From: an uncultured Candidatus Saccharibacteria bacterium | GTDB lineage: Bacteria > Patescibacteriota > UBA1384 > XYA2-FULL-43-10 > 1-14-0-10-43-13 | Reading direction: 5' to 3' | Assembly: GCA_964543385.1 (NCBI GenBank) | Contig: CAZIYE010000001.1 | Coordinates: 420,001-452,000 of the forward strand | Length of the DNA: 32,000 bases | Shown: positions 1 to 32,000 of the stretch, piece by piece | How positions within the stretch are numbered: position 1 is the stretch's first letter | How the letters are laid out: each line of letters opens with the position of its first letter | Notes under the pieces: model-generated | Databases searched by the model: none | Seen by the model: only the letters and a program-made list of their open reading frames with translations | Told to the model about the DNA's origin: nothing | Position numbers and translations under genes: made by a program

Positions 1-193
1 TCTCCTCAGGCTCACAGCCGGCAAAGAAGCTAACGAATCGGCGCCCATCATCTATTATTTTCCTCGCCTCCTGACCGACAGAATGAATTGATGAAGGATT
101 GCCAAAATATTTCGAATTTACATCGTTTATTGTCTGAACCACCTCTTTTGCGACTTGAGTCGTCGCAGCGTTGTCTAAATATATTCTATCCAT
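1..193 (-). CDS. Cysteine desulfurase (NifS/IscS/SufS class-V aminotransferase family), N-terminal 64 codons only. The gene runs off the left edge of the window.
   Basis: Hand translation of the reverse strand from the ATG (complement of 191-193) gives MDRIYLDNAATTQVAKEVVQTINDVNSKYFGNPSSIHSVGQEARKIIDDGRRFVSFFAGCEPEE. 'YLDNAATT' and 'GNPSSxHxxG' are the typical N-terminal motifs of this family. It is absent from the ORF track because it has no stop in the window. Confidence 0.75.
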   Translation of the reverse strand, partial: MDRIYLDNAATTQVAKEVVQTINDVNSKYFGNPSSIHSVGQEARKIIDDGRRFVSFFAGCEPEE

Positions 194-216
194 AAAAACT
201 CTATGATTTAATCAAC

Positions 217-426
217 CTACTCATTAATCTTTTTAGCTATTTTTCTTAAATCCTGCAAACAGGCTTTGCAGCCAGAACCAGAGATTAAATTTTCAAATTC
301 CTCTTTTGAAACGAGATAAGCAACCGACTTTGAATACCTATTAACTTCATAAATTTCCCCTGCTTCAACTTCCTTAATAATTTTCGAAAGGTGATTTTGT
401 AATTCGTTTGTAGTAATTTTTTTCAT
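217..426 (-). CDS. Small Phd/YefM-antitoxin-fold protein (69 aa) with a C-terminal CxxC tail. No toxin partner is present.
   Basis: The N-terminus (MKKITTNELQNHLSKIIKEVEAGEIYEVNRYSKSVAYLVSKEEFENL) follows the Phd/YefM pattern: '..elr.nl..il..v..ge.....r.gk.vavlvs.eeye.l'. The C-terminal 20 aa carry GCKAC. The gene lies 23 nt upstream of the cysteine desulfurase start on the same strand. Confidence 0.5.
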   Translation of the reverse strand: MKKITTNELQNHLSKIIKEVEAGEIYEVNRYSKSVAYLVSKEEFENLISGSGCKACLQDLRKIAKKINE

Positions 427-442
427 ATATGTTTATGGTTAT

Positions 443-490
443 GTAATATAACAAGTAATATAACAAGTAATATAACAAGTAATATAACAT
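443..490. repeat. Tandem 12-bp repeat gtaatataacaa, three perfect copies plus one copy with a single change (gtaatataacat)
   Basis: Read directly from the sequence: 443-454, 455-466 and 467-478 are identical, and 479-490 differs at the last base. The array begins 17 nt upstream of the start codon of the 217-426 gene. Confidence 0.95.
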
Positions 491-509
491 TTAAGGAATT
501 GCCTGTCAA
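481..509 (-). promoter_or_regulatory. Sigma70-like promoter for the Phd/YefM-like gene
   Basis: The minus strand reads TTGACA (509-504), a 17-nt spacer, then TATATT (486-481). The -10 lies inside the fourth repeat copy, so the three perfect repeats fall at about +1 to +32. Confidence 0.5.
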
Positions 510-517
510 TTAGTAAA

Positions 518-560
518 CATAAAACGAAAACGAGCCCTGGTACATCATGTACACAGGGCC
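518..560 (-). terminator. Intrinsic terminator downstream of the amidase gene
   Basis: Stem 534-544 (gccctggtaca) pairs with 548-559 (tgtac-a-cagggc). That gives 11 bp with one bulged A and a 3-nt loop. On the minus strand it is followed by TCGTTTTCGTTTTATG. Confidence 0.6.
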
Positions 561-595
561 CGCTCGGATTTTTGACCTGAGCGCGAACGCCCGGG

Positions 596-1756
596 TCATC
601 TCCCACTTCCTTTGTTCAGCTCCACCAGCGGTCCGATGACCACCTTCTGGAGCATGATCCTACGATTCTCGGGGTTCCGCAGCCTCCAGCTGTCTCCTCC
701 CAGGAATCGGCGCTGCTCAGCAGCAGACAGCCCCTTCCAGCGTGGATCCTTCGCCTGAGCGGCGATCTCAGCATCGCTGTTTGGGACGCCGCACTCGAGT
801 AGCACCTTGTTCTCGATCGTGTTATAACCACCGAGAACATCGAAGGTCTTTGCTAAAGTGCAGTTGACTGGCTTGCCGAACCGTTTCCGGCCATAGCCCT
901 GATCAAGCAGAACATTCTCGATCAGTCCGGCCAGTTGTCCAGTGTTACCTCGTCGGTGACACTCACGCAGCCCTGACCAACCATTGCTACCCAACGAGTC
1001 CACATGGAGCTCGACGAATGCACTAGTGGTACAGTTCTGGTGATCAGACTGGGCTTGGGCAGCAGCTTTCGCTCGGTCGACTGTGTCAGAGGAGTTCTGC
1101 ATGGGGTTTCCCCCATATAAGACAGCCTCTTTTGGCAACGGCAGAGGATCTTTTGGCCCAGTCACCTGGTCCATTGATTCAGCCTCGGCCGCATATACCA
1201 CAGTCGCACCGAGAGCTTCAGCCATCAGGCCAAGCTCACGCGCCATCCGATAGGTATAGGCGGCTTCCCAGTAGGCTTCTCCGTCGAATACCCAAGAGCA
1301 TCCGACGTCGAGACCATAACTGGTTACAGCATCACGGCCACCATGACCGGGGCTAACGACCAGCAACTGACCCAATAGGGCGTTCTGGCCATATTGCGCT
1401 ACGATTGCCCTACGCTCTGCTTCGGAGAAGCTGAGTTTGGGGCCTCGGGGCAGAAGTTTGCCAAGGCCTTGCGGCTCCTGGGGCTCCTGCACAGTCGTGC
1501 CGGGCTTTACAGCCGGCTTGTGCTGGTTCCACGGGTGCCACAAGAGCACGCCGAGAACCAACAACAGGAAAAGACTTGCCATGATAACGCCGAAGCGGTT
1601 CTTAGCATAGTTTTCTGCATAGGAACTACCGAACCCTGCAAAGAACGCAATGACTGCCGCCATCAGGGCTTCGAGGACCATCCACAGGCCCTGCAAAAAT
1701 GCGAGGGCTTTGGGGTGGCGGCGCCCGAAGGTCGCCCAACGCTGTTGAATCCGCAT
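596..1756 (-). CDS. Membrane-anchored N-acetylmuramoyl-L-alanine amidase (Amidase_3-like); GC-rich
   Basis: The ORF-track protein shows 'VVSPGHGGRDAV', 'GEAYWEAAYTYRMARELGLMAEALGATVVYA' and 'FVELHVDS'. These match the GHGG / E / H zinc-ligand pattern of Amidase_3. Two N-terminal hydrophobic helices are present. I moved the start to the ATG at 1756 (MRIQQRW...) because AAGGAG lies 7 nt upstream, whereas the track start at 1783 is a GTG. A spot GC count on 601-660 gives 57%. Confidence 0.6.
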   Translation of the reverse strand: MRIQQRWATFGRRHPKALAFLQGLWMVLEALMAAVIAFFAGFGSSYAENYAKNRFGVIMASLFLLLVLGVLLWHPWNQHKPAVKPGTTVQEPQEPQGLGKLLPRGPKLSFSEAERRAIVAQYGQNALLGQLLVVSPGHGGRDAVTSYGLDVGCSWVFDGEAYWEAAYTYRMARELGLMAEALGATVVYAAEAESMDQVTGPKDPLPLPKEAVLYGGNPMQNSSDTVDRAKAAAQAQSDHQNCTTSAFVELHVDSLGSNGWSGLRECHRRGNTGQLAGLIENVLLDQGYGRKRFGKPVNCTLAKTFDVLGGYNTIENKVLLECGVPNSDAEIAAQAKDPRWKGLSAAEQRRFLGGDSWRLRNPENRRIMLQKVVIGPLVELNKGSGR

Positions 1757-1849
1757 GATTTTTCTCCTTTTCAGAGCTGCCACGTGCGGTTGGACAGCTC
1801 AAGTGTTCTTCTCGCCGGATGTGTAGAATTTCCAGCGTAGACTAGGTAT

Positions 1850-1878
1850 ATTATAGCATTTTTATATATAAAAGTCAA
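1850..1878 (-). promoter_or_regulatory. Sigma70-like promoter for the amidase gene
   Basis: The minus strand reads TTGACT (1878-1873), a 17-nt spacer, then TATAAT (1855-1850). It sits in an AT-rich spacer between the two GC-rich CDSs. Confidence 0.55.
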
Positions 1879-1888
1879 TGGTAAAACA

Positions 1889-1917
1889 TTGACAAATAGC
1901 TAATATAGTGATAAAGT
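1889..1917 (+). promoter_or_regulatory. Sigma70-like promoter for the 1971-3035 gene, back-to-back with the amidase promoter
   Basis: TTGACA (1889-1894), a 17-nt spacer, then TAAAGT (1912-1917). The SD AAGGAGGG ends 5 nt before the ATG at 1971. Confidence 0.45.
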
Positions 1918-1970
1918 AGCGAGTCGATCAATCCTGATCCGACAACTCTGACACACAGAAGGAGGGCAAC

Positions 1971-3035
1971 ATGCCCCGAAACTCTCGCAGAACACGTCGT
2001 CGTCGTTTACTCATCGCCAATTTGGTGATGTTGGGCCTGATTGTCCTTGCTTTTACTGCCATACTCATTTGGCGGCATTGCAATGACAAAAAGGTTACGA
2101 CCCCGACACCTAAACCCCCCAAGACCGCCGAGGTTTTCCTTTGGATCTGGCAGATAGAGGAAGCCAAGGAAGTCTGCGGTGGAAGTCTGCAAGGGATTGT
2201 AGACAAATGTAAGGAGAATGGAATCTCCGGCCTGATCGTTTGTTCCAATCGCGGAGGCGAATGGTTCAACGATCGAGATGAGTTCGGCAAACTCCGCGAA
2301 ATTGCGGACGAAAATGAGCTCATTTTCATGGGTTATGGACGTTTCCTCGCCAAAGATCCCCCGGCAGAGATGCTGAGAACGATCGAGGCGATCCAGGACG
2401 GAGCCGATGGTTTCATCTTCGACATGGAAGCCGAATATGAAACCCCTGAGGGAGCCGAAAAAGCAAGTGCCGTCGTCGCAAACGTCAAGCGTTGGTGTGA
2501 AACCAACGCGCCTGACGTAGTCGATATGCTCGGCTACAGCTCCTTCGGTCTGCCAAGCAGGCACCCCAACTTCCCAACAGAAGAATTGGATGAGCTCTGC
2601 GGTTTCTCCGCACCCCAGTGGTACACCACCAGCTGGGCAAAGACTCAGGGCTGGTCCCTCAAAGAGAGCCAAGAGAAAATCCGCAAAGAGTTCTCTGAGC
2701 CAGGAAATGCATACGCGCCTGTCCTCCAGGCCTATGGCAAAAATAGTGGCTACGAGTACGTCACCCCCGACGAACTCAAAGCCATGCTCAAATTCTCCGG
2801 TGAGATGGAGTTCACAACCTTCGTCTCAATCTTCCGCCTGGAGCTCATGGATGACGAGCACTGGCAGACGATTAGGGAGTACACTGGCGCGAATAAACGC
2901 CAGAACAAAGCACGAGACCGGCTGGATAGCCGGTCTCGTTTCTATTATGTATCAATTTTGTCATTGCGTCTGTCGCGGTTGTCATTCCAGCTTGTAAGCT
3001 TGAGAGCTGGAATCCAGGAGTTTGTTTACTTATAA
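1971..3035 (+). CDS. Membrane-anchored protein with a putative glycoside-hydrolase-like TIM-barrel domain (GH25 / Rv2525c-like); GC-rich; 3' end uncertain
   Basis: The N-terminus is Arg-rich and followed by one TM helix (RRRRLLIANLVMLGLIVLAFTAILIW). The body has alternating beta/alpha-like segments and an acidic 'GADGFIFDMEAEYE' motif reminiscent of the GH25-type D..E catalytic strand. Family assignment is by eye only. The last ~45 codons run through two perfect hairpins. Confidence 0.35.
   Translation: MPRNSRRTRRRRLLIANLVMLGLIVLAFTAILIWRHCNDKKVTTPTPKPPKTAEVFLWIWQIEEAKEVCGGSLQGIVDKCKENGISGLIVCSNRGGEWFNDRDEFGKLREIADENELIFMGYGRFLAKDPPAEMLRTIEAIQDGADGFIFDMEAEYETPEGAEKASAVVANVKRWCETNAPDVVDMLGYSSFGLPSRHPNFPTEELDELCGFSAPQWYTTSWAKTQGWSLKESQEKIRKEFSEPGNAYAPVLQAYGKNSGYEYVTPDELKAMLKFSGEMEFTTFVSIFRLELMDDEHWQTIREYTGANKRQNKARDRLDSRSRFYYVSILSLRLSRLSFQLVSLRAGIQEFVYL
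2913..2946 (+). terminator. Canonical intrinsic terminator lying inside the annotated 3' end of the 1971-3035 ORF
   Basis: cgagaccggc (2913-2922), loop tggata, gccggtctcg (2929-2938), then tttctatta. The stem is a perfect 10 bp and GC-rich. Confidence 0.6.
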
Positions 3036-3116
3036 ATAGCCTGGATACCCGGGTCATGGCGTTGCCTGTCCAAGTATGACAAAAAAGTGTTTTCTACGTT
3101 CTGCTTACTAGTTTGC

Positions 3117-3908
3117 TTATTTTATCCCAAAGAATTTCATCGCCTTTTTAGTCGTCTCCTGCTCCACCTCAGCCAGAGAAATACCCTTTATCTCAGCAAT
3201 TTTTTTTGCGGTCTCTGTCACGTAAGATGGCTCATTTCTCTTGCCGCGATATGGCTCTGGAGCAATATATGGACAATCGGTCTCAATCATCATAGAACCT
3301 AGAGGGATTTTCTTTACTGCCTTGAGTGTATCAGGAGTTGCATTTTTAAATGTAATCGTACCGGTAAATGAAATTGCAAAACCAAGATCGAGAATTTTTT
3401 CTGCAAAATCCCAATCTCCCGAGAAACAATGCATCACTGCCCTGAGCTGACCATGATAAGATTTCAATATTCCAAGTATGTCGGCATCTGCTTCTCTGCT
3501 ATGAATAATAGCTGGCAATCCCGTCTCCAGCGCCAAATCAAGCATCTGTTCAAAACAAAAAATCTGTTCATCACGAGTAGGATAGTCTGCATATTTGCTT
3601 GACCTCTTCAAAAAATAATAATCAAGTCCTATCTCTCCTACTGCTACCACCTTTTCGTGATTAGAAAAAGTAATCATTTTCCCCTTTGATTCAATATCGA
3701 GATCTTTTGCACAGTGAGGATGAAAACCAACTGTCGCATAAACTTCAGGATATTTTCTCGCCAGGTCCAGAGACTGCTTCGAGCTATCTAGATCAACCCC
3801 CACATTAATGATTCTTTCTACTCTTGCTTCTTTGGCACGACCAAGAACCGCAGGCACTTCTGTCTTGAATTCTGGGAAGTTTAAATGAGCATGGGTATCT
3901 ATAAACAT
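3117..3908 (-). CDS. TatD-family metal-dependent hydrolase/DNase
   Basis: 'MFIDTHAHLNFPEF' is the HxH motif. Also present are 'VGEIGLDY', 'IIHSREA', 'VMHCFSG' and 'ETDCPY(I)AP'. The length of 263 aa is typical for the family. Confidence 0.9.
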   Translation of the reverse strand: MFIDTHAHLNFPEFKTEVPAVLGRAKEARVERIINVGVDLDSSKQSLDLARKYPEVYATVGFHPHCAKDLDIESKGKMITFSNHEKVVAVGEIGLDYYFLKRSSKYADYPTRDEQIFCFEQMLDLALETGLPAIIHSREADADILGILKSYHGQLRAVMHCFSGDWDFAEKILDLGFAISFTGTITFKNATPDTLKAVKKIPLGSMMIETDCPYIAPEPYRGKRNEPSYVTETAKKIAEIKGISLAEVEQETTKKAMKFFGIK

Positions 3909-3918
3909 AAATAAATCC

Positions 3919-4761
3919 TTATTTCATCAGGGTAGAATAGATTATACACAAAACAACGACTGCAGCACAAACAATATCTCTTTTAAAATTCCTGTGCTCG
4001 TTGAAATAAAAATATGAGGCCAAATAAGTAATGATCGGGGTTAACAATAATATCATAGTTGTCAGAACAACGCCGATCTGCTGAAAAGCATAGTATTTTA
4101 GAATCATTACTCCAGTTCCAAACATAGCAGATATTACGAGACTACGAACTATCGGCTTTATTAATAATAGTTTCATATCTGGTTTATAAATAGTAAAAAA
4201 GACAATCGCCAAAATCAAAACCCTTATAAAATAAAGAAGTGGGGGCGAATAAAAATTTAATAGTTGTCGAAGTGCAACCGACTCAATGGCAATTAATACA
4301 ACAGCCAATAATGTTCTTTTGGCACTTTTACTGACCTGAAAATGGTGTTTCTTAATTCGAGAGAGGAACAACGCCAAACTGGAAGCTATTCCTGCTATAA
4401 AAATATGAAAATTACGCTCTACTGGCAAAAACACAGCCGCTAACAACACAGTGGCAAGTGGTACCATTAATATAATTGTCTCATATTCATGCAATGGCTC
4501 AGTCTGCAAACTCTTGGCAAGTAGAATATTCCAAAGAGCAGCACATGCAACCATTATCAGGAATAAAATAATATATTTGAAAGAAAAAGCCTGATGATCC
4601 AGATGATAATTGACTGGAATCAAAAAAAGCGAAAGAATCGTCAATATAGAGAAAATAAAGGGAAGGTAGTCCTTCACCGGTAATTTCAATCTAGCCAAAA
4701 GGTATTTATTTGAAATATCCCCACCAGAACCGCTGATAGCTGCTAATATAGCCTGTAGCAC
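3919..4761 (-). CDS. Polytopic membrane protein, probably an EamA/DMT-type permease
   Basis: The protein is 280 aa and almost entirely hydrophobic helices (about 10), with a two-halves organisation typical of EamA. No catalytic motif was seen. Confidence 0.45.
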   Translation of the reverse strand: MLQAILAAISGSGGDISNKYLLARLKLPVKDYLPFIFSILTILSLFLIPVNYHLDHQAFSFKYIILFLIMVACAALWNILLAKSLQTEPLHEYETIILMVPLATVLLAAVFLPVERNFHIFIAGIASSLALFLSRIKKHHFQVSKSAKRTLLAVVLIAIESVALRQLLNFYSPPLLYFIRVLILAIVFFTIYKPDMKLLLIKPIVRSLVISAMFGTGVMILKYYAFQQIGVVLTTMILLLTPIITYLASYFYFNEHRNFKRDIVCAAVVVLCIIYSTLMK

Positions 4762-4866
4762 TGTCCCTCCCGAACTTTATTGAGTAATATAAATCTTAAA
4801 TTTCTAAGTTGACAATAATTCTTTCCTGTTGTGATTCGTATTATTTGTCTAATTCGTCATCCGTTG

Positions 4867-6273
4867 TTATTTGTCTAATCTTGGAAAAAGAGGCTCTGGT
4901 TCTAAAGTCTCAAGTTGCTTTTTCATCTTTTGCGCGGTCTCAGGCATAAACGGATCAATCATATCCGAAATAATCGCCAACTTTAAATAAGCATTCGTGA
5001 GGACTTCTGCTAGCTCTTCCGCTTTGTTCTCTTTCGCCAAAATCCAAGGCTGTTTATCTGCAATATATTTATTTGTCGAGATCGCTAAATCGTCAATCTT
5101 TTTAATTGCTCCCATAAAATCCAGCGATCCGATTTCTTTATCTAGGTTCATCGTCTCGTCTTTTATGGCCGAATTTTGGCTTTTAACCTCTACTTCATAC
5201 TTATTGATCATAGAGATGGTTCTTTGAACAAGATTGCCGACGTTATTGGCTAGATTAGAATACTGACTAGCAATTTTCTCCTCGGAGATGTCGCCATCTT
5301 CGCCAAATGGGAATTCTCGAAGCAATGCGTACCGCACTGCATCAACACCAAATTTATCCACTAAATCATTAGGGTTTAAAACGTTACCAATAGTTTTGCT
5401 CATCTTTTGATTACCAACCGTGAAGAAGCCATGGGCAAATACATTCTTTGGCAGTGCTAAACCAAGAGCCATAAGCATAGCCGGCCAAATCACTGCATGA
5501 AACCACAAGATATCCTTAGCCATGAGGTGCAAATTTGCTGGCCAGAATTCATCTTTCTTATACAACTTCGTTGCAGTATAGTAGTTCAACAATGCATCAA
5601 TCCAGACATAGATAGTTTGGCTATCGTCTTCTGGGAACTTAACTCCCCACTCTACTGCTGCTCTAGAAATAGAAATGTCCTCGAGTCCAAGCTTTATTTT
5701 ACCGACTATCTCATTCTTTCTTGACTCGGGACCAATCTCAAATTCGCCAGACTCAATCTTCTCCAAAATCTTCTCACCAAATTGCGACAGTTTAAAAAAG
5801 TAGTTCTCCTCCGTCTGTCGCACTGGTTCTTTTAGGTGGTCTGGACATTTGCCGTCTACTAATTCGGACTCTTTCAAAAACTTTTCACAGCCAACACAAT
5901 AAAGGCCTTCATAGCTTCTTTTCTCTACAAAACCCTTGTCTTTTAGATTTTGGACAAATTCCTGTACCTGTTTCTCATGATCAGGGTTAGTCGTTCTAAA
6001 GAACTCATCGTAAGATATATTGAGATTTTTCCAGGCTTCTTTGAACTTAGGCTCAAGCTCATCTACGAAATCTTGCGGTGATTTTCCGGCCTTCGTCGCA
6101 GCTTCAGCAATCTTTGCTCCATGCTCGTCTGTACCGGTTAGAAAAAAAACCTCATCACCTTTCTTGCGATGATAACGTGCGAGAACATCTGCTGCCACCG
6201 TCGTATAAGCGTGCCCAATATGCGGAACATCATTTATATAATAGATCGGGGTTGTAATATAATATTTACTCAT
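4867..6273 (-). CDS. metG: Methionine--tRNA ligase (short form, no C-terminal tRNA-binding domain)
   Basis: 'YYITTPIYYINDVPHIGHAYTTVAADVLARY' carries the HIGH motif and 'KMSKTIGN' the KMSKS motif. A CVGCEKF...CPDH zinc knuckle is also present. Confidence 0.95.
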   Translation of the reverse strand: MSKYYITTPIYYINDVPHIGHAYTTVAADVLARYHRKKGDEVFFLTGTDEHGAKIAEAATKAGKSPQDFVDELEPKFKEAWKNLNISYDEFFRTTNPDHEKQVQEFVQNLKDKGFVEKRSYEGLYCVGCEKFLKESELVDGKCPDHLKEPVRQTEENYFFKLSQFGEKILEKIESGEFEIGPESRKNEIVGKIKLGLEDISISRAAVEWGVKFPEDDSQTIYVWIDALLNYYTATKLYKKDEFWPANLHLMAKDILWFHAVIWPAMLMALGLALPKNVFAHGFFTVGNQKMSKTIGNVLNPNDLVDKFGVDAVRYALLREFPFGEDGDISEEKIASQYSNLANNVGNLVQRTISMINKYEVEVKSQNSAIKDETMNLDKEIGSLDFMGAIKKIDDLAISTNKYIADKQPWILAKENKAEELAEVLTNAYLKLAIISDMIDPFMPETAQKMKKQLETLEPEPLFPRLDK

Positions 6274-6368
6274 AGATTGATCTTACCAGATTATATATAA
6301 GCTTCCAAGATGATAAAAGTAGAAGACAGAATAAGATTGATTTAATTGAGAGAAAAGCTGCAATTTAT

Positions 6369-6397
6369 TTGACTTTTATAACATTTTATTGTATATT
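6369..6397 (+). promoter_or_regulatory. Sigma70-like promoter for the GC-rich lipoprotein gene
   Basis: TTGACT (6369-6374), a 17-nt spacer, then TATATT (6392-6397). Confidence 0.5.
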
Positions 6398-6440
6398 ATA
6401 CATATCATCTCCCACATGGGAGTGCAAGGAGGTAGCTCCC

Positions 6441-6848
6441 ATGAGAGCTACGACAATACTACTGGCCGCTTTAATCGCCCTTGTCACAATCTCCGGCTGC
6501 GGGATGGTAGAAGATCGCGTCAGGATCAACCCGACAGTCAAATCAGTGTCCATGGACTTCGGGAAGGAGGTGTTGCATATTAAGGTAGCTCCCTATGATT
6601 CCAACATCTACATACTGGGTACCGCCGTGGACTTACCGGACGGAACAACTAGCGCCGTCTCGCTCAACGTCAGCTATTGGAGCGGCTCCGCCCACCAATA
6701 CAACTATGGCGATGCAGCATTCACCTTCTCGCCAGTGGATTTTAAAGCGGTATACCGCTTTAAAATCCGAGTCGAGGGGCCCTCAATCGTCGCTGACGCT
6801 ATTGAGGAAACATGGGAATATCAAGGGGGGCAGTGTATCAAGCTCTGA
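6441..6848 (+). CDS. Small secreted lipoprotein (135 aa), function unknown; GC-rich
   Basis: The internal ATG at 6441 is preceded by AAGGAGG (6426-6432). 'MRATTILLAALIALVTISGC' is a signal peptide with the lipobox I-S-G-C. A spot GC count on 6601-6660 gives 57%. Confidence 0.7.
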   Translation: MRATTILLAALIALVTISGCGMVEDRVRINPTVKSVSMDFGKEVLHIKVAPYDSNIYILGTAVDLPDGTTSAVSLNVSYWSGSAHQYNYGDAAFTFSPVDFKAVYRFKIRVEGPSIVADAIEETWEYQGGQCIKL

Positions 6849-6854
6849 ACGCCT

Positions 6855-6890
6855 TCGAGGCGGCCAACCGGCCGCCTCGATTGCATTTTA
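6855..6890 (+). terminator. Intrinsic terminator between the convergent lipoprotein and giant-protein genes
   Basis: tcgaggcggcc (6855-6865), loop aacc, ggccgcctcga (6870-6880), then ttgcatttta. The stem is a perfect 11 bp. Confidence 0.7.
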
Positions 6891-6907
6891 TTGGCTTTGT
6901 ATCTTCT

Positions 6908-9900
6908 CTACCAAGACCAAGAGAATATAGTTATACTCCAACTCGTACCTAATCGTAGATTACCCTTTTGCGTATTAAAATAATCCGTTACCACACCAGT
7001 CAGAATATTGTCCCTGAAAAAACCCCAGACACCGTCAAGAATTGGCGAAAGAATATGATTGAGAAAATACTGGGTTCGATCACCTTTGCCCATCACCATA
7101 ATATTCCAGAAATCATTAATAGTACTAATTTGGTTTTTGACCCAAGCCATTGCATCATCTCCAACAGCGTTAACAAAGGCACCGAAACTAACAATTAGCT
7201 TAAAATTAACTTTAATCTCTTTATCACTAGTCAAATTTCTACATATCATTTTACCTTCTTTTGTCGATTTTATATCTGTCGTTGGCCGCCCGCTGTCATC
7301 AAAATAACGTGGGGCTTCACAATCTGGCGCTGCCATGCTTTGAATTAGGAAGTTTCTGGATGCTTTTGCCACTATTTCCTTATTACTACCATAATCTAGC
7401 GTTACTACCCCGTTAGGATCAGTCGTTCCAAAAGGATTTCTCTTCGCAAGAGCTAATTGATTATTCTTATAGGTTTCGAGTCTGTCCGGTATAAAAGTTA
7501 CCATTAGATTATTATAAAAATTATCGAGAGAACCAATCGCAGCCGCCGTATCAATCTGAGCTGACGACAAAGTCAAACCGCGCGAGACAAGAGTCTGATT
7601 AAATTTTGGTATTATATCAAAATTAAATAACGAAGTAAGTTTATCTGTAATACTTGTGACTTTCCTCACAGTGCATTGAGGTGATCTTGGATTCTCTTGG
7701 CAAGCAATATTTACACACTGAGCCACCCCAACCTTGTCACCCAAAACTGCCTTATTTATAATATCCGTATTTGAACATGGAGAAATACCAATAATTTGTC
7801 TGCTGACCAGCCCCCCTCTTCTGTCATTAATCGTAACTTCACGACTACCATTAGGCAAAACAGTCACAGTTGTGGTAGTACCATCTGAATTTGCGATAAT
7901 TCTCATAGCTCCTGGTCGGTCCGGTACTGTATTGCCAAATAACCCAGCGCCAAGTCTTGTTAGGATGCTAGTCGCATTGCTCTCGAGTTCAGTAATCCCT
8001 TCAATTGTTTGCCTACCAAGCTTATAGGCGTTAGTAAGATTGACCTGGTCACGCCATAGCGACTTCACGTCGTTGATTTTAGAATCAACCCAGCCAAGAA
8101 CACCCCCTCGTGTTTTTGCTTTGATTTGCTCAATTTGCGAAGCAGTATCGGCATCCGTAATTACAGAATTAAGATCTTTCTGTACATTTAACCTGATTTG
8201 TTTGGGTCTGAAAGTCGCAGTAACTGTTTTATCAGAAGTGACGTTACTAACAGTACATTGATAACCATCTGTCGATATATCCGTGCAACCGTTCCAAACA
8301 ACTATGGAATTGTTTTCTGGCATAGTTGAAATGATTGCAGAATCGCCGTAATTCACCACCTGAGTCAGCGGATTTACGCCATTTATAGAACCCAGATCAG
8401 TTCTTGAGACAGGATCATTCACTGAGCTCACAATCACCGTGAAGATCCTTTTGCGGACTTTGACTACGACATCATGATTTGCATCGATATTTGTAATACT
8501 GCAGGTTGATGCAGTAGGAGTGGTCGGCATACAGCCGGTCCAGCTAACGATTTCACTACCTGCATCGATCAGTATCACCATAAAATTGACGTTACCGCCA
8601 GGGGCGATTTGCTGATTGGACGGGTTGATAGAAGCGCGGGCATTTGAAGCAGGATCGATCATACCAGTGACTGTGTGCATCGTTGCAAAGGCAGCGTCAA
8701 TTGTATGATCAGCAATAATAGATGTGAAAGCATAAGAGCCGGAACTGACAGCGGCATTATTAGTAGCACCGTCGATGCGAACATCCCTGATATTATATCC
8801 GAGAGCAGCAGTTACCAAATAAGATTGAGAATCACCATAATTTACCGTCTTTACACCAGCGGGTGTGATCAAGCCGTTTACTCCTGCTGTTGATTTGATA
8901 GTAAAAGTCTTGAGTTTAAAGGTGGCGATGACTGTCCTATTGGAGATGATATTGTCAAGTTTACAAAGGTCAGACTCAATACTATCGCAACCGGACCAAT
9001 CAGTATTGGGATTAAATTCAACGGATGAAATAGCCGCAGTAGCTTTTATTAGTAAAATATCACCCATATTAACTACTGTGTAGGGAATTGTTTTGTCAAA
9101 AGTTCCGTCACCATTGCCTGCCTTATTGATACTAATAGTATATGTGTTAATAGCAAAACTAACATAAATACTATGATCGCCCGATATATTAGAGAATGTA
9201 TAACTTGAAACTAAATCCACGGGATTTGCATCAACAACTAATGTTTCTATATGATAATTAACTGCCGGAGTGAAGGTATAAGTTTTAGATTGTCCGTAGC
9301 TCACATAAGTTATGCCTGGTGATGAAATCGCCCCGTTAGAACCGAGAACTGCATTAATCGAATATGTCCTAATAATAAAAGTAACTGCAATTGTGTGATT
9401 AGAATCAACATTGTCAAACCAGTAGGAGCTATCAGCAACAGCCGTAGGGTTGTTCACTCCGTCAACCAACACCTGATATATAAGATAACCATTATTAGGG
9501 GTAAATGTGTATAATTTAGAATAATCATATCCTACCATCGTAACACCTGGAGTCAAAATTGAACCGTTTTGACCTGCTGTAGCTGTAATAGCATAAGTAT
9601 CGCGAGTATAGACTACCGAGACCGTGTGATTAGCGGAAATATCAGAGAAAGTATAAAAGCCTGCAGCTATCGCTCCGCTATTTGATACTCCGTCCACTAA
9701 GACTTCACCTATATGATAGTGATTCTCCGACGTGAAAGTATAAGTCTTAGAGGAATCCCAATTTACAACAGTAGCTCCTGGTGAAGTGATTGAGCCGTTC
9801 GAACCTGTTGTGGCAGTAATGGTGTAGGTATTAATGTCAAAAGTAGCCGAGATAGTGTGATTAGCAGTTACATTGGTAAAGTTATATGAACTTACAGCAC

Positions 9901-11551
9901 CGACAGATGAACCGTTTACTCGAACATCAGAGATATGATAGCCGTCATTCGATGTGACGGTGTAAGATTGAGAACCATTTGTAGCTACACTGGTCGTTCC
10001 AGGAGGCGAGATTGTACCATTAGCGCCAGAAGAAGCTGTGATAGAATAATCACCCGCAGTAGTTACCACAAAGGGATAATTTGTCGTGCCTCCATTTGTA
10101 GTTATAATACAGGATCCAGCACCTATTGCTGCGCCAACTGGCACAGTAAGTATAATAGACGTATTTGTCCATGTAGTAGGAGAACCTGCTACGGCTCCTA
10201 TGGATATGGTTGAATTTCCTTGATTCAAGCCAAAATCAGTACCAGTAATCACGACAATGTCACCAACATCTCCATTCGACGGATCTATTGATGTAATCGC
10301 GGGGACATTAGGCGTATTATAATGAACCGTCATAGCATCAAATATGGGAGTGACTGTGGTATCTTCTGTAATAAGAATTATCTTTATCTGAGCATAACGT
10401 CCAGTTGGGACAATATGGTTTATGCCAATTACAAAAGTACTGGCTTGGTGGTTGGCATCTTCGCTCCACTCAGCAGCAGATAAACCGGCTTCAGTATCAG
10501 CTGCCCTTAGCCGGACTTCGAAATCAGTATTGGTGGGGACTGTCACAGTCCAGTCAGCATAATTCCAGTATGTACCGCTAAGACCTGAATCATAAGTAGT
10601 AATGGCAGTACCTACAGAAGAGAAAGCCGGGAAGGTGCCAGCTGTATTAACCCCACTTAAGATATCATTATAAAGAGCAGAATTACCCGATACATCACTT
10701 GGATAGAAGCCCATGCCCCCCTGCATTACAGCAGCATTGATGGTGTGGTCAGATATAGAAGAAGCTGCTAATTGCAAAACAGCCGAAGTAATTGGCCCCG
10801 AAAGAATAGATGGATCTATAATGATAAAAGCTCTCTCGCCTTTTCCACCATAGTTTCCAATGTATCCAACCGTAGTCATCCCTCCTCGTGTCCCATCAGA
10901 GTAAACGTTGAATAAGTCAGACGTCACGCTTGGCAATGTAATTGTACCATTATCAGTAATAATCCTAATCGAACTATCGCGAGCCCCGTCAGTGCCAATC
11001 CAACTCTCCTCATCAGCATTTTCAGCCGAATCTTTAAAACCAATAATGACCAACTCTTCATTTTCTTTAGCATAATTCATCCGCTGAATAAAGGCACAAC
11101 TTAGAGTAATATCTTTAGAACCACCATCAGCGGTGAAATCAGCTGCTGCTAGTGAAGGCTCAGTAATATTTCCTACAGCGGTTGGACAACCACCATCAAG
11201 CTGAAAAAATCCCTGGGTTAATGGAGTGCCATTATCGACACCGCTTAGATCAAAATTCGATAAATCAATAGTATCGTCCCAAGTTTTAGTCAGGGAGGCA
11301 GCCTTTAAATGCTGTTGCGGATTTGATATCAAGACAGCGGTAAATAATGAAAAAACGACTAAACTGAAAAATAAAAACACCCAATGACTAGTCCTAGCAA
11401 TTGGATTGATATGCCATCTATAATACCAGCGGAAATGCATCCTCAAAAAATTATGCAGCTTTGATGCCCAAGGCATCAAAGCTTTAGTACTTCGCTGAAT
11501 ACGAATTAACTTTTTATCTAACTCTTGGATATTAATTTGAGATGATGTCAT
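6908..11551 (-). CDS. Giant (1547 aa) membrane-anchored surface protein with an IPT/TIG-like domain and tandem InlB-B-repeat-like domains
   Basis: The N-terminal 55 aa are basic and followed by one TM helix (HWVFLFFSLVVFSLFTAVLIS). Residues ~414-497, 'ITSIDPSNGDVGDIVVITGTDFG...TISIGA', are IPT/TIG-like. Residues ~501-1116 form at least 8 tandem repeats of ~75-80 aa. The C-terminal ~430 aa are unrecognised and contain Cys. Confidence 0.85.
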   Translation of the reverse strand: MTSSQINIQELDKKLIRIQRSTKALMPWASKLHNFLRMHFRWYYRWHINPIARTSHWVFLFFSLVVFSLFTAVLISNPQQHLKAASLTKTWDDTIDLSNFDLSGVDNGTPLTQGFFQLDGGCPTAVGNITEPSLAAADFTADGGSKDITLSCAFIQRMNYAKENEELVIIGFKDSAENADEESWIGTDGARDSSIRIITDNGTITLPSVTSDLFNVYSDGTRGGMTTVGYIGNYGGKGERAFIIIDPSILSGPITSAVLQLAASSISDHTINAAVMQGGMGFYPSDVSGNSALYNDILSGVNTAGTFPAFSSVGTAITTYDSGLSGTYWNYADWTVTVPTNTDFEVRLRAADTEAGLSAAEWSEDANHQASTFVIGINHIVPTGRYAQIKIILITEDTTVTPIFDAMTVHYNTPNVPAITSIDPSNGDVGDIVVITGTDFGLNQGNSTISIGAVAGSPTTWTNTSIILTVPVGAAIGAGSCIITTNGGTTNYPFVVTTAGDYSITASSGANGTISPPGTTSVATNGSQSYTVTSNDGYHISDVRVNGSSVGAVSSYNFTNVTANHTISATFDINTYTITATTGSNGSITSPGATVVNWDSSKTYTFTSENHYHIGEVLVDGVSNSGAIAAGFYTFSDISANHTVSVVYTRDTYAITATAGQNGSILTPGVTMVGYDYSKLYTFTPNNGYLIYQVLVDGVNNPTAVADSSYWFDNVDSNHTIAVTFIIRTYSINAVLGSNGAISSPGITYVSYGQSKTYTFTPAVNYHIETLVVDANPVDLVSSYTFSNISGDHSIYVSFAINTYTISINKAGNGDGTFDKTIPYTVVNMGDILLIKATAAISSVEFNPNTDWSGCDSIESDLCKLDNIISNRTVIATFKLKTFTIKSTAGVNGLITPAGVKTVNYGDSQSYLVTAALGYNIRDVRIDGATNNAAVSSGSYAFTSIIADHTIDAAFATMHTVTGMIDPASNARASINPSNQQIAPGGNVNFMVILIDAGSEIVSWTGCMPTTPTASTCSITNIDANHDVVVKVRKRIFTVIVSSVNDPVSRTDLGSINGVNPLTQVVNYGDSAIISTMPENNSIVVWNGCTDISTDGYQCTVSNVTSDKTVTATFRPKQIRLNVQKDLNSVITDADTASQIEQIKAKTRGGVLGWVDSKINDVKSLWRDQVNLTNAYKLGRQTIEGITELESNATSILTRLGAGLFGNTVPDRPGAMRIIANSDGTTTTVTVLPNGSREVTINDRRGGLVSRQIIGISPCSNTDIINKAVLGDKVGVAQCVNIACQENPRSPQCTVRKVTSITDKLTSLFNFDIIPKFNQTLVSRGLTLSSAQIDTAAAIGSLDNFYNNLMVTFIPDRLETYKNNQLALAKRNPFGTTDPNGVVTLDYGSNKEIVAKASRNFLIQSMAAPDCEAPRYFDDSGRPTTDIKSTKEGKMICRNLTSDKEIKVNFKLIVSFGAFVNAVGDDAMAWVKNQISTINDFWNIMVMGKGDRTQYFLNHILSPILDGVWGFFRDNILTGVVTDYFNTQKGNLRLGTSWSITIFSWSW
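8204..10051 (-). repeat. Protein-level tandem domain array (at least 8 units of ~75-80 aa) inside the giant gene
   Basis: Repeat starts are YSITASSGANG, YTITATTGSNG, YAITATAGQNG, YSINAVLGSNG, YTISINKAGNG and FTIKSTAGVNG, plus two degenerate units. Units end in '..NHTIsatF'. The last units show the 'W.GC....C.v.n......V.ATF' signature of the divergent InlB B-repeat family. Confidence 0.7.
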
Positions 11552-11562
11552 ATTTTTCCAAA

Positions 11563-12282
11563 CTAAATTGGATTAATAATAAAACTCCAAAAACCCCTTC
11601 CTTTGGTTTCTTGTTCTATTTTGGTCTGACCCCGTAAAGAATCATAGATATAAGATATGAATATTAATAACATCGGGAAGATAACAACCATAAACATTCC
11701 CATAAATAATTTACCAAATATCATTGAGACAATAGAGACAATCAGAAGAGAAAGAAACACCGTCCAAAATGCTCCCTTACCAATCTTGCGACTGTTTTTT
11801 ATCGCCTCAATCGCTTTATCACCATCTGCCACTGCGAAGATATAAAATGCATAATGTATTCCCCAGACGATTCCAATTAGGTCAAAAATAACAGTCGCAA
11901 AAGGAATAATGAATTTCAGAAGATTACCGACAATCGGTCCCGCTGCCAGAAGTGCGGAGACCGCTAATGAAGCCATTATGAGGTTCCACATGTTTTTCTT
12001 CAATGAATATATTTCTTTCAGACTTGTTTTCTTACTCCTGACAACATCCAATGATATCCTGAGACAAACGAGCAGTGCAATAGAATTAATAATTGCAACA
12101 GAGATATATATAATAAATTGATATAAAAGACCAACATAGGTTGCACTGGCAATAATTTCGTAAATCATAATGTTGAAGATAGCGGCCAAAGACACAACCA
12201 TCAAAAATATCGGCCATATCTTCCACACAAACCGTAATGAAAAGATAAAGGCATTTTTTATAGAAACCTTCTTCTCGGACAT
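11563..12282 (-). CDS. Polytopic membrane protein (239 aa), function unknown, immediately upstream of the giant surface-protein gene
   Basis: It has about 6 hydrophobic helices. An 11-nt gap separates it from the start of the 6908-11551 gene on the same strand, so the two are probably co-transcribed. Confidence 0.65.
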   Translation of the reverse strand: MSEKKVSIKNAFIFSLRFVWKIWPIFLMVVSLAAIFNIMIYEIIASATYVGLLYQFIIYISVAIINSIALLVCLRISLDVVRSKKTSLKEIYSLKKNMWNLIMASLAVSALLAAGPIVGNLLKFIIPFATVIFDLIGIVWGIHYAFYIFAVADGDKAIEAIKNSRKIGKGAFWTVFLSLLIVSIVSMIFGKLFMGMFMVVIFPMLLIFISYIYDSLRGQTKIEQETKGRGFWSFIINPI

Positions 12283-12348
12283 TTCCCCTCCAAAAGAACT
12301 AAAAAAATACTAATGCTAATATAGCCTATTTATGTAGTTATAGTCAAT

Positions 12349-13044
12349 TCAAGAAATAACCCTTTTTACTATCAATACCAATTCACCTTTTAATTGATGA
12401 CTTTTCAGGCCAGAAATGACATCGATAACACTTCCACCCCAATACTCCTCAAACATCTTTGTGATTTCACGAGCAATAAATACCTTGGTATCGTCACCTA
12501 GATAGGCCTTAATATCACCCAGAGTCCTCTCTATACGCATTGCAGATTCGTAGATGACAATTGGACAGTCCAAAGATTTCAATTGTTTAAATTTAGTTTG
12601 ACGGCCCTTCTTCTTTGGTAAAAATCCGGCAAAAAAGAATTCCTTCTCTATTAGCCCCGACACACTTGCGGCTGCTGCCAAGGCAGAGGGACCAGGAACA
12701 GGAATCACCAATATATCACTTTCAACGTTCTTTATTCTAGCTATTAGTTCCTGCCCAGGATCAGAGATTCCCGGCGTACCTGCATCAGTCACTAAAGCAA
12801 TATTCTTGCCACTTTTCAATTCATCTATAATATATTCAATTTTCGATAATTTTGAGTGCTGGAAATAAGATACAAGTGGCTTCTTAATCTCAAAATGCTT
12901 CAACATTTGCCCTGTCACACGTGTATCTTCGCAAGCAATTAAATCTGCCTCTTTCAAAACACGAATAGCTCGAAGAGTGATATCTTCGAGATTGCCAATC
13001 GGGGTTGCGACAATATACAAAATTCCTTTATTTGTCTTATTCAT
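12349..13044 (-). CDS. rsmI: 16S rRNA (cytidine1402-2'-O)-methyltransferase
   Basis: 'GILYIVATPIGNLEDITLRAIRVLKEADLIACEDTR' and 'ALVTDAGTPGISDPG' are hallmark RsmI (tetrapyrrole-methylase fold) motifs. Confidence 0.9.
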   Translation of the reverse strand: MNKTNKGILYIVATPIGNLEDITLRAIRVLKEADLIACEDTRVTGQMLKHFEIKKPLVSYFQHSKLSKIEYIIDELKSGKNIALVTDAGTPGISDPGQELIARIKNVESDILVIPVPGPSALAAAASVSGLIEKEFFFAGFLPKKKGRQTKFKQLKSLDCPIVIYESAMRIERTLGDIKAYLGDDTKVFIAREITKMFEEYWGGSVIDVISGLKSHQLKGELVLIVKRVIS

Positions 13045-13153
13045 AGCCTATTATTAATTACTATCGATCACCACTTTATTCTTTATATACGATACTCTAC
13101 CATATTTTGCCTCATATTGGTATAACATCAGTATCTGGCATGGAGGTACATCC

Positions 13154-13417
13154 ATGAGTACGTCAATCATTGTCGCTTGCGCCATTGGAAATCAAAGTTT
13201 CGAGCTAAAAGCGGAGAGCTTATCAGTATGGCTTGAAGCAAAGGCTCTTTCTGAGAGAATTGAGGTAACAATTTTAGCAGCGCCAGAAGAATATCAAAGT
13301 CTTATTAACACTAAGATCTTTGCATATTTAAACGGCGAAACAATAACCGTCGACATACCAAAAAGCGGAAAATTTCACCTGCGCCAGACAGGATTCTTCT
13401 TTCCGCACCGTCCGTAG
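13154..13417 (+). CDS. Hypothetical small protein (87 aa)
   Basis: GGAGG lies 7 nt upstream of the ATG. No recognisable motif was found. This is the only plus-strand gene in its neighbourhood. Confidence 0.4.
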   Translation: MSTSIIVACAIGNQSFELKAESLSVWLEAKALSERIEVTILAAPEEYQSLINTKIFAYLNGETITVDIPKSGKFHLRQTGFFFPHRP

Positions 13418-13451
13418 AACCCACCCTTGCACAAGATGCCACGGTGGGTTC
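13417..13451. terminator. Hairpin between convergent genes
   Basis: gaacccacc (13417-13425) pairs with ggtgggttc (13443-13451). The stem is 9 bp and the loop 17 nt. Confidence 0.35.
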
Positions 13452-13465
13452 TTGCCTTATTAGGG

Positions 13466-14950
13466 CTATTTTATAAAGTTTAATGCGATTACTGCCATAA
13501 CTGCTATTGCAGCAAAGGCAAAGGCTGCCCAGCCAAACACTTTTACCCAAGTTGGGTGAGTTTCCCTGCCCATAATACGCTTGTCATTACCGACAACCAT
13601 TATTACAAAGAGAAGCGGAACAGCGATCACACCGTTTAGAAACGCTGAATAATAAAGCGCCTTCATCGGATTAATGCCTATAAAGTTTATAGCAAGACCA
13701 ATAAGGATAGACAGAGTAATAACACAATAGAATGCCTTCGCACGGGAAAATTTATTTTCAAGCCCCTCTCTCCAATTCATTAACTCTGCTAACGCATACG
13801 CTCCCGATCCTGCGAGGACCGGGATTGCCAGTAAACCCGTGCCGACAATTCCTAAGGCAAACAGCAGAAAGGCTTGATCGCCAGCAAATGGCTTTAGTGC
13901 CATTGCCGCTTGCTCGGCAGATTCAATATTGAATATACCATTAGCATTTAACACCTTGGCCGTCGTCAATACTATGAAGAAAAAAGTAAGATTAGCAAAA
14001 ATCATGCCAGTGCGAACATCTGTCCTCATCCGACCGATTCTATCATTTAGTTTATGAGAAATAGGCTCCCCATCTTCGTCCACCTTTGCTTTACCAACTA
14101 ATTTATTTTCTTCCACTTCCTCCGATGCTTGCCAAAAGAAAAGATATGGGCTGATAGTAGTACCAAAAACCGCAATTATCGCAAATACATAAGTCTTGTT
14201 AAAAGACATCTGTGGAATCAAAGCCTCTTTAAAAACCATGGCCCAATCAGGGTGTATTATAAATCCAGTGATGATATAGGCGAAAAGAGAAAGAGTCAGC
14301 CATTTCAAAATTTTTGAATAATGCCTATAAGGGATTAGTATTTCGATAGCGATAATCAATACCGTTAAAGCAATAGCTACGACAGCGAAATTAATTGGTA
14401 TTAGAAGTCTTATTGCAGCTGCCATTGCTGAAATATCAGCACCAATATTGGCGACATTAGCGACAATAAGTAAGGCAACTATGACAAAAACAATCCATTT
14501 TTTGTAATGTCGAAGCAAGACACCAGCTAAACCCTTGTTTGTAACAATCCCGATACGAGCACAAGCCTCCTGGACAGCAGTCATAAGTGGCAGCAACCAT
14601 GGAGCAAGCCAAATAAGGCCAAAACCAAACTGCGCACCGACAGAGGAGTATGTACCTATACCAGAAGGATCATCATCGGCAGCTCCGGTTATAATACCAG
14701 GACCGAGTGCCTTGAAAAAAAGCTTTGTTCTATGCCATGGATTTTTGAGGAATACCTTGGTTTCTTCCAACTCACCTTCAGTAATCCGAATAGTACCATC
14801 TGCTGCCTTGACTACCTCAACATAACCCCAAACTATTAGTTTTCTGGCTAGAATTAGTGGGATGCCTAGTTCGTGTCTGAATTCCGACAGAGTGAAAAGT
14901 TTAGTCTGAGAAGCTTTATCATTAAATTTGCTATTTTTATCTTGCAACAT
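13466..14950 (-). CDS. NRAMP-family divalent metal transporter with an N-terminal excisionase/MerR-type HTH extension
   Basis: 'GPGIITGAADDDPSGIGTYSSVGAQFGFGLIW' matches the NRAMP TM1 signature region, and about 11 TM helices follow. Residues ~20-65, 'FTLSEFRHELGIPLILARKLIVWGYVEVVKAADGTIRITEGELEE', look like an HTH_17-type domain. Confidence 0.75.
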   Translation of the reverse strand: MLQDKNSKFNDKASQTKLFTLSEFRHELGIPLILARKLIVWGYVEVVKAADGTIRITEGELEETKVFLKNPWHRTKLFFKALGPGIITGAADDDPSGIGTYSSVGAQFGFGLIWLAPWLLPLMTAVQEACARIGIVTNKGLAGVLLRHYKKWIVFVIVALLIVANVANIGADISAMAAAIRLLIPINFAVVAIALTVLIIAIEILIPYRHYSKILKWLTLSLFAYIITGFIIHPDWAMVFKEALIPQMSFNKTYVFAIIAVFGTTISPYLFFWQASEEVEENKLVGKAKVDEDGEPISHKLNDRIGRMRTDVRTGMIFANLTFFFIVLTTAKVLNANGIFNIESAEQAAMALKPFAGDQAFLLFALGIVGTGLLAIPVLAGSGAYALAELMNWREGLENKFSRAKAFYCVITLSILIGLAINFIGINPMKALYYSAFLNGVIAVPLLFVIMVVGNDKRIMGRETHPTWVKVFGWAAFAFAAIAVMAVIALNFIK

Positions 14951-15027
14951 GTCCCCTCACTATAATTAGTGTTCGAATGAAGTAAGAGATATCCAGCTCA
15001 AGCTCTAATTTGCAACCAAACAATAAT

Positions 15028-15897
15028 CTATTTATCATTTATAGCTTTAGTTAAAGAAACCCACTCTTCGAGCGATAGTTCCTGTGCTCGGACATTCTCA
15101 GATAATCCGATTGACTTAATTATATCGGCTGCATTTTTCTTGTCTATATGATAACCAGACGACAAATTATTAACCAAAGTCTTCCTACGTGAGGAGAAGC
15201 CAACTTTGATAGCTCGAAAAAGAACATCTTCTGACGTCTCTGACAATACATAATTTATATCCGATATTTTTAAAATTGCCGAGTCAACATCAGGAGATGG
15301 AAAAAATGACTCTCGTGGTACGATGCCAATTATTTCCGGTTTCCCATATGCCTGGACAGACAAGGCCAACACGGACATATCTCCTGGCTTAGCACATATA
15401 CGCTCAGCTACCTCTTTTTGTACCAGCAAAACAATGCTTTTGGGTTTATTGGGGGTAGTTAGAAAAAGTTTTATTATTTTTGAAGTAATATAGTATGGAA
15501 TATTGGCGATGACTTTATATTTCCTGTCTCCAACCAATTCAGGAATATTTATTTTAAGAATGTCTGAATTGAGCACTAGTAATTTACTATCATGATTCAA
15601 TAAAGTCGGTTGAGAAACAGCAATCCTATATTTGGATGCTAATAACTCTGCTAGTTTATCATCAATCTCTACTGCGGCCACCTTTCCTGCCTTCTCTATT
15701 AATTCTTCAGTCAACGTACCTAATCCCGGCCCCACTTCGATTACTAAATCGTCTTGTCCGAGATCAGCTGCGTGTATAATTTTATTGAGAGCATCTCGAT
15801 CAACTAAAAAATTTTGTCCAAGGCCATGCTTGGCCCAAAGACTATTTGATTTTAGATACTCGAGTAATTCCGTTTTATTTGTGAGATCAATAGACAT
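15028..15897 (-). CDS. rsmA: 16S rRNA (adenine1518/1519-N6)-dimethyltransferase
   Basis: 'KHGLGQNFLVD' and 'VIEVGPGLGTLTEELI' (SAM-binding motif), followed by 'NIPYYITS'. Confidence 0.9.
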   Translation of the reverse strand: MSIDLTNKTELLEYLKSNSLWAKHGLGQNFLVDRDALNKIIHAADLGQDDLVIEVGPGLGTLTEELIEKAGKVAAVEIDDKLAELLASKYRIAVSQPTLLNHDSKLLVLNSDILKINIPELVGDRKYKVIANIPYYITSKIIKLFLTTPNKPKSIVLLVQKEVAERICAKPGDMSVLALSVQAYGKPEIIGIVPRESFFPSPDVDSAILKISDINYVLSETSEDVLFRAIKVGFSSRRKTLVNNLSSGYHIDKKNAADIIKSIGLSENVRAQELSLEEWVSLTKAINDK

Positions 15898-15924
15898 TTT
15901 TAATTTTATGGAATTAATTAGGAA

Positions 15925-16923
15925 TTATTTGAATGTTCCAGGCCACCTGCCAGCATATCCATGAGTCAGAGCCCAGGCGGTCGTATAAATCTGTGCTTTG
16001 GGATCTTTCCAGCTAGCACCTGCATATCCCGCTTTTTTACTAGCATCAGCCCAAAATCCTTCTGTATACTGAAATAATCCTAAATGTCCTCCGCCAGAAA
16101 CAGACTCAACATTACCACGACTTTCAACTCGCATAAGATTACAAAGTCTATCAGGATCAAGCCCATTATTGATTGAGGCATCCAGAACAAGATCATTATA
16201 TTTACACCACACGGTAATTACCGGTTTCGTACCAATTATTTGTATTTCATCAACTGGAGCTGTAGTAACTTCACTACCTATGAGTTTCCGAGAAATTTCT
16301 ATTCCATCCTCTCTTACTAGGCGATAGGTCAAAGTCCTAATCCCAGACTGTCCCTTCTGCTCGATTTTACTCTTGCCTTTATCTAGTGTCTTATCTTCTT
16401 TTTTTATCGTTTTAAAGGCAACCGGCTCTGTCTTATTTATATTTGTTATAGCTACACGGATAATATTTATTTCCATGCCCAGCTCTAACTCGGTACTTTC
16501 TGCAAAATTGATTTTGTCGTCATTACCAAGAGCAATATCTGCTTCCCGGAGAAGATTACCAACAGTAGTAACCCAGCTTCTTTTTTGAAGATGCTTTTTT
16601 CCGTCAACAATGATATATTCTGGAGCCTTATAAATAGTGATCTTACTACCAATACCCATTTTTATATCAGGGAAAGCGGTAAATTTATCCTCTTTATGCG
16701 GATCTGCACCAAGCTCAGCAGCAATAGCAAATGAATTTTGGGACTTACTAGCGCCAGAATATCTAGAATAATCACCGTTGGGCATATAGGTTTCGACAAT
16801 ATAAGGTCTTGGAAATTGCTGATTAGCAATCACCTTACTCTCAACCAAAGGACTTGAGGAAAAAGTTATATAACCAGCAGGAACAATCAAGCCTGCAAGC
16901 AAAAATTTGAAATTAAATTTCAT
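15925..16923 (-). CDS. DUF348/G5-domain lytic transglycosylase (RpfB/YabE-like architecture with an SLT-type catalytic domain)
   Basis: The start was moved to the ATG at 16923 (MKFNFKFLLAGLIVPAGYITFSS, a signal/anchor). The G5-like segment is 'EPVAFKTIKKEDKTLDKGKSKIEQKGQSGIRTLTYRLVREDGIE...IIGTK'. The C-terminus, 'MRVESRGNVESVSGGGHLGLFQY', matches the SLT 'ES...S..GA.GL.Q' pattern. Confidence 0.75.
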   Translation of the reverse strand: MKFNFKFLLAGLIVPAGYITFSSSPLVESKVIANQQFPRPYIVETYMPNGDYSRYSGASKSQNSFAIAAELGADPHKEDKFTAFPDIKMGIGSKITIYKAPEYIIVDGKKHLQKRSWVTTVGNLLREADIALGNDDKINFAESTELELGMEINIIRVAITNINKTEPVAFKTIKKEDKTLDKGKSKIEQKGQSGIRTLTYRLVREDGIEISRKLIGSEVTTAPVDEIQIIGTKPVITVWCKYNDLVLDASINNGLDPDRLCNLMRVESRGNVESVSGGGHLGLFQYTEGFWADASKKAGYAGASWKDPKAQIYTTAWALTHGYAGRWPGTFK

Positions 16924-17003
16924 GTCTATGAGTATTTTACCAAACGATATGACTTTAAACAATATTGGCCGCCTTAATAAGGCGGCCACACAGGATTACC
17001 TGG

Positions 17004-17177
17004 TCAATAATTATAATCGTTTGCCCTTCTTACTGTTTCAGGGTCATAGGAGAATAAATCATCCAGGCATTTTGGTGTACTGCAAAGCAAACACCATAGT
17101 TTTTCCAACGCCATGAAAGTGATAGCCAATGACATGATGGCGTGAATAATGAATATGATCGAGATATTACCCCTCAT
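17004..17177 (-). CDS. Small Cys-rich single-TM protein (57 aa), hypothetical
   Basis: The ATG at 17177 is preceded by GAGGAGGGG ending 4 nt upstream. The protein is MRGNISIIFIIHAIMSLAITFMALEKLWCLLCSTPKCLDD..., one TM helix followed by CxxCxxxxC. The longer 80-aa track ORF lacks an SD. Confidence 0.4.
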   Translation of the reverse strand: MRGNISIIFIIHAIMSLAITFMALEKLWCLLCSTPKCLDDLFSYDPETVRRANDYNY

Positions 17178-17521
17178 AATCCCCTCCTCAGAAGCAGTCA
17201 TTCTACATCTGATAATATTTTTAACACGAAATTTAAAGAAGCACAATAAAATACACGCTTTTTAATAAATTAATCAACTATAAAATAGATAATCTGCAAA
17301 TGAGCAAGTATTTTAAAATAAGATTCCTGCAATAAATGTCTTACTTAAAATAAGTATTACAGCTCTGTGACAAGACGCTATCTCAAACCGCTCATGATTC
17401 CAGGCTTAATCAGAAATCTTTGGCGAGTTGCGATCACCTGCCAGTAGCAGAAAACCCCTAGTAATAGAAACTATAAATCCCCTCCGATCCCCGTAATCAC
17501 TCAGGGTATCGAGGCATATTT

Positions 17522-17550
17522 ATTATCTGTCTAATAAATATTTTTGTCAA
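17522..17550 (-). promoter_or_regulatory. Sigma70-like promoter upstream of a ~340-nt leader
   Basis: The minus strand reads TTGACA (17550-17545), a 17-nt spacer, then GATAAT (17527-17522). Confidence 0.45.
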
Positions 17551-17581
17551 TTAGTTGATAGGTCCGCATATATAATGTCAA

Positions 17582-17609
17582 GGTCCCGGCAGATAAATCT
17601 ACCGGGACC
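17582..17609 (-). terminator. GC-rich hairpin downstream of the GC-rich 17650-18600 gene
   Basis: ggtcccgg (17582-17589) pairs with ccgggacc (17602-17609). The stem is a perfect 8 bp with a 12-nt loop and sits 41 nt after the stop. The trailing sequence is only moderately U-rich. Confidence 0.45.
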
Positions 17610-17649
17610 GTGATCTCCCACTCCTTCCTAAACTGTAGTTTGCACTCTC

Positions 17650-18600
17650 CTATCTGGAGAGCTCATGATCGATTTCCGATAACCGTGCTTTCATATCAGT
17701 TTCGTCCTGATCGACAAAGGCAACCTTCTGTTTTGCCGCTTCCCACTCAACTTTCTTGCGATCAGTCTCTGCTTGAGCAGTACTTCGACGCTTCGGCACT
17801 TCGCCCAACCGACGATTGAGATCTTCCCGCTCCTTTTTGAGACGGACAAGCATGTCAGCAGCGGCAAGTTCCCAGAAATGCAACGATGGCATAAAGCCGT
17901 CTTCGTTCTCGGGGTACAAGACTCCGTTGCGAATGAGAATATGCAGGAGATACTTGAAGTCGGGAACCGTCAATTCCTGATGAAGCGCCGACTTAAGCGC
18001 AGCCTTGATCGACTCCAACCGGTATGGACCCTCTCCGCTATCCGATAGGTAACTGCACACTTGGCTCATCACGGCGAATTTGGTGATTTGCTCCCCGAGA
18101 CGCTCCCTAACAAGCTGACGCTGTTCGAACCGTTGAACATCGCGGTGCTTACGCTTCCTACTGAGTGCAGCGATTTCTTCCTCGAGCTGACGATCAGACT
18201 CTTTTACATACCTCTCACAAGTTGCCACATAGTTTGGCTTCACGATCGCCAGGAATCCACACGCTCCGGCATAAGAATCAAAGACCATGCAGACTGACCA
18301 TTGCTGGTCAGACCCTTGTGGACGAACCCGCAGCTCGACGTAATCACTTCCATCGAACTTGAACCCGAAGAGCGCACTCACACCATGCATTTCGCCTATT
18401 GTCCTGATGGGCTTTACGTAGAGGATCGCCTTTTTACAAGCAATCTCGTTGTAACCCAGGACATCAGCGAGCCAACGATCGATCTCATCAACTAGACCTT
18501 GGATGTCGATCTGATGGTCCCACTTGTCGTCGAGGATCAATTCGATCTGTCGTGACCGATTCTCTTGCTGTGATAACCCCAGCCATTTTGCAATGTTCAT
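17650..18600 (-). CDS. Hypothetical protein (316 aa) with an N-terminal globular part and long C-terminal coiled-coil segments; GC-rich
   Basis: The ATG at 18600 (MNIAKWLGL...) has AAGGGGA about 8 nt upstream. There are charged heptad-like stretches (ESDRQLEEEIAALSRKRKHRDVQRFEQRQLVRERL; LVRLKKEREDLNRRLGEV...). No family was recognised. A spot GC count on 17701-17760 gives 50%. Confidence 0.55.
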   Translation of the reverse strand: MNIAKWLGLSQQENRSRQIELILDDKWDHQIDIQGLVDEIDRWLADVLGYNEIACKKAILYVKPIRTIGEMHGVSALFGFKFDGSDYVELRVRPQGSDQQWSVCMVFDSYAGACGFLAIVKPNYVATCERYVKESDRQLEEEIAALSRKRKHRDVQRFEQRQLVRERLGEQITKFAVMSQVCSYLSDSGEGPYRLESIKAALKSALHQELTVPDFKYLLHILIRNGVLYPENEDGFMPSLHFWELAAADMLVRLKKEREDLNRRLGEVPKRRSTAQAETDRKKVEWEAAKQKVAFVDQDETDMKARLSEIDHELSR

Positions 18601-18661
18601 TGCTACTTCCCCTTGTGTAACAAAAATCACTGCTTGCACTATTGCAAAGCAGTTGCATAAT

Positions 18662-18690
18662 ACTATACTATTTTTAGATCAATTTGTAAA
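18662..18690 (-). promoter_or_regulatory. Sigma70-like promoter for the 17650-18600 gene
   Basis: The minus strand reads TTTACA (18690-18685), a 17-nt spacer, then TATAGT (18667-18662). It starts 5 nt after the pcrA stop. Confidence 0.5.
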
Positions 18691-18694
18691 TGAC

Positions 18695-20656
18695 TTAGAT
18701 GATGTCCAACAGACACTCCGGTATGTTTTCAATAAATCGTGATTTTGGATTACACTGAAACCGACCGTAGATATTTCTCTCTGTCGCATAAATCATATAT
18801 AAACGCTCTTTTGCCCTAGTAATACCGACATAACAAAGTCTTCGCTCTTCTTCCATCTCAGAGACGTCCATTAAAGCTCGTGAGTGAGGAAATATTCCTT
18901 CCTCAACACCGACAATAAATACGGTCTGAAATTCCAAGCCTTTGGCCGAATGCATGGTCATCAATGTAACGACACCGTCCTCATGATTTATCTGATCAGT
19001 ATCAGAAACCAAAGCTACCTGCTCGAGAAATATATCCAAAACTGTCCTATCTTCTAGATCATCACTTGGAGCTGCTTCATAGTTTGCCTGTATCTGCTCT
19101 GCCACAGTAATTAGCTCAAGGACATTCTCCCACCTTCCTTCCCCTTCAGGTGTGCCGTCAAGAAGAGATTCTTTAAAACCAGTTTTTACCGCTATTTTTG
19201 AGATTAATTGATCTAAGGAAGTAACAAGTGACAGATTATAAAGCTCAGAAATAATTTTGAAGAACTCAACAATCTTAGCAGGAAATTCTTTAGACATTTT
19301 ATCCATTATTTTGTTATCTAAGGGACTTGTATCCTCAGTGTTTTGAGAAAAAAATTCCCTTATCTTTTCGACTGTTTTGTCTCCAATACCGCGCGATGGA
19401 GCAGCAACCAATCTGGCAAAAGCCTCCATGTCCTTCGGATTGGCTAGAAAACGTAGATAAGCGATCATATCCTTGATCTCTTTGCGCTCATAGAAACGGA
19501 CGCCGCCGACAACCTTATATGGGATCTTAAATCTTAGGAATGCTTCTTCTATAGCTCGAGATTGCGCGTTCGTCCTATACAAAACAGCGAAACTATTATA
19601 ATCAGCGCCTCTATTATGCAGCGACCTTACCTCCATAGCCACAAATTCGGCCTCATCTTTTTCATTTAAGGCCTCATAAATTGTAATCGGCGTCCCTTCG
19701 GAGTTTTCTGTCCAAAGCTTTTTATCTGTTTTATTTTCGTTAAACTTAATAACATCATTTGCAGCAGCAAGAATTGTTTTTGTTGACCGATAATTTTGTT
19801 CAAGCTTTATTACTTTTGAGTCTTTATAATCCTTCTCGAAATTTAAGATGTTACGAAAATTTGCACCTCTCCACGAGTAAATTGATTGATAATCATCGCC
19901 GACCACCATAATGTTTCGATGCTTTGAAGCCAGCAATTTAGTCCAGAGATACTGAGCTTGATTTGTATCCTGATACTCATCAATTAAAATGTATTTAAAT
20001 AAATTCTGATATTTCTCTAAAACTGATGGATTGTTTTGGAATAAAAATACACACTGCATTATCAAATCATCAAAGTCCATTGCATTAGCCTCTTTGAGAT
20101 ACCGCTCATACCGCTCAAAAACTTGTGAGGTCACTTTTTCGAAAGGAGAATTTATATATTTCTTATATCCTGTGGCATCAATCAACTCATTCTTCGCCCC
20201 CGAAATAAAATAAGAGATCGATTTTGGATTGAAATTCTTTGGATCAATATTTAGTTCTTTCATTATCCTTTTAATAATAGAAAGCTGATCGTTGTCATCA
20301 TAAATAGTAAAGCTCTTTGAATAACCCACATAGTCGGCCTCACGACGCAAAATCCTGACACAAATTGAATGAAATGTCCCAAGCCAAGGCAAGCGATAAT
20401 TTAGTTCATCCCCGGCCCTCTCACCGACAATAAGCTTAGCGACTCTCTTCTCCATTTCTTTGGCAGCCTTGTTCGTAAAAGTCACTGCCAAAATATGATA
20501 AGGCGAAACCTTTTTTTCTTTAATAAGATAGGCAATCCTATGAGTCAAAGCCTTTGTCTTGCCGCTACCAGCTCCGGCCAAAACAAGCAGGGGGCCCTCA
20601 GTCGTCATTACAGCATCAAGCTGTGGCTCATTTAGATTTTGTAATAATTCATTCAC
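18695..20656 (-). CDS. pcrA: ATP-dependent DNA helicase PcrA/UvrD (SF1)
   Basis: 'LNEPQLDAV', Walker A 'AGAGSGKTKALTHRIAYLI', 'TFTNKAAKEM', 'ILIDEYQDTN', 'VGDDYQSIYSWRGA', 'LEQNYRST', 'TMHSAKGLEF' and 'RRLCYVGITRAKE'. The start codon is GTG, with AAGGG upstream. Confidence 0.92.
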   Translation of the reverse strand: MNELLQNLNEPQLDAVMTTEGPLLVLAGAGSGKTKALTHRIAYLIKEKKVSPYHILAVTFTNKAAKEMEKRVAKLIVGERAGDELNYRLPWLGTFHSICVRILRREADYVGYSKSFTIYDDNDQLSIIKRIMKELNIDPKNFNPKSISYFISGAKNELIDATGYKKYINSPFEKVTSQVFERYERYLKEANAMDFDDLIMQCVFLFQNNPSVLEKYQNLFKYILIDEYQDTNQAQYLWTKLLASKHRNIMVVGDDYQSIYSWRGANFRNILNFEKDYKDSKVIKLEQNYRSTKTILAAANDVIKFNENKTDKKLWTENSEGTPITIYEALNEKDEAEFVAMEVRSLHNRGADYNSFAVLYRTNAQSRAIEEAFLRFKIPYKVVGGVRFYERKEIKDMIAYLRFLANPKDMEAFARLVAAPSRGIGDKTVEKIREFFSQNTEDTSPLDNKIMDKMSKEFPAKIVEFFKIISELYNLSLVTSLDQLISKIAVKTGFKESLLDGTPEGEGRWENVLELITVAEQIQANYEAAPSDDLEDRTVLDIFLEQVALVSDTDQINHEDGVVTLMTMHSAKGLEFQTVFIVGVEEGIFPHSRALMDVSEMEEERRLCYVGITRAKERLYMIYATERNIYGRFQCNPKSRFIENIPECLLDII

Positions 20657-20776
20657 CTGCTTAACCCTTACTGCTTAATTCTTAATTCTGTTCGATTATA
20701 TCGAATATACGAACAAATTCCAAACAAAACATTGTTTCATATTCAACTAAATTATTATTTGCGTTATATTAATTTA

Positions 20777-21475
20777 ATGAGCAAAGTTTTAGTCAGTGTT
20801 ACAACTTTAGAAAATCCCAAATGGGCAAAACAAGTAGAGGATCTGGCAAGATTCAATATAGATGAATTTGCAATTTTTATTTCTTGTTTAAATCCAACCG
20901 AACGTCAAGACCTTTATACTAAGCTTGAGAAGCTTAAATCCATCAAAGTTCCTTTCGCACATATTAGAACAGACGTAAATGATTCAGAACTGGAATATCT
21001 GGTTAAACGATTTGGCCTAGAACTTTGTAATATACATCCGAGTTCGGAGTTTGCCCTGCAATATGAGTGGAAAAAATATCGGAAAATTATACTGATAGAA
21101 AATGTTATACATTCAATAATTGATGAAGAAGAATTAAAAACCTTCGGTGGAATATGCTTGGATACTGCTCATTTAGAAAACCATCGATTATCAGATATGC
21201 CCAAGTACGAATATACTGTAAAACTAATTCAAAAATATTCAGTCAAGGCTAACCATATTAGTGGAATTTTGCATATTCCGGCTCACATAGACACCGGACA
21301 TCCCGAAAGACTTTGTTATGACAATCACGATGTACACTCAATTACTGAATTTAACTATCTAAAAAATTTTCCGAAAGATTACTTTGGCAAATATTTATCA
21401 ATTGAAGTTGGAAATGATATTGAGGCTCAATTAAAGATAAAAGAATATATCAAGAAAGTTCTAAATATTAAGTAA
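20777..21475 (+). CDS. Hypothetical protein, possibly a xylose-isomerase-like TIM barrel (AP-endonuclease-2 superfamily)
   Basis: The start was moved to the ATG at 20777 (MSKVLVSV...). Only weak cues support the family call: 'ICLDTAHLENH', and His/Asp/Glu spaced as in sugar-phosphate isomerase/epimerase barrels. Confidence 0.3.
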   Translation: MSKVLVSVTTLENPKWAKQVEDLARFNIDEFAIFISCLNPTERQDLYTKLEKLKSIKVPFAHIRTDVNDSELEYLVKRFGLELCNIHPSSEFALQYEWKKYRKIILIENVIHSIIDEEELKTFGGICLDTAHLENHRLSDMPKYEYTVKLIQKYSVKANHISGILHIPAHIDTGHPERLCYDNHDVHSITEFNYLKNFPKDYFGKYLSIEVGNDIEAQLKIKEYIKKVLNIK

Positions 21476-21560
21476 AAGATCCAGTAAAAACAAAAAGAGC
21501 AAACCGCTCAAGCATCACCTCCTTACAGAGGTTCACTCTCTTCGCGATCCGCTCTCGGAT

Positions 21561-22817
21561 CTATTTTGTCATTGGCTGCTGCATAATGCTGGCATAGGGC
21601 AGGAAATCACCAACCCACCGCTCAATCGGTGTCGCGTCGAAGATGGTCCTCCCGAGAAGGGCGTTGCCAACGCTGGCAATCGCTTCCTCCATCATCCGAA
21701 TGGAATGAACAGCGGCTTCGCCGATCTGTTTTTTGGTGCGGTAATGCGGAACGAGGTGTGCCTGCCAGGCATCATCATGATCGGCTTTTGCCTGCTCGAT
21801 TGCATCGTAGATACCATAAACACGGAAGATCGCACGTTGGATCTCCTTGTTTGCCGGAATCATGTATACACGCCCATCGGGAGCTGTGTAGGCGAGCATG
21901 ATCCTATTCTCATCGGGATTACAGGCGAAGTCGGTGAAGATCGGGAAACCGTTAACGACCATACCCTCAGTTTTCCCGTCGATGCTCATGAGGCCCAGCG
22001 CCTTGCAGTAATCGCGCTGGTGACGAGCATTCTCTGCCACCGTTTTCCGCCAAGCCATAAAAGCCAGCGGATCAAGGTGCATCATCAGCCGCGCCTCATC
22101 TTCTGTCATAGTAGCATCACCTGCCGGCCGAAACTTCGTGTCGAAATTGATAGCCGGTTCGGCAATCATGTGGCCCGGATTGGGGATACAATCAAGACCG
22201 GCCGCCGCGAGTACCCGCACCATCGCCGGATCTTGCATGATCCCGGGGATAGCCCGAATCTCATCAAGCCCGACAATCGTATCGGCATAAGTAGCGATCT
22301 TCTCATACCGTTCTACCATGTTGGCCGCGCCAAAGATCTTCTTGAAGGTTGAGCTCCCGAGCGGGAACCCCCAACGATGAATACATTCTGCGTCAGCGAC
22401 GAACACGTTGATATCGCCCGAGTTGATCAGTCGGTGATAAATCGCTCGCGTTTCGTCCGTTATCTTATCGCCGAAGACATGGGGGGTTACCCCCAGCTTC
22501 ATAACAATGATATCGGAGAGTTCTCCGCGGTCCATCAACGTCTCCACATCCGTGATCTTACCATCCTTGTCGAGCATACCGGCATAGGTATGTTGGAAAC
22601 CGGCTGCAGAGGCCTGCTCCCAATACCGTGCCGACGTCATCGCCAAAATATAGTTCTTGTCACGGATCTCGATTGGGGGTATTAGCTCCTTGAGATCGCC
22701 GACCGAAAAGCGGCCGGATACCTGCCAGGCGCCAAGCCCCAACGAATTGAACCCCGGCTTTCGAAATAACCGGCCTCCAGGGCTGTCACCCTGAATTTGA
22801 TCTTTCACTGAACCCAT
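21561..22817 (-). CDS. Hypothetical 418-aa protein with a possible SAICAR-synthase-like nucleotide-binding core; GC-rich
   Basis: The ATG at 22817 (MGSVKDQ...) has GAGAGGAAG upstream. 'SIDGKTEGMVVNGFPIFTDFACNPDENRIM' resembles the PurC 'vDfKlEfG....g.vvL.DE..sPD.sR.W' motif (D.K.E.G ... D ... PD..R). The rest was not recognised. A spot GC count on 21601-21660 gives 58%. Confidence 0.3.
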   Translation of the reverse strand: MGSVKDQIQGDSPGGRLFRKPGFNSLGLGAWQVSGRFSVGDLKELIPPIEIRDKNYILAMTSARYWEQASAAGFQHTYAGMLDKDGKITDVETLMDRGELSDIIVMKLGVTPHVFGDKITDETRAIYHRLINSGDINVFVADAECIHRWGFPLGSSTFKKIFGAANMVERYEKIATYADTIVGLDEIRAIPGIMQDPAMVRVLAAAGLDCIPNPGHMIAEPAINFDTKFRPAGDATMTEDEARLMMHLDPLAFMAWRKTVAENARHQRDYCKALGLMSIDGKTEGMVVNGFPIFTDFACNPDENRIMLAYTAPDGRVYMIPANKEIQRAIFRVYGIYDAIEQAKADHDDAWQAHLVPHYRTKKQIGEAAVHSIRMMEEAIASVGNALLGRTIFDATPIERWVGDFLPYASIMQQPMTK

Positions 22818-22972
22818 AATCACTTCCTCTCTCTTTTTCAAGAGATAGTCCATGCATCCATGCAAAAATATCTGACAGAGATCCTACTCGGCCACCAGTT
22901 GGAAAAGTACCTCCTCTAGATTGTATTAGATAACCAAACAAGGCACACACTATGTGCCCTGTTTCCAACTAA

Positions 22973-23001
22973 TGTATACCAAATCAGACAATAAATTTCA
23001 A
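22973..23001 (-). promoter_or_regulatory. Candidate promoter for the 21561-22817 gene
   Basis: The minus strand reads TTGAAA (23001-22996), a 17-nt spacer, then TATACA (22978-22973). The predicted 5' end would fold into the 22936-22964 hairpin (12 bp, one mismatch). Confidence 0.35.
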
Positions 23002-23008
23002 TTTTGAC

Positions 23009-23052
23009 AACTAAAAAATCCCATCTGATTTCTCATTTGGGATTTTTTAGTT
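23009..23052 (-). terminator. Strong A-tract/U-tract hairpin (bidirectional-terminator type)
   Basis: aactaaaaaatccca (23009-23023) pairs with tgggattttttagtt (23038-23052) in a perfect 15-bp stem. On the minus strand the loop can add a 3-bp TGA/TCA helix capped by GAAA. The 3' arm ends in GGGAUUUUUU. Confidence 0.6.
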
Positions 23053-23567
23053 CGGGCAGAAGTGATTTACGGACTAATTGGAAATTAGTTTTTTAATAAT
23101 ATTCCAGCCGCGTCAACTTATGCCCTCCATAAGAGGCTTTGATATTGTGTCTCCGCCAAAAGATTTGTGATCCCTTGATAGAAACTATCTTGTCCTCTTA
23201 AATTTCTTGTTTGTGTCATGAACTTGGCGGGTCAAATTTCAATTCAAACCCGGTCAGACACTTTTTTATTTTCGAGTAATCCCTTTGAAGGATATATATC
23301 TTCCAAAAGAATATTACTTCATCTTGCTAATTTCTTAGCAAGAATGAGCTGGGGAGGAGTTCTTTCACCGATTCACTTTTGAAGTGACTTTGTAAAAGAT
23401 TCGATAACCATTAATTTTCTAGATTATTTCCTCCTCTCAAGAGTAAGGTAGGGGTGGACCTTTCTCTTGTCCCATCTCATTCTAGCTAAAGAAAAAGACA
23501 TTCCGGAAGGAATGCCAATTTTGCGATTCCCTCCAAGCACTTATTTGATTGTTAATGTACTACTAAA
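23053..23567 (-). ncRNA. Candidate ~0.5-kb non-coding transcript of unknown class, running from its own promoter to the terminator
   Basis: No ORF of 60 aa or more exists on either strand between 22969 and 23670. A near-consensus promoter lies at 23575-23603 and a terminator at 23009-23052. Several perfect local hairpins occur: tcttgctaa/ttagcaaga at 23322-23343 and cattcc-GGAA-ggaatg at ~23499-23514. No Rfam-type motif was recognised by eye. Confidence 0.3.
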
Positions 23568-23574
23568 TTAAACC

Positions 23575-23603
23575 ATTGTATCAATTAGAACACATCTTGT
23601 CAA
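23575..23603 (-). promoter_or_regulatory. Near-consensus sigma70 promoter firing into the ORF-free region
   Basis: The minus strand reads TTGACA (23603-23598), a 17-nt spacer, then TACAAT (23580-23575). Confidence 0.5.
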
Positions 23604-23670
23604 TAGTATGCTTGCAAATTTACACACCTATAAATAAATATTTAATATAGGACTTAGTAATTTTTAAAAA

Positions 23671-24075
23671 TTATTCCCCTGCCCCTGGAGAATATTGGCC
23701 AAAACCATTTCTGTTTTCAAAGTTTGATTTTTTTGGCAGCAGCTTTGCGCTGACAACAAATTTCCTATTAGCAATTTCGTCAGTCTGGCTCTCCTGATAA
23801 AACTGCATTAGCTCTGCTGATAAAATTTCTTTCAGCGTCGACATTTCTTCCATATTATTCTTTATATTAGCTAGTACTTCTTGATTTGGACCCTTGCCCA
23901 AAATCTCATCCTTAATCTGCTTCTTTTTCTGGCCTGCAGCTTTAGTTTCCTCGGCAGCTTCTAAATATGCCAAATCATTCTCCAATTCACCCTTCAGCAT
24001 TTCCTTTGAGATTTTCACCTCTTCCTGTAATTTTTCTAGTTGATCGATCCTTTTTTGAATAGTCGTCAAATCCAT
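23671..24075 (-). CDS. Hypothetical coiled-coil protein (134 aa)
   Basis: The composition is Lys/Glu-rich and heptad-like (IQKRIDQLEKLQEEVKISKEMLKGELENDLAYLEAAEE...). Base composition is backbone-like. No family was recognised. Confidence 0.55.
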   Translation of the reverse strand: MDLTTIQKRIDQLEKLQEEVKISKEMLKGELENDLAYLEAAEETKAAGQKKKQIKDEILGKGPNQEVLANIKNNMEEMSTLKEILSAELMQFYQESQTDEIANRKFVVSAKLLPKKSNFENRNGFGQYSPGAGE

Positions 24076-24119
24076 GACAAAAATCTCCGATTAAATATTA
24101 TCGCTCCTGCATTACATAA

Positions 24120-24629
24120 TTATTCTTTATTATGTAAAAAAAGAGTATTTTTTAAAACTTCTACAATTTCTTTCTCAACAAATTCTTGGGTAATCTGGTC
24201 TGGAGTATATTCGCCATGCGACCCGACTACGCCTCCCTCAGACGGCATCATTGTTGATACCATAATGCCAATCTTTTTAGCATAACGATTTGCTATAAAA
24301 GAAATATAGGGCGTACACTCCGGCTTATATAGGGATTTATCAAGAGAAGCAGGATAAATATTCAGAGTAATACTGGCGGGCAGGAAATTAGCAGTGGCGT
24401 CAACATATTCTTCCTCTTCAGAAACATGAAAATCATGCTTATACTGATTCATTTGGTTGCCAACATCGACGATAACTGGCCATATAACTTCTTGTTTTAA
24501 GCGCTCAAATTCTGTCATAAATTTGTCTTGCTCAGCCTTCTCTTGAGCCTTCTCTGCTTGCAAACCATCAATGTCGTTATCAAAACGACTCATTATATTG
24601 TCAAGCTCCTTCTTGTTTTCAAAAAGCAT
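24120..24629 (-). CDS. Hypothetical protein (169 aa): N-terminal coiled coil plus a C-terminal globular domain
   Basis: AAGGGAG SD upstream of the ATG. Residues 1-45 are Glu/Lys-rich, followed by a mixed alpha/beta-looking domain. No family was recognised. Confidence 0.55.
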   Translation of the reverse strand: MLFENKKELDNIMSRFDNDIDGLQAEKAQEKAEQDKFMTEFERLKQEVIWPVIVDVGNQMNQYKHDFHVSEEEEYVDATANFLPASITLNIYPASLDKSLYKPECTPYISFIANRYAKKIGIMVSTMMPSEGGVVGSHGEYTPDQITQEFVEKEIVEVLKNTLFLHNKE

Positions 24630-24657
24630 AGCGCTCCCTTATTATTTTGTTGACTTC

Positions 24658-24685
24658 ATTATAACAACATCAATAGTTTTGGCAA
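24658..24685 (-). promoter_or_regulatory. Candidate promoter for the two small coiled-coil genes
   Basis: The minus strand reads TTGCCA (24685-24680), a 16-nt spacer, then TATAAT (24663-24658). It lies directly after the rlmN stop. Confidence 0.4.
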
Positions 24686-24686
24686 A

Positions 24687-25682
24687 TTAATCTTCCCCTG
24701 CCAATTGACCACAAGCTGCACTTATTTCATCTCCTAGGCTTGCTCTTATTGTTGTCGGTACTCCATTTCTTTCCAATATACCCCTAAACCGTTCAACTTT
24801 TTGACGACTACTTGATTGAAAATCAGTATCACCGATTGCATTAAAGTTTATTAGGTTCACAAAGGCCAATCTGTTCTTGAGCACATCAGCAAGCGCCTGC
24901 GCATCTTTCTCGCTGTCGTTAAAATTTTCCAGCATTACATATTCGTAACTTACTCTTTTGTTGGTTCTCTCAACATACCGATCCAAAACAGCAAAAAGTT
25001 TTTCTAGTGGATTAGTTTTAGCAATTGGCATCAACTTTTCTCTAAGTTTTTGATTTGGCGCATGGAGGCTAATAGCTAAGGTGACACCCAGATCAGCATC
25101 GGTAAATTTAGAGAGCTGAGCAACTATTCCACACGTTGAGACCGTTATATGTCGTCGTCCAAGATTAAAATAACTCGGATCGTTTAGTTCTTTAATCGCC
25201 CCAATTAAATTATCAAAGTTTAATAGTGGTTCGCCCATTCCCATAAATACAACGTTAGTCAACTTTTTATCTCTCGATTTTAATTGTCGGGCAGCGAATA
25301 AAACCTGTGAAATAATTTCCCAAAGGCTTAGATTGCGCTTGAAGCCAAGCTGGCCAGTAGCGCAAAAAAGACAGCCAGAAGGACAACCAACTTGTGAAGA
25401 AACGCAGACCGTGCTGCGCCCGTCTCGAAATTCCATCAACACCGTCTCAATTTTGGCACCATCCTCCAGCTGGAAAAGCCACTTCGTTGATCCATCCTTT
25501 GACTTTTGTTCAGCAATTAATTGAAATGGCACTATGCTTGTCGCTGCGGCCATCTTCTCACGCTCTTCTTTGCCAATCGTTGTGATATCAGATGGACTAT
25601 CAACCAAATTTACCCAGACAGCATGACGAATCTGTTTTTGTCTTAACGAGGTCTGATTTTTTAGATAATCATAAAATTCCAT
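24687..25682 (-). CDS. rlmN: 23S rRNA/tRNA (adenine-C2)-methyltransferase, radical SAM (RlmN/Cfr family)
   Basis: 'CVSSQVGCPSGCLFCATG' is the CxxxCxxC radical-SAM cluster motif. 'VFMGMGEPLLN' and 'TVSTCG' are also present. The start was chosen at the ATG at 25682 (MEFYDYL), which has AGGAGT/AGGAA upstream and avoids overlap with dnaB. The alternative start at 25706 is not excluded. Confidence 0.88.
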   Translation of the reverse strand: MEFYDYLKNQTSLRQKQIRHAVWVNLVDSPSDITTIGKEEREKMAAATSIVPFQLIAEQKSKDGSTKWLFQLEDGAKIETVLMEFRDGRSTVCVSSQVGCPSGCLFCATGQLGFKRNLSLWEIISQVLFAARQLKSRDKKLTNVVFMGMGEPLLNFDNLIGAIKELNDPSYFNLGRRHITVSTCGIVAQLSKFTDADLGVTLAISLHAPNQKLREKLMPIAKTNPLEKLFAVLDRYVERTNKRVSYEYVMLENFNDSEKDAQALADVLKNRLAFVNLINFNAIGDTDFQSSSRQKVERFRGILERNGVPTTIRASLGDEISAACGQLAGED

Positions 25683-25689
25683 ATTATTC

Positions 25690-27102
25690 CTACTCCTGAG
25701 ATCCACCTGGTGCCTCGCGCCTCTTCTCTATATCCCCGAATCTCATTTGAGCCGGATTGAAGAACAATTCGAGATTACCGATTGGACCATTTCTATGTTT
25801 TCTTATTAAAACTTCTGTTATCCCTTTTCTTTCTGATTCAGGGTGATAATATTCGTCGCGATATAGAAACATTACGATATCAGCATCCTGTTCTATGGAG
25901 CCAGACTCACGCAGATCGGACAATTGTGGACGCTTGTCGTCACGATGTTCAACAGCACGAGAGAGCTGTGACAATGCGATAATTGGCACATTCAATTCTC
26001 TTGCGAGACCCTTTAGGCCTCTTGAGATTTCTGAAATTTCTTGAACCCTATTGCCTTCCGAGCTCCGACTATGACCAGACATAAGCTGCAAATAGTCAAT
26101 AATGATAAGGCCAAGTCCATGTTCCATTTGCAACCTTCTTGCCTTTGCCCTTATCTCCATAATATTGCCGCCGGCTGAATCATCAATAAACAATGGTGCC
26201 TCAGAAAGAACACCCATGGCATAGCCAATTTTTGGGAAGTCGTCATCAGAAAGATTACCCGTTCTCAATTTCCACGAGTCAACACCGGCCTGCGAAGATA
26301 ATAGACGATCTACGAGCTGATCTTTACTCATTTCTAATGAAAATATAGCAACAGGCAATTTCTCATCTATAGCAGCGTTTTCAGCCAAGTTTAGAGCGAA
26401 AGAAGTTTTACCCATCGATGGCCTAGCAGCCAGAATAATCAAATCCGACTGTTGAAAACCAGCAGTTACATTATCTAGTGCTTTAAAACCACTGGGAACG
26501 CCTCTAATCGCGCCCTTATCTTTGTCCTTGTGGATTTTATCTATTCTATCAAAGGCATCTGTGAGAACATCCTTGATGGCAATAAATTTATTCTTCATCG
26601 ACTTTTGTGAAATGGAGAAAAGTGATTGTTCTGCCGAATCTAAAACCTCGGAAATTTCGCCGTCTTCTTCATAACCAAGCTCCGTAATATTTGCTCCAGC
26701 ACTAATCAGACGCCGCAAAATAGCCTTGTCGCGGACAATCTGAGCATAATAAGCAATGTTTGCAGCAGAAGGAGTGTTATTAACAATTTCCGCCAAATAA
26801 CTAGATCCGCCAACTTGTTTTATTTTACCTGCGTTCTCCAGTATTTCGGAGAGCGTAACGATATCTATCGGCATTCTTTTTTCAAACAAATTTGCCATTG
26901 CCTCATAGACAATACCATGACGACTATCATAAAAATCCTCGTGGGTGATGACGTCTGCTACCTTGATAATTGCATCTTTATCTAACAAAATGGCGCCGAG
27001 AATACTTCTCTCCGCTTCTACGTTTTGAGGAGGCATACGCAAACCAGATGGCTTGTTGGCTGGCTCCTGATTACGACTAGATTTTTGCTCTTTTACAGGC
27101 AT
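25690..27102 (-). CDS. dnaB: Replicative DNA helicase DnaB
   Basis: 'PPQNVEAERSILGAILLD', Walker A 'ARPSMGKTSFALN', 'FSLEMS', 'IIDYLQLM' and 'LSQLSRAVE.R.DKRP.LSDLRESGSIEQDAD'. Confidence 0.95.
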   Translation of the reverse strand: MPVKEQKSSRNQEPANKPSGLRMPPQNVEAERSILGAILLDKDAIIKVADVITHEDFYDSRHGIVYEAMANLFEKRMPIDIVTLSEILENAGKIKQVGGSSYLAEIVNNTPSAANIAYYAQIVRDKAILRRLISAGANITELGYEEDGEISEVLDSAEQSLFSISQKSMKNKFIAIKDVLTDAFDRIDKIHKDKDKGAIRGVPSGFKALDNVTAGFQQSDLIILAARPSMGKTSFALNLAENAAIDEKLPVAIFSLEMSKDQLVDRLLSSQAGVDSWKLRTGNLSDDDFPKIGYAMGVLSEAPLFIDDSAGGNIMEIRAKARRLQMEHGLGLIIIDYLQLMSGHSRSSEGNRVQEISEISRGLKGLARELNVPIIALSQLSRAVEHRDDKRPQLSDLRESGSIEQDADIVMFLYRDEYYHPESERKGITEVLIRKHRNGPIGNLELFFNPAQMRFGDIEKRREAPGGSQE

Positions 27103-27116
27103 TTGTTTATCCCTTA

Positions 27117-28694
27117 CTACGTTTCAAAGATTTCAGTAACAGCCTTTTCCTGATCAATATTTTCTTCTTTATTTATGGATTTTGAACTACTATCAGCTAT
27201 TTTGCAACATACTTTGTATTTAGATCCTGTAACTTGAGAGATAATACTTTCCAATACATCACGATTCTTCTTCTCAGAAATTCTGTCTTTGTGAAACTTA
27301 AATTTTACTCCGAGGGTAAGAGTATCGTTTGTCATTTGCTCTGGCTTTGCATCTCGCAGCAACGCAGCAAGAGTTGAATTCTCCTTTTTAGTTGACTCGA
27401 TAACTTGGCACCAAATATCCTGCGTCATTTCCAGAACTGGTACAGGTACAGTTGCTGATGTGCACTGGCTATCTTTTTCGACAGAATTAGGCCGTGGCTC
27501 AAAAACAGCTTTTTCTTCAATTGGTGGAGTTTTAACCACCTTTTTGTCCTGCGACACAATAGCTTGAGATTTTGTCGCTGGTATATCAATAATTTTAAAT
27601 TCACTGTTTACGGATTTAACTACTGCTATTTCCAAGGGCAGCATCGGATACTGTACATCCTTCAGCAAAGAGCTAGCTTCTATAAAAGAATCAATTACTT
27701 TCATTATTTTAACAAGATCAGTTTTTGAGGATAGTTCCCTGATTTTTGCAATGTTTTCCAATGTATCTTCGAAAACAGTCTCTGCATTAATGCTACAGAG
27801 CATGACCCTTCTTAAGGTTTCTATAACCTTGCGATTAAATTCCAAAAGGTCATGCCCCGAATCAAAAAGTCTCCTGGCGATTTTTAATCCCTCCTCCGGG
27901 TTTTTATTAAAAATTGCACCAACAAAGAGTAAAACTTCGTTATCCTCTGCAACACCAAGAATTTTTCTAGTTATCTCTATGTTAATTTTACTATTTGCAG
28001 ATGAAACTTGTTCAAGCAGGCCCAATGCATCCCTGTGGCCACCAGCAGCAACTACAGCAATCAAATCTAGTGAGGCATCATCAATAGTTATATCCTCTGC
28101 TTTGCAAACATTTTTCAAGTTTGTGATGATCTCTTCTTTTGCTGCTCTTTTGAAATCAAACCTTTGGGTTCTAGAAATAATAGTCGCCGGTATCTTATGA
28201 GTCTCAGTTGTGGCTAAAATAAAAACAGCATGGCTTGGCGGCTCCTCAAGGGTCTTTAAAAGCGCATTGAAGGCGCTTTTAGACAACATATGAACCTCAT
28301 CTATGATATAAACCTTTTTGGGAGATTTAGTTGGTGACAAACGAGCTTTCTCGATCAAATCGCGAACATCATCTACTCCTGTATGCGAAGCGGCATCTAT
28401 TTCAATAACATCAAGAGATTTGCCAGCAGCTATTTCTAAGCATGAATTACACTCGTTGCATGGCTCTCCAGAAAATTCCTCTTTTTTGTTTTTCGAATCA
28501 TTTATCTTTTGACAATTAATTGCTTTAGCAAGTAATCTAGCAGTCGAAGTTTTGCCAATACCTCTTGGACCAGTCAAAAGATAGGTATGGACAAGTTTGT
28601 CACTCCTGATACTCTCGAGTAATGTTTTTGCCACATGCTCTTGACCAACAAGTTCGCCAAATGTTTTCGAACGATATTTCTGATAAAAAGCCAT
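27117..28694 (-). CDS. dnaX: DNA polymerase III subunit gamma/tau
   Basis: 'YRSKTFGELVGQEHV', 'YLLTGPRGIGKTSTARLLAKAINC', the zinc module 'CNECNSC', 'IIDEVHMLS' and 'NALLKTLEEPP'. Confidence 0.92.
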   Translation of the reverse strand: MAFYQKYRSKTFGELVGQEHVAKTLLESIRSDKLVHTYLLTGPRGIGKTSTARLLAKAINCQKINDSKNKKEEFSGEPCNECNSCLEIAAGKSLDVIEIDAASHTGVDDVRDLIEKARLSPTKSPKKVYIIDEVHMLSKSAFNALLKTLEEPPSHAVFILATTETHKIPATIISRTQRFDFKRAAKEEIITNLKNVCKAEDITIDDASLDLIAVVAAGGHRDALGLLEQVSSANSKINIEITRKILGVAEDNEVLLFVGAIFNKNPEEGLKIARRLFDSGHDLLEFNRKVIETLRRVMLCSINAETVFEDTLENIAKIRELSSKTDLVKIMKVIDSFIEASSLLKDVQYPMLPLEIAVVKSVNSEFKIIDIPATKSQAIVSQDKKVVKTPPIEEKAVFEPRPNSVEKDSQCTSATVPVPVLEMTQDIWCQVIESTKKENSTLAALLRDAKPEQMTNDTLTLGVKFKFHKDRISEKKNRDVLESIISQVTGSKYKVCCKIADSSSKSINKEENIDQEKAVTEIFET

Positions 28695-28703
28695 AAAAGT
28701 CAG

Positions 28704-28731
28704 AATTAAGAATTAAGAATTAAGAATTAAG
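28704..28731. repeat. Tandem heptad repeat gaattaa x4
   Basis: Read directly from the sequence. It lies 10-37 nt upstream of the dnaX start codon. Confidence 0.95.
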
Positions 28732-28853
28732 CTAGTTTATGCTTACTTCCTACTTCTTATTGCTTACCGCTGACTACTTTCTCATTATAGAGTTAAGTTG
28801 TGTGTTTAAAAAATACTGCTTGCCTCACCTCAAAAATACTAAGTCCTGCCAAA

Positions 28854-28881
28854 GGAAAATGGAAAATGGAAAATGGAAAAT
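28854..28881. repeat. Tandem heptad repeat ggaaaat x4
   Basis: Read directly from the sequence: 28854-28860, 28861-28867, 28868-28874 and 28875-28881. Confidence 0.95.
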
Positions 28882-29071
28882 ATATATTTGTCCCCAGATA
28901 ATCCACAGACATATACACAAATAGCTTATTTGAAGTCTTGTTTTTTAGTCTCCAACTTTATAAACCTTTGTTTAGCGAACTTGTAATGGTTATATTTCCG
29001 CTTTTTTCGCAGTTAATTACTTGTTTTTAATATAATAAAAAAGTAAAATGTACTAAAGGAGCGGAAACAAA

Positions 29072-31393
29072 ATGAACAAGACAGAACTAGCTAAAATTTT
29101 AGCTAGCAAAATCAAAAAAGACCCGAAAGTTGCCGAAAAAATGATCAATTCTTTTGGCGATACTGTTACTGAAGTATTATCAAAAGGCGGCAAAATCGTC
29201 TATTCTAACTTCGGTACTTTTTATACTGTTCATTATCCATCTAAGGTTATTTACCATCCAACGCTTGGCACTAAGAAAAAAATGATCATGTTACCTACAA
29301 ATGCAGTCAAATGGATGCCATCAGGTAATATTAAAGATATGGTAAATTCCGGCAAAGAAATCGAGGGAGCGACAACTTTTGGCGCCAGCAAAAAAATTAA
29401 GGATCTGCATCTCAACCCCGCAGTAGAAGAAACTATAATTGATAATACAAAAGATATGGATAAAAGCCAGGAAATTGGTGGTTCATTGACATATTCTAGC
29501 TCAGAGCATGAAGATCAAGAGGAAGTTGAAATCCCTATCCGTAATATTTCAAAGAATAAAATCGAGGATAATACGACTATTGATGATAAGAAAGCTACTC
29601 CGGCAGTAGAAGACAAAGATGGTTTCTGGGATCAACTATTTAAAAAAGCAAACGACGATTCCAAAAATATCGACCAAAGCAAAAAAATAGAGACAGATAG
29701 TATAGATAGCAAAAATGATAAATCACCCTCAGTCGGATTGGGCTTGTTTGGTGCCAATACGTCGTCGAAACAAGAAATCAAAGCCCCTACTCCTAATGTC
29801 ATAGATGGTCAAAATATCGAGCCAGAAGAAGAAAGCCTATCTCCTTACATAAACAGAAAAACTTCCATCTCATATATCGACTTATCCAAGACGACAGTAC
29901 CCAAAGAAATCTTACAAATGATTTCAGAAAAAATTGCCAGAGAATATAAAATTGTTCCAGTCGAAGATAGTAATGATGGACTAGTGGTTGGCATGGTCGA
30001 CCCAGAAGATATTGAAGCAATAGAGATTGTGAAAAAGATTATCGGCAAAAAGGTTTTGCCAAAGCTGACAACTGAAACTGACCTAAACCACGTTTTGGAC
30101 CAATACCAAGGTTTCGAAAGTGAGGTGAAGGAAGCGATTGAAGATGTTGAAGATAAAGATCATAAAAAAGAAGAAGATCAAAAATCTGCGTCGATAATAT
30201 CAAGCTCCGCGCCAGCATCTAGGATTGTTAGTTCGCTATTAAAACGAGCCATTAGAGATAAGGCATCAGACATACATATAGAACCATATGAGGATGAAGT
30301 GACTGTACGTTTTCGTATTGATGGCGTCCTACATAAGAAAGTATCTCTGCCAAAAGATATTCAGCAAGCAGTAGTTTCACGCATCAAAATTTTATCAAAC
30401 CTAAAAATAGACGAGCAACGTCTACCACAAGATGGACGCTTTAGTATTATGGCAGACAACCGTAAAGTTGATTTTCGTGTCTCAACCATGCCAATTGCAA
30501 ATGGCGAAAAAGTAGTTATGAGAATCTTGGATAAGCTCTCAGGGATAATTTCAATTGATGACCTAGGCTTTCGAGAAAGAGATTTTTCTCTTATCAATAA
30601 TAGCTGCCAAAAATCTCATGGAATGATCTTAGTAACTGGCCCTACTGGATCGGGCAAGACAACAACTCTTTACGCCCTGATACAGAAAATATACAGCGAA
30701 GGTATTAATATCATTACTTTAGAGGACCCTATCGAATACCAAATCCCCGGCATTAATCAGAGCCAGGTGAATGCGGAAATAGATTACACTTTTGCCTCCG
30801 GCCTGCGCTCCATTTTACGTCAAGACCCGGATGTCGTTATGATTGGAGAGATAAGAGATAGAGAAACAGCTGAGATGGCCGTACACGCAGCCTTGACTGG
30901 TCATGTTGTTCTTTCCACACTTCATACCAATGATTCTGCAGGCGCAATTCCTAGATTAGTAGATATGAATATAGAACCATTTCTATTAAATTCATCTCTA
31001 AATCTGATTCTAGCCCAAAGATTAGCGAGAAGAATTTGTGATTCCTGCAAAGAAGAAATAAATCCATCCCAAGACCAATTAAAACTAATTAAGAATGAAT
31101 TAGACAAAATGCCCCGTGAAGAAAAGGCAAAAATCGGTAATAAAATTAAATTTTACAAGGGCAAGGGCTGTAAAGATTGTTCCAATACTGGATATAAAGG
31201 CAGAATAGGAATTTATGAAGTGCTTGAAGTTGATAAGAAGATAAAAGATTTAGTCGCCAATAAAGCGTCGTCGAATGGGATTGAGGAGAGTGCTATTCAA
31301 AATGGCATGACGACAATGATACAAGATGGAATTTTAAAAGCAATCAGCGGTCTTACTACAATTGAAGAAGTATGGAGGGTCACCAAGGAATAA
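29072..31393 (+). CDS. pilB: Type IV pilus assembly ATPase PilB (GspE family) with an N-terminal HU/IHF-fold domain and a long acidic/Lys-rich linker
   Basis: Residues 1-93, 'MNKTELAKILASK...NFGTFYTVHYPSKVIYHPTLGTKKKMIMLPTNAVKWMPSGNIKDMV', align with the HU pattern 'MNKtEL...GFGtF.vr.r..R.grNP.TGe.i.ip...v.kFk.Gk.lkd.v'. Residues ~265-345 form the T2SSE_N domain. The ATPase core carries the Walker A 'GPTGSGKTTT', 'RQDPDVVMIGEIRD', 'GHVVLSTLHTND' and the tetra-Cys 'CDSC...CKDC'. The reading frame is a single uninterrupted 773 codons, with AAGGAG upstream. Confidence 0.85.
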   Translation: MNKTELAKILASKIKKDPKVAEKMINSFGDTVTEVLSKGGKIVYSNFGTFYTVHYPSKVIYHPTLGTKKKMIMLPTNAVKWMPSGNIKDMVNSGKEIEGATTFGASKKIKDLHLNPAVEETIIDNTKDMDKSQEIGGSLTYSSSEHEDQEEVEIPIRNISKNKIEDNTTIDDKKATPAVEDKDGFWDQLFKKANDDSKNIDQSKKIETDSIDSKNDKSPSVGLGLFGANTSSKQEIKAPTPNVIDGQNIEPEEESLSPYINRKTSISYIDLSKTTVPKEILQMISEKIAREYKIVPVEDSNDGLVVGMVDPEDIEAIEIVKKIIGKKVLPKLTTETDLNHVLDQYQGFESEVKEAIEDVEDKDHKKEEDQKSASIISSSAPASRIVSSLLKRAIRDKASDIHIEPYEDEVTVRFRIDGVLHKKVSLPKDIQQAVVSRIKILSNLKIDEQRLPQDGRFSIMADNRKVDFRVSTMPIANGEKVVMRILDKLSGIISIDDLGFRERDFSLINNSCQKSHGMILVTGPTGSGKTTTLYALIQKIYSEGINIITLEDPIEYQIPGINQSQVNAEIDYTFASGLRSILRQDPDVVMIGEIRDRETAEMAVHAALTGHVVLSTLHTNDSAGAIPRLVDMNIEPFLLNSSLNLILAQRLARRICDSCKEEINPSQDQLKLIKNELDKMPREEKAKIGNKIKFYKGKGCKDCSNTGYKGRIGIYEVLEVDKKIKDLVANKASSNGIEESAIQNGMTTMIQDGILKAISGLTTIEEVWRVTKE

Positions 31394-31394
31394 A

Positions 31395-32000
31395 ATGCTT
31401 TTTTACTACCAAGCAAAAAACAGCAAAGGGGAAACAAAAAGCGATTACTTAGAGACAAACGACAAGGCGTCTGCTTTGGCATCCCTAAAACAAAATGGGC
31501 TTTATGTAGTAAAAATTATTGAAAAGGATAAGGAAGATAGAATATCTAAGATGTTTTCGAGAAATAAGATTCCCTTAAAAGATAAAATTATATTCACAAA
31601 GCAGCTTGGGATAATGATAAGGTCAGGTCTATCAATTTTAGATGCTCTGAAATCTCTCCAAGAGGAGTCTTCTAACAAGAAAATGGAGACGATAATACTC
31701 AATTTGATCTCCGAAATTGAAGGGGGATCCCCGCTTTCAAAGGCACTTGCAAACCACAGAGAGGTATTTGGTGACATTTATATCAGCATGGTCCAATCTG
31801 GCGAAAAATCAGGAAAAGTTGATACTGTTCTAGAACGCTTGAACACTCAATTAGAGAATGATTATGATCTTCAAAGAAAAATTAAAGGAGCCCTTTCCTA
31901 TCCAATCTTTATACTTGTGACTATGATTGCGGTCGTATCTTTAGTAATCGTCTTAATCATTCCACAATTGAAAGTAATCTTCGATGATGCAGGGATCAGT
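31395..32000 (+). CDS. pilC: Type IV pilus inner-membrane platform protein PilC (GspF family), N-terminal 202 codons. The gene runs off the right edge of the window.
   Basis: Hand translation gives MLFYYQAKNSKGETKSDYLETNDKASALASLKQNGLYVVKIIE...FTKQLGIMIRSGLSILDALKSLQEE...LSKALANHREVFGDIYISMVQSGEKSGKVDTVLERL...LSYPIFILV. These are classical GspF repeat-1 motifs. The start lies 2 nt after the pilB stop. Confidence 0.85.
   Translation, partial: MLFYYQAKNSKGETKSDYLETNDKASALASLKQNGLYVVKIIEKDKEDRISKMFSRNKIPLKDKIIFTKQLGIMIRSGLSILDALKSLQEESSNKKMETIILNLISEIEGGSPLSKALANHREVFGDIYISMVQSGEKSGKVDTVLERLNTQLENDYDLQRKIKGALSYPIFILVTMIAVVSLVIVLIIPQLKVIFDDAGIS

What the first reader, a model, noticed from the sequence alone, without database searches (positions are those of the whole stretch)
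518..23001. Five GC-rich single-gene cassettes scattered through a low-GC backbone, each with an AT-rich consensus promoter and most with a GC-rich hairpin terminator
Spot counts on 60-nt lines give 57% GC (601-660), 57% (6601-6660), 50% (17701-17760) and 58% (21601-21660), against 33% (3961-4020) in the backbone.

The GC-rich stretches coincide with five CDSs and little else: 596-1756, 1971-3035, 6441-6848, 17650-18600 and 21561-22817.

Each CDS has a strong SD. Each is preceded, in AT-rich DNA, by a -35/17-bp/-10 promoter:
- TTGACT-17-TATAAT
- TTGACA-17-TAAAGT
- TTGACT-17-TATATT
- TTTACA-17-TATAGT
- TTGAAA-17-TATACA

Four are followed by 8-11 bp GC-rich stems (one has a single bulged base, the others are perfect).

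The cassettes sit exactly between a neighbour's stop or terminator and the next backbone promoter. For example, 17582-18690 fills the gap between the pcrA stop and the 17522-17550 promoter.

I see no integrase, transposase, tRNA gene or flanking direct repeats.

This looks like repeated, precise acquisition of foreign genes from a high-GC donor, by a mechanism that leaves no conventional mobile-element scars. The donor could be the host of an episymbiont. Three of the five products are extracytoplasmic or cell-wall active.
Basis: partly seen in the sequence, partly recalled or inferred. Interest (0 to 1): 0.7.

Follow-up and report, generated by a model that had tools for sequence, protein, structure and literature searches.

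The report
GC-rich accessory genes in a Patescibacteria chromosome
Five genes with much higher G+C than their surroundings really do sit as self-contained units in the low-GC chromosome of an ultra-small (CPR/Patescibacteria) bacterium. They look like gene traffic among such bacteria rather than fresh, scarless captures from a high-GC host, and several have kept their odd composition longer than neutral decay should allow.

Summary
Five genes in four islands (531-2938, 6409-6879, 17582-18584, 21504-22793) have GC 0.51-0.57 and GC3 0.57-0.62. Eighteen backbone genes have GC 0.385±0.03 and GC3 0.34±0.04 (z 5.6-7.1). Island edges fall on 5'UTR starts and 3' hairpins, and the promoters are AT-rich and native in type. 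Identical sequence recurs in independent assemblies, so this is not a chimera.

The backbone is a Patescibacteria chromosome with conserved synteny.
- c3 and c4 are absent from relatives' loci.
- c1, c2 and c5 occupy the same slots in some relatives and are GC-rich there too.
- The nearest homologues of c1, c2 and c5 are in other low-GC Patescibacteria contigs or, for c5, DPANN archaea, never in a high-GC genome. c4 is an orphan.
- c5 is a divergent PurC, the remnant of a GC-rich purB-purE-purC(-purH) block seen as islands in many such genomes.
- c2 and its promoter were exchanged between lineages after the backbones diverged.
- A relative carries a different cassette in the c4 slot, bracketed by a 95-nt duplication of the pcrA 3' end.

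One puzzle remains. In two lineage pairs with near-saturated synonymous sites, the shared islands still have GC3 of 0.58-0.83.

The parts
531..2938 (.). GC-rich island 1 (GC 0.544). It holds the divergent gene pair c1/c2 and their shared AT-rich promoter region.
   Evidence: HMM segmentation; composition profile
596..1756 (-). c1: membrane-anchored protein resembling N-acetylmuramoyl-L-alanine amidase (Amidase_3), 386 aa. GC 0.573, GC3 0.623.
   Evidence: Pfam PF01520 at E=2e-5, 25.2 bits, just under the 27-bit cut-off. Homologues carry PF01520. Found in the same slot in L086, L130 and L129.
533..566 (-). c1 terminator hairpin with a U-rich tail
   Evidence: Fold -42.5 kcal/mol, z -6.6
1850..1878 (-). 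c1 promoter, TTGACT-17-TATAAT (11 of 12, extended TG)
1874..1893 (.). Palindrome GTCAATG-N6-CATTGAC that overlaps both -35 hexamers; a possible operator
   Evidence: Read from the sequence. Conserved at nucleotide level in L129 and L130.
1889..1917 (+). c2 promoter, TTGACA-17-TAAAGT
1971..3035 (+). c2: N-terminal TM helix plus a (beta/alpha)8 barrel resembling a glycoside hydrolase, 354 aa. The GC-rich part ends at 2938.
   Evidence: AlphaFold pLDDT 90. Nearest folds by TM-score are GH18 chitinases, among generic TIM-barrel hits. The domain is fused to Amidase_3 in P0128. Homologues at 77% and 57% sit in the same slot in L130 and L129.
2912..2939 (+). c2 12-bp hairpin with a U-rich tail, lying inside the ORF as called
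   Evidence: The peptide it encodes, ARDRLDSRSR, is conserved in L130.
6369..6397 (+). c3 promoter, TTGACT-17-TATATT
6441..6848 (+). c3: small lipoprotein, 135 aa, with signal plus lipobox ...TISGC. GC 0.520, GC3 0.618.
   Evidence: No homologue in any fetched locus or in viral contigs.
6855..6880 (+). c3 terminator (11-bp stem, 9 GC pairs). It ends 28 nt before the stop codon of the convergent 1547-aa surface-protein gene.
17582..17609 (-). c4 3' hairpin (12 bp) with no U-tract. It is followed directly by the backbone promoter at 17550>17522.
17650..18600 (-). c4: orphan protein, 316 aa, with a coiled-coil C-terminus. GC 0.507, GC3 0.565.
   Evidence: Only a self-match among 5.8 billion proteins. 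Absent between pcrA and the G5-domain gene in L005 and L006.
18662..18690 (-). c4 promoter, TTTACA-17-TATAGT, starting 5 nt after the pcrA stop codon
21497..21509 (-). c5 terminator-like hairpin with a U-tract, 22 nt after the stop codon of the convergent orf247
21561..22817 (-). c5: divergent long-form SAICAR synthetase (PurC-like), 418 aa. GC 0.540, GC3 0.625.
   Evidence: NCBIfam PurC at E=2.6e-7, below cut-off. AlphaFold pLDDT 95, and all significant PDB fold matches (38 with E < 0.1) are PurC or PAICS. Relatives carry it inside purB-purE-purC(-purH) blocks.
22973..23001 (-). Weak c5 promoter, TTGAAA-17-TATACA, followed by a 5'UTR of about 150 nt
   Evidence: Read from the sequence. It does not pass the scan's criteria.

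Best explanation
The five genes are accessory transcription units of foreign compositional type. They sit in variable slots beside the 3' ends of conserved genes in a Patescibacteria (CPR) chromosome.

They most likely entered and moved by horizontal gene flow among Patescibacteria lineages, ultimately from an unidentified GC-richer source. Transfer probably used recombination at conserved flanks. Genome streamlining then trimmed each one down to promoter, gene and terminator and erased the junction scars.

The five differ in age:
- **c1/c2** is an old, conserved, divergently transcribed cell-wall-hydrolase pair next to tatD. In the window's lineage the c2 allele and its promoter were replaced relatively recently.
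- **c5** is the surviving purC of a GC-rich purB-purE-purC(-purH) block that was already at this locus before the split from L093.
- **c3 and c4** are lineage-specific insertions.

Shown here: composition, anatomy, synteny, homologue contexts and synonymous-site patterns. Inferred: the route of entry, the erosion of scars, and the existence of a GC-rich ultimate source.
For: **Backbone and synteny**
- The order pilB-dnaX-dnaB-...-pcrA-G5-ksgA-nramp-rsmI-metG-EamA-tatD is conserved, in whole or in overlapping parts, in L005-L010 and L086. None of these loci encodes c3, c4 or c5.
- c1 and/or c2 lie beside tatD in L086, L129 and L130. In L086 the far flank (antitoxin, then NifS) also matches the window.
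- c5 occupies the same locus in L093 (purC-purB-orf247-pcrA; PcrA 71% identical) and in L127.

**The purC-like family (c5)**
- Distant homologues (48% identity or less) match their own low-GC backbones.
- The nearest clade (49-60% identity) forms GC-rich islands at several different loci, often together with GC-rich purB, purE and purH.
- Where L132 has purB-purE-purC, L003 has only purC at the same locus. A cluster can therefore decay to a single gene.

**Evidence of exchange between lineages**
- Between the window and L130, c2 has 4-fold-site identity 0.61 (residual 0.40), while tatD has 0.31 (residual 0.12) despite 92% amino-acid identity.
- The c1-c2 promoter region is conserved at the nucleotide level in the window, L129 and L130.
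- On the window's branch, c2 shows 1 GC>AT change in 32 GC sites. tatD shows 9 in 25.

**Evidence of decay toward the backbone composition**
- The window's c5 has GC3 0.62, against 0.72-0.83 in most of its clade.
- Polarised GC>AT: AT>GC counts are 17:5 in the window and 16:1 in L133.

**Insertion mechanism**
- In L093 the slot after pcrA holds a different single-gene cassette. It is bracketed by a 95-nt duplicate of the pcrA 3' end (alignment score 111; best of 100-200 shuffles 29-30).

**Shared signature**
- The GC-normalised dinucleotide signature of the window's islands is closer to the islands of other genomes (delta* 0.054) than to its own backbone (0.087-0.091).
Against: - No GC-rich donor genome was found for any of the five genes.
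- Every context retrieved for GC-rich homologues is a low-GC backbone.
- In two lineage pairs whose backbone synonymous sites are near saturation (window/L093 and L004/L133), the shared islands keep GC3 of 0.58-0.83. Their backbones are at 0.25-0.50. Plain neutral decay toward the backbone composition would not allow this. Either something slows the decay, or the genes are repeatedly re-seeded.
- The window's islands show no junction scars, so the route of entry here is inferred from a single relative.
- The substitution counts are small, and parsimony is biased in sequences of skewed composition.
Confidence: 0.55

Rival explanations
1. Gene-specific maintenance. These are long-resident accessory genes, and a force that acts on the whole transcribed unit holds their high GC in place. 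That force could be selection on DNA or mRNA composition. It could also be GC-biased gene conversion tied to frequent recombination of these genes between lineages. On this view there is no recent foreign origin.
For: - c5 in the window and L093, and purC-like plus the B12-radical-SAM gene in L004 and L133, share loci and have diverged about as far as their neighbours. Residual synonymous similarity is 0.13-0.18 for these genes and -0.05 to 0.12 for the neighbours. They nevertheless keep GC3 of 0.58-0.83 against 0.25-0.50.
- c2 stays at GC3 0.54-0.61 while the backbones range from 0.34 to 0.54.
- Rough equilibrium GC3* for the islands is 0.60-0.84 in L003, L132 and L004.
- The enrichment covers the UTRs and raises both G and C, and its edges follow transcript ends.
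- No GC-rich donor was found.
- GC-rich genes coalesce more recently than their neighbours in two pairs, which biased gene conversion would predict.
Against: - The purC-like family is not GC-rich in itself, because distant homologues match their backbones.
- The GC-rich clade sits at at least five unrelated loci, which implies transfer.
- Some lineages are clearly decaying: L133 has GC3* 0.34 and the window's c5 has GC3 0.62.
- Ribosomal-protein genes are not GC-rich, so expression level is not the cause.
- From my own knowledge, reported biased-gene-conversion effects in bacteria are far smaller than 20-40 GC3 points.
Confidence: 0.25
2. Single genes were captured recently, repeatedly and precisely from a high-GC donor such as the episymbiont's host, by a mechanism that leaves no scars.
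For: - The compositional departure is sharp.
- The window has no integrase, tRNA gene or flanking repeats.
- c3 and c4 are absent from the loci of relatives.
- Three of the products act on the cell envelope.
Against: - c1, c2 and c5 occupy the same loci in relatives.
- The best homologues of c1, c2 and c5 all lie in low-GC Patescibacteria or DPANN contexts, and none exceeds 77% identity.
- c4 has no homologue at all.
- The promoters are AT-rich and native in type, and the c1-c2 promoter is conserved among relatives.
Confidence: 0.08
3. Prophage or other mobile-element remnants. The cassettes would be phage 'morons' or cargo left behind after the element decayed.
For: - The anatomy of promoter, gene and terminator with a foreign composition is that of a moron.
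- In L131 the pur block lies next to a relaxase, a coupling protein and a serine recombinase.
- The L093 cassette has a target duplication of the kind integrative elements leave.
Against: - None of the five products matches PHROGs or PADLOC.
- No relatives were found in IMG/VR, INPHARED or PLSDB.
- All the neighbours are housekeeping genes in conserved synteny.
- The conjugative-element genes in L131 are themselves low-GC.
Confidence: 0.07
4. Assembly or binning artefact, with chimeric joins between a low-GC and a high-GC genome.
For: Metagenome assemblies can be chimeric where composition changes.
Against: - Contigs assembled independently from two other runs are 100% identical across the boundaries.
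- The c1-c2-tatD contig was seen in 5 samples.
- The same proteins lie on a 671-kb NCBI contig.
- The boundaries fall exactly at promoters and terminators.
- The same arrangement occurs in unrelated projects: L086, L129, L130 and L093.
Confidence: 0.02

Closest known systems
Phage 'morons' (Juhala et al. 2000; Hendrix et al. 2000; cited from my own knowledge)
   Same: - Each unit is a single gene with its own promoter and terminator.
- It is inserted between genes that are adjacent in relatives.
- Its base composition differs from the flanks.
   Different: - These units sit in a cellular chromosome among housekeeping genes, not in a phage.
- They have no phage homologues.
- Three of the five are conserved at their loci across diverged lineages.
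Horizontally acquired genomic islets and the amelioration model (Lawrence & Ochman 1997; cited from my own knowledge)
   Same: - The genes have atypical composition with sharp edges.
- They are distributed patchily among relatives.
- Some lineages show directional GC>AT decay.
   Different: - From my own knowledge, acquired genes and orphans are usually AT-richer than the recipient genome. These are GC-richer.
- Their density is high: five genes in 23 kb.
- Their composition outlasts synonymous-site saturation in two lineage pairs.
Integron gene cassettes
   Same: They are single-gene mobile units packed between other genes.
   Different: - There are no attC sites, no IntI integrase and no array.
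- Each gene has its own promoter.
Integrative elements that target the 3' end of a gene and duplicate it
   Same: - In L093 the cassette after pcrA is bracketed by a 95-nt copy of the pcrA 3' end.
- All four of the window's islands abut the stop codon of a backbone gene.
   Different: - No recombinase gene is present.
- The window's own islands have no detectable duplication.
GC-biased gene conversion in bacteria (Lassalle et al. 2015; cited from my own knowledge)
   Same: GC3 is higher in genes that show signs of exchange between lineages, and both G and C are raised, including in the UTRs.
   Different: The effect here is 20-40 GC3 points, far larger than reported, and it stops at transcript boundaries. 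It was not demonstrated here.

Membership tests
Phage moron | Autonomous unit with its own promoter and terminator | tested here: met
   Four consensus-like promoters and five stable 3' hairpins. The c5 promoter is weak.
Phage moron | Lies within a phage or prophage genome | tested here: not met
   The neighbours are housekeeping genes in conserved synteny. There are no PHROG hits and no viral relatives.
Phage moron | Base composition differs from the flanks, and the gene is absent between the same neighbours in relatives | tested here: inconclusive
   The composition criterion is met. Absence from relatives holds for c3 and c4 only; c1, c2 and c5 are present in some relatives.
Integron gene cassette | attC recombination site at the cassette end | tested here: not met
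   No repeat or inverted-repeat family is shared among the cassette ends. Each has a different terminator hairpin.
Integron gene cassette | IntI integrase and attI nearby; cassettes lack promoters | tested here: not met
   No recombinase gene in the 32 kb. Each cassette has its own promoter.
Classical genomic island / integrative element | Integrase or recombinase gene | tested here: not met
Classical genomic island / integrative element | Insertion at a tRNA gene or a gene's 3' end, with flanking direct repeats | tested here: not met
   No tRNA gene. Flank alignments score within the shuffled range for all four islands. The feature is met only by a different cassette in relative L093.
   The best hits of c1, c2 and c5 lie on low-GC Patescibacteria or DPANN contigs, and c4 has none. 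c3 was not searched for homologues beyond viral contigs.
   Met for c3 and c4. Not met for c1, c2 and c5.
SAICAR synthetase (PurC), for c5 | PurC fold | tested here: met
   AlphaFold pLDDT 95. All 38 PDB fold matches with E < 0.1 are PurC or PAICS, with TM-score (target-normalised) 0.37-0.73, and 0.56-0.73 for stand-alone PurC.
SAICAR synthetase (PurC), for c5 | Sequence-model score above the curated cut-off | tested here: not met
   Pfam 12.9 bits (cut-off 20). NCBIfam 30.1 bits (cut-off 459) and 20.1 bits (cut-off 189.9). No PDB hit by sequence or by profile.
SAICAR synthetase (PurC), for c5 | Clustered with other purine-synthesis genes | tested here: inconclusive
   Clustered with purB, purE and purH in L131, L132, L091, L089, L088 and L093. 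It stands alone in the window and in L003, L004 and L133.
N-acetylmuramoyl-L-alanine amidase (Amidase_3), for c1 | Pfam PF01520 score above the gathering threshold | tested here: inconclusive
   25.2 bits against a cut-off of 27, E=2e-5. All eight homologues found carry PF01520.

The most novel reading that the evidence does not exclude
Some Patescibacteria genomes have a two-class base composition. In the loci examined here, a rough tally of the ORF tables puts perhaps a fifth of genes in the GC-rich class. These are accessory genes for purine synthesis, radical-SAM enzymes, wall hydrolases and orphans. They hold GC3 of 0.6-0.8 across whole transcription units, through divergence that saturates backbone synonymous sites. 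On this reading a persistent gene-specific force is at work. It could be GC-biased conversion linked to constant DNA uptake and recombination between lineages, or selection on transcript composition. Ordinary horizontal transfer followed by decay would not be the cause.
Probability: 0.22. Interest if true: 0.75.

Novelty: new variant of a known kind. Interest (0 to 1): 0.5.

Why it matters
CPR/Patescibacteria have tiny genomes and depend on other cells. How they gain and keep accessory functions is poorly known.

This locus shows that conserved operon junctions act as slots for single-gene accessory units. Wall hydrolases and purine genes circulate among lineages. A purBEC(H) block is decaying gene by gene. 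The foreign-looking composition can outlast the time in which it should have faded.

If that persistence proves real genome-wide, it would provide a natural system for separating mutation bias, biased gene conversion and selection on base composition in bacteria. It would also mean that GC-based screens for horizontal transfer in these genomes need re-reading.

Tried and rejected
- **Integron cassettes, IS or MITE cargo.** No shared end motifs, terminal inverted repeats or recombinase were found.
- **Phage or plasmid origin.** No hits in PHROGs, PADLOC, IMG/VR, INPHARED or PLSDB.
- **Codon bias driven by expression level.** Ribosomal-protein genes in related loci have backbone GC. In the window's islands, UTRs and both G3 and C3 are enriched.
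- **Continuous gene conversion from a GC-rich host's DNA.** This would explain gene-sharp edges, but it predicts near-identical GC-rich homologues, and none exist.
- **Non-coding RNAs in the gaps at 17247-17581 and 22850-23700.** No credible Rfam match at gathering or E-value thresholds.
- **Donor taxonomy for purB and purH from PDB matches.** Uninformative, because all matches were distant.
- **Literature.** Four full-text searches found no description of GC-rich islands in CPR genomes.
- **Fetching the 671-kb NCBI contig.** Not possible. The look-ups returned only short Logan contigs.
- **Between-sample SNPs.** None exist to use, since the assemblies from the three runs are identical.

Full report

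Yes.

Composition:
- A 300-nt sliding profile shows plateaus at 0.50-0.60 GC over about 450-3000, 6450-6900, 17550-18600 and 21450-22950, in a backbone of about 0.38.
- The five genes have GC 0.507-0.573 and GC3 0.565-0.625. Eighteen backbone genes have GC 0.385±0.028 and GC3 0.343±0.040, with a maximum of 0.409. The GC3 z-scores are 5.6-7.1 and the Mann-Whitney test gives p=3e-5.
- GC1 and GC2 are raised as well.
- Both C and G rise at 4-fold sites.
- Most cassette UTR segments are GC-rich (0.50-0.70; the c4 and c5 5'UTRs are 0.42), against 0.33 for backbone intergenic DNA. This is a property of the whole transcribed unit, not a codon preference.

Boundaries and signals:
- A two-state HMM places the islands at 531-2938, 6409-6879, 17582-18584 and 21504-22793. 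Each runs from a 3' hairpin to the start of a 5'UTR or close to the start codon.
The fifth, for c5, is weak.
- All five genes have a stable 3' hairpin, and four of these have a U-rich tail.
- c1 and c2 share a single AT-rich divergent promoter, so there are four islands rather than five.
- No tRNA gene, Rfam family, recombinase, shared repeat or flanking repeat was found.

Assembly:
- The window is Logan contig SRR12261227_92172.
- Contigs from SRR12261223 and SRR12261224 are 100% identical over the parts that could be compared (window 460-6766 and 7650-28639).
- The proteins also lie on a 671-kb NCBI contig. An assembly chimera is therefore very unlikely.

**2. What are the genes and the backbone?**

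The backbone encodes NifS, an antitoxin, TatD, an EamA-type membrane protein, MetRS, a 1547-aa surface protein, RsmI, Nramp, KsgA, a G5-domain protein, PcrA, RlmN, DnaB, DnaX and a PilB ATPase. The nearest species representatives are Patescibacteria MAGs, with PcrA 72%, 68% and 64% identical in L005-L007.

The five GC-rich genes are:
- **c1** is a membrane-anchored Amidase_3-like protein.
- **c2** has one TM helix and a confidently predicted TIM barrel. Its nearest folds by TM-score are GH18-type glycosidases, among generic TIM-barrel hits. In P0128 this domain is fused to Amidase_3. c1 and c2 are therefore probably a pair of wall hydrolases.
- **c3** is a small lipoprotein.
- **c4** has no homologue other than itself.
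- **c5** is a long, divergent PurC. Its sequence matches are weak, but the model has pLDDT 95 and all its significant fold matches are SAICAR synthetases.

**3. Are they insertions?**

Only some of them are. Synteny from pilB to tatD is conserved, in whole or in overlapping parts, in L005-L010 and L086, and none of those loci encodes c3, c4 or c5.

The other three genes have counterparts at the same loci in some relatives:
- An amidase homologue (36% identity) lies directly after tatD in L086, with the same genes on both sides.
- L129 carries a c2 homologue (57%) and the start of c1 beside tatD.
- L130 carries both genes: c2 at 77% and c1 at 37%.
- L093 has purC-purB-orf247-pcrA, and L127 has orf169-orf134-...-purC. 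c5 was therefore already at its locus, and the window's lineage has lost purB.

In every one of these relatives the genes exceed their backbone in GC. The margin is smaller where the backbone GC is higher.

**4. Where do the homologues live?**

Never in a high-GC genome.

- For c5, 120 homologues were found, and the named ones are DPANN archaea and a Berkelbacterium.
- In 24 loci where context was available, homologues at 48% identity or less match their low-GC backbone.
- The nearest clade (49-60% identity) forms GC-rich islands (GC 0.53-0.64, GC3 up to 0.83) in backbones of 0.35-0.48. These sit at several unrelated loci.
- In that clade the neighbours are often purB, purE and purH, and these are equally GC-rich.
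- L132 has purB-purE-purC where L003 has only purC. L004 and L133 share a lone purC and a GC-rich B12-radical-SAM gene.

A single-gene cassette can therefore be what remains of a larger GC-rich block.

**5. How old are they, and how do they move?**

Exchange between lineages:
- Between the window and L130, c2 has 4-fold-site identity 0.61 (residual 0.40). The adjacent tatD, 92% identical in protein, has 0.31 (residual 0.12).
- The c1-c2 promoter region is nearly identical across the window, L129 and L130.
- On the window's branch, c2 shows 1 GC>AT change in 32 GC sites, while tatD shows 9 in 25.
- c2 and its promoter were therefore exchanged between lineages after the backbones had diverged.

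Decay toward the backbone:
- c5 in the window (GC3 0.62) and purC in L133 (0.58) are lower than most of their relatives.
- They show excess GC>AT changes: 17:5 in the window and 16:1 in L133.

Route of entry:
- In L093 the slot right after the pcrA stop codon, where the window has c4, holds a different single gene with a hairpin.
- That cassette is bracketed by a 95-nt degenerate duplicate of the pcrA 3' end (alignment score 111; best of 100-200 shuffles 29-30).
- Insertion at the 3' end of a gene, with duplication of the target, therefore happens in this group.
- All four of the window's islands abut a stop codon, but they carry no such repeat. The scars have presumably eroded.

**6. What does not fit simple transfer followed by decay?**

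- For the pairs window/L093 and L004/L133, the backbone 4-fold sites are close to saturation (residual -0.05 to 0.12).
- The shared islands have diverged about as far (residual 0.13-0.18). Even so, they retain GC3 of 0.58-0.83, against 0.25-0.50 in the backbone.
- Under the backbone's own mutation pressure, that excess should mostly be gone.
- Rough polarised estimates give island GC3* of 0.60-0.84 in three lineages and 0.34-0.54 in L133. The counts are small and parsimony is biased.
- GC-normalised dinucleotide signatures of islands from different genomes resemble each other (delta* 0.05-0.10) far more than they resemble their own backbones (0.17-0.24). In the window the island-to-backbone gap is modest, 0.087-0.091 against a null of 0.050±0.015.

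Either these genes are re-seeded again and again from a GC-rich pool that has not been sampled, or a gene-specific force slows their decay.

**7. Verdict**

The compositional finding is solid. The 'scarless capture from a high-GC host' reading is only partly right.

The best account is horizontal gene flow of accessory units among Patescibacteria into slots at the ends of conserved genes. The units are of mixed age, are being trimmed down, and are partly decaying toward the backbone composition (confidence 0.55). A maintaining force is a serious rival, or a complement, at 0.25.

In kind, these are closest to phage morons and genomic islets, but they lie in a cellular chromosome, and their bias runs toward GC rather than AT. 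I rate the finding a new variant of a known kind, with interest 0.5.

Noticed in passing
L093:5736-6858: A single-gene cassette (orf269, 5879-6688, minus strand, GC 0.50, no Pfam hit) sits right after the pcrA stop codon. It is bracketed by a 95-nt direct repeat: the pcrA 3' end (5736-5829) and a degenerate copy of it (6761-6858). A RhuM/Fic-like gene (6972-7985) follows.
   Followed up: yes
window 2912-3035: The c2 ORF has no stop codon before its terminator-like hairpin. It reads on for 96 nt into AT-rich DNA. The hairpin-encoded peptide ARDRLDSRSR is conserved in L130, but the tail after it is not. If transcription ends at the hairpin, the mRNA would lack a stop codon.
   Followed up: partly
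window 441-490: Four tandem copies of a 12-nt unit (GTAATATAACAA) lie between a strong promoter (509>481, TTGACA-17-TATATT) and the start of a PhdYeFM-type antitoxin gene (217-426, minus strand). This could be an operator array. A contig from another sample breaks here.
   Followed up: no
window 23100-23670: A 570-nt stretch with no ORF. It contains a near-consensus promoter (23603>23575) and, about 60 nt downstream of it, a terminator (23516>23497), so it is a candidate small RNA of about 80 nt. It has no Rfam match. A 20-bp bidirectional terminator lies at 23009-23052.
   Followed up: partly
window 17247-17521: A leader of about 275 nt lies between the backbone promoter (17550>17522) and a small ORF (17004-17246) upstream of the G5-domain gene. 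It has no Rfam match.
   Followed up: partly
window 29072-31393: The type IV pilus ATPase PilB carries an N-terminal HU-type DNA-binding domain (Pfam Bac_DNA_binding + MshEN + T2SSE). The N-terminal region also matches in L127 (residues 1-106).
   Followed up: no
L127:6059-7281: The dnaB homologue is interrupted by about 1.2 kb between residues ~409 and ~395-469 of the window's DnaB. This looks like an intein or another insertion.
   Followed up: no
L131:1-5586: The GC-rich purB-purE-purC-purH block lies about 2.3 kb (one SBP_bac_5 gene) from a Replic_Relax protein, a TrwB/DUF87 coupling protein and a large serine recombinase. These conjugative-element genes are themselves low-GC (0.42-0.44).
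   Followed up: partly
L004:19649-20944, L133:17424-18791, L088:5168-6538: A B12-binding radical-SAM gene is a GC-rich island (GC 0.58-0.66, GC3 0.66-0.83) in three Patescibacteria loci. The copies in L004 and L133 are 80% identical at the same locus.
   Followed up: partly
window 3117-3908 vs L129/L130: TatD is 92-94% identical in protein between genomes whose neighbouring EamA-type protein is only 44-84% identical and MetRS is 72% identical (L129; not on the L130 contig). Synonymous sites in tatD are nevertheless near saturation. The locus therefore shows a strongly mosaic pattern of evolutionary rates.
   Followed up: partly
window 6741-6765: A perfect palindrome (TTTAAAGCGGTATACCGCTTTAAA) lies inside c3. 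By contig-length arithmetic, two contigs from SRR12261224 appear to end and overlap here.
   Followed up: no

Follow-up and report, generated by a model that had tools for sequence, protein, structure and literature searches.

A probable large structured non-coding RNA conserved in one order of Patescibacteria, with a candidate attenuator at its 5' end

In the present study, we analyzed a 32,000-nucleotide stretch of genomic DNA, referred to as the window, from genome G000; this and all of the other genomes compared were metagenome-assembled, and coordinates are those of the window unless stated otherwise. In order of increasing coordinate, the UvrD/PcrA-type helicase gene is followed by two further genes, at 20732-21475 on the plus strand and 21561-22865 on the minus strand, and then by a region, 22969-23670, for which an earlier note on this DNA had reported no open reading frame of 60 aa or more: the longest overlapping one is 54 aa (23218-23382, plus strand). 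The same note had proposed that the region holds a promoter-to-terminator unit for a large structured non-coding RNA (ncRNA) of unclassified type, and all of the sequence features that it named were found where it had placed them. The features of the locus are collected in Table 1.

Table 1. Features of the RNA locus and its surroundings (window coordinates)
Feature	Position	Strand	Remarks
Sigma-70-type promoter	23575..23603	-	TTGACA, 17-nt spacer, TG-extended TACAAT; score 11/12
Single-stranded 5' motif ACAUUAACAA	23549..23558	-	kept in families f1 and f4
Shine-Dalgarno-like GGAGGG, putative antiterminator strand	23529..23534	-	GGAGG-type motif in 34/40 leaders
Terminator-like hairpin	23488..23516	-	GGCAUUCC-UUCC-GGAAUGUC, then UUUUUCUUU
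X, 5' strand of long-range helix P2	23471..23490	-	UUUAGCUAGAAUGAGAUGGG; pairs with Y
P2a, hairpin with C-rich loop	23438..23469	-	UCCACCCCUA; CCC-containing loop in 28/28 homologues
P2b helix	23354..23436	-	GAGGAG with CUCCUC; encloses P2c and P2d
P2c hairpin	23404-23427	-	inside P2b; UAAAAU in loop
P2d hairpin, optional	23362-23398	-	inside P2b; some genera only
Y, 3' strand of P2	23335..23353	-	CCCAGCUCAUUCUUGCUAA; pairs with X; compensatory changes
P3, alternative local hairpin	23322..23343	-	3' half of Y with X' (UUAGCAAGA); Y:X' covariation
P4, species-specific hairpin	23275..23318	-	in A-rich variable linker
M', weak second copy of module M, upstream of it	23213..23261	-	GUGUCUGA-CCGGGU-loop-ACCCG-CCAAGU-UCAUGACAC
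3' domain, first half	23130..23200	-	helix UAAGAGG with CCUCUUA around G.U-rich hairpin 23150-23182
Module M, family core	23054..23125	-	three nested helices, compact, 72 nt
Intrinsic terminator (predicted)	23009..23052	-	15-bp stem, A6 on 5' side, U6 on 3' side
Promoter-like site, next gene	22972..23001	-	TTGAAA, 17-nt spacer, TATACA; read from sequence
UvrD/PcrA-type helicase gene	18695..20656	-	ancestral downstream neighbor of the RNA

The promoter, which the earlier note had called near-perfect, is the best of eight promoter-like sites in 22500-24200, an interval in which shuffled sequences average 4.1 sites at a score of at least 9/12. Transcription is predicted to start at an A near 23568. 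A promoter of the TTGACA type occurs at the matching place in 37/41 homologues, and that of G000 resembles the one upstream of a tRNA gene of the same genome (G000:C1:666454-666499). At the other end, the perfect A/U-tract hairpin has an inner GAAA-capped helix with the tip UGA-GAAA-UCA; its flanking A6 and U6 tracts mean that it can act in both directions. Homologues finish in comparable hairpins; in family f4, this role is taken by the outer helix of module M together with a U-tract. The site that the note had read as a separate promoter for the next gene was also recovered, and similar promoter-like sites follow the RNA in two other genomes (G035 and G031).

The predicted minus-strand transcript folds at -173.6 kcal/mol, a z-score of -8.5 relative to 100 dinucleotide shuffles, and the plus strand at only -145 kcal/mol (z = -3.8); because of these z-scores and of the G.U pairs, which would be C.A on the opposite strand, the RNA was assigned to the minus strand. 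The unit shows the general traits of an ncRNA gene, namely, its own consensus promoter and terminator, no conserved open reading frame, and compensatory helix changes across species. It is conserved as collinear blocks separated by insertions of variable length in more than 40 genomes of at least 12 genera, with homologues 360-780 nt long, and no family of Rfam 15 (4227 covariance models) reached its gathering score in the window. We therefore consider it very probable that the minus strand of 23009-23603 carries an independent gene, whose product is a structured ncRNA of approximately 555 nt from an uncatalogued family, in line with the earlier proposal; the transcript, its ends, and its processing are predictions from sequence. 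The G+C content of the region is 35-36%, against 38% for the genome, and thus shows no enrichment.

The note had offered a plus-strand gene that has decayed as an alternative, on the grounds that frame 1 is interrupted by only two stop codons between 23182 and 23568. This count is exact; however, substitutions between G000 and its congener are spread evenly over the three codon positions of that frame (15/11/13), several indels are one or two nucleotides long, the read-through translation has no Pfam match, and among 41 homologues neither strand has an open reading frame of constant position or length. Moreover, a pseudogene cannot explain order-wide conservation with compensatory changes in base pairs. 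This reading is effectively refuted.

The RNA family is single-copy and near-universal in one order of Patescibacteria (Berkelbacteria, CPR). A covariance model of the 3' domain (R1) gave one strong match each in 41 of the 44 genomes of the order and in 33/33 of those of high quality; as the genomes are related, neither these genome counts nor the pair counts given below are independent. Weaker single-copy matches were obtained in some other families of the class, module M again being present once per genome, whereas 144 genomes from other classes of the phylum gave no match. All 17 metagenome contigs chosen by a short pattern carry the entire 3' domain (113-147 bits).

Ancestrally, the gene was located immediately upstream of the pcrA/uvrD helicase gene; the latter lies downstream on the same strand at 12/30 loci of the order, on 11/17 metagenome contigs (at 97-1941 nt), and in 4/12 distant homologues. 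In G000, the two genes inserted between the RNA and pcrA, one of them on the opposite strand, have a G+C content of 52-57% in a genome of 38%. This arrangement raises the question of whether the RNA is a very long cis-acting leader of pcrA/uvrD, or the descendant of one, in which the terminal helix of module M and its U-tract form a regulated terminator and pcrA is expressed by read-through. The frequency of pcrA as the next gene speaks for such a leader, as do the outer M helix of f4, which directly precedes a U-tract and lies approximately 50-100 nt upstream of pcrA, and the presence of two terminator-like elements and alternative pairings in the RNA. On the other hand, G000 and approximately ten other genera have genes in between, some on the opposite strand, with the RNA equally conserved and provided with a strong terminator of its own; the gap between the RNA and the next gene contains promoter-like sites; a consensus, tRNA-like promoter would be odd for a helicase gene; and a length of 360-780 nt together with a constant 3' end is unusual for a leader. 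We regard a pcrA leader as unlikely and retain the independent gene. Other contextual explanations were rejected. The upstream genes p134 and p169 are not obligatory partners, being neighbors only within part of f1 (approximately 11 genera); p134 was found in 31/44 genomes. None of the neighboring genes had a Pfam match. A mobile-element origin found no match in phage or plasmid collections, and a replication-origin context was discarded for the absence of DnaA boxes near the RNA.

The RNA is modular and consists of four parts: an optional 5' module, a junction domain, variable A-rich linkers, and a 3' domain ending in module M, which is highly conserved. The 6-bp stem capped by GGAA/UUCC that had been noticed at approximately 23499-23514 belongs to the terminator-like hairpin of the 5' module (23497-23516), which is followed by UUUUUCUUU. 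A hairpin of this type with a U-tract was found in 30/40 leaders, and its 5' arm, AUUCCUUCC in G000, is complementary to GGAGGGAAU. Both elements are present in 29 leaders, in 28 of which 5-7 nt of the 5' arm are complementary to the GGAGG 7-mer; the minimum-energy fold of the whole RNA adopts this antiterminator pairing. In f4, direct reading of the sequence shows complementarity between the ACAUUAACAA motif and UUGUUAAU, located after the terminator-like hairpin. The 5' module thus has the sequence features of a terminator/antiterminator attenuator, termination itself being a prediction. It shares with attenuators and riboswitch expression platforms the hairpin with a U-tract and the upstream strand that pairs with the 5' arm, and the two mutually exclusive partners of strand Y, described below, are a further likeness; it differs in that no known aptamer lies upstream, the controlled element would be the body of an ncRNA rather than an open reading frame, and the antiterminator strand is a Shine-Dalgarno-like GGAGG in a hairpin loop. 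Since the 5' module is missing in several genera (G019, G022, G011, G018, and G009), it cannot be the core function of the RNA.

The position of GGAGG also bears on whether the RNA has a dual function, with a short peptide translated from this site controlling the terminator-like hairpin in the style of leader-peptide attenuation. A UUG, AUG, or GUG triplet that could act as a start codon stands 6-13 nt after GGAGG in many homologues, and in some f4 genomes the frame would cross the hairpin. However, the frames range from 4 to 54 codons and are unrelated between genera, no open reading frame is conserved anywhere in the RNA, and GGAGG lies in most homologues in the loop of a small hairpin with a covarying stem, as seen in the 40 leaders. 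A 10-codon frame through the 5' hairpin, apparently conserved in three genera, was rejected because the congener G001 has lost the start codon (UUG to AAG); we consider that this frame arises incidentally from the conserved hairpin, the U-tract, and the UAG in strand X. Translation of a regulatory peptide from this site therefore appears very improbable, and we continue to treat the RNA as non-coding.

The helix that closes the junction domain, P2, is 20 bp long; it contains a conserved A.G mismatch, and its strand Y covaries with an alternative partner. Strands X and Y are paired at 17-19 of approximately 20 positions in 28/28 genomes of f1, f2, and f3, with the mismatch kept in 27 of them, and 7/17 pairs show compensatory changes. 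The complementary GAGGAG/CUCCUC segments that had been pointed out form helix P2b (23431-23436 with 23354-23359), and the 6-bp stem at approximately 23372-23388 is the tip of the optional hairpin P2d, whose restriction to certain genera is typical of variable insertions in structured RNAs. As MAFFT with RNAalifold failed to align the inner hairpins of this domain (domain 2), these are based on 28 independent single-sequence folds; P2a was predicted independently in each homologue (28/28) despite differing stem sequences. Inspection by eye revealed no pairing of its C-rich loop, either with GGAGG or with the G-runs in the 3' domain, that was consistent across homologues.

The 9-bp stem noted at 23322-23343 corresponds to the Y:X' hairpin P3. 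In 25/28 genomes, X' tracks the changes in Y (CUUGC/GCAAG, CCUAC/GUAGG, CUAGC/GCUAG, CUUAC/GUAAG, and CCUGC/GCAGG); single Y:X' helices are not significant relative to shuffled flanks, and the support comes from this covariation across genomes. An equilibrium switch between the two pairings was rejected because X:Y is thermodynamically preferred over Y:X' in 23/23 genomes (mean pairing probability 0.85 vs 0.03), so that any switch to Y:X' would have to be triggered, for example by cleavage or by the binding of a factor.

The linkers carry zero to four hairpins depending on the genome. The second copy M' scores 24.9 bits with model R2, with covariation visible in its stem, and matching second copies of 21-34 bits occur in G002, G008, G009, and G019. 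Base pairing of the 3' domain is strongly supported: 93.5% of alignment cells are paired, vs 41-56% in slid controls, and 35/40 pairs have changed on both sides; in helix 4, compensatory changes are seen in 11/13 pairs. Fitting to the model biases the large alignment, A3, toward the structure. For module M in a plain MAFFT alignment, 90.3% of cells are paired, vs 35-49% in slid controls, and 17/20 pairs show compensatory changes. G000 has one copy of it (82 bits), the next best match being 17 bits. Its apical loop is AUUAUUAAAAAA (family consensus AAUAAUUAAAA), and its conserved internal loop is AUUAGU (consensus AUAAGU). An inspection by eye for a GNRA receptor or a k-turn in module M found none that was consistent across homologues.

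Known RNA classes were also considered. At E values up to 10, Rfam matches in 22850-23750 were limited to chance-level microRNA or sRNA hits, 15 homologous loci had no Rfam match in common, and an ARAGORN scan of the window for tRNA and tmRNA returned nothing. The earlier inability to recognize RNase P RNA, tmRNA, SRP RNA, or 6S RNA signatures is borne out: RNase P RNA and tmRNA are located elsewhere in the genome, at G000:C2:94699-95025 (186.6 bits) and G000 C2:32381-32768 (106.7 bits), respectively, and the SRP RNA models RF00169 and RF01854 match nowhere in G000. The SRP_SPB and SRP54 domains were likewise not found in G000, nor did a search with E. coli Ffh find anything, whereas control proteins matched. 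The 6S RNA model RF00013 has no match in G000 either; this non-detection says little because the model finds only 5/14 control genomes, and the stronger distinction is that the structure supported by covariation is multi-domain. In searches of the bacterial class to which the RNA belongs, neither an SRP system nor a recognizable 6S RNA was found. CsrA (PF02599) and Hfq (PF17209) were not found in G000, which is contrary to a CsrB/RsmZ-type or Hfq-dependent RNA. OLE, GOLLD, ROOL, and raiA gave no Rfam match, and the neighbors of the present RNA are p134/p169 or pcrA. Searches of the literature for a similar RNA already described in Berkelbacteria or CPR returned nothing relevant.

Among these classes, OLE RNA (RF01071) may offer the best analogy for how the RNA works. 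It is likewise multi-domain, approximately 600 nt long, conserved, and single-copy in one lineage at a fairly constant genomic place. The function of OLE was obscure for a long time, and it proved to act as a complex with proteins (OapA/B/C). The two differ in that there is no match in sequence or structure, that OLE occurs in anaerobic or extremophilic Firmicutes beside oapA, and that no protein-coding gene constantly accompanies the present RNA, whose usual neighbor is pcrA. GOLLD (RF01998) and ROOL (RF03087) are also large orphan structured RNAs that emerged from comparative genomics, with covarying helices and variable insertions; however, they are patchily distributed, often on prophages or beside tRNA genes, whereas the present RNA is chromosomal, single-copy, found in 33/33 good genomes, and has 35% GC with long A-rich linkers.

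A comparison with 6S RNA can also be made: AAUAAUUAAAA is the most conserved single-stranded stretch of the RNA, and its AUAAU could be read as the last five bases of a -10 hexamer. The RNA may accordingly be imagined as a decoy that binds RNA polymerase or a sigma factor, with this loop mimicking single-stranded promoter DNA. Similar to 6S RNA, it appears to be a stand-alone, abundantly expressed housekeeping gene, single-copy and order-wide, with a strong promoter; no 6S RNA is detectable in G000, and larger versions carry a second, weaker copy of the module. Nevertheless, 6S RNA is defined by a single rod of approximately 185 nt with a central bubble, whereas the present RNA has several independent domains over 360-780 nt; the likeness to a -10 element is one possible reading of an AT-rich loop, and the poor sensitivity of the 6S model described above reduces the value of the missing 6S RNA. 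A polymerase decoy is thus quite unlikely.

We tentatively propose, as a possible function, that the RNA is a trans-acting scaffold for a ribonucleoprotein; each individual mechanistic step below is held with lower confidence than the scaffold itself. The RNA would be made in quantity from its consensus, tRNA-like promoter and would act in trans, providing a stable scaffold on which one or more proteins assemble into a housekeeping ribonucleoprotein, a housekeeping job being probable because a single copy is present in almost every genome of the order. In module M, the invariant A/U-rich loop and the AUAAGU internal loop may provide docking surfaces, as may the A.G mismatch in P2 and, in domain 2, the C-rich loop and the UAAAAU loop. 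In the proposed 5' attenuator, GGAGG, when free, would sequester the 5' arm of the terminator-like hairpin by pairing with it, and transcription would continue, whereas a factor occupying GGAGG would end RNA synthesis prematurely. The obvious candidate for such a factor would be the anti-Shine-Dalgarno end of free 30S subunits. Furthermore, P2 may serve as a processing stem for RNase III, and after its cleavage the remaining Y and X' may refold into P3 and cap the new 5' end. This idea was suggested by the presence of an RNase III gene in the genome and by the covariation of X' with Y although X:Y wins at equilibrium. The fuller version, in which the RNA is the subunit of a lineage-specific housekeeping ribonucleoprotein on par with 6S or SRP RNA and is tuned by free 30S subunits through the Shine-Dalgarno-like attenuator, is doubtful as a whole.

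Large, highly structured bacterial RNAs are rare, and each of those that have been functionally solved (RNase P, tmRNA, 6S, and OLE) uncovered new biochemistry. Since every good genome of the order has the RNA, and these genomes are approximately 0.9 Mb in size with little dispensable DNA, it is very likely that the RNA does something important. The clean comparative set obtained herein, which comprises more than 55 sequences with strong covariation, a 72-nt core module, a candidate attenuator, and a bistable helix, makes the RNA directly testable. It also provides a marker RNA for the annotation of Berkelbacteria and accounts for the "empty" gap that recurs before pcrA in CPR genomes.

The genome that holds the window is 0.9 Mb in four contigs, with 38% GC and 98.7% completeness, and the predicted RNA gene has the anatomy that the earlier note had described. 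The interval 22969-23670 contains no ORF of at least 60 aa, the longest being 54 aa on the plus strand; the minus-strand promoter TTGACA-17-TACAAT scores 11/12 and carries a TG extension; and the closing terminator hairpin of 15 bp is flanked by A6 and U6. The local stems listed there are all present, and each is part of a conserved helix. The region folds at -173.6 kcal/mol (z = -8.5) on the minus strand versus -145 kcal/mol (z = -3.8) on the plus strand. Since G.U pairs are numerous in the homologues (e.g., 35 U.G in one alignment column), the transcribed strand is the minus strand of the window. Over 46 nt, the promoter shares 80% identity with positions 666454-666499 of contig C1 in the same genome, which lie directly upstream of the tRNA gene at C1:666310-666385, and promoter-only matches of a similar kind were also seen in relatives. 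Judged from these sequences, the similarity suggests a common type of strong stable-RNA promoter for the RNA and the tRNA gene.

Features of the RNA gene and its surroundings (window positions)
Feature	Position	Strand	Remarks
Promoter	23603-23575	minus	
Terminator hairpin	23052-23009	minus	
P2, long-range helix	X 23471-23490 with Y 23335-23353	minus	upstream of the 3' domain
P3, alternative pairing	23322-23343	minus	3' half of Y with downstream X'
M'	23213-23261		
p134	23674-24075	minus	coiled-coil-like, Lys- and Glu-rich, conserved
p169	24123-24629	minus	conserved protein
High-GC gene	21561-22865	minus	418-434 aa; just downstream of the RNA
Leader of the high-GC gene	22820-22970	minus	~150 nt
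Second intervening gene	20732-21475	plus	247 aa
pcrA	18695-20656		two genes between pcrA and the RNA

A blastn comparison with 40 relatives revealed collinear conserved blocks, with insertions of widely differing length between them, in at least 12 genera. No ORF was constant in position or length on either strand across 41 homologues, and three of these lacked a sense-strand ORF of at least 30 aa; a dual-function RNA, with a coding role besides, is very improbable. The earlier note had also considered a decayed gene on the plus strand. In that frame, substitutions relative to the congener are spread over the codon positions as 15/11/13, several indels between the two genomes are of 1-2 nt, and the read-through translation has no Pfam match. 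Together with the lack of a constant ORF, these results led us to reject a pseudogene, the probability of which is negligible.

Regarding the 3' domain, an RNAalifold prediction from the last 165 nt of 11 sequences gave 40 pairs, with compensatory changes in 18, and the alignment was used to build covariance model R1, with which the 41 homologues were gathered. In the resulting model-fitted alignment, 93.5% of cells were paired versus 41-56% with partners slid by 1-3 columns, and both partners vary in 35 of the 40 pairs; the observed values were not equalled in any of 500 shuffles. As a safeguard against fitting bias, module M, the terminal 3' hairpin, was re-aligned by MAFFT alone (terminal 72-80 nt, 31 distinct sequences) with a hand-written structure, and 90.3% of cells were paired versus 35-49% in slid controls, with compensatory changes in 17/20 pairs. 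Module M consists of three nested helices; its apical loop has the consensus AAUAAUUAAAA, and an internal loop on the 3' side, AUAAGU, is conserved. The module is unique in the genome (82 bits, next best 17 bits), and larger versions of the RNA include a weak second copy, M', upstream of it.

The long-range helix P2 pairs 17-19 of approximately 20 positions in all 28 genomes compared, from three families, with compensatory changes and an A.G mismatch that is kept in 27. It encloses two arms, which single-sequence folding predicted to be the same in 28/28 homologues with stems differing in sequence: hairpin P2a, with a C-rich loop, and the long hairpin P2b/P2c, the loop of which contains UAAAAU. 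In the congener copy (L002 / L065), P2a is interrupted by 10 consecutive N, which reflect either withheld bases or a gap in the assembly. Strand X' tracks the sequence changes of Y in 25/28 genomes, although the predicted equilibrium favours X:Y in 23/23; therefore, X' makes sense only if X is removed or occupied. RNase III is encoded in the genome, and P2 is a 20-bp duplex; it may be a processing stem for this enzyme, and P3 would then cap the 5' end of the 3' fragment.

The GGAGG(G) motif was found within the first 30-150 nt in 34 of 40 homologues, mostly within the loop that caps a small hairpin with a covarying stem. A hairpin followed by a U-tract is also present in 29 of these 34, and GGAGG is able to pair with 5-7 nt of its 5' arm in 28 of the 29, even as the hairpin sequences differ. 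The predicted anatomy of this 5' module is that of a terminator/antiterminator pair, which may act as an attenuator, and the minimum-energy fold in our genome takes the antiterminator form. Since the module is missing from several genera, it appears to be an accessory control device and not core. In family f4 (homologues L082, L085, and L091), a U/G-rich spacer of 60-130 nt separates the GGAGG hairpin from the terminator-like hairpin and carries open frames of very unequal length (4-54 codons), in which Cys, Phe, Leu, and Val codons are frequent; the same spacer is A-rich in families f1 and f2.

The earlier note assigned the RNA to no known class, and we found no matching Rfam family; RNase P RNA and tmRNA, whose signatures it could not match, are located elsewhere in the genome. 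SRP RNA was rejected: neither RF00169 nor RF01854 matches anywhere in the genome, nor was an SRP_SPB domain or an SRP54-type GTPase (Ffh or FtsY) found in it, and tblastn and phmmer searches with E. coli Ffh came back empty, whereas rpsP and trmD queries did match. PF00448 gave only weak P-loop matches in 31 genomes of the order (Berkelbacteria-titled Patescibacteria), and a real match exists in only one of 151 genomes sampled across the class. There is no 6S match in the genome and the architecture is not 6S-like; a 6S-like decoy is improbable. CsrA and Hfq were not found in the genome, which speaks against both a Csr-type sponge and an Hfq-dependent sRNA, and full-text literature searches returned no description of such an RNA.

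Model R1 gave one strong match in 41/44 genomes of the order, including all 33 of high quality. Public records in which the Y motif occurs bear the title Candidatus Berkelbacteria, or Saccharibacteria/Patescibacteria in TPA assemblies. With model R2, built from 41 sequences, full-length but weaker matches were obtained in 17 further genomes of the class, and none in 144 genomes from the phylum's other classes. Model R3 covers only module M; of the genomes sampled, it matched exactly once in each of 32/33 from the order and 19/118 from other orders, the latter concentrated in a few families. A strict 23-base module M pattern retrieved 17 JGI and ENA metagenome contigs, all with the whole 3' domain (113-147 bits). 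Length to the end of module M varies from approximately 360 to 780 nt. The analysis documents the gene, its RNA structure, and its distribution, and this is very probably a real RNA gene of an undescribed family.

Neither p134 nor p169, the two genes upstream, belongs to a Pfam family, and they adjoin the RNA in only approximately 11 genera, all of one family; p134 is single-copy and occurs in 31/44 genomes of the order. The recurrent neighbour is a UvrD/PcrA-type helicase gene, pcrA, which lies downstream on the same strand at 12/30 loci of the order, on 11/17 metagenome contigs, and at 4/12 distant homologues, and the main rival reading, that the RNA is a pcrA leader, draws on this recurrence. 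However, the promoter, terminator, and sequence are all retained where the RNA no longer adjoins pcrA, and promoter-like sites lie beyond its terminator, both of which favour a trans-acting RNA; a leader is unlikely. In our genome, the two genes between the RNA and pcrA look like a recent insertion, which for the first is likely because of its 52-57% GC versus 38% for the genome; this gene, which the congener's locus lacks, belongs to no Pfam family. In its leader there is a strong hairpin (GGAAACAGGGCACAUAGUGUGUGCCUUGUUUGG), and also a GGAGG located well ahead of the actual ribosome-binding site. No DnaA boxes were found near the RNA, and phage and plasmid collections had no match to it.

As a trans-acting RNA, it may tentatively be viewed as a stable and abundant ribonucleoprotein scaffold, of which module M would be the main docking site.

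Follow-up and report, generated by a model that had tools for sequence, protein, structure and literature searches.

An HU-fold domain fused to the type IV pilus ATPase PilB in a class of ultra-small Patescibacteria

A single reading frame within the 32,000-nucleotide stretch of DNA analysed here (the window) encodes an HU/IHF-fold domain joined through an acidic linker to a PilB-type ATPase, a protein referred to below as HU-PilB (Table 1). The fusion is a genuine single polypeptide and not an assembly artefact, and it is conserved across one class of ultra-small Patescibacteria, whose records are titled Berkelbacteria. The best reading of this architecture, to which we assign a probability of about one half, is that the N-terminal domain would dimerise and tether the pilus motor to nucleic acid, bound in a non-canonical way. 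Patescibacteria make up a large and almost uncultured share of bacterial diversity; they depend on type IV pili to attach to hosts, and these pili are among the few machines that their reduced genomes retain. The presence of a nucleoid-protein fold on a pilus motor suggests either that an envelope machine is physically linked to DNA or that PilB is regulated in a new way; to our knowledge, such a link has been described for no PilB.

Gene and Domain Architecture

The first-pass annotation of this DNA, made from the letters alone, had described one 773-codon frame that was unlikely to stay open by chance. At about 37% GC, where approximately 6.7% of random codons would be stops, the probability of such a frame is ~5e-24, and its ATG lies 10 nt downstream of a Shine-Dalgarno sequence (AAAGGAG, 29055-29061). 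The profile searches recommended at that stage placed Bac_DNA_binding (PF00216), MshEN (PF05157) and T2SSE (PF00437) in the same polypeptide.

Table 1. Features of the HU-PilB locus, with positions in the window and residue numbers of HU-PilB
Feature	Position	Strand	Basis or remark
dnaB	25690-27102		together with dnaX, conserved on the left side of HU-pilB
dnaX (DNA polymerase III tau/gamma)	27117..28694	-	divergent neighbour; ORF list
AT-rich intergenic region	28695..29071	.	Shine-Dalgarno AAAGGAG plus two heptad arrays
HU-PilB gene, whole	29072..31393	+	773 codons plus stop, ATG start; ORF list, Pfam, protein clusters
HU/IHF-fold domain, aa 1-93	29072..29350	+	two helices, beta-arm, C-terminal helix; Pfam PF00216, PDB profile, AlphaFold2, Foldseek
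Post-HU motif E-x-A-T-x-F/H-G-A-x-K-K and short predicted helix, aa ~99-114	29366..29413	+	T101 in at least 90% of sequences; helix 105-114, pLDDT 62-73
Disordered acidic Ser/Asn/Lys-rich linker, aa 115-262	29414..29857	+	pLDDT, family alignment
GSPII/MshEN (N1) domain, aa 266-350	29867..30121	+	Pfam PF05157, 57.8 bits
T2SSE ATPase (N2 and C-terminal domain), aa 378-769	30203..31378	+	Pfam PF00437, 450.3 bits (cut-off 24.9)
Walker A GPTGSGKT, aa 523-530	30638-30661	+	
Walker B DPDVVMIGEIRD, aa 585-596	30824-30859	+	
Tetra-Cys zinc site C656, C659, C700, C703	31037-31180	+	invariant in family
pilC (platform protein, 411 aa)	31362..32000, continues past window end	+	Pfam T2SSF, 187.5 bits

The complete PilB expected beyond the linker is present: the MshEN and T2SSE domains, both Walker motifs and the four cysteines are accompanied by an Asp box (LEDPIE) and a His box (GHVVLSTLH), and the catalytic motif set of the window copy is complete. 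The four cysteines correspond to the zinc-binding site found in assembly ATPases, as opposed to retraction ATPases. The columns of Walker A, Asp box, Walker B and His box are invariant in 67 aligned intact family members. Residues 252-772 align end to end with solved PilB and PilF proteins (E 1e-120 to 1e-129), the closest being PilB 3jc8, 5zfr and 5tsg and PilF 6f8l. Neither NCBIfam equivalog is reached (PilB TIGR02538, 575.8 against 675.65; GspE TIGR02533, 587.5 against 630.25), and HU-PilB is thus a PilB/GspE member at the Pfam level that is assignable to neither equivalog. The tandem 24-residue c-di-GMP motif, RLGxx(L/V/I)(L/V/I)xxG, has no match anywhere in the 773 residues under strict, relaxed or core patterns; judged by motif, the MshEN domain probably falls outside the c-di-GMP-binding subgroup.

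HU-PilB shares with characterized PilB and PilF proteins (Myxococcus 3JC8, Geobacter 5TSG/5TSH, 5ZFR, Thermus 6F8L and 5OIU) the GSPII/N1, N2 and C-terminal domains, the catalytic motifs, the zinc site and the pilC/pilMNO neighbours. Unlike them, it bears an additional N-terminal HU fold followed by a disordered acidic linker of ~150 residues, and it lacks the c-di-GMP motif. The N-terminus of Thermus PilF is likewise extended, but by extra GSPII domains and not by a DNA-binding fold.

The HU-Fold Domain and Its Remodelled Arm

The proposed HU-type fold in the first ~93 codons is confirmed by profile matches and a structure model. Bac_DNA_binding matches residues 1-92 over all 90 model positions (1-90) with 53.7 bits (cut-off 22.4; E 2.5e-14), and a PDB profile search recovers 34 HU/IHF/TF1 sequences, the best being HU 5lvt (E 3.6e-11). 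An AlphaFold2 model of residues 1-110 has HU topology with a mean pLDDT of 84.7 (helices at 3-14, 18-37 and 85-93, strands within 42-83), and its top 50 Foldseek matches in the PDB are all of the HU/IHF family, each with probability 1.00. The NCBIfam equivalogs for HU-alpha, HU-beta and IHF-alpha/beta are not reached (16-30 bits against cut-offs of 111-162). In comparison with Bacillus HU (1HUU), Anabaena HU bound to DNA (1P71) and E. coli IHF (1IHF), the domain has the same fold, length and core/dimer interface, as well as the FG-F turn and a net positive charge; unlike these free dimers of ~90-residue subunits, it is joined to a 680-residue ATPase, forming part of a 773-residue polypeptide and not a free-standing protein of ~90-100 residues. 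Core and interface residues L6, A21, F28, L36, F47 and F50 are conserved across the family, a pattern compatible with a dimer.

Differences are concentrated in the arm, where the early observation that most arginines had been lost while Pro and Gly remained holds in Bacillus HU numbering: R53 is replaced by V, R55 by Y, R58 by K, R61 by Y or another variable residue and N62 by H. The DNA-contacting body lysines K82 and K85 have become M and G, leaving only K/R3, K58, K80 and K88 from the canonical arginine and lysine set; P63, G66 and K69 are also kept, with the tip residues P63 and G66 conserved in 100% and 99% of the 92 family members, respectively. A two-residue insertion follows G66 in the descending arm strand. 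The resulting arm is enriched in Tyr and His (4.9 aromatic plus His residues against 1.6 in canonical HUs) and carries an invariant motif, YSNFGTFYTVHYPSKxIxHPxxG...KKMxMLPT..VKWMPS; 21 columns of the 110-residue N-domain alignment are invariant. Since acidic residues have been shed alongside basic ones (basic/acidic counts of 4.2/0.4, against 6.1/2.1 in canonical HUs), the net charge of the arm is essentially unchanged at +3.8 versus +4.0. The whole domain has a net charge of +9 in this copy and +7.8 on average in the family. The same genome also encodes a separate canonical HU, for which a check had been advised (C2:23189-23470, 103.6 bits), with a net charge of +15.

The linker had been described as acidic and ~170 residues long; its acidity stands (net charge -14 in this copy, family mean -8.5), while its length is corrected to about 150-170 residues. 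Residues 115-262 have pLDDT values below 50 in the full-length model, and the linker is therefore predicted to be disordered. Column conservation over residues 93-262 is 26% and family length ranges from 56 to 285 residues, with semi-conserved short motifs at EIPI (around residues 152-155) and G-x-F (224-226).

A Second Pilus Platform without PilT

The start of pilC overlaps the end of the HU-PilB gene by 32 nt, and pilM, pilN and pilO follow pilC just beyond the window (Pfam PilM_2 100.6, PilN 28.5 and PilO 20.8 bits, the last being slightly under the Pfam cut-off). No retraction ATPase or pilin gene is present at this locus, and the same genome also has a pilB-pilT-pilC-pilin-pilD locus. HU-PilB is the putative extension ATPase of this platform (pilB-pilC-pilM-pilN-pilO), the second type IV pilus platform of the genome and one that has no PilT.

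This arrangement is analogous to T4P-2 of the Saccharibacteria strain TM7x (pilC2-pilB2-pilM2-pilN2-pilO2), also a second platform without a retraction ATPase in a genome that has a pilB-pilT-pilC-pilin-pilD locus (PMC12206443). T4P-2 of TM7x functions in host binding via a thin pilus and not in competence or motility (PMC12206443). It adjoins recA/recX, whereas the HU-pilB locus adjoins dnaX/dnaB, and an HU domain on PilB2 is unmentioned in that report (PMC12206443).

Conservation of the Fusion

Within the order, the ortholog survey suggested by the first-pass annotation found the fusion in 32 of 44 species genomes; eight other families of the class contribute at least 15 genomes more, and the HU-MshEN-T2SSE architecture is represented by 96 protein clusters. 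A search through all 1.84 billion representatives returned only 23 matches with E <= 1e-10, nearly all of them long proteins and separated from canonical HUs by a clear gap. Among the matches listed for a 400-genome sample of the phylum, no fused form lies outside the class; there were 176 weaker matches besides. Synteny of dnaB-dnaX with HU-pilB-pilCMNO extends across 24 loci, six of which lack pilC, and dnaX lies upstream in all 21 loci that reach upstream of HU-pilB, as well as in L013 and L017. Comparison with a same-genus ortholog gives pN values of 0.073 (HU domain), 0.058 (ATPase core) and 0.34 (linker), with pS of 0.66-0.8 (0.66 in the linker, above its pN); by these values, purifying selection constrains the HU-like domain and the ATPase core equally strongly.

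HU domains at the N-terminus of larger proteins, followed by a disordered segment, have been described in the HU-CCDC81 and HU-HIG clades, whose bacterial members were proposed to tether the nucleoid to the envelope (Burroughs et al. 2017; PMC5499826). The class-level relative L017 also matches the HU-HIG model (32.6 bits). The partner in HU-PilB is a secretion-type hexameric ATPase, in contrast to the TM/SPOR/LysM, Ig or wHTH modules of those clades, and arm charge is kept in HU-PilB and lost in HU-CCDC81. The survey of Burroughs et al. contains no mention of PilB, pilus or ATPase fusions (PMC5499826), nor did a full-text literature search find any mention of an HU domain on PilB; HU-PilB represents an architecture of the HU superfamily that this survey lacks.

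Pseudo-ATPase and Short Forms

Walker B and the His box are both missing from 21 of the 92 family members, whose ATPase part is 39% identical to the window protein. HU beta-arm identity in these pseudo-ATPases is 82%, equal to that of intact members. The six pseudo-ATPase loci among the 24 all lack pilC and five of the six also lack pilMNO; in the two pseudo-ATPase genomes that were checked genome-wide (100% and 95% complete), neither a second pilC nor any PilM was found. Family f2 carries an HU-like domain in a protein of ~255 residues adjoining dnaX. The persistence of the HU-like arm beyond the ATPase, in both the pseudo-ATPase clade and these short forms, argues for a role of the domain that is independent of ATP hydrolysis and pilus extension.

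All 21 pseudo-ATPases fall into one clade of the tree (support 99), to which long-branch attraction could contribute. Several independent inactivations of the ATPase were considered and rejected, as a single event fits this topology, and the natural experiment offered by these forms thus represents one event and not several. A proposal that the C-terminal half of the ~255-residue proteins is a remnant of PilB N2 was not demonstrable (BLAST E 1.3; hhalign matched only the HU domain).

Proposed Function and Alternatives

As a dimerising nucleic-acid-binding tether, the HU-like domains would pair as in HU, giving three dimers for each PilB hexamer or connecting one hexamer to another, and their Tyr/His/Lys-rich arms would clamp nucleic acid in a non-canonical manner, with distorted DNA, single-stranded DNA or DNA held at lower affinity as candidate ligands. 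The cytoplasmic base of the pilus would thereby be linked to the nucleoid or to translocating DNA, within a cell that measures just a few hundred nanometres across. By analogy with the acidic tails of other DNA-bending proteins, the acidic linker may shield the basic HU-like domain as long as the domain is not engaged. Tethering would proceed without the need for ATP hydrolysis, which may be why pseudo-ATPase descendants keep the domain.

Nucleic-acid binding is plausible from the sequence because the arm retains its net charge and the tip Pro is invariant, and a role as nucleoid-envelope tethers has been proposed for HU domains that a disordered segment connects to envelope-anchoring parts (PMC5499826). 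Several points stand against it: four canonical DNA-contact positions are lost (55, 61, 82 and 85), the cell already owns a very basic canonical HU, and the pseudo-ATPase forms amount to one clade and one event. A further proposal, which we regard as doubtful, is that HU-PilB would be a new type of chromosome-to-envelope or DNA-handling tether on a secretion-ATPase hexamer, with HU-like dimers holding the nucleoid or incoming DNA at the base of the pilus platform, and that this structural role would be kept in lineages in which the ATPase has become a pseudo-ATPase or only the ~255-residue form is found and the adjacent pilC/pilMNO have been dropped. A link of the locus to DNA uptake has no support, given the absence of a retraction ATPase and pilins, and TM7x, the only experimentally studied Patescibacteria organism, is naturally competent without needing the analogous T4P-2 (PMC12206443).

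The main rival, possible although on the unlikely side, is that the HU fold now serves as a protein-binding or regulatory module and has given up nucleic-acid binding. Its partners might be PilM or PilC, another pilus or envelope protein, or its own acidic linker; alternatively, it might merely dimerise the N-termini to control hexamer assembly or localisation. Such a module would replace the missing c-di-GMP-sensing part of the N-terminus, in line with an MshEN domain without the corresponding motif, and regulators are known to dock on the N-terminal domains of PilB proteins (PMC11656802). The replacement of most arm arginines by invariant Tyr, Pro, Ser, Ile and His points in the same direction, and the extreme invariance of this hydrophobic and aromatic arm would also be expected of a specific protein-protein interface. 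A shift to protein-protein interaction has been proposed for other HU clades, namely HU-CCDC81 and HU fused to Ig domains (PMC5499826); however, HU-CCDC81 lost its positive charge, whereas the HU-PilB arm keeps +3.8 against +4.0 by shedding acidic residues and its tip Pro is invariant. In addition, the domain persists where the local pilC, pilM, pilN and pilO are gone, and these therefore cannot be its sole partners.

It is improbable that the Lys/Tyr/Trp/His-rich arms constitute an interfacial membrane anchor, binding anionic lipids and holding the ATPase at the cytoplasmic membrane. The composition of the invariant arm and the strand after it (HYPSK, HP, KKK and KWMPS) may resemble that of interfacial membrane-binding loops, but the domain has no amphipathic helix and no known lipid-binding motif, and preservation of the HU fold and tip Pro favours a groove-type ligand; we know of no precedent for HU arms that bind lipid. 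An artefact, whether through an error of assembly or sequencing that merged hup with pilB or through translation confined to the region after the linker, is close to refuted: although the genome is probably metagenome-assembled, dozens of genomes assembled independently show this frame without interruption, with linkers of 56-285 residues, a strong Shine-Dalgarno sequence precedes the first ATG, residues 130 to 282 contain no Met and M283 falls inside MshEN, and pN in the linker is lower than pS (0.34 against 0.66).

The family provides its own controls, as active motors, pseudo-ATPases and truncated forms share the invariant arm, and a recombinant domain of 110 residues would suffice to test the question, with no need for a culture of the organism.

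The dnaX/HU-pilB Intergenic Region

Two heptad arrays lie in the gap between dnaX and HU-pilB, (agaatta)x4 near 28702 and (ggaaaat)x4 near 28854. They were considered as conserved binding sites and rejected, as the equivalent regions of 21 relatives have no such arrays. Promoter-like matches in this region are no commoner than in shuffled sequence, and the window contains no structured RNA or tRNA. A replication origin in the gap was also rejected: the cumulative GC skew minimum of the 671-kb contig lies at ~486-520 kb, adjoining dnaA/dnaN/recF (485992 onwards), and not at 449 kb. The skew switch at the gap is a local change in gene orientation.

Domain architecture of HU-PilB

The first-pass annotation had described an HU-type fold joined to a complete PilB within one frame, and this description proved correct, since the open reading frame, the Pfam domains, the catalytic motifs and the cysteines were all confirmed. 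The single open frame (hereafter HU-pilB) would arise by chance with a probability of only ~5e-24 by our own arithmetic, with stops making up ~6.7% of random codons at the local base composition, as improbable as had been supposed. In the profile searches proposed earlier, all three domains exceeded their curated Pfam cut-offs, and the ATPase contains every catalytic motif together with all four zinc-site cysteines. Among NCBIfam equivalogs, the C-terminal 520 residues fall between GspE (587.5 bits) and PilB (575.8 bits) and reach neither cut-off, while the N-terminus scores only 16-30 bits against those for HU/IHF. The closest solved proteins are Myxococcus PilB, Geobacter PilB and Thermus PilF. 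No RNA genes or tRNAs overlap the region.

Features of HU-pilB, its genome and related loci (window coordinates unless a protein range (aa), a genome position in kb, a contig of the same genome (C1, C2, C4) or locus L013 of a relative's genome, G080, is indicated)
Feature	Location	Strand	Details
AAAGGAG	29055-29061		upstream of HU-pilB
HU-pilB	29072-31393	+	773 codons; third PilB-like ATPase of the genome
Bac_DNA_binding	aa 1-92		whole model; Pfam 53.7 bits, curated cut-off 22.4
MshEN/GSPII	aa 266-350		Pfam 57.8 bits
T2SSE	aa 378-769		Pfam 450.3 bits
dnaX/HU-pilB gap	28695-29071		perfect heptad arrays (agaatta)x4 and (ggaaaat)x4
GC island	596-3035		51-54% GC
GC island	21561-22865		51-54% GC
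1547-aa ORF	6908-11551	-	sole Pfam match: one IPT/TIG domain
Canonical HU	C2:23189-23470		separate gene; 93 aa, 103.6 bits, net charge +15, arm RRERAGVNPRTGKPI
838-aa PilB	C1:196667-199183	-	with PilT, PilC, pilins and PilD at 188-200 kb
Orphan 548-aa PilB	482 kb		
ComEC (Competence) match	C4:28659-29462	-	one TGA and one TAG in matched frame
Conserved neighbour	C1:455377-456621		just right of the window
Conserved neighbour	L013:2284-3303		
~255-aa HU-like protein	L013:1498-2262		

The HU-like domain and its possible partner

With a 24-sequence alignment from related loci, AlphaFold2 predicts an HU topology for the N-domain (mean pLDDT 84.7). The best 50 Foldseek matches in the PDB all belong to the HU/IHF family, each with probability 1.00 (HU, IHF, Hbb, TF1 and a viral HU-like protein), and a profile search of the PDB recovered 34 HU/IHF sequences (best E 3.6e-11) and no other family. 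In the full-length model, the HU domain is followed by a short helix (aa 105-114), 148 residues with pLDDT <50 and a standard PilB. The linker is acidic, as anticipated, with a net charge of -14 in the window copy and a family mean of -8.5; the HU-like domain is Lys-rich (mean +7.8).

Nowhere in the protein is conservation higher than in the second half of this domain, with Y44, S45, N46, F47, G48, F50, Y55, P56, S57, I60, H62, P63, M73, T76, K80 and W81 invariant or nearly so across 92 sequences. In comparison with 79 ordinary HUs aligned to the family, Tyr replaces Arg (52%) at position 55, Lys replaces Arg (71%) at 58, His replaces Asn (72%) at 62, Met replaces Lys/Arg at 82 and Gly replaces Lys at 85, whereas position 61, Arg in 34% of ordinary HUs, is variable. 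Pro63 is common to both groups, Gly66 is followed by a 2-residue insertion, and K/R3, K80 and K88 are retained. The arm has lost most of its arginines and kept Pro and Gly, as first noticed from the sequence. Its net charge (aa 51-77) is essentially unchanged (+3.8 vs +4.0), because fewer basic residues (4.2 vs 6.1) are offset by far fewer acidic ones (0.4 vs 2.1); aromatic and His residues are threefold more numerous (4.9 vs 1.6).

In the reading ranked first, which as a whole is given a probability of about 0.5, the N-domains would dimerise as HU does, their remodelled arms would bind a nucleic acid, and the domain would act in tethering or hand-off on the motor at the pilus base, with the acidic linker possibly masking it. 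Nucleic-acid binding is preferred mainly because the family lacks the pattern of the HU-CCDC81 clade, which has been argued to have left DNA binding as its arm lost positive charge at constant acidic density (Burroughs et al., PMC5499826). A partner other than nucleic acid, or a regulatory role, is less likely; the invariant, hydrophobic and aromatic arm nevertheless makes a protein partner a serious rival, against which stands the net charge that HU-CCDC81 did not keep. Membrane binding by the domain appears very doubtful.

Distribution and authenticity of the fusion

Word-indexed searching retrieved a further 96 clusters at 90% identity; with a single exception they contain PF00216 and PF00437 together, and nearly all also contain PF05157. 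Only 23 of 1.84 billion representatives matched at E <= 1e-10 in an exhaustive HMMER search; these are nearly all long proteins, and a gap in score sets them apart from ordinary HUs of ~90 aa. The survey of PilB orthologs suggested by the first-pass annotation located the HU-like domain within a 650-940-aa open frame in 32 of the 44 species-representative genomes of the window's order (families f1, f3 and f146), the few shorter frames being truncated or at a contig end. At least 15 more genomes from eight other families of the class carry the fused form, with arms closer to ordinary HU (e.g., SYPSR...NPR at locus L017); among the matches listed for a 400-genome phylum sample, no long fused frame falls outside the class.

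Selection is evident in comparison with the same-genus ortholog, where synonymous change approaches saturation (pS 0.66-0.81) and pN is low in the HU domain (0.073) and ATPase (0.058) vs 0.34 in the linker. Given this constraint, the recurrence of the architecture, frames that stay open across linkers of 56-285 aa, and the absence of Met from residues 130-282 (the next, M283, already lies within MshEN), an artefactual fusion has almost no probability.

No published description of the fusion was found: no mention was encountered in a survey of multidomain HU proteins (PMC5499826), a 2024 review of PilB control (PMC11656802) or the Patescibacteria pilus literature examined, including PMC12206443, and in public records the protein has no more specific name than 'ATPase, T2SS/T4P/T4SS family' or 'PilB'.

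Retention of the HU-like domain without an intact ATPase

Of the 92 full-length family members, 21 have neither Walker B nor the His box and frequently no P-loop lysine either. Their ATPase regions share 39% identity with the window protein, vs 71% in intact members, while HU beta-arm identity is 82% in both groups. Six pseudo-ATPase loci (L019, L020, L021, L027, L029 and L036) lack pilC, and all but one also lack pilMNO; two pseudo-ATPase genomes (100% and 95% complete) have, genome-wide, no PilM above threshold and one PilC only. These proteins form one clade (support 99), consistent with a single ancient event and prolonged retention thereafter rather than repeated events; long-branch effects could contribute to the grouping. 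In 11-12 of the 12 genomes of family f2, a related HU-like domain, matching the fused type at an hhalign probability of 99.2, occurs in a ~255-aa protein adjoining dnaX, at the same site as HU-pilB. Since all these forms keep the HU-like domain, they argue for a role independent of ATP hydrolysis and of neighbouring pilus genes. The window copy is the intact form, embedded in an operon. The ~255-aa proteins carry SNFGTF...MPPT..KW.PS and an uncharacterised C-terminal half.

Genomic context

The genome (902,808 bp, four contigs, 98.7% complete) also encodes a canonical HU, settling whether a separate hup gene exists, and its complement of pilus ATPases comprises three PilB-like proteins and a single PilT. 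Downstream of HU-pilB come pilC, pilM, pilN and pilO; the gene and dnaX-dnaB are divergently transcribed. The order dnaB-dnaX / HU-pilB-pilC-pilM-pilN-pilO / response regulator plus 414-aa protein recurs in 24 related loci from GTDB genomes labelled Candidatus Berkelbacteria, Patescibacteria group or 'uncultured Candidatus Saccharibacteria'. This organisation is similar to the paired systems described for the Saccharibacterium TM7x, whose PilT-less T4P-2 makes a thin host-binding pilus dispensable for competence (PMC12206443).

The 838-aa PilB paralogue has a ~400-aa N-terminal extension with one MshEN domain detected and an uncharacterised remainder. The sole ComEC match in a six-frame search of the genome may reflect a broken gene or span two frames. 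The conserved ~350-414-aa neighbour combines an N-terminal TM segment with an AESG(I/L)EEG motif recalling PilX-type minor pilins and a C-terminal ISANIDRQSGT motif, and has no Pfam match; it adjoins HU-pilB even after pilCMNO loss, usually with a single-domain response regulator.

Other features of the window

The heptad arrays in the dnaX/HU-pilB gap are not conserved in relatives, and a replication origin there was rejected, the contig-wide GC skew minimum lying near dnaA (~486-520 kb). Two islands stand out against a genomic background of 38% GC; Pfam recognises nothing in the long ORFs they contain (395, 354 and 434 aa), and their composition is not accounted for by any Rfam or tRNA match. 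The 1547-aa ORF probably encodes a large surface protein.
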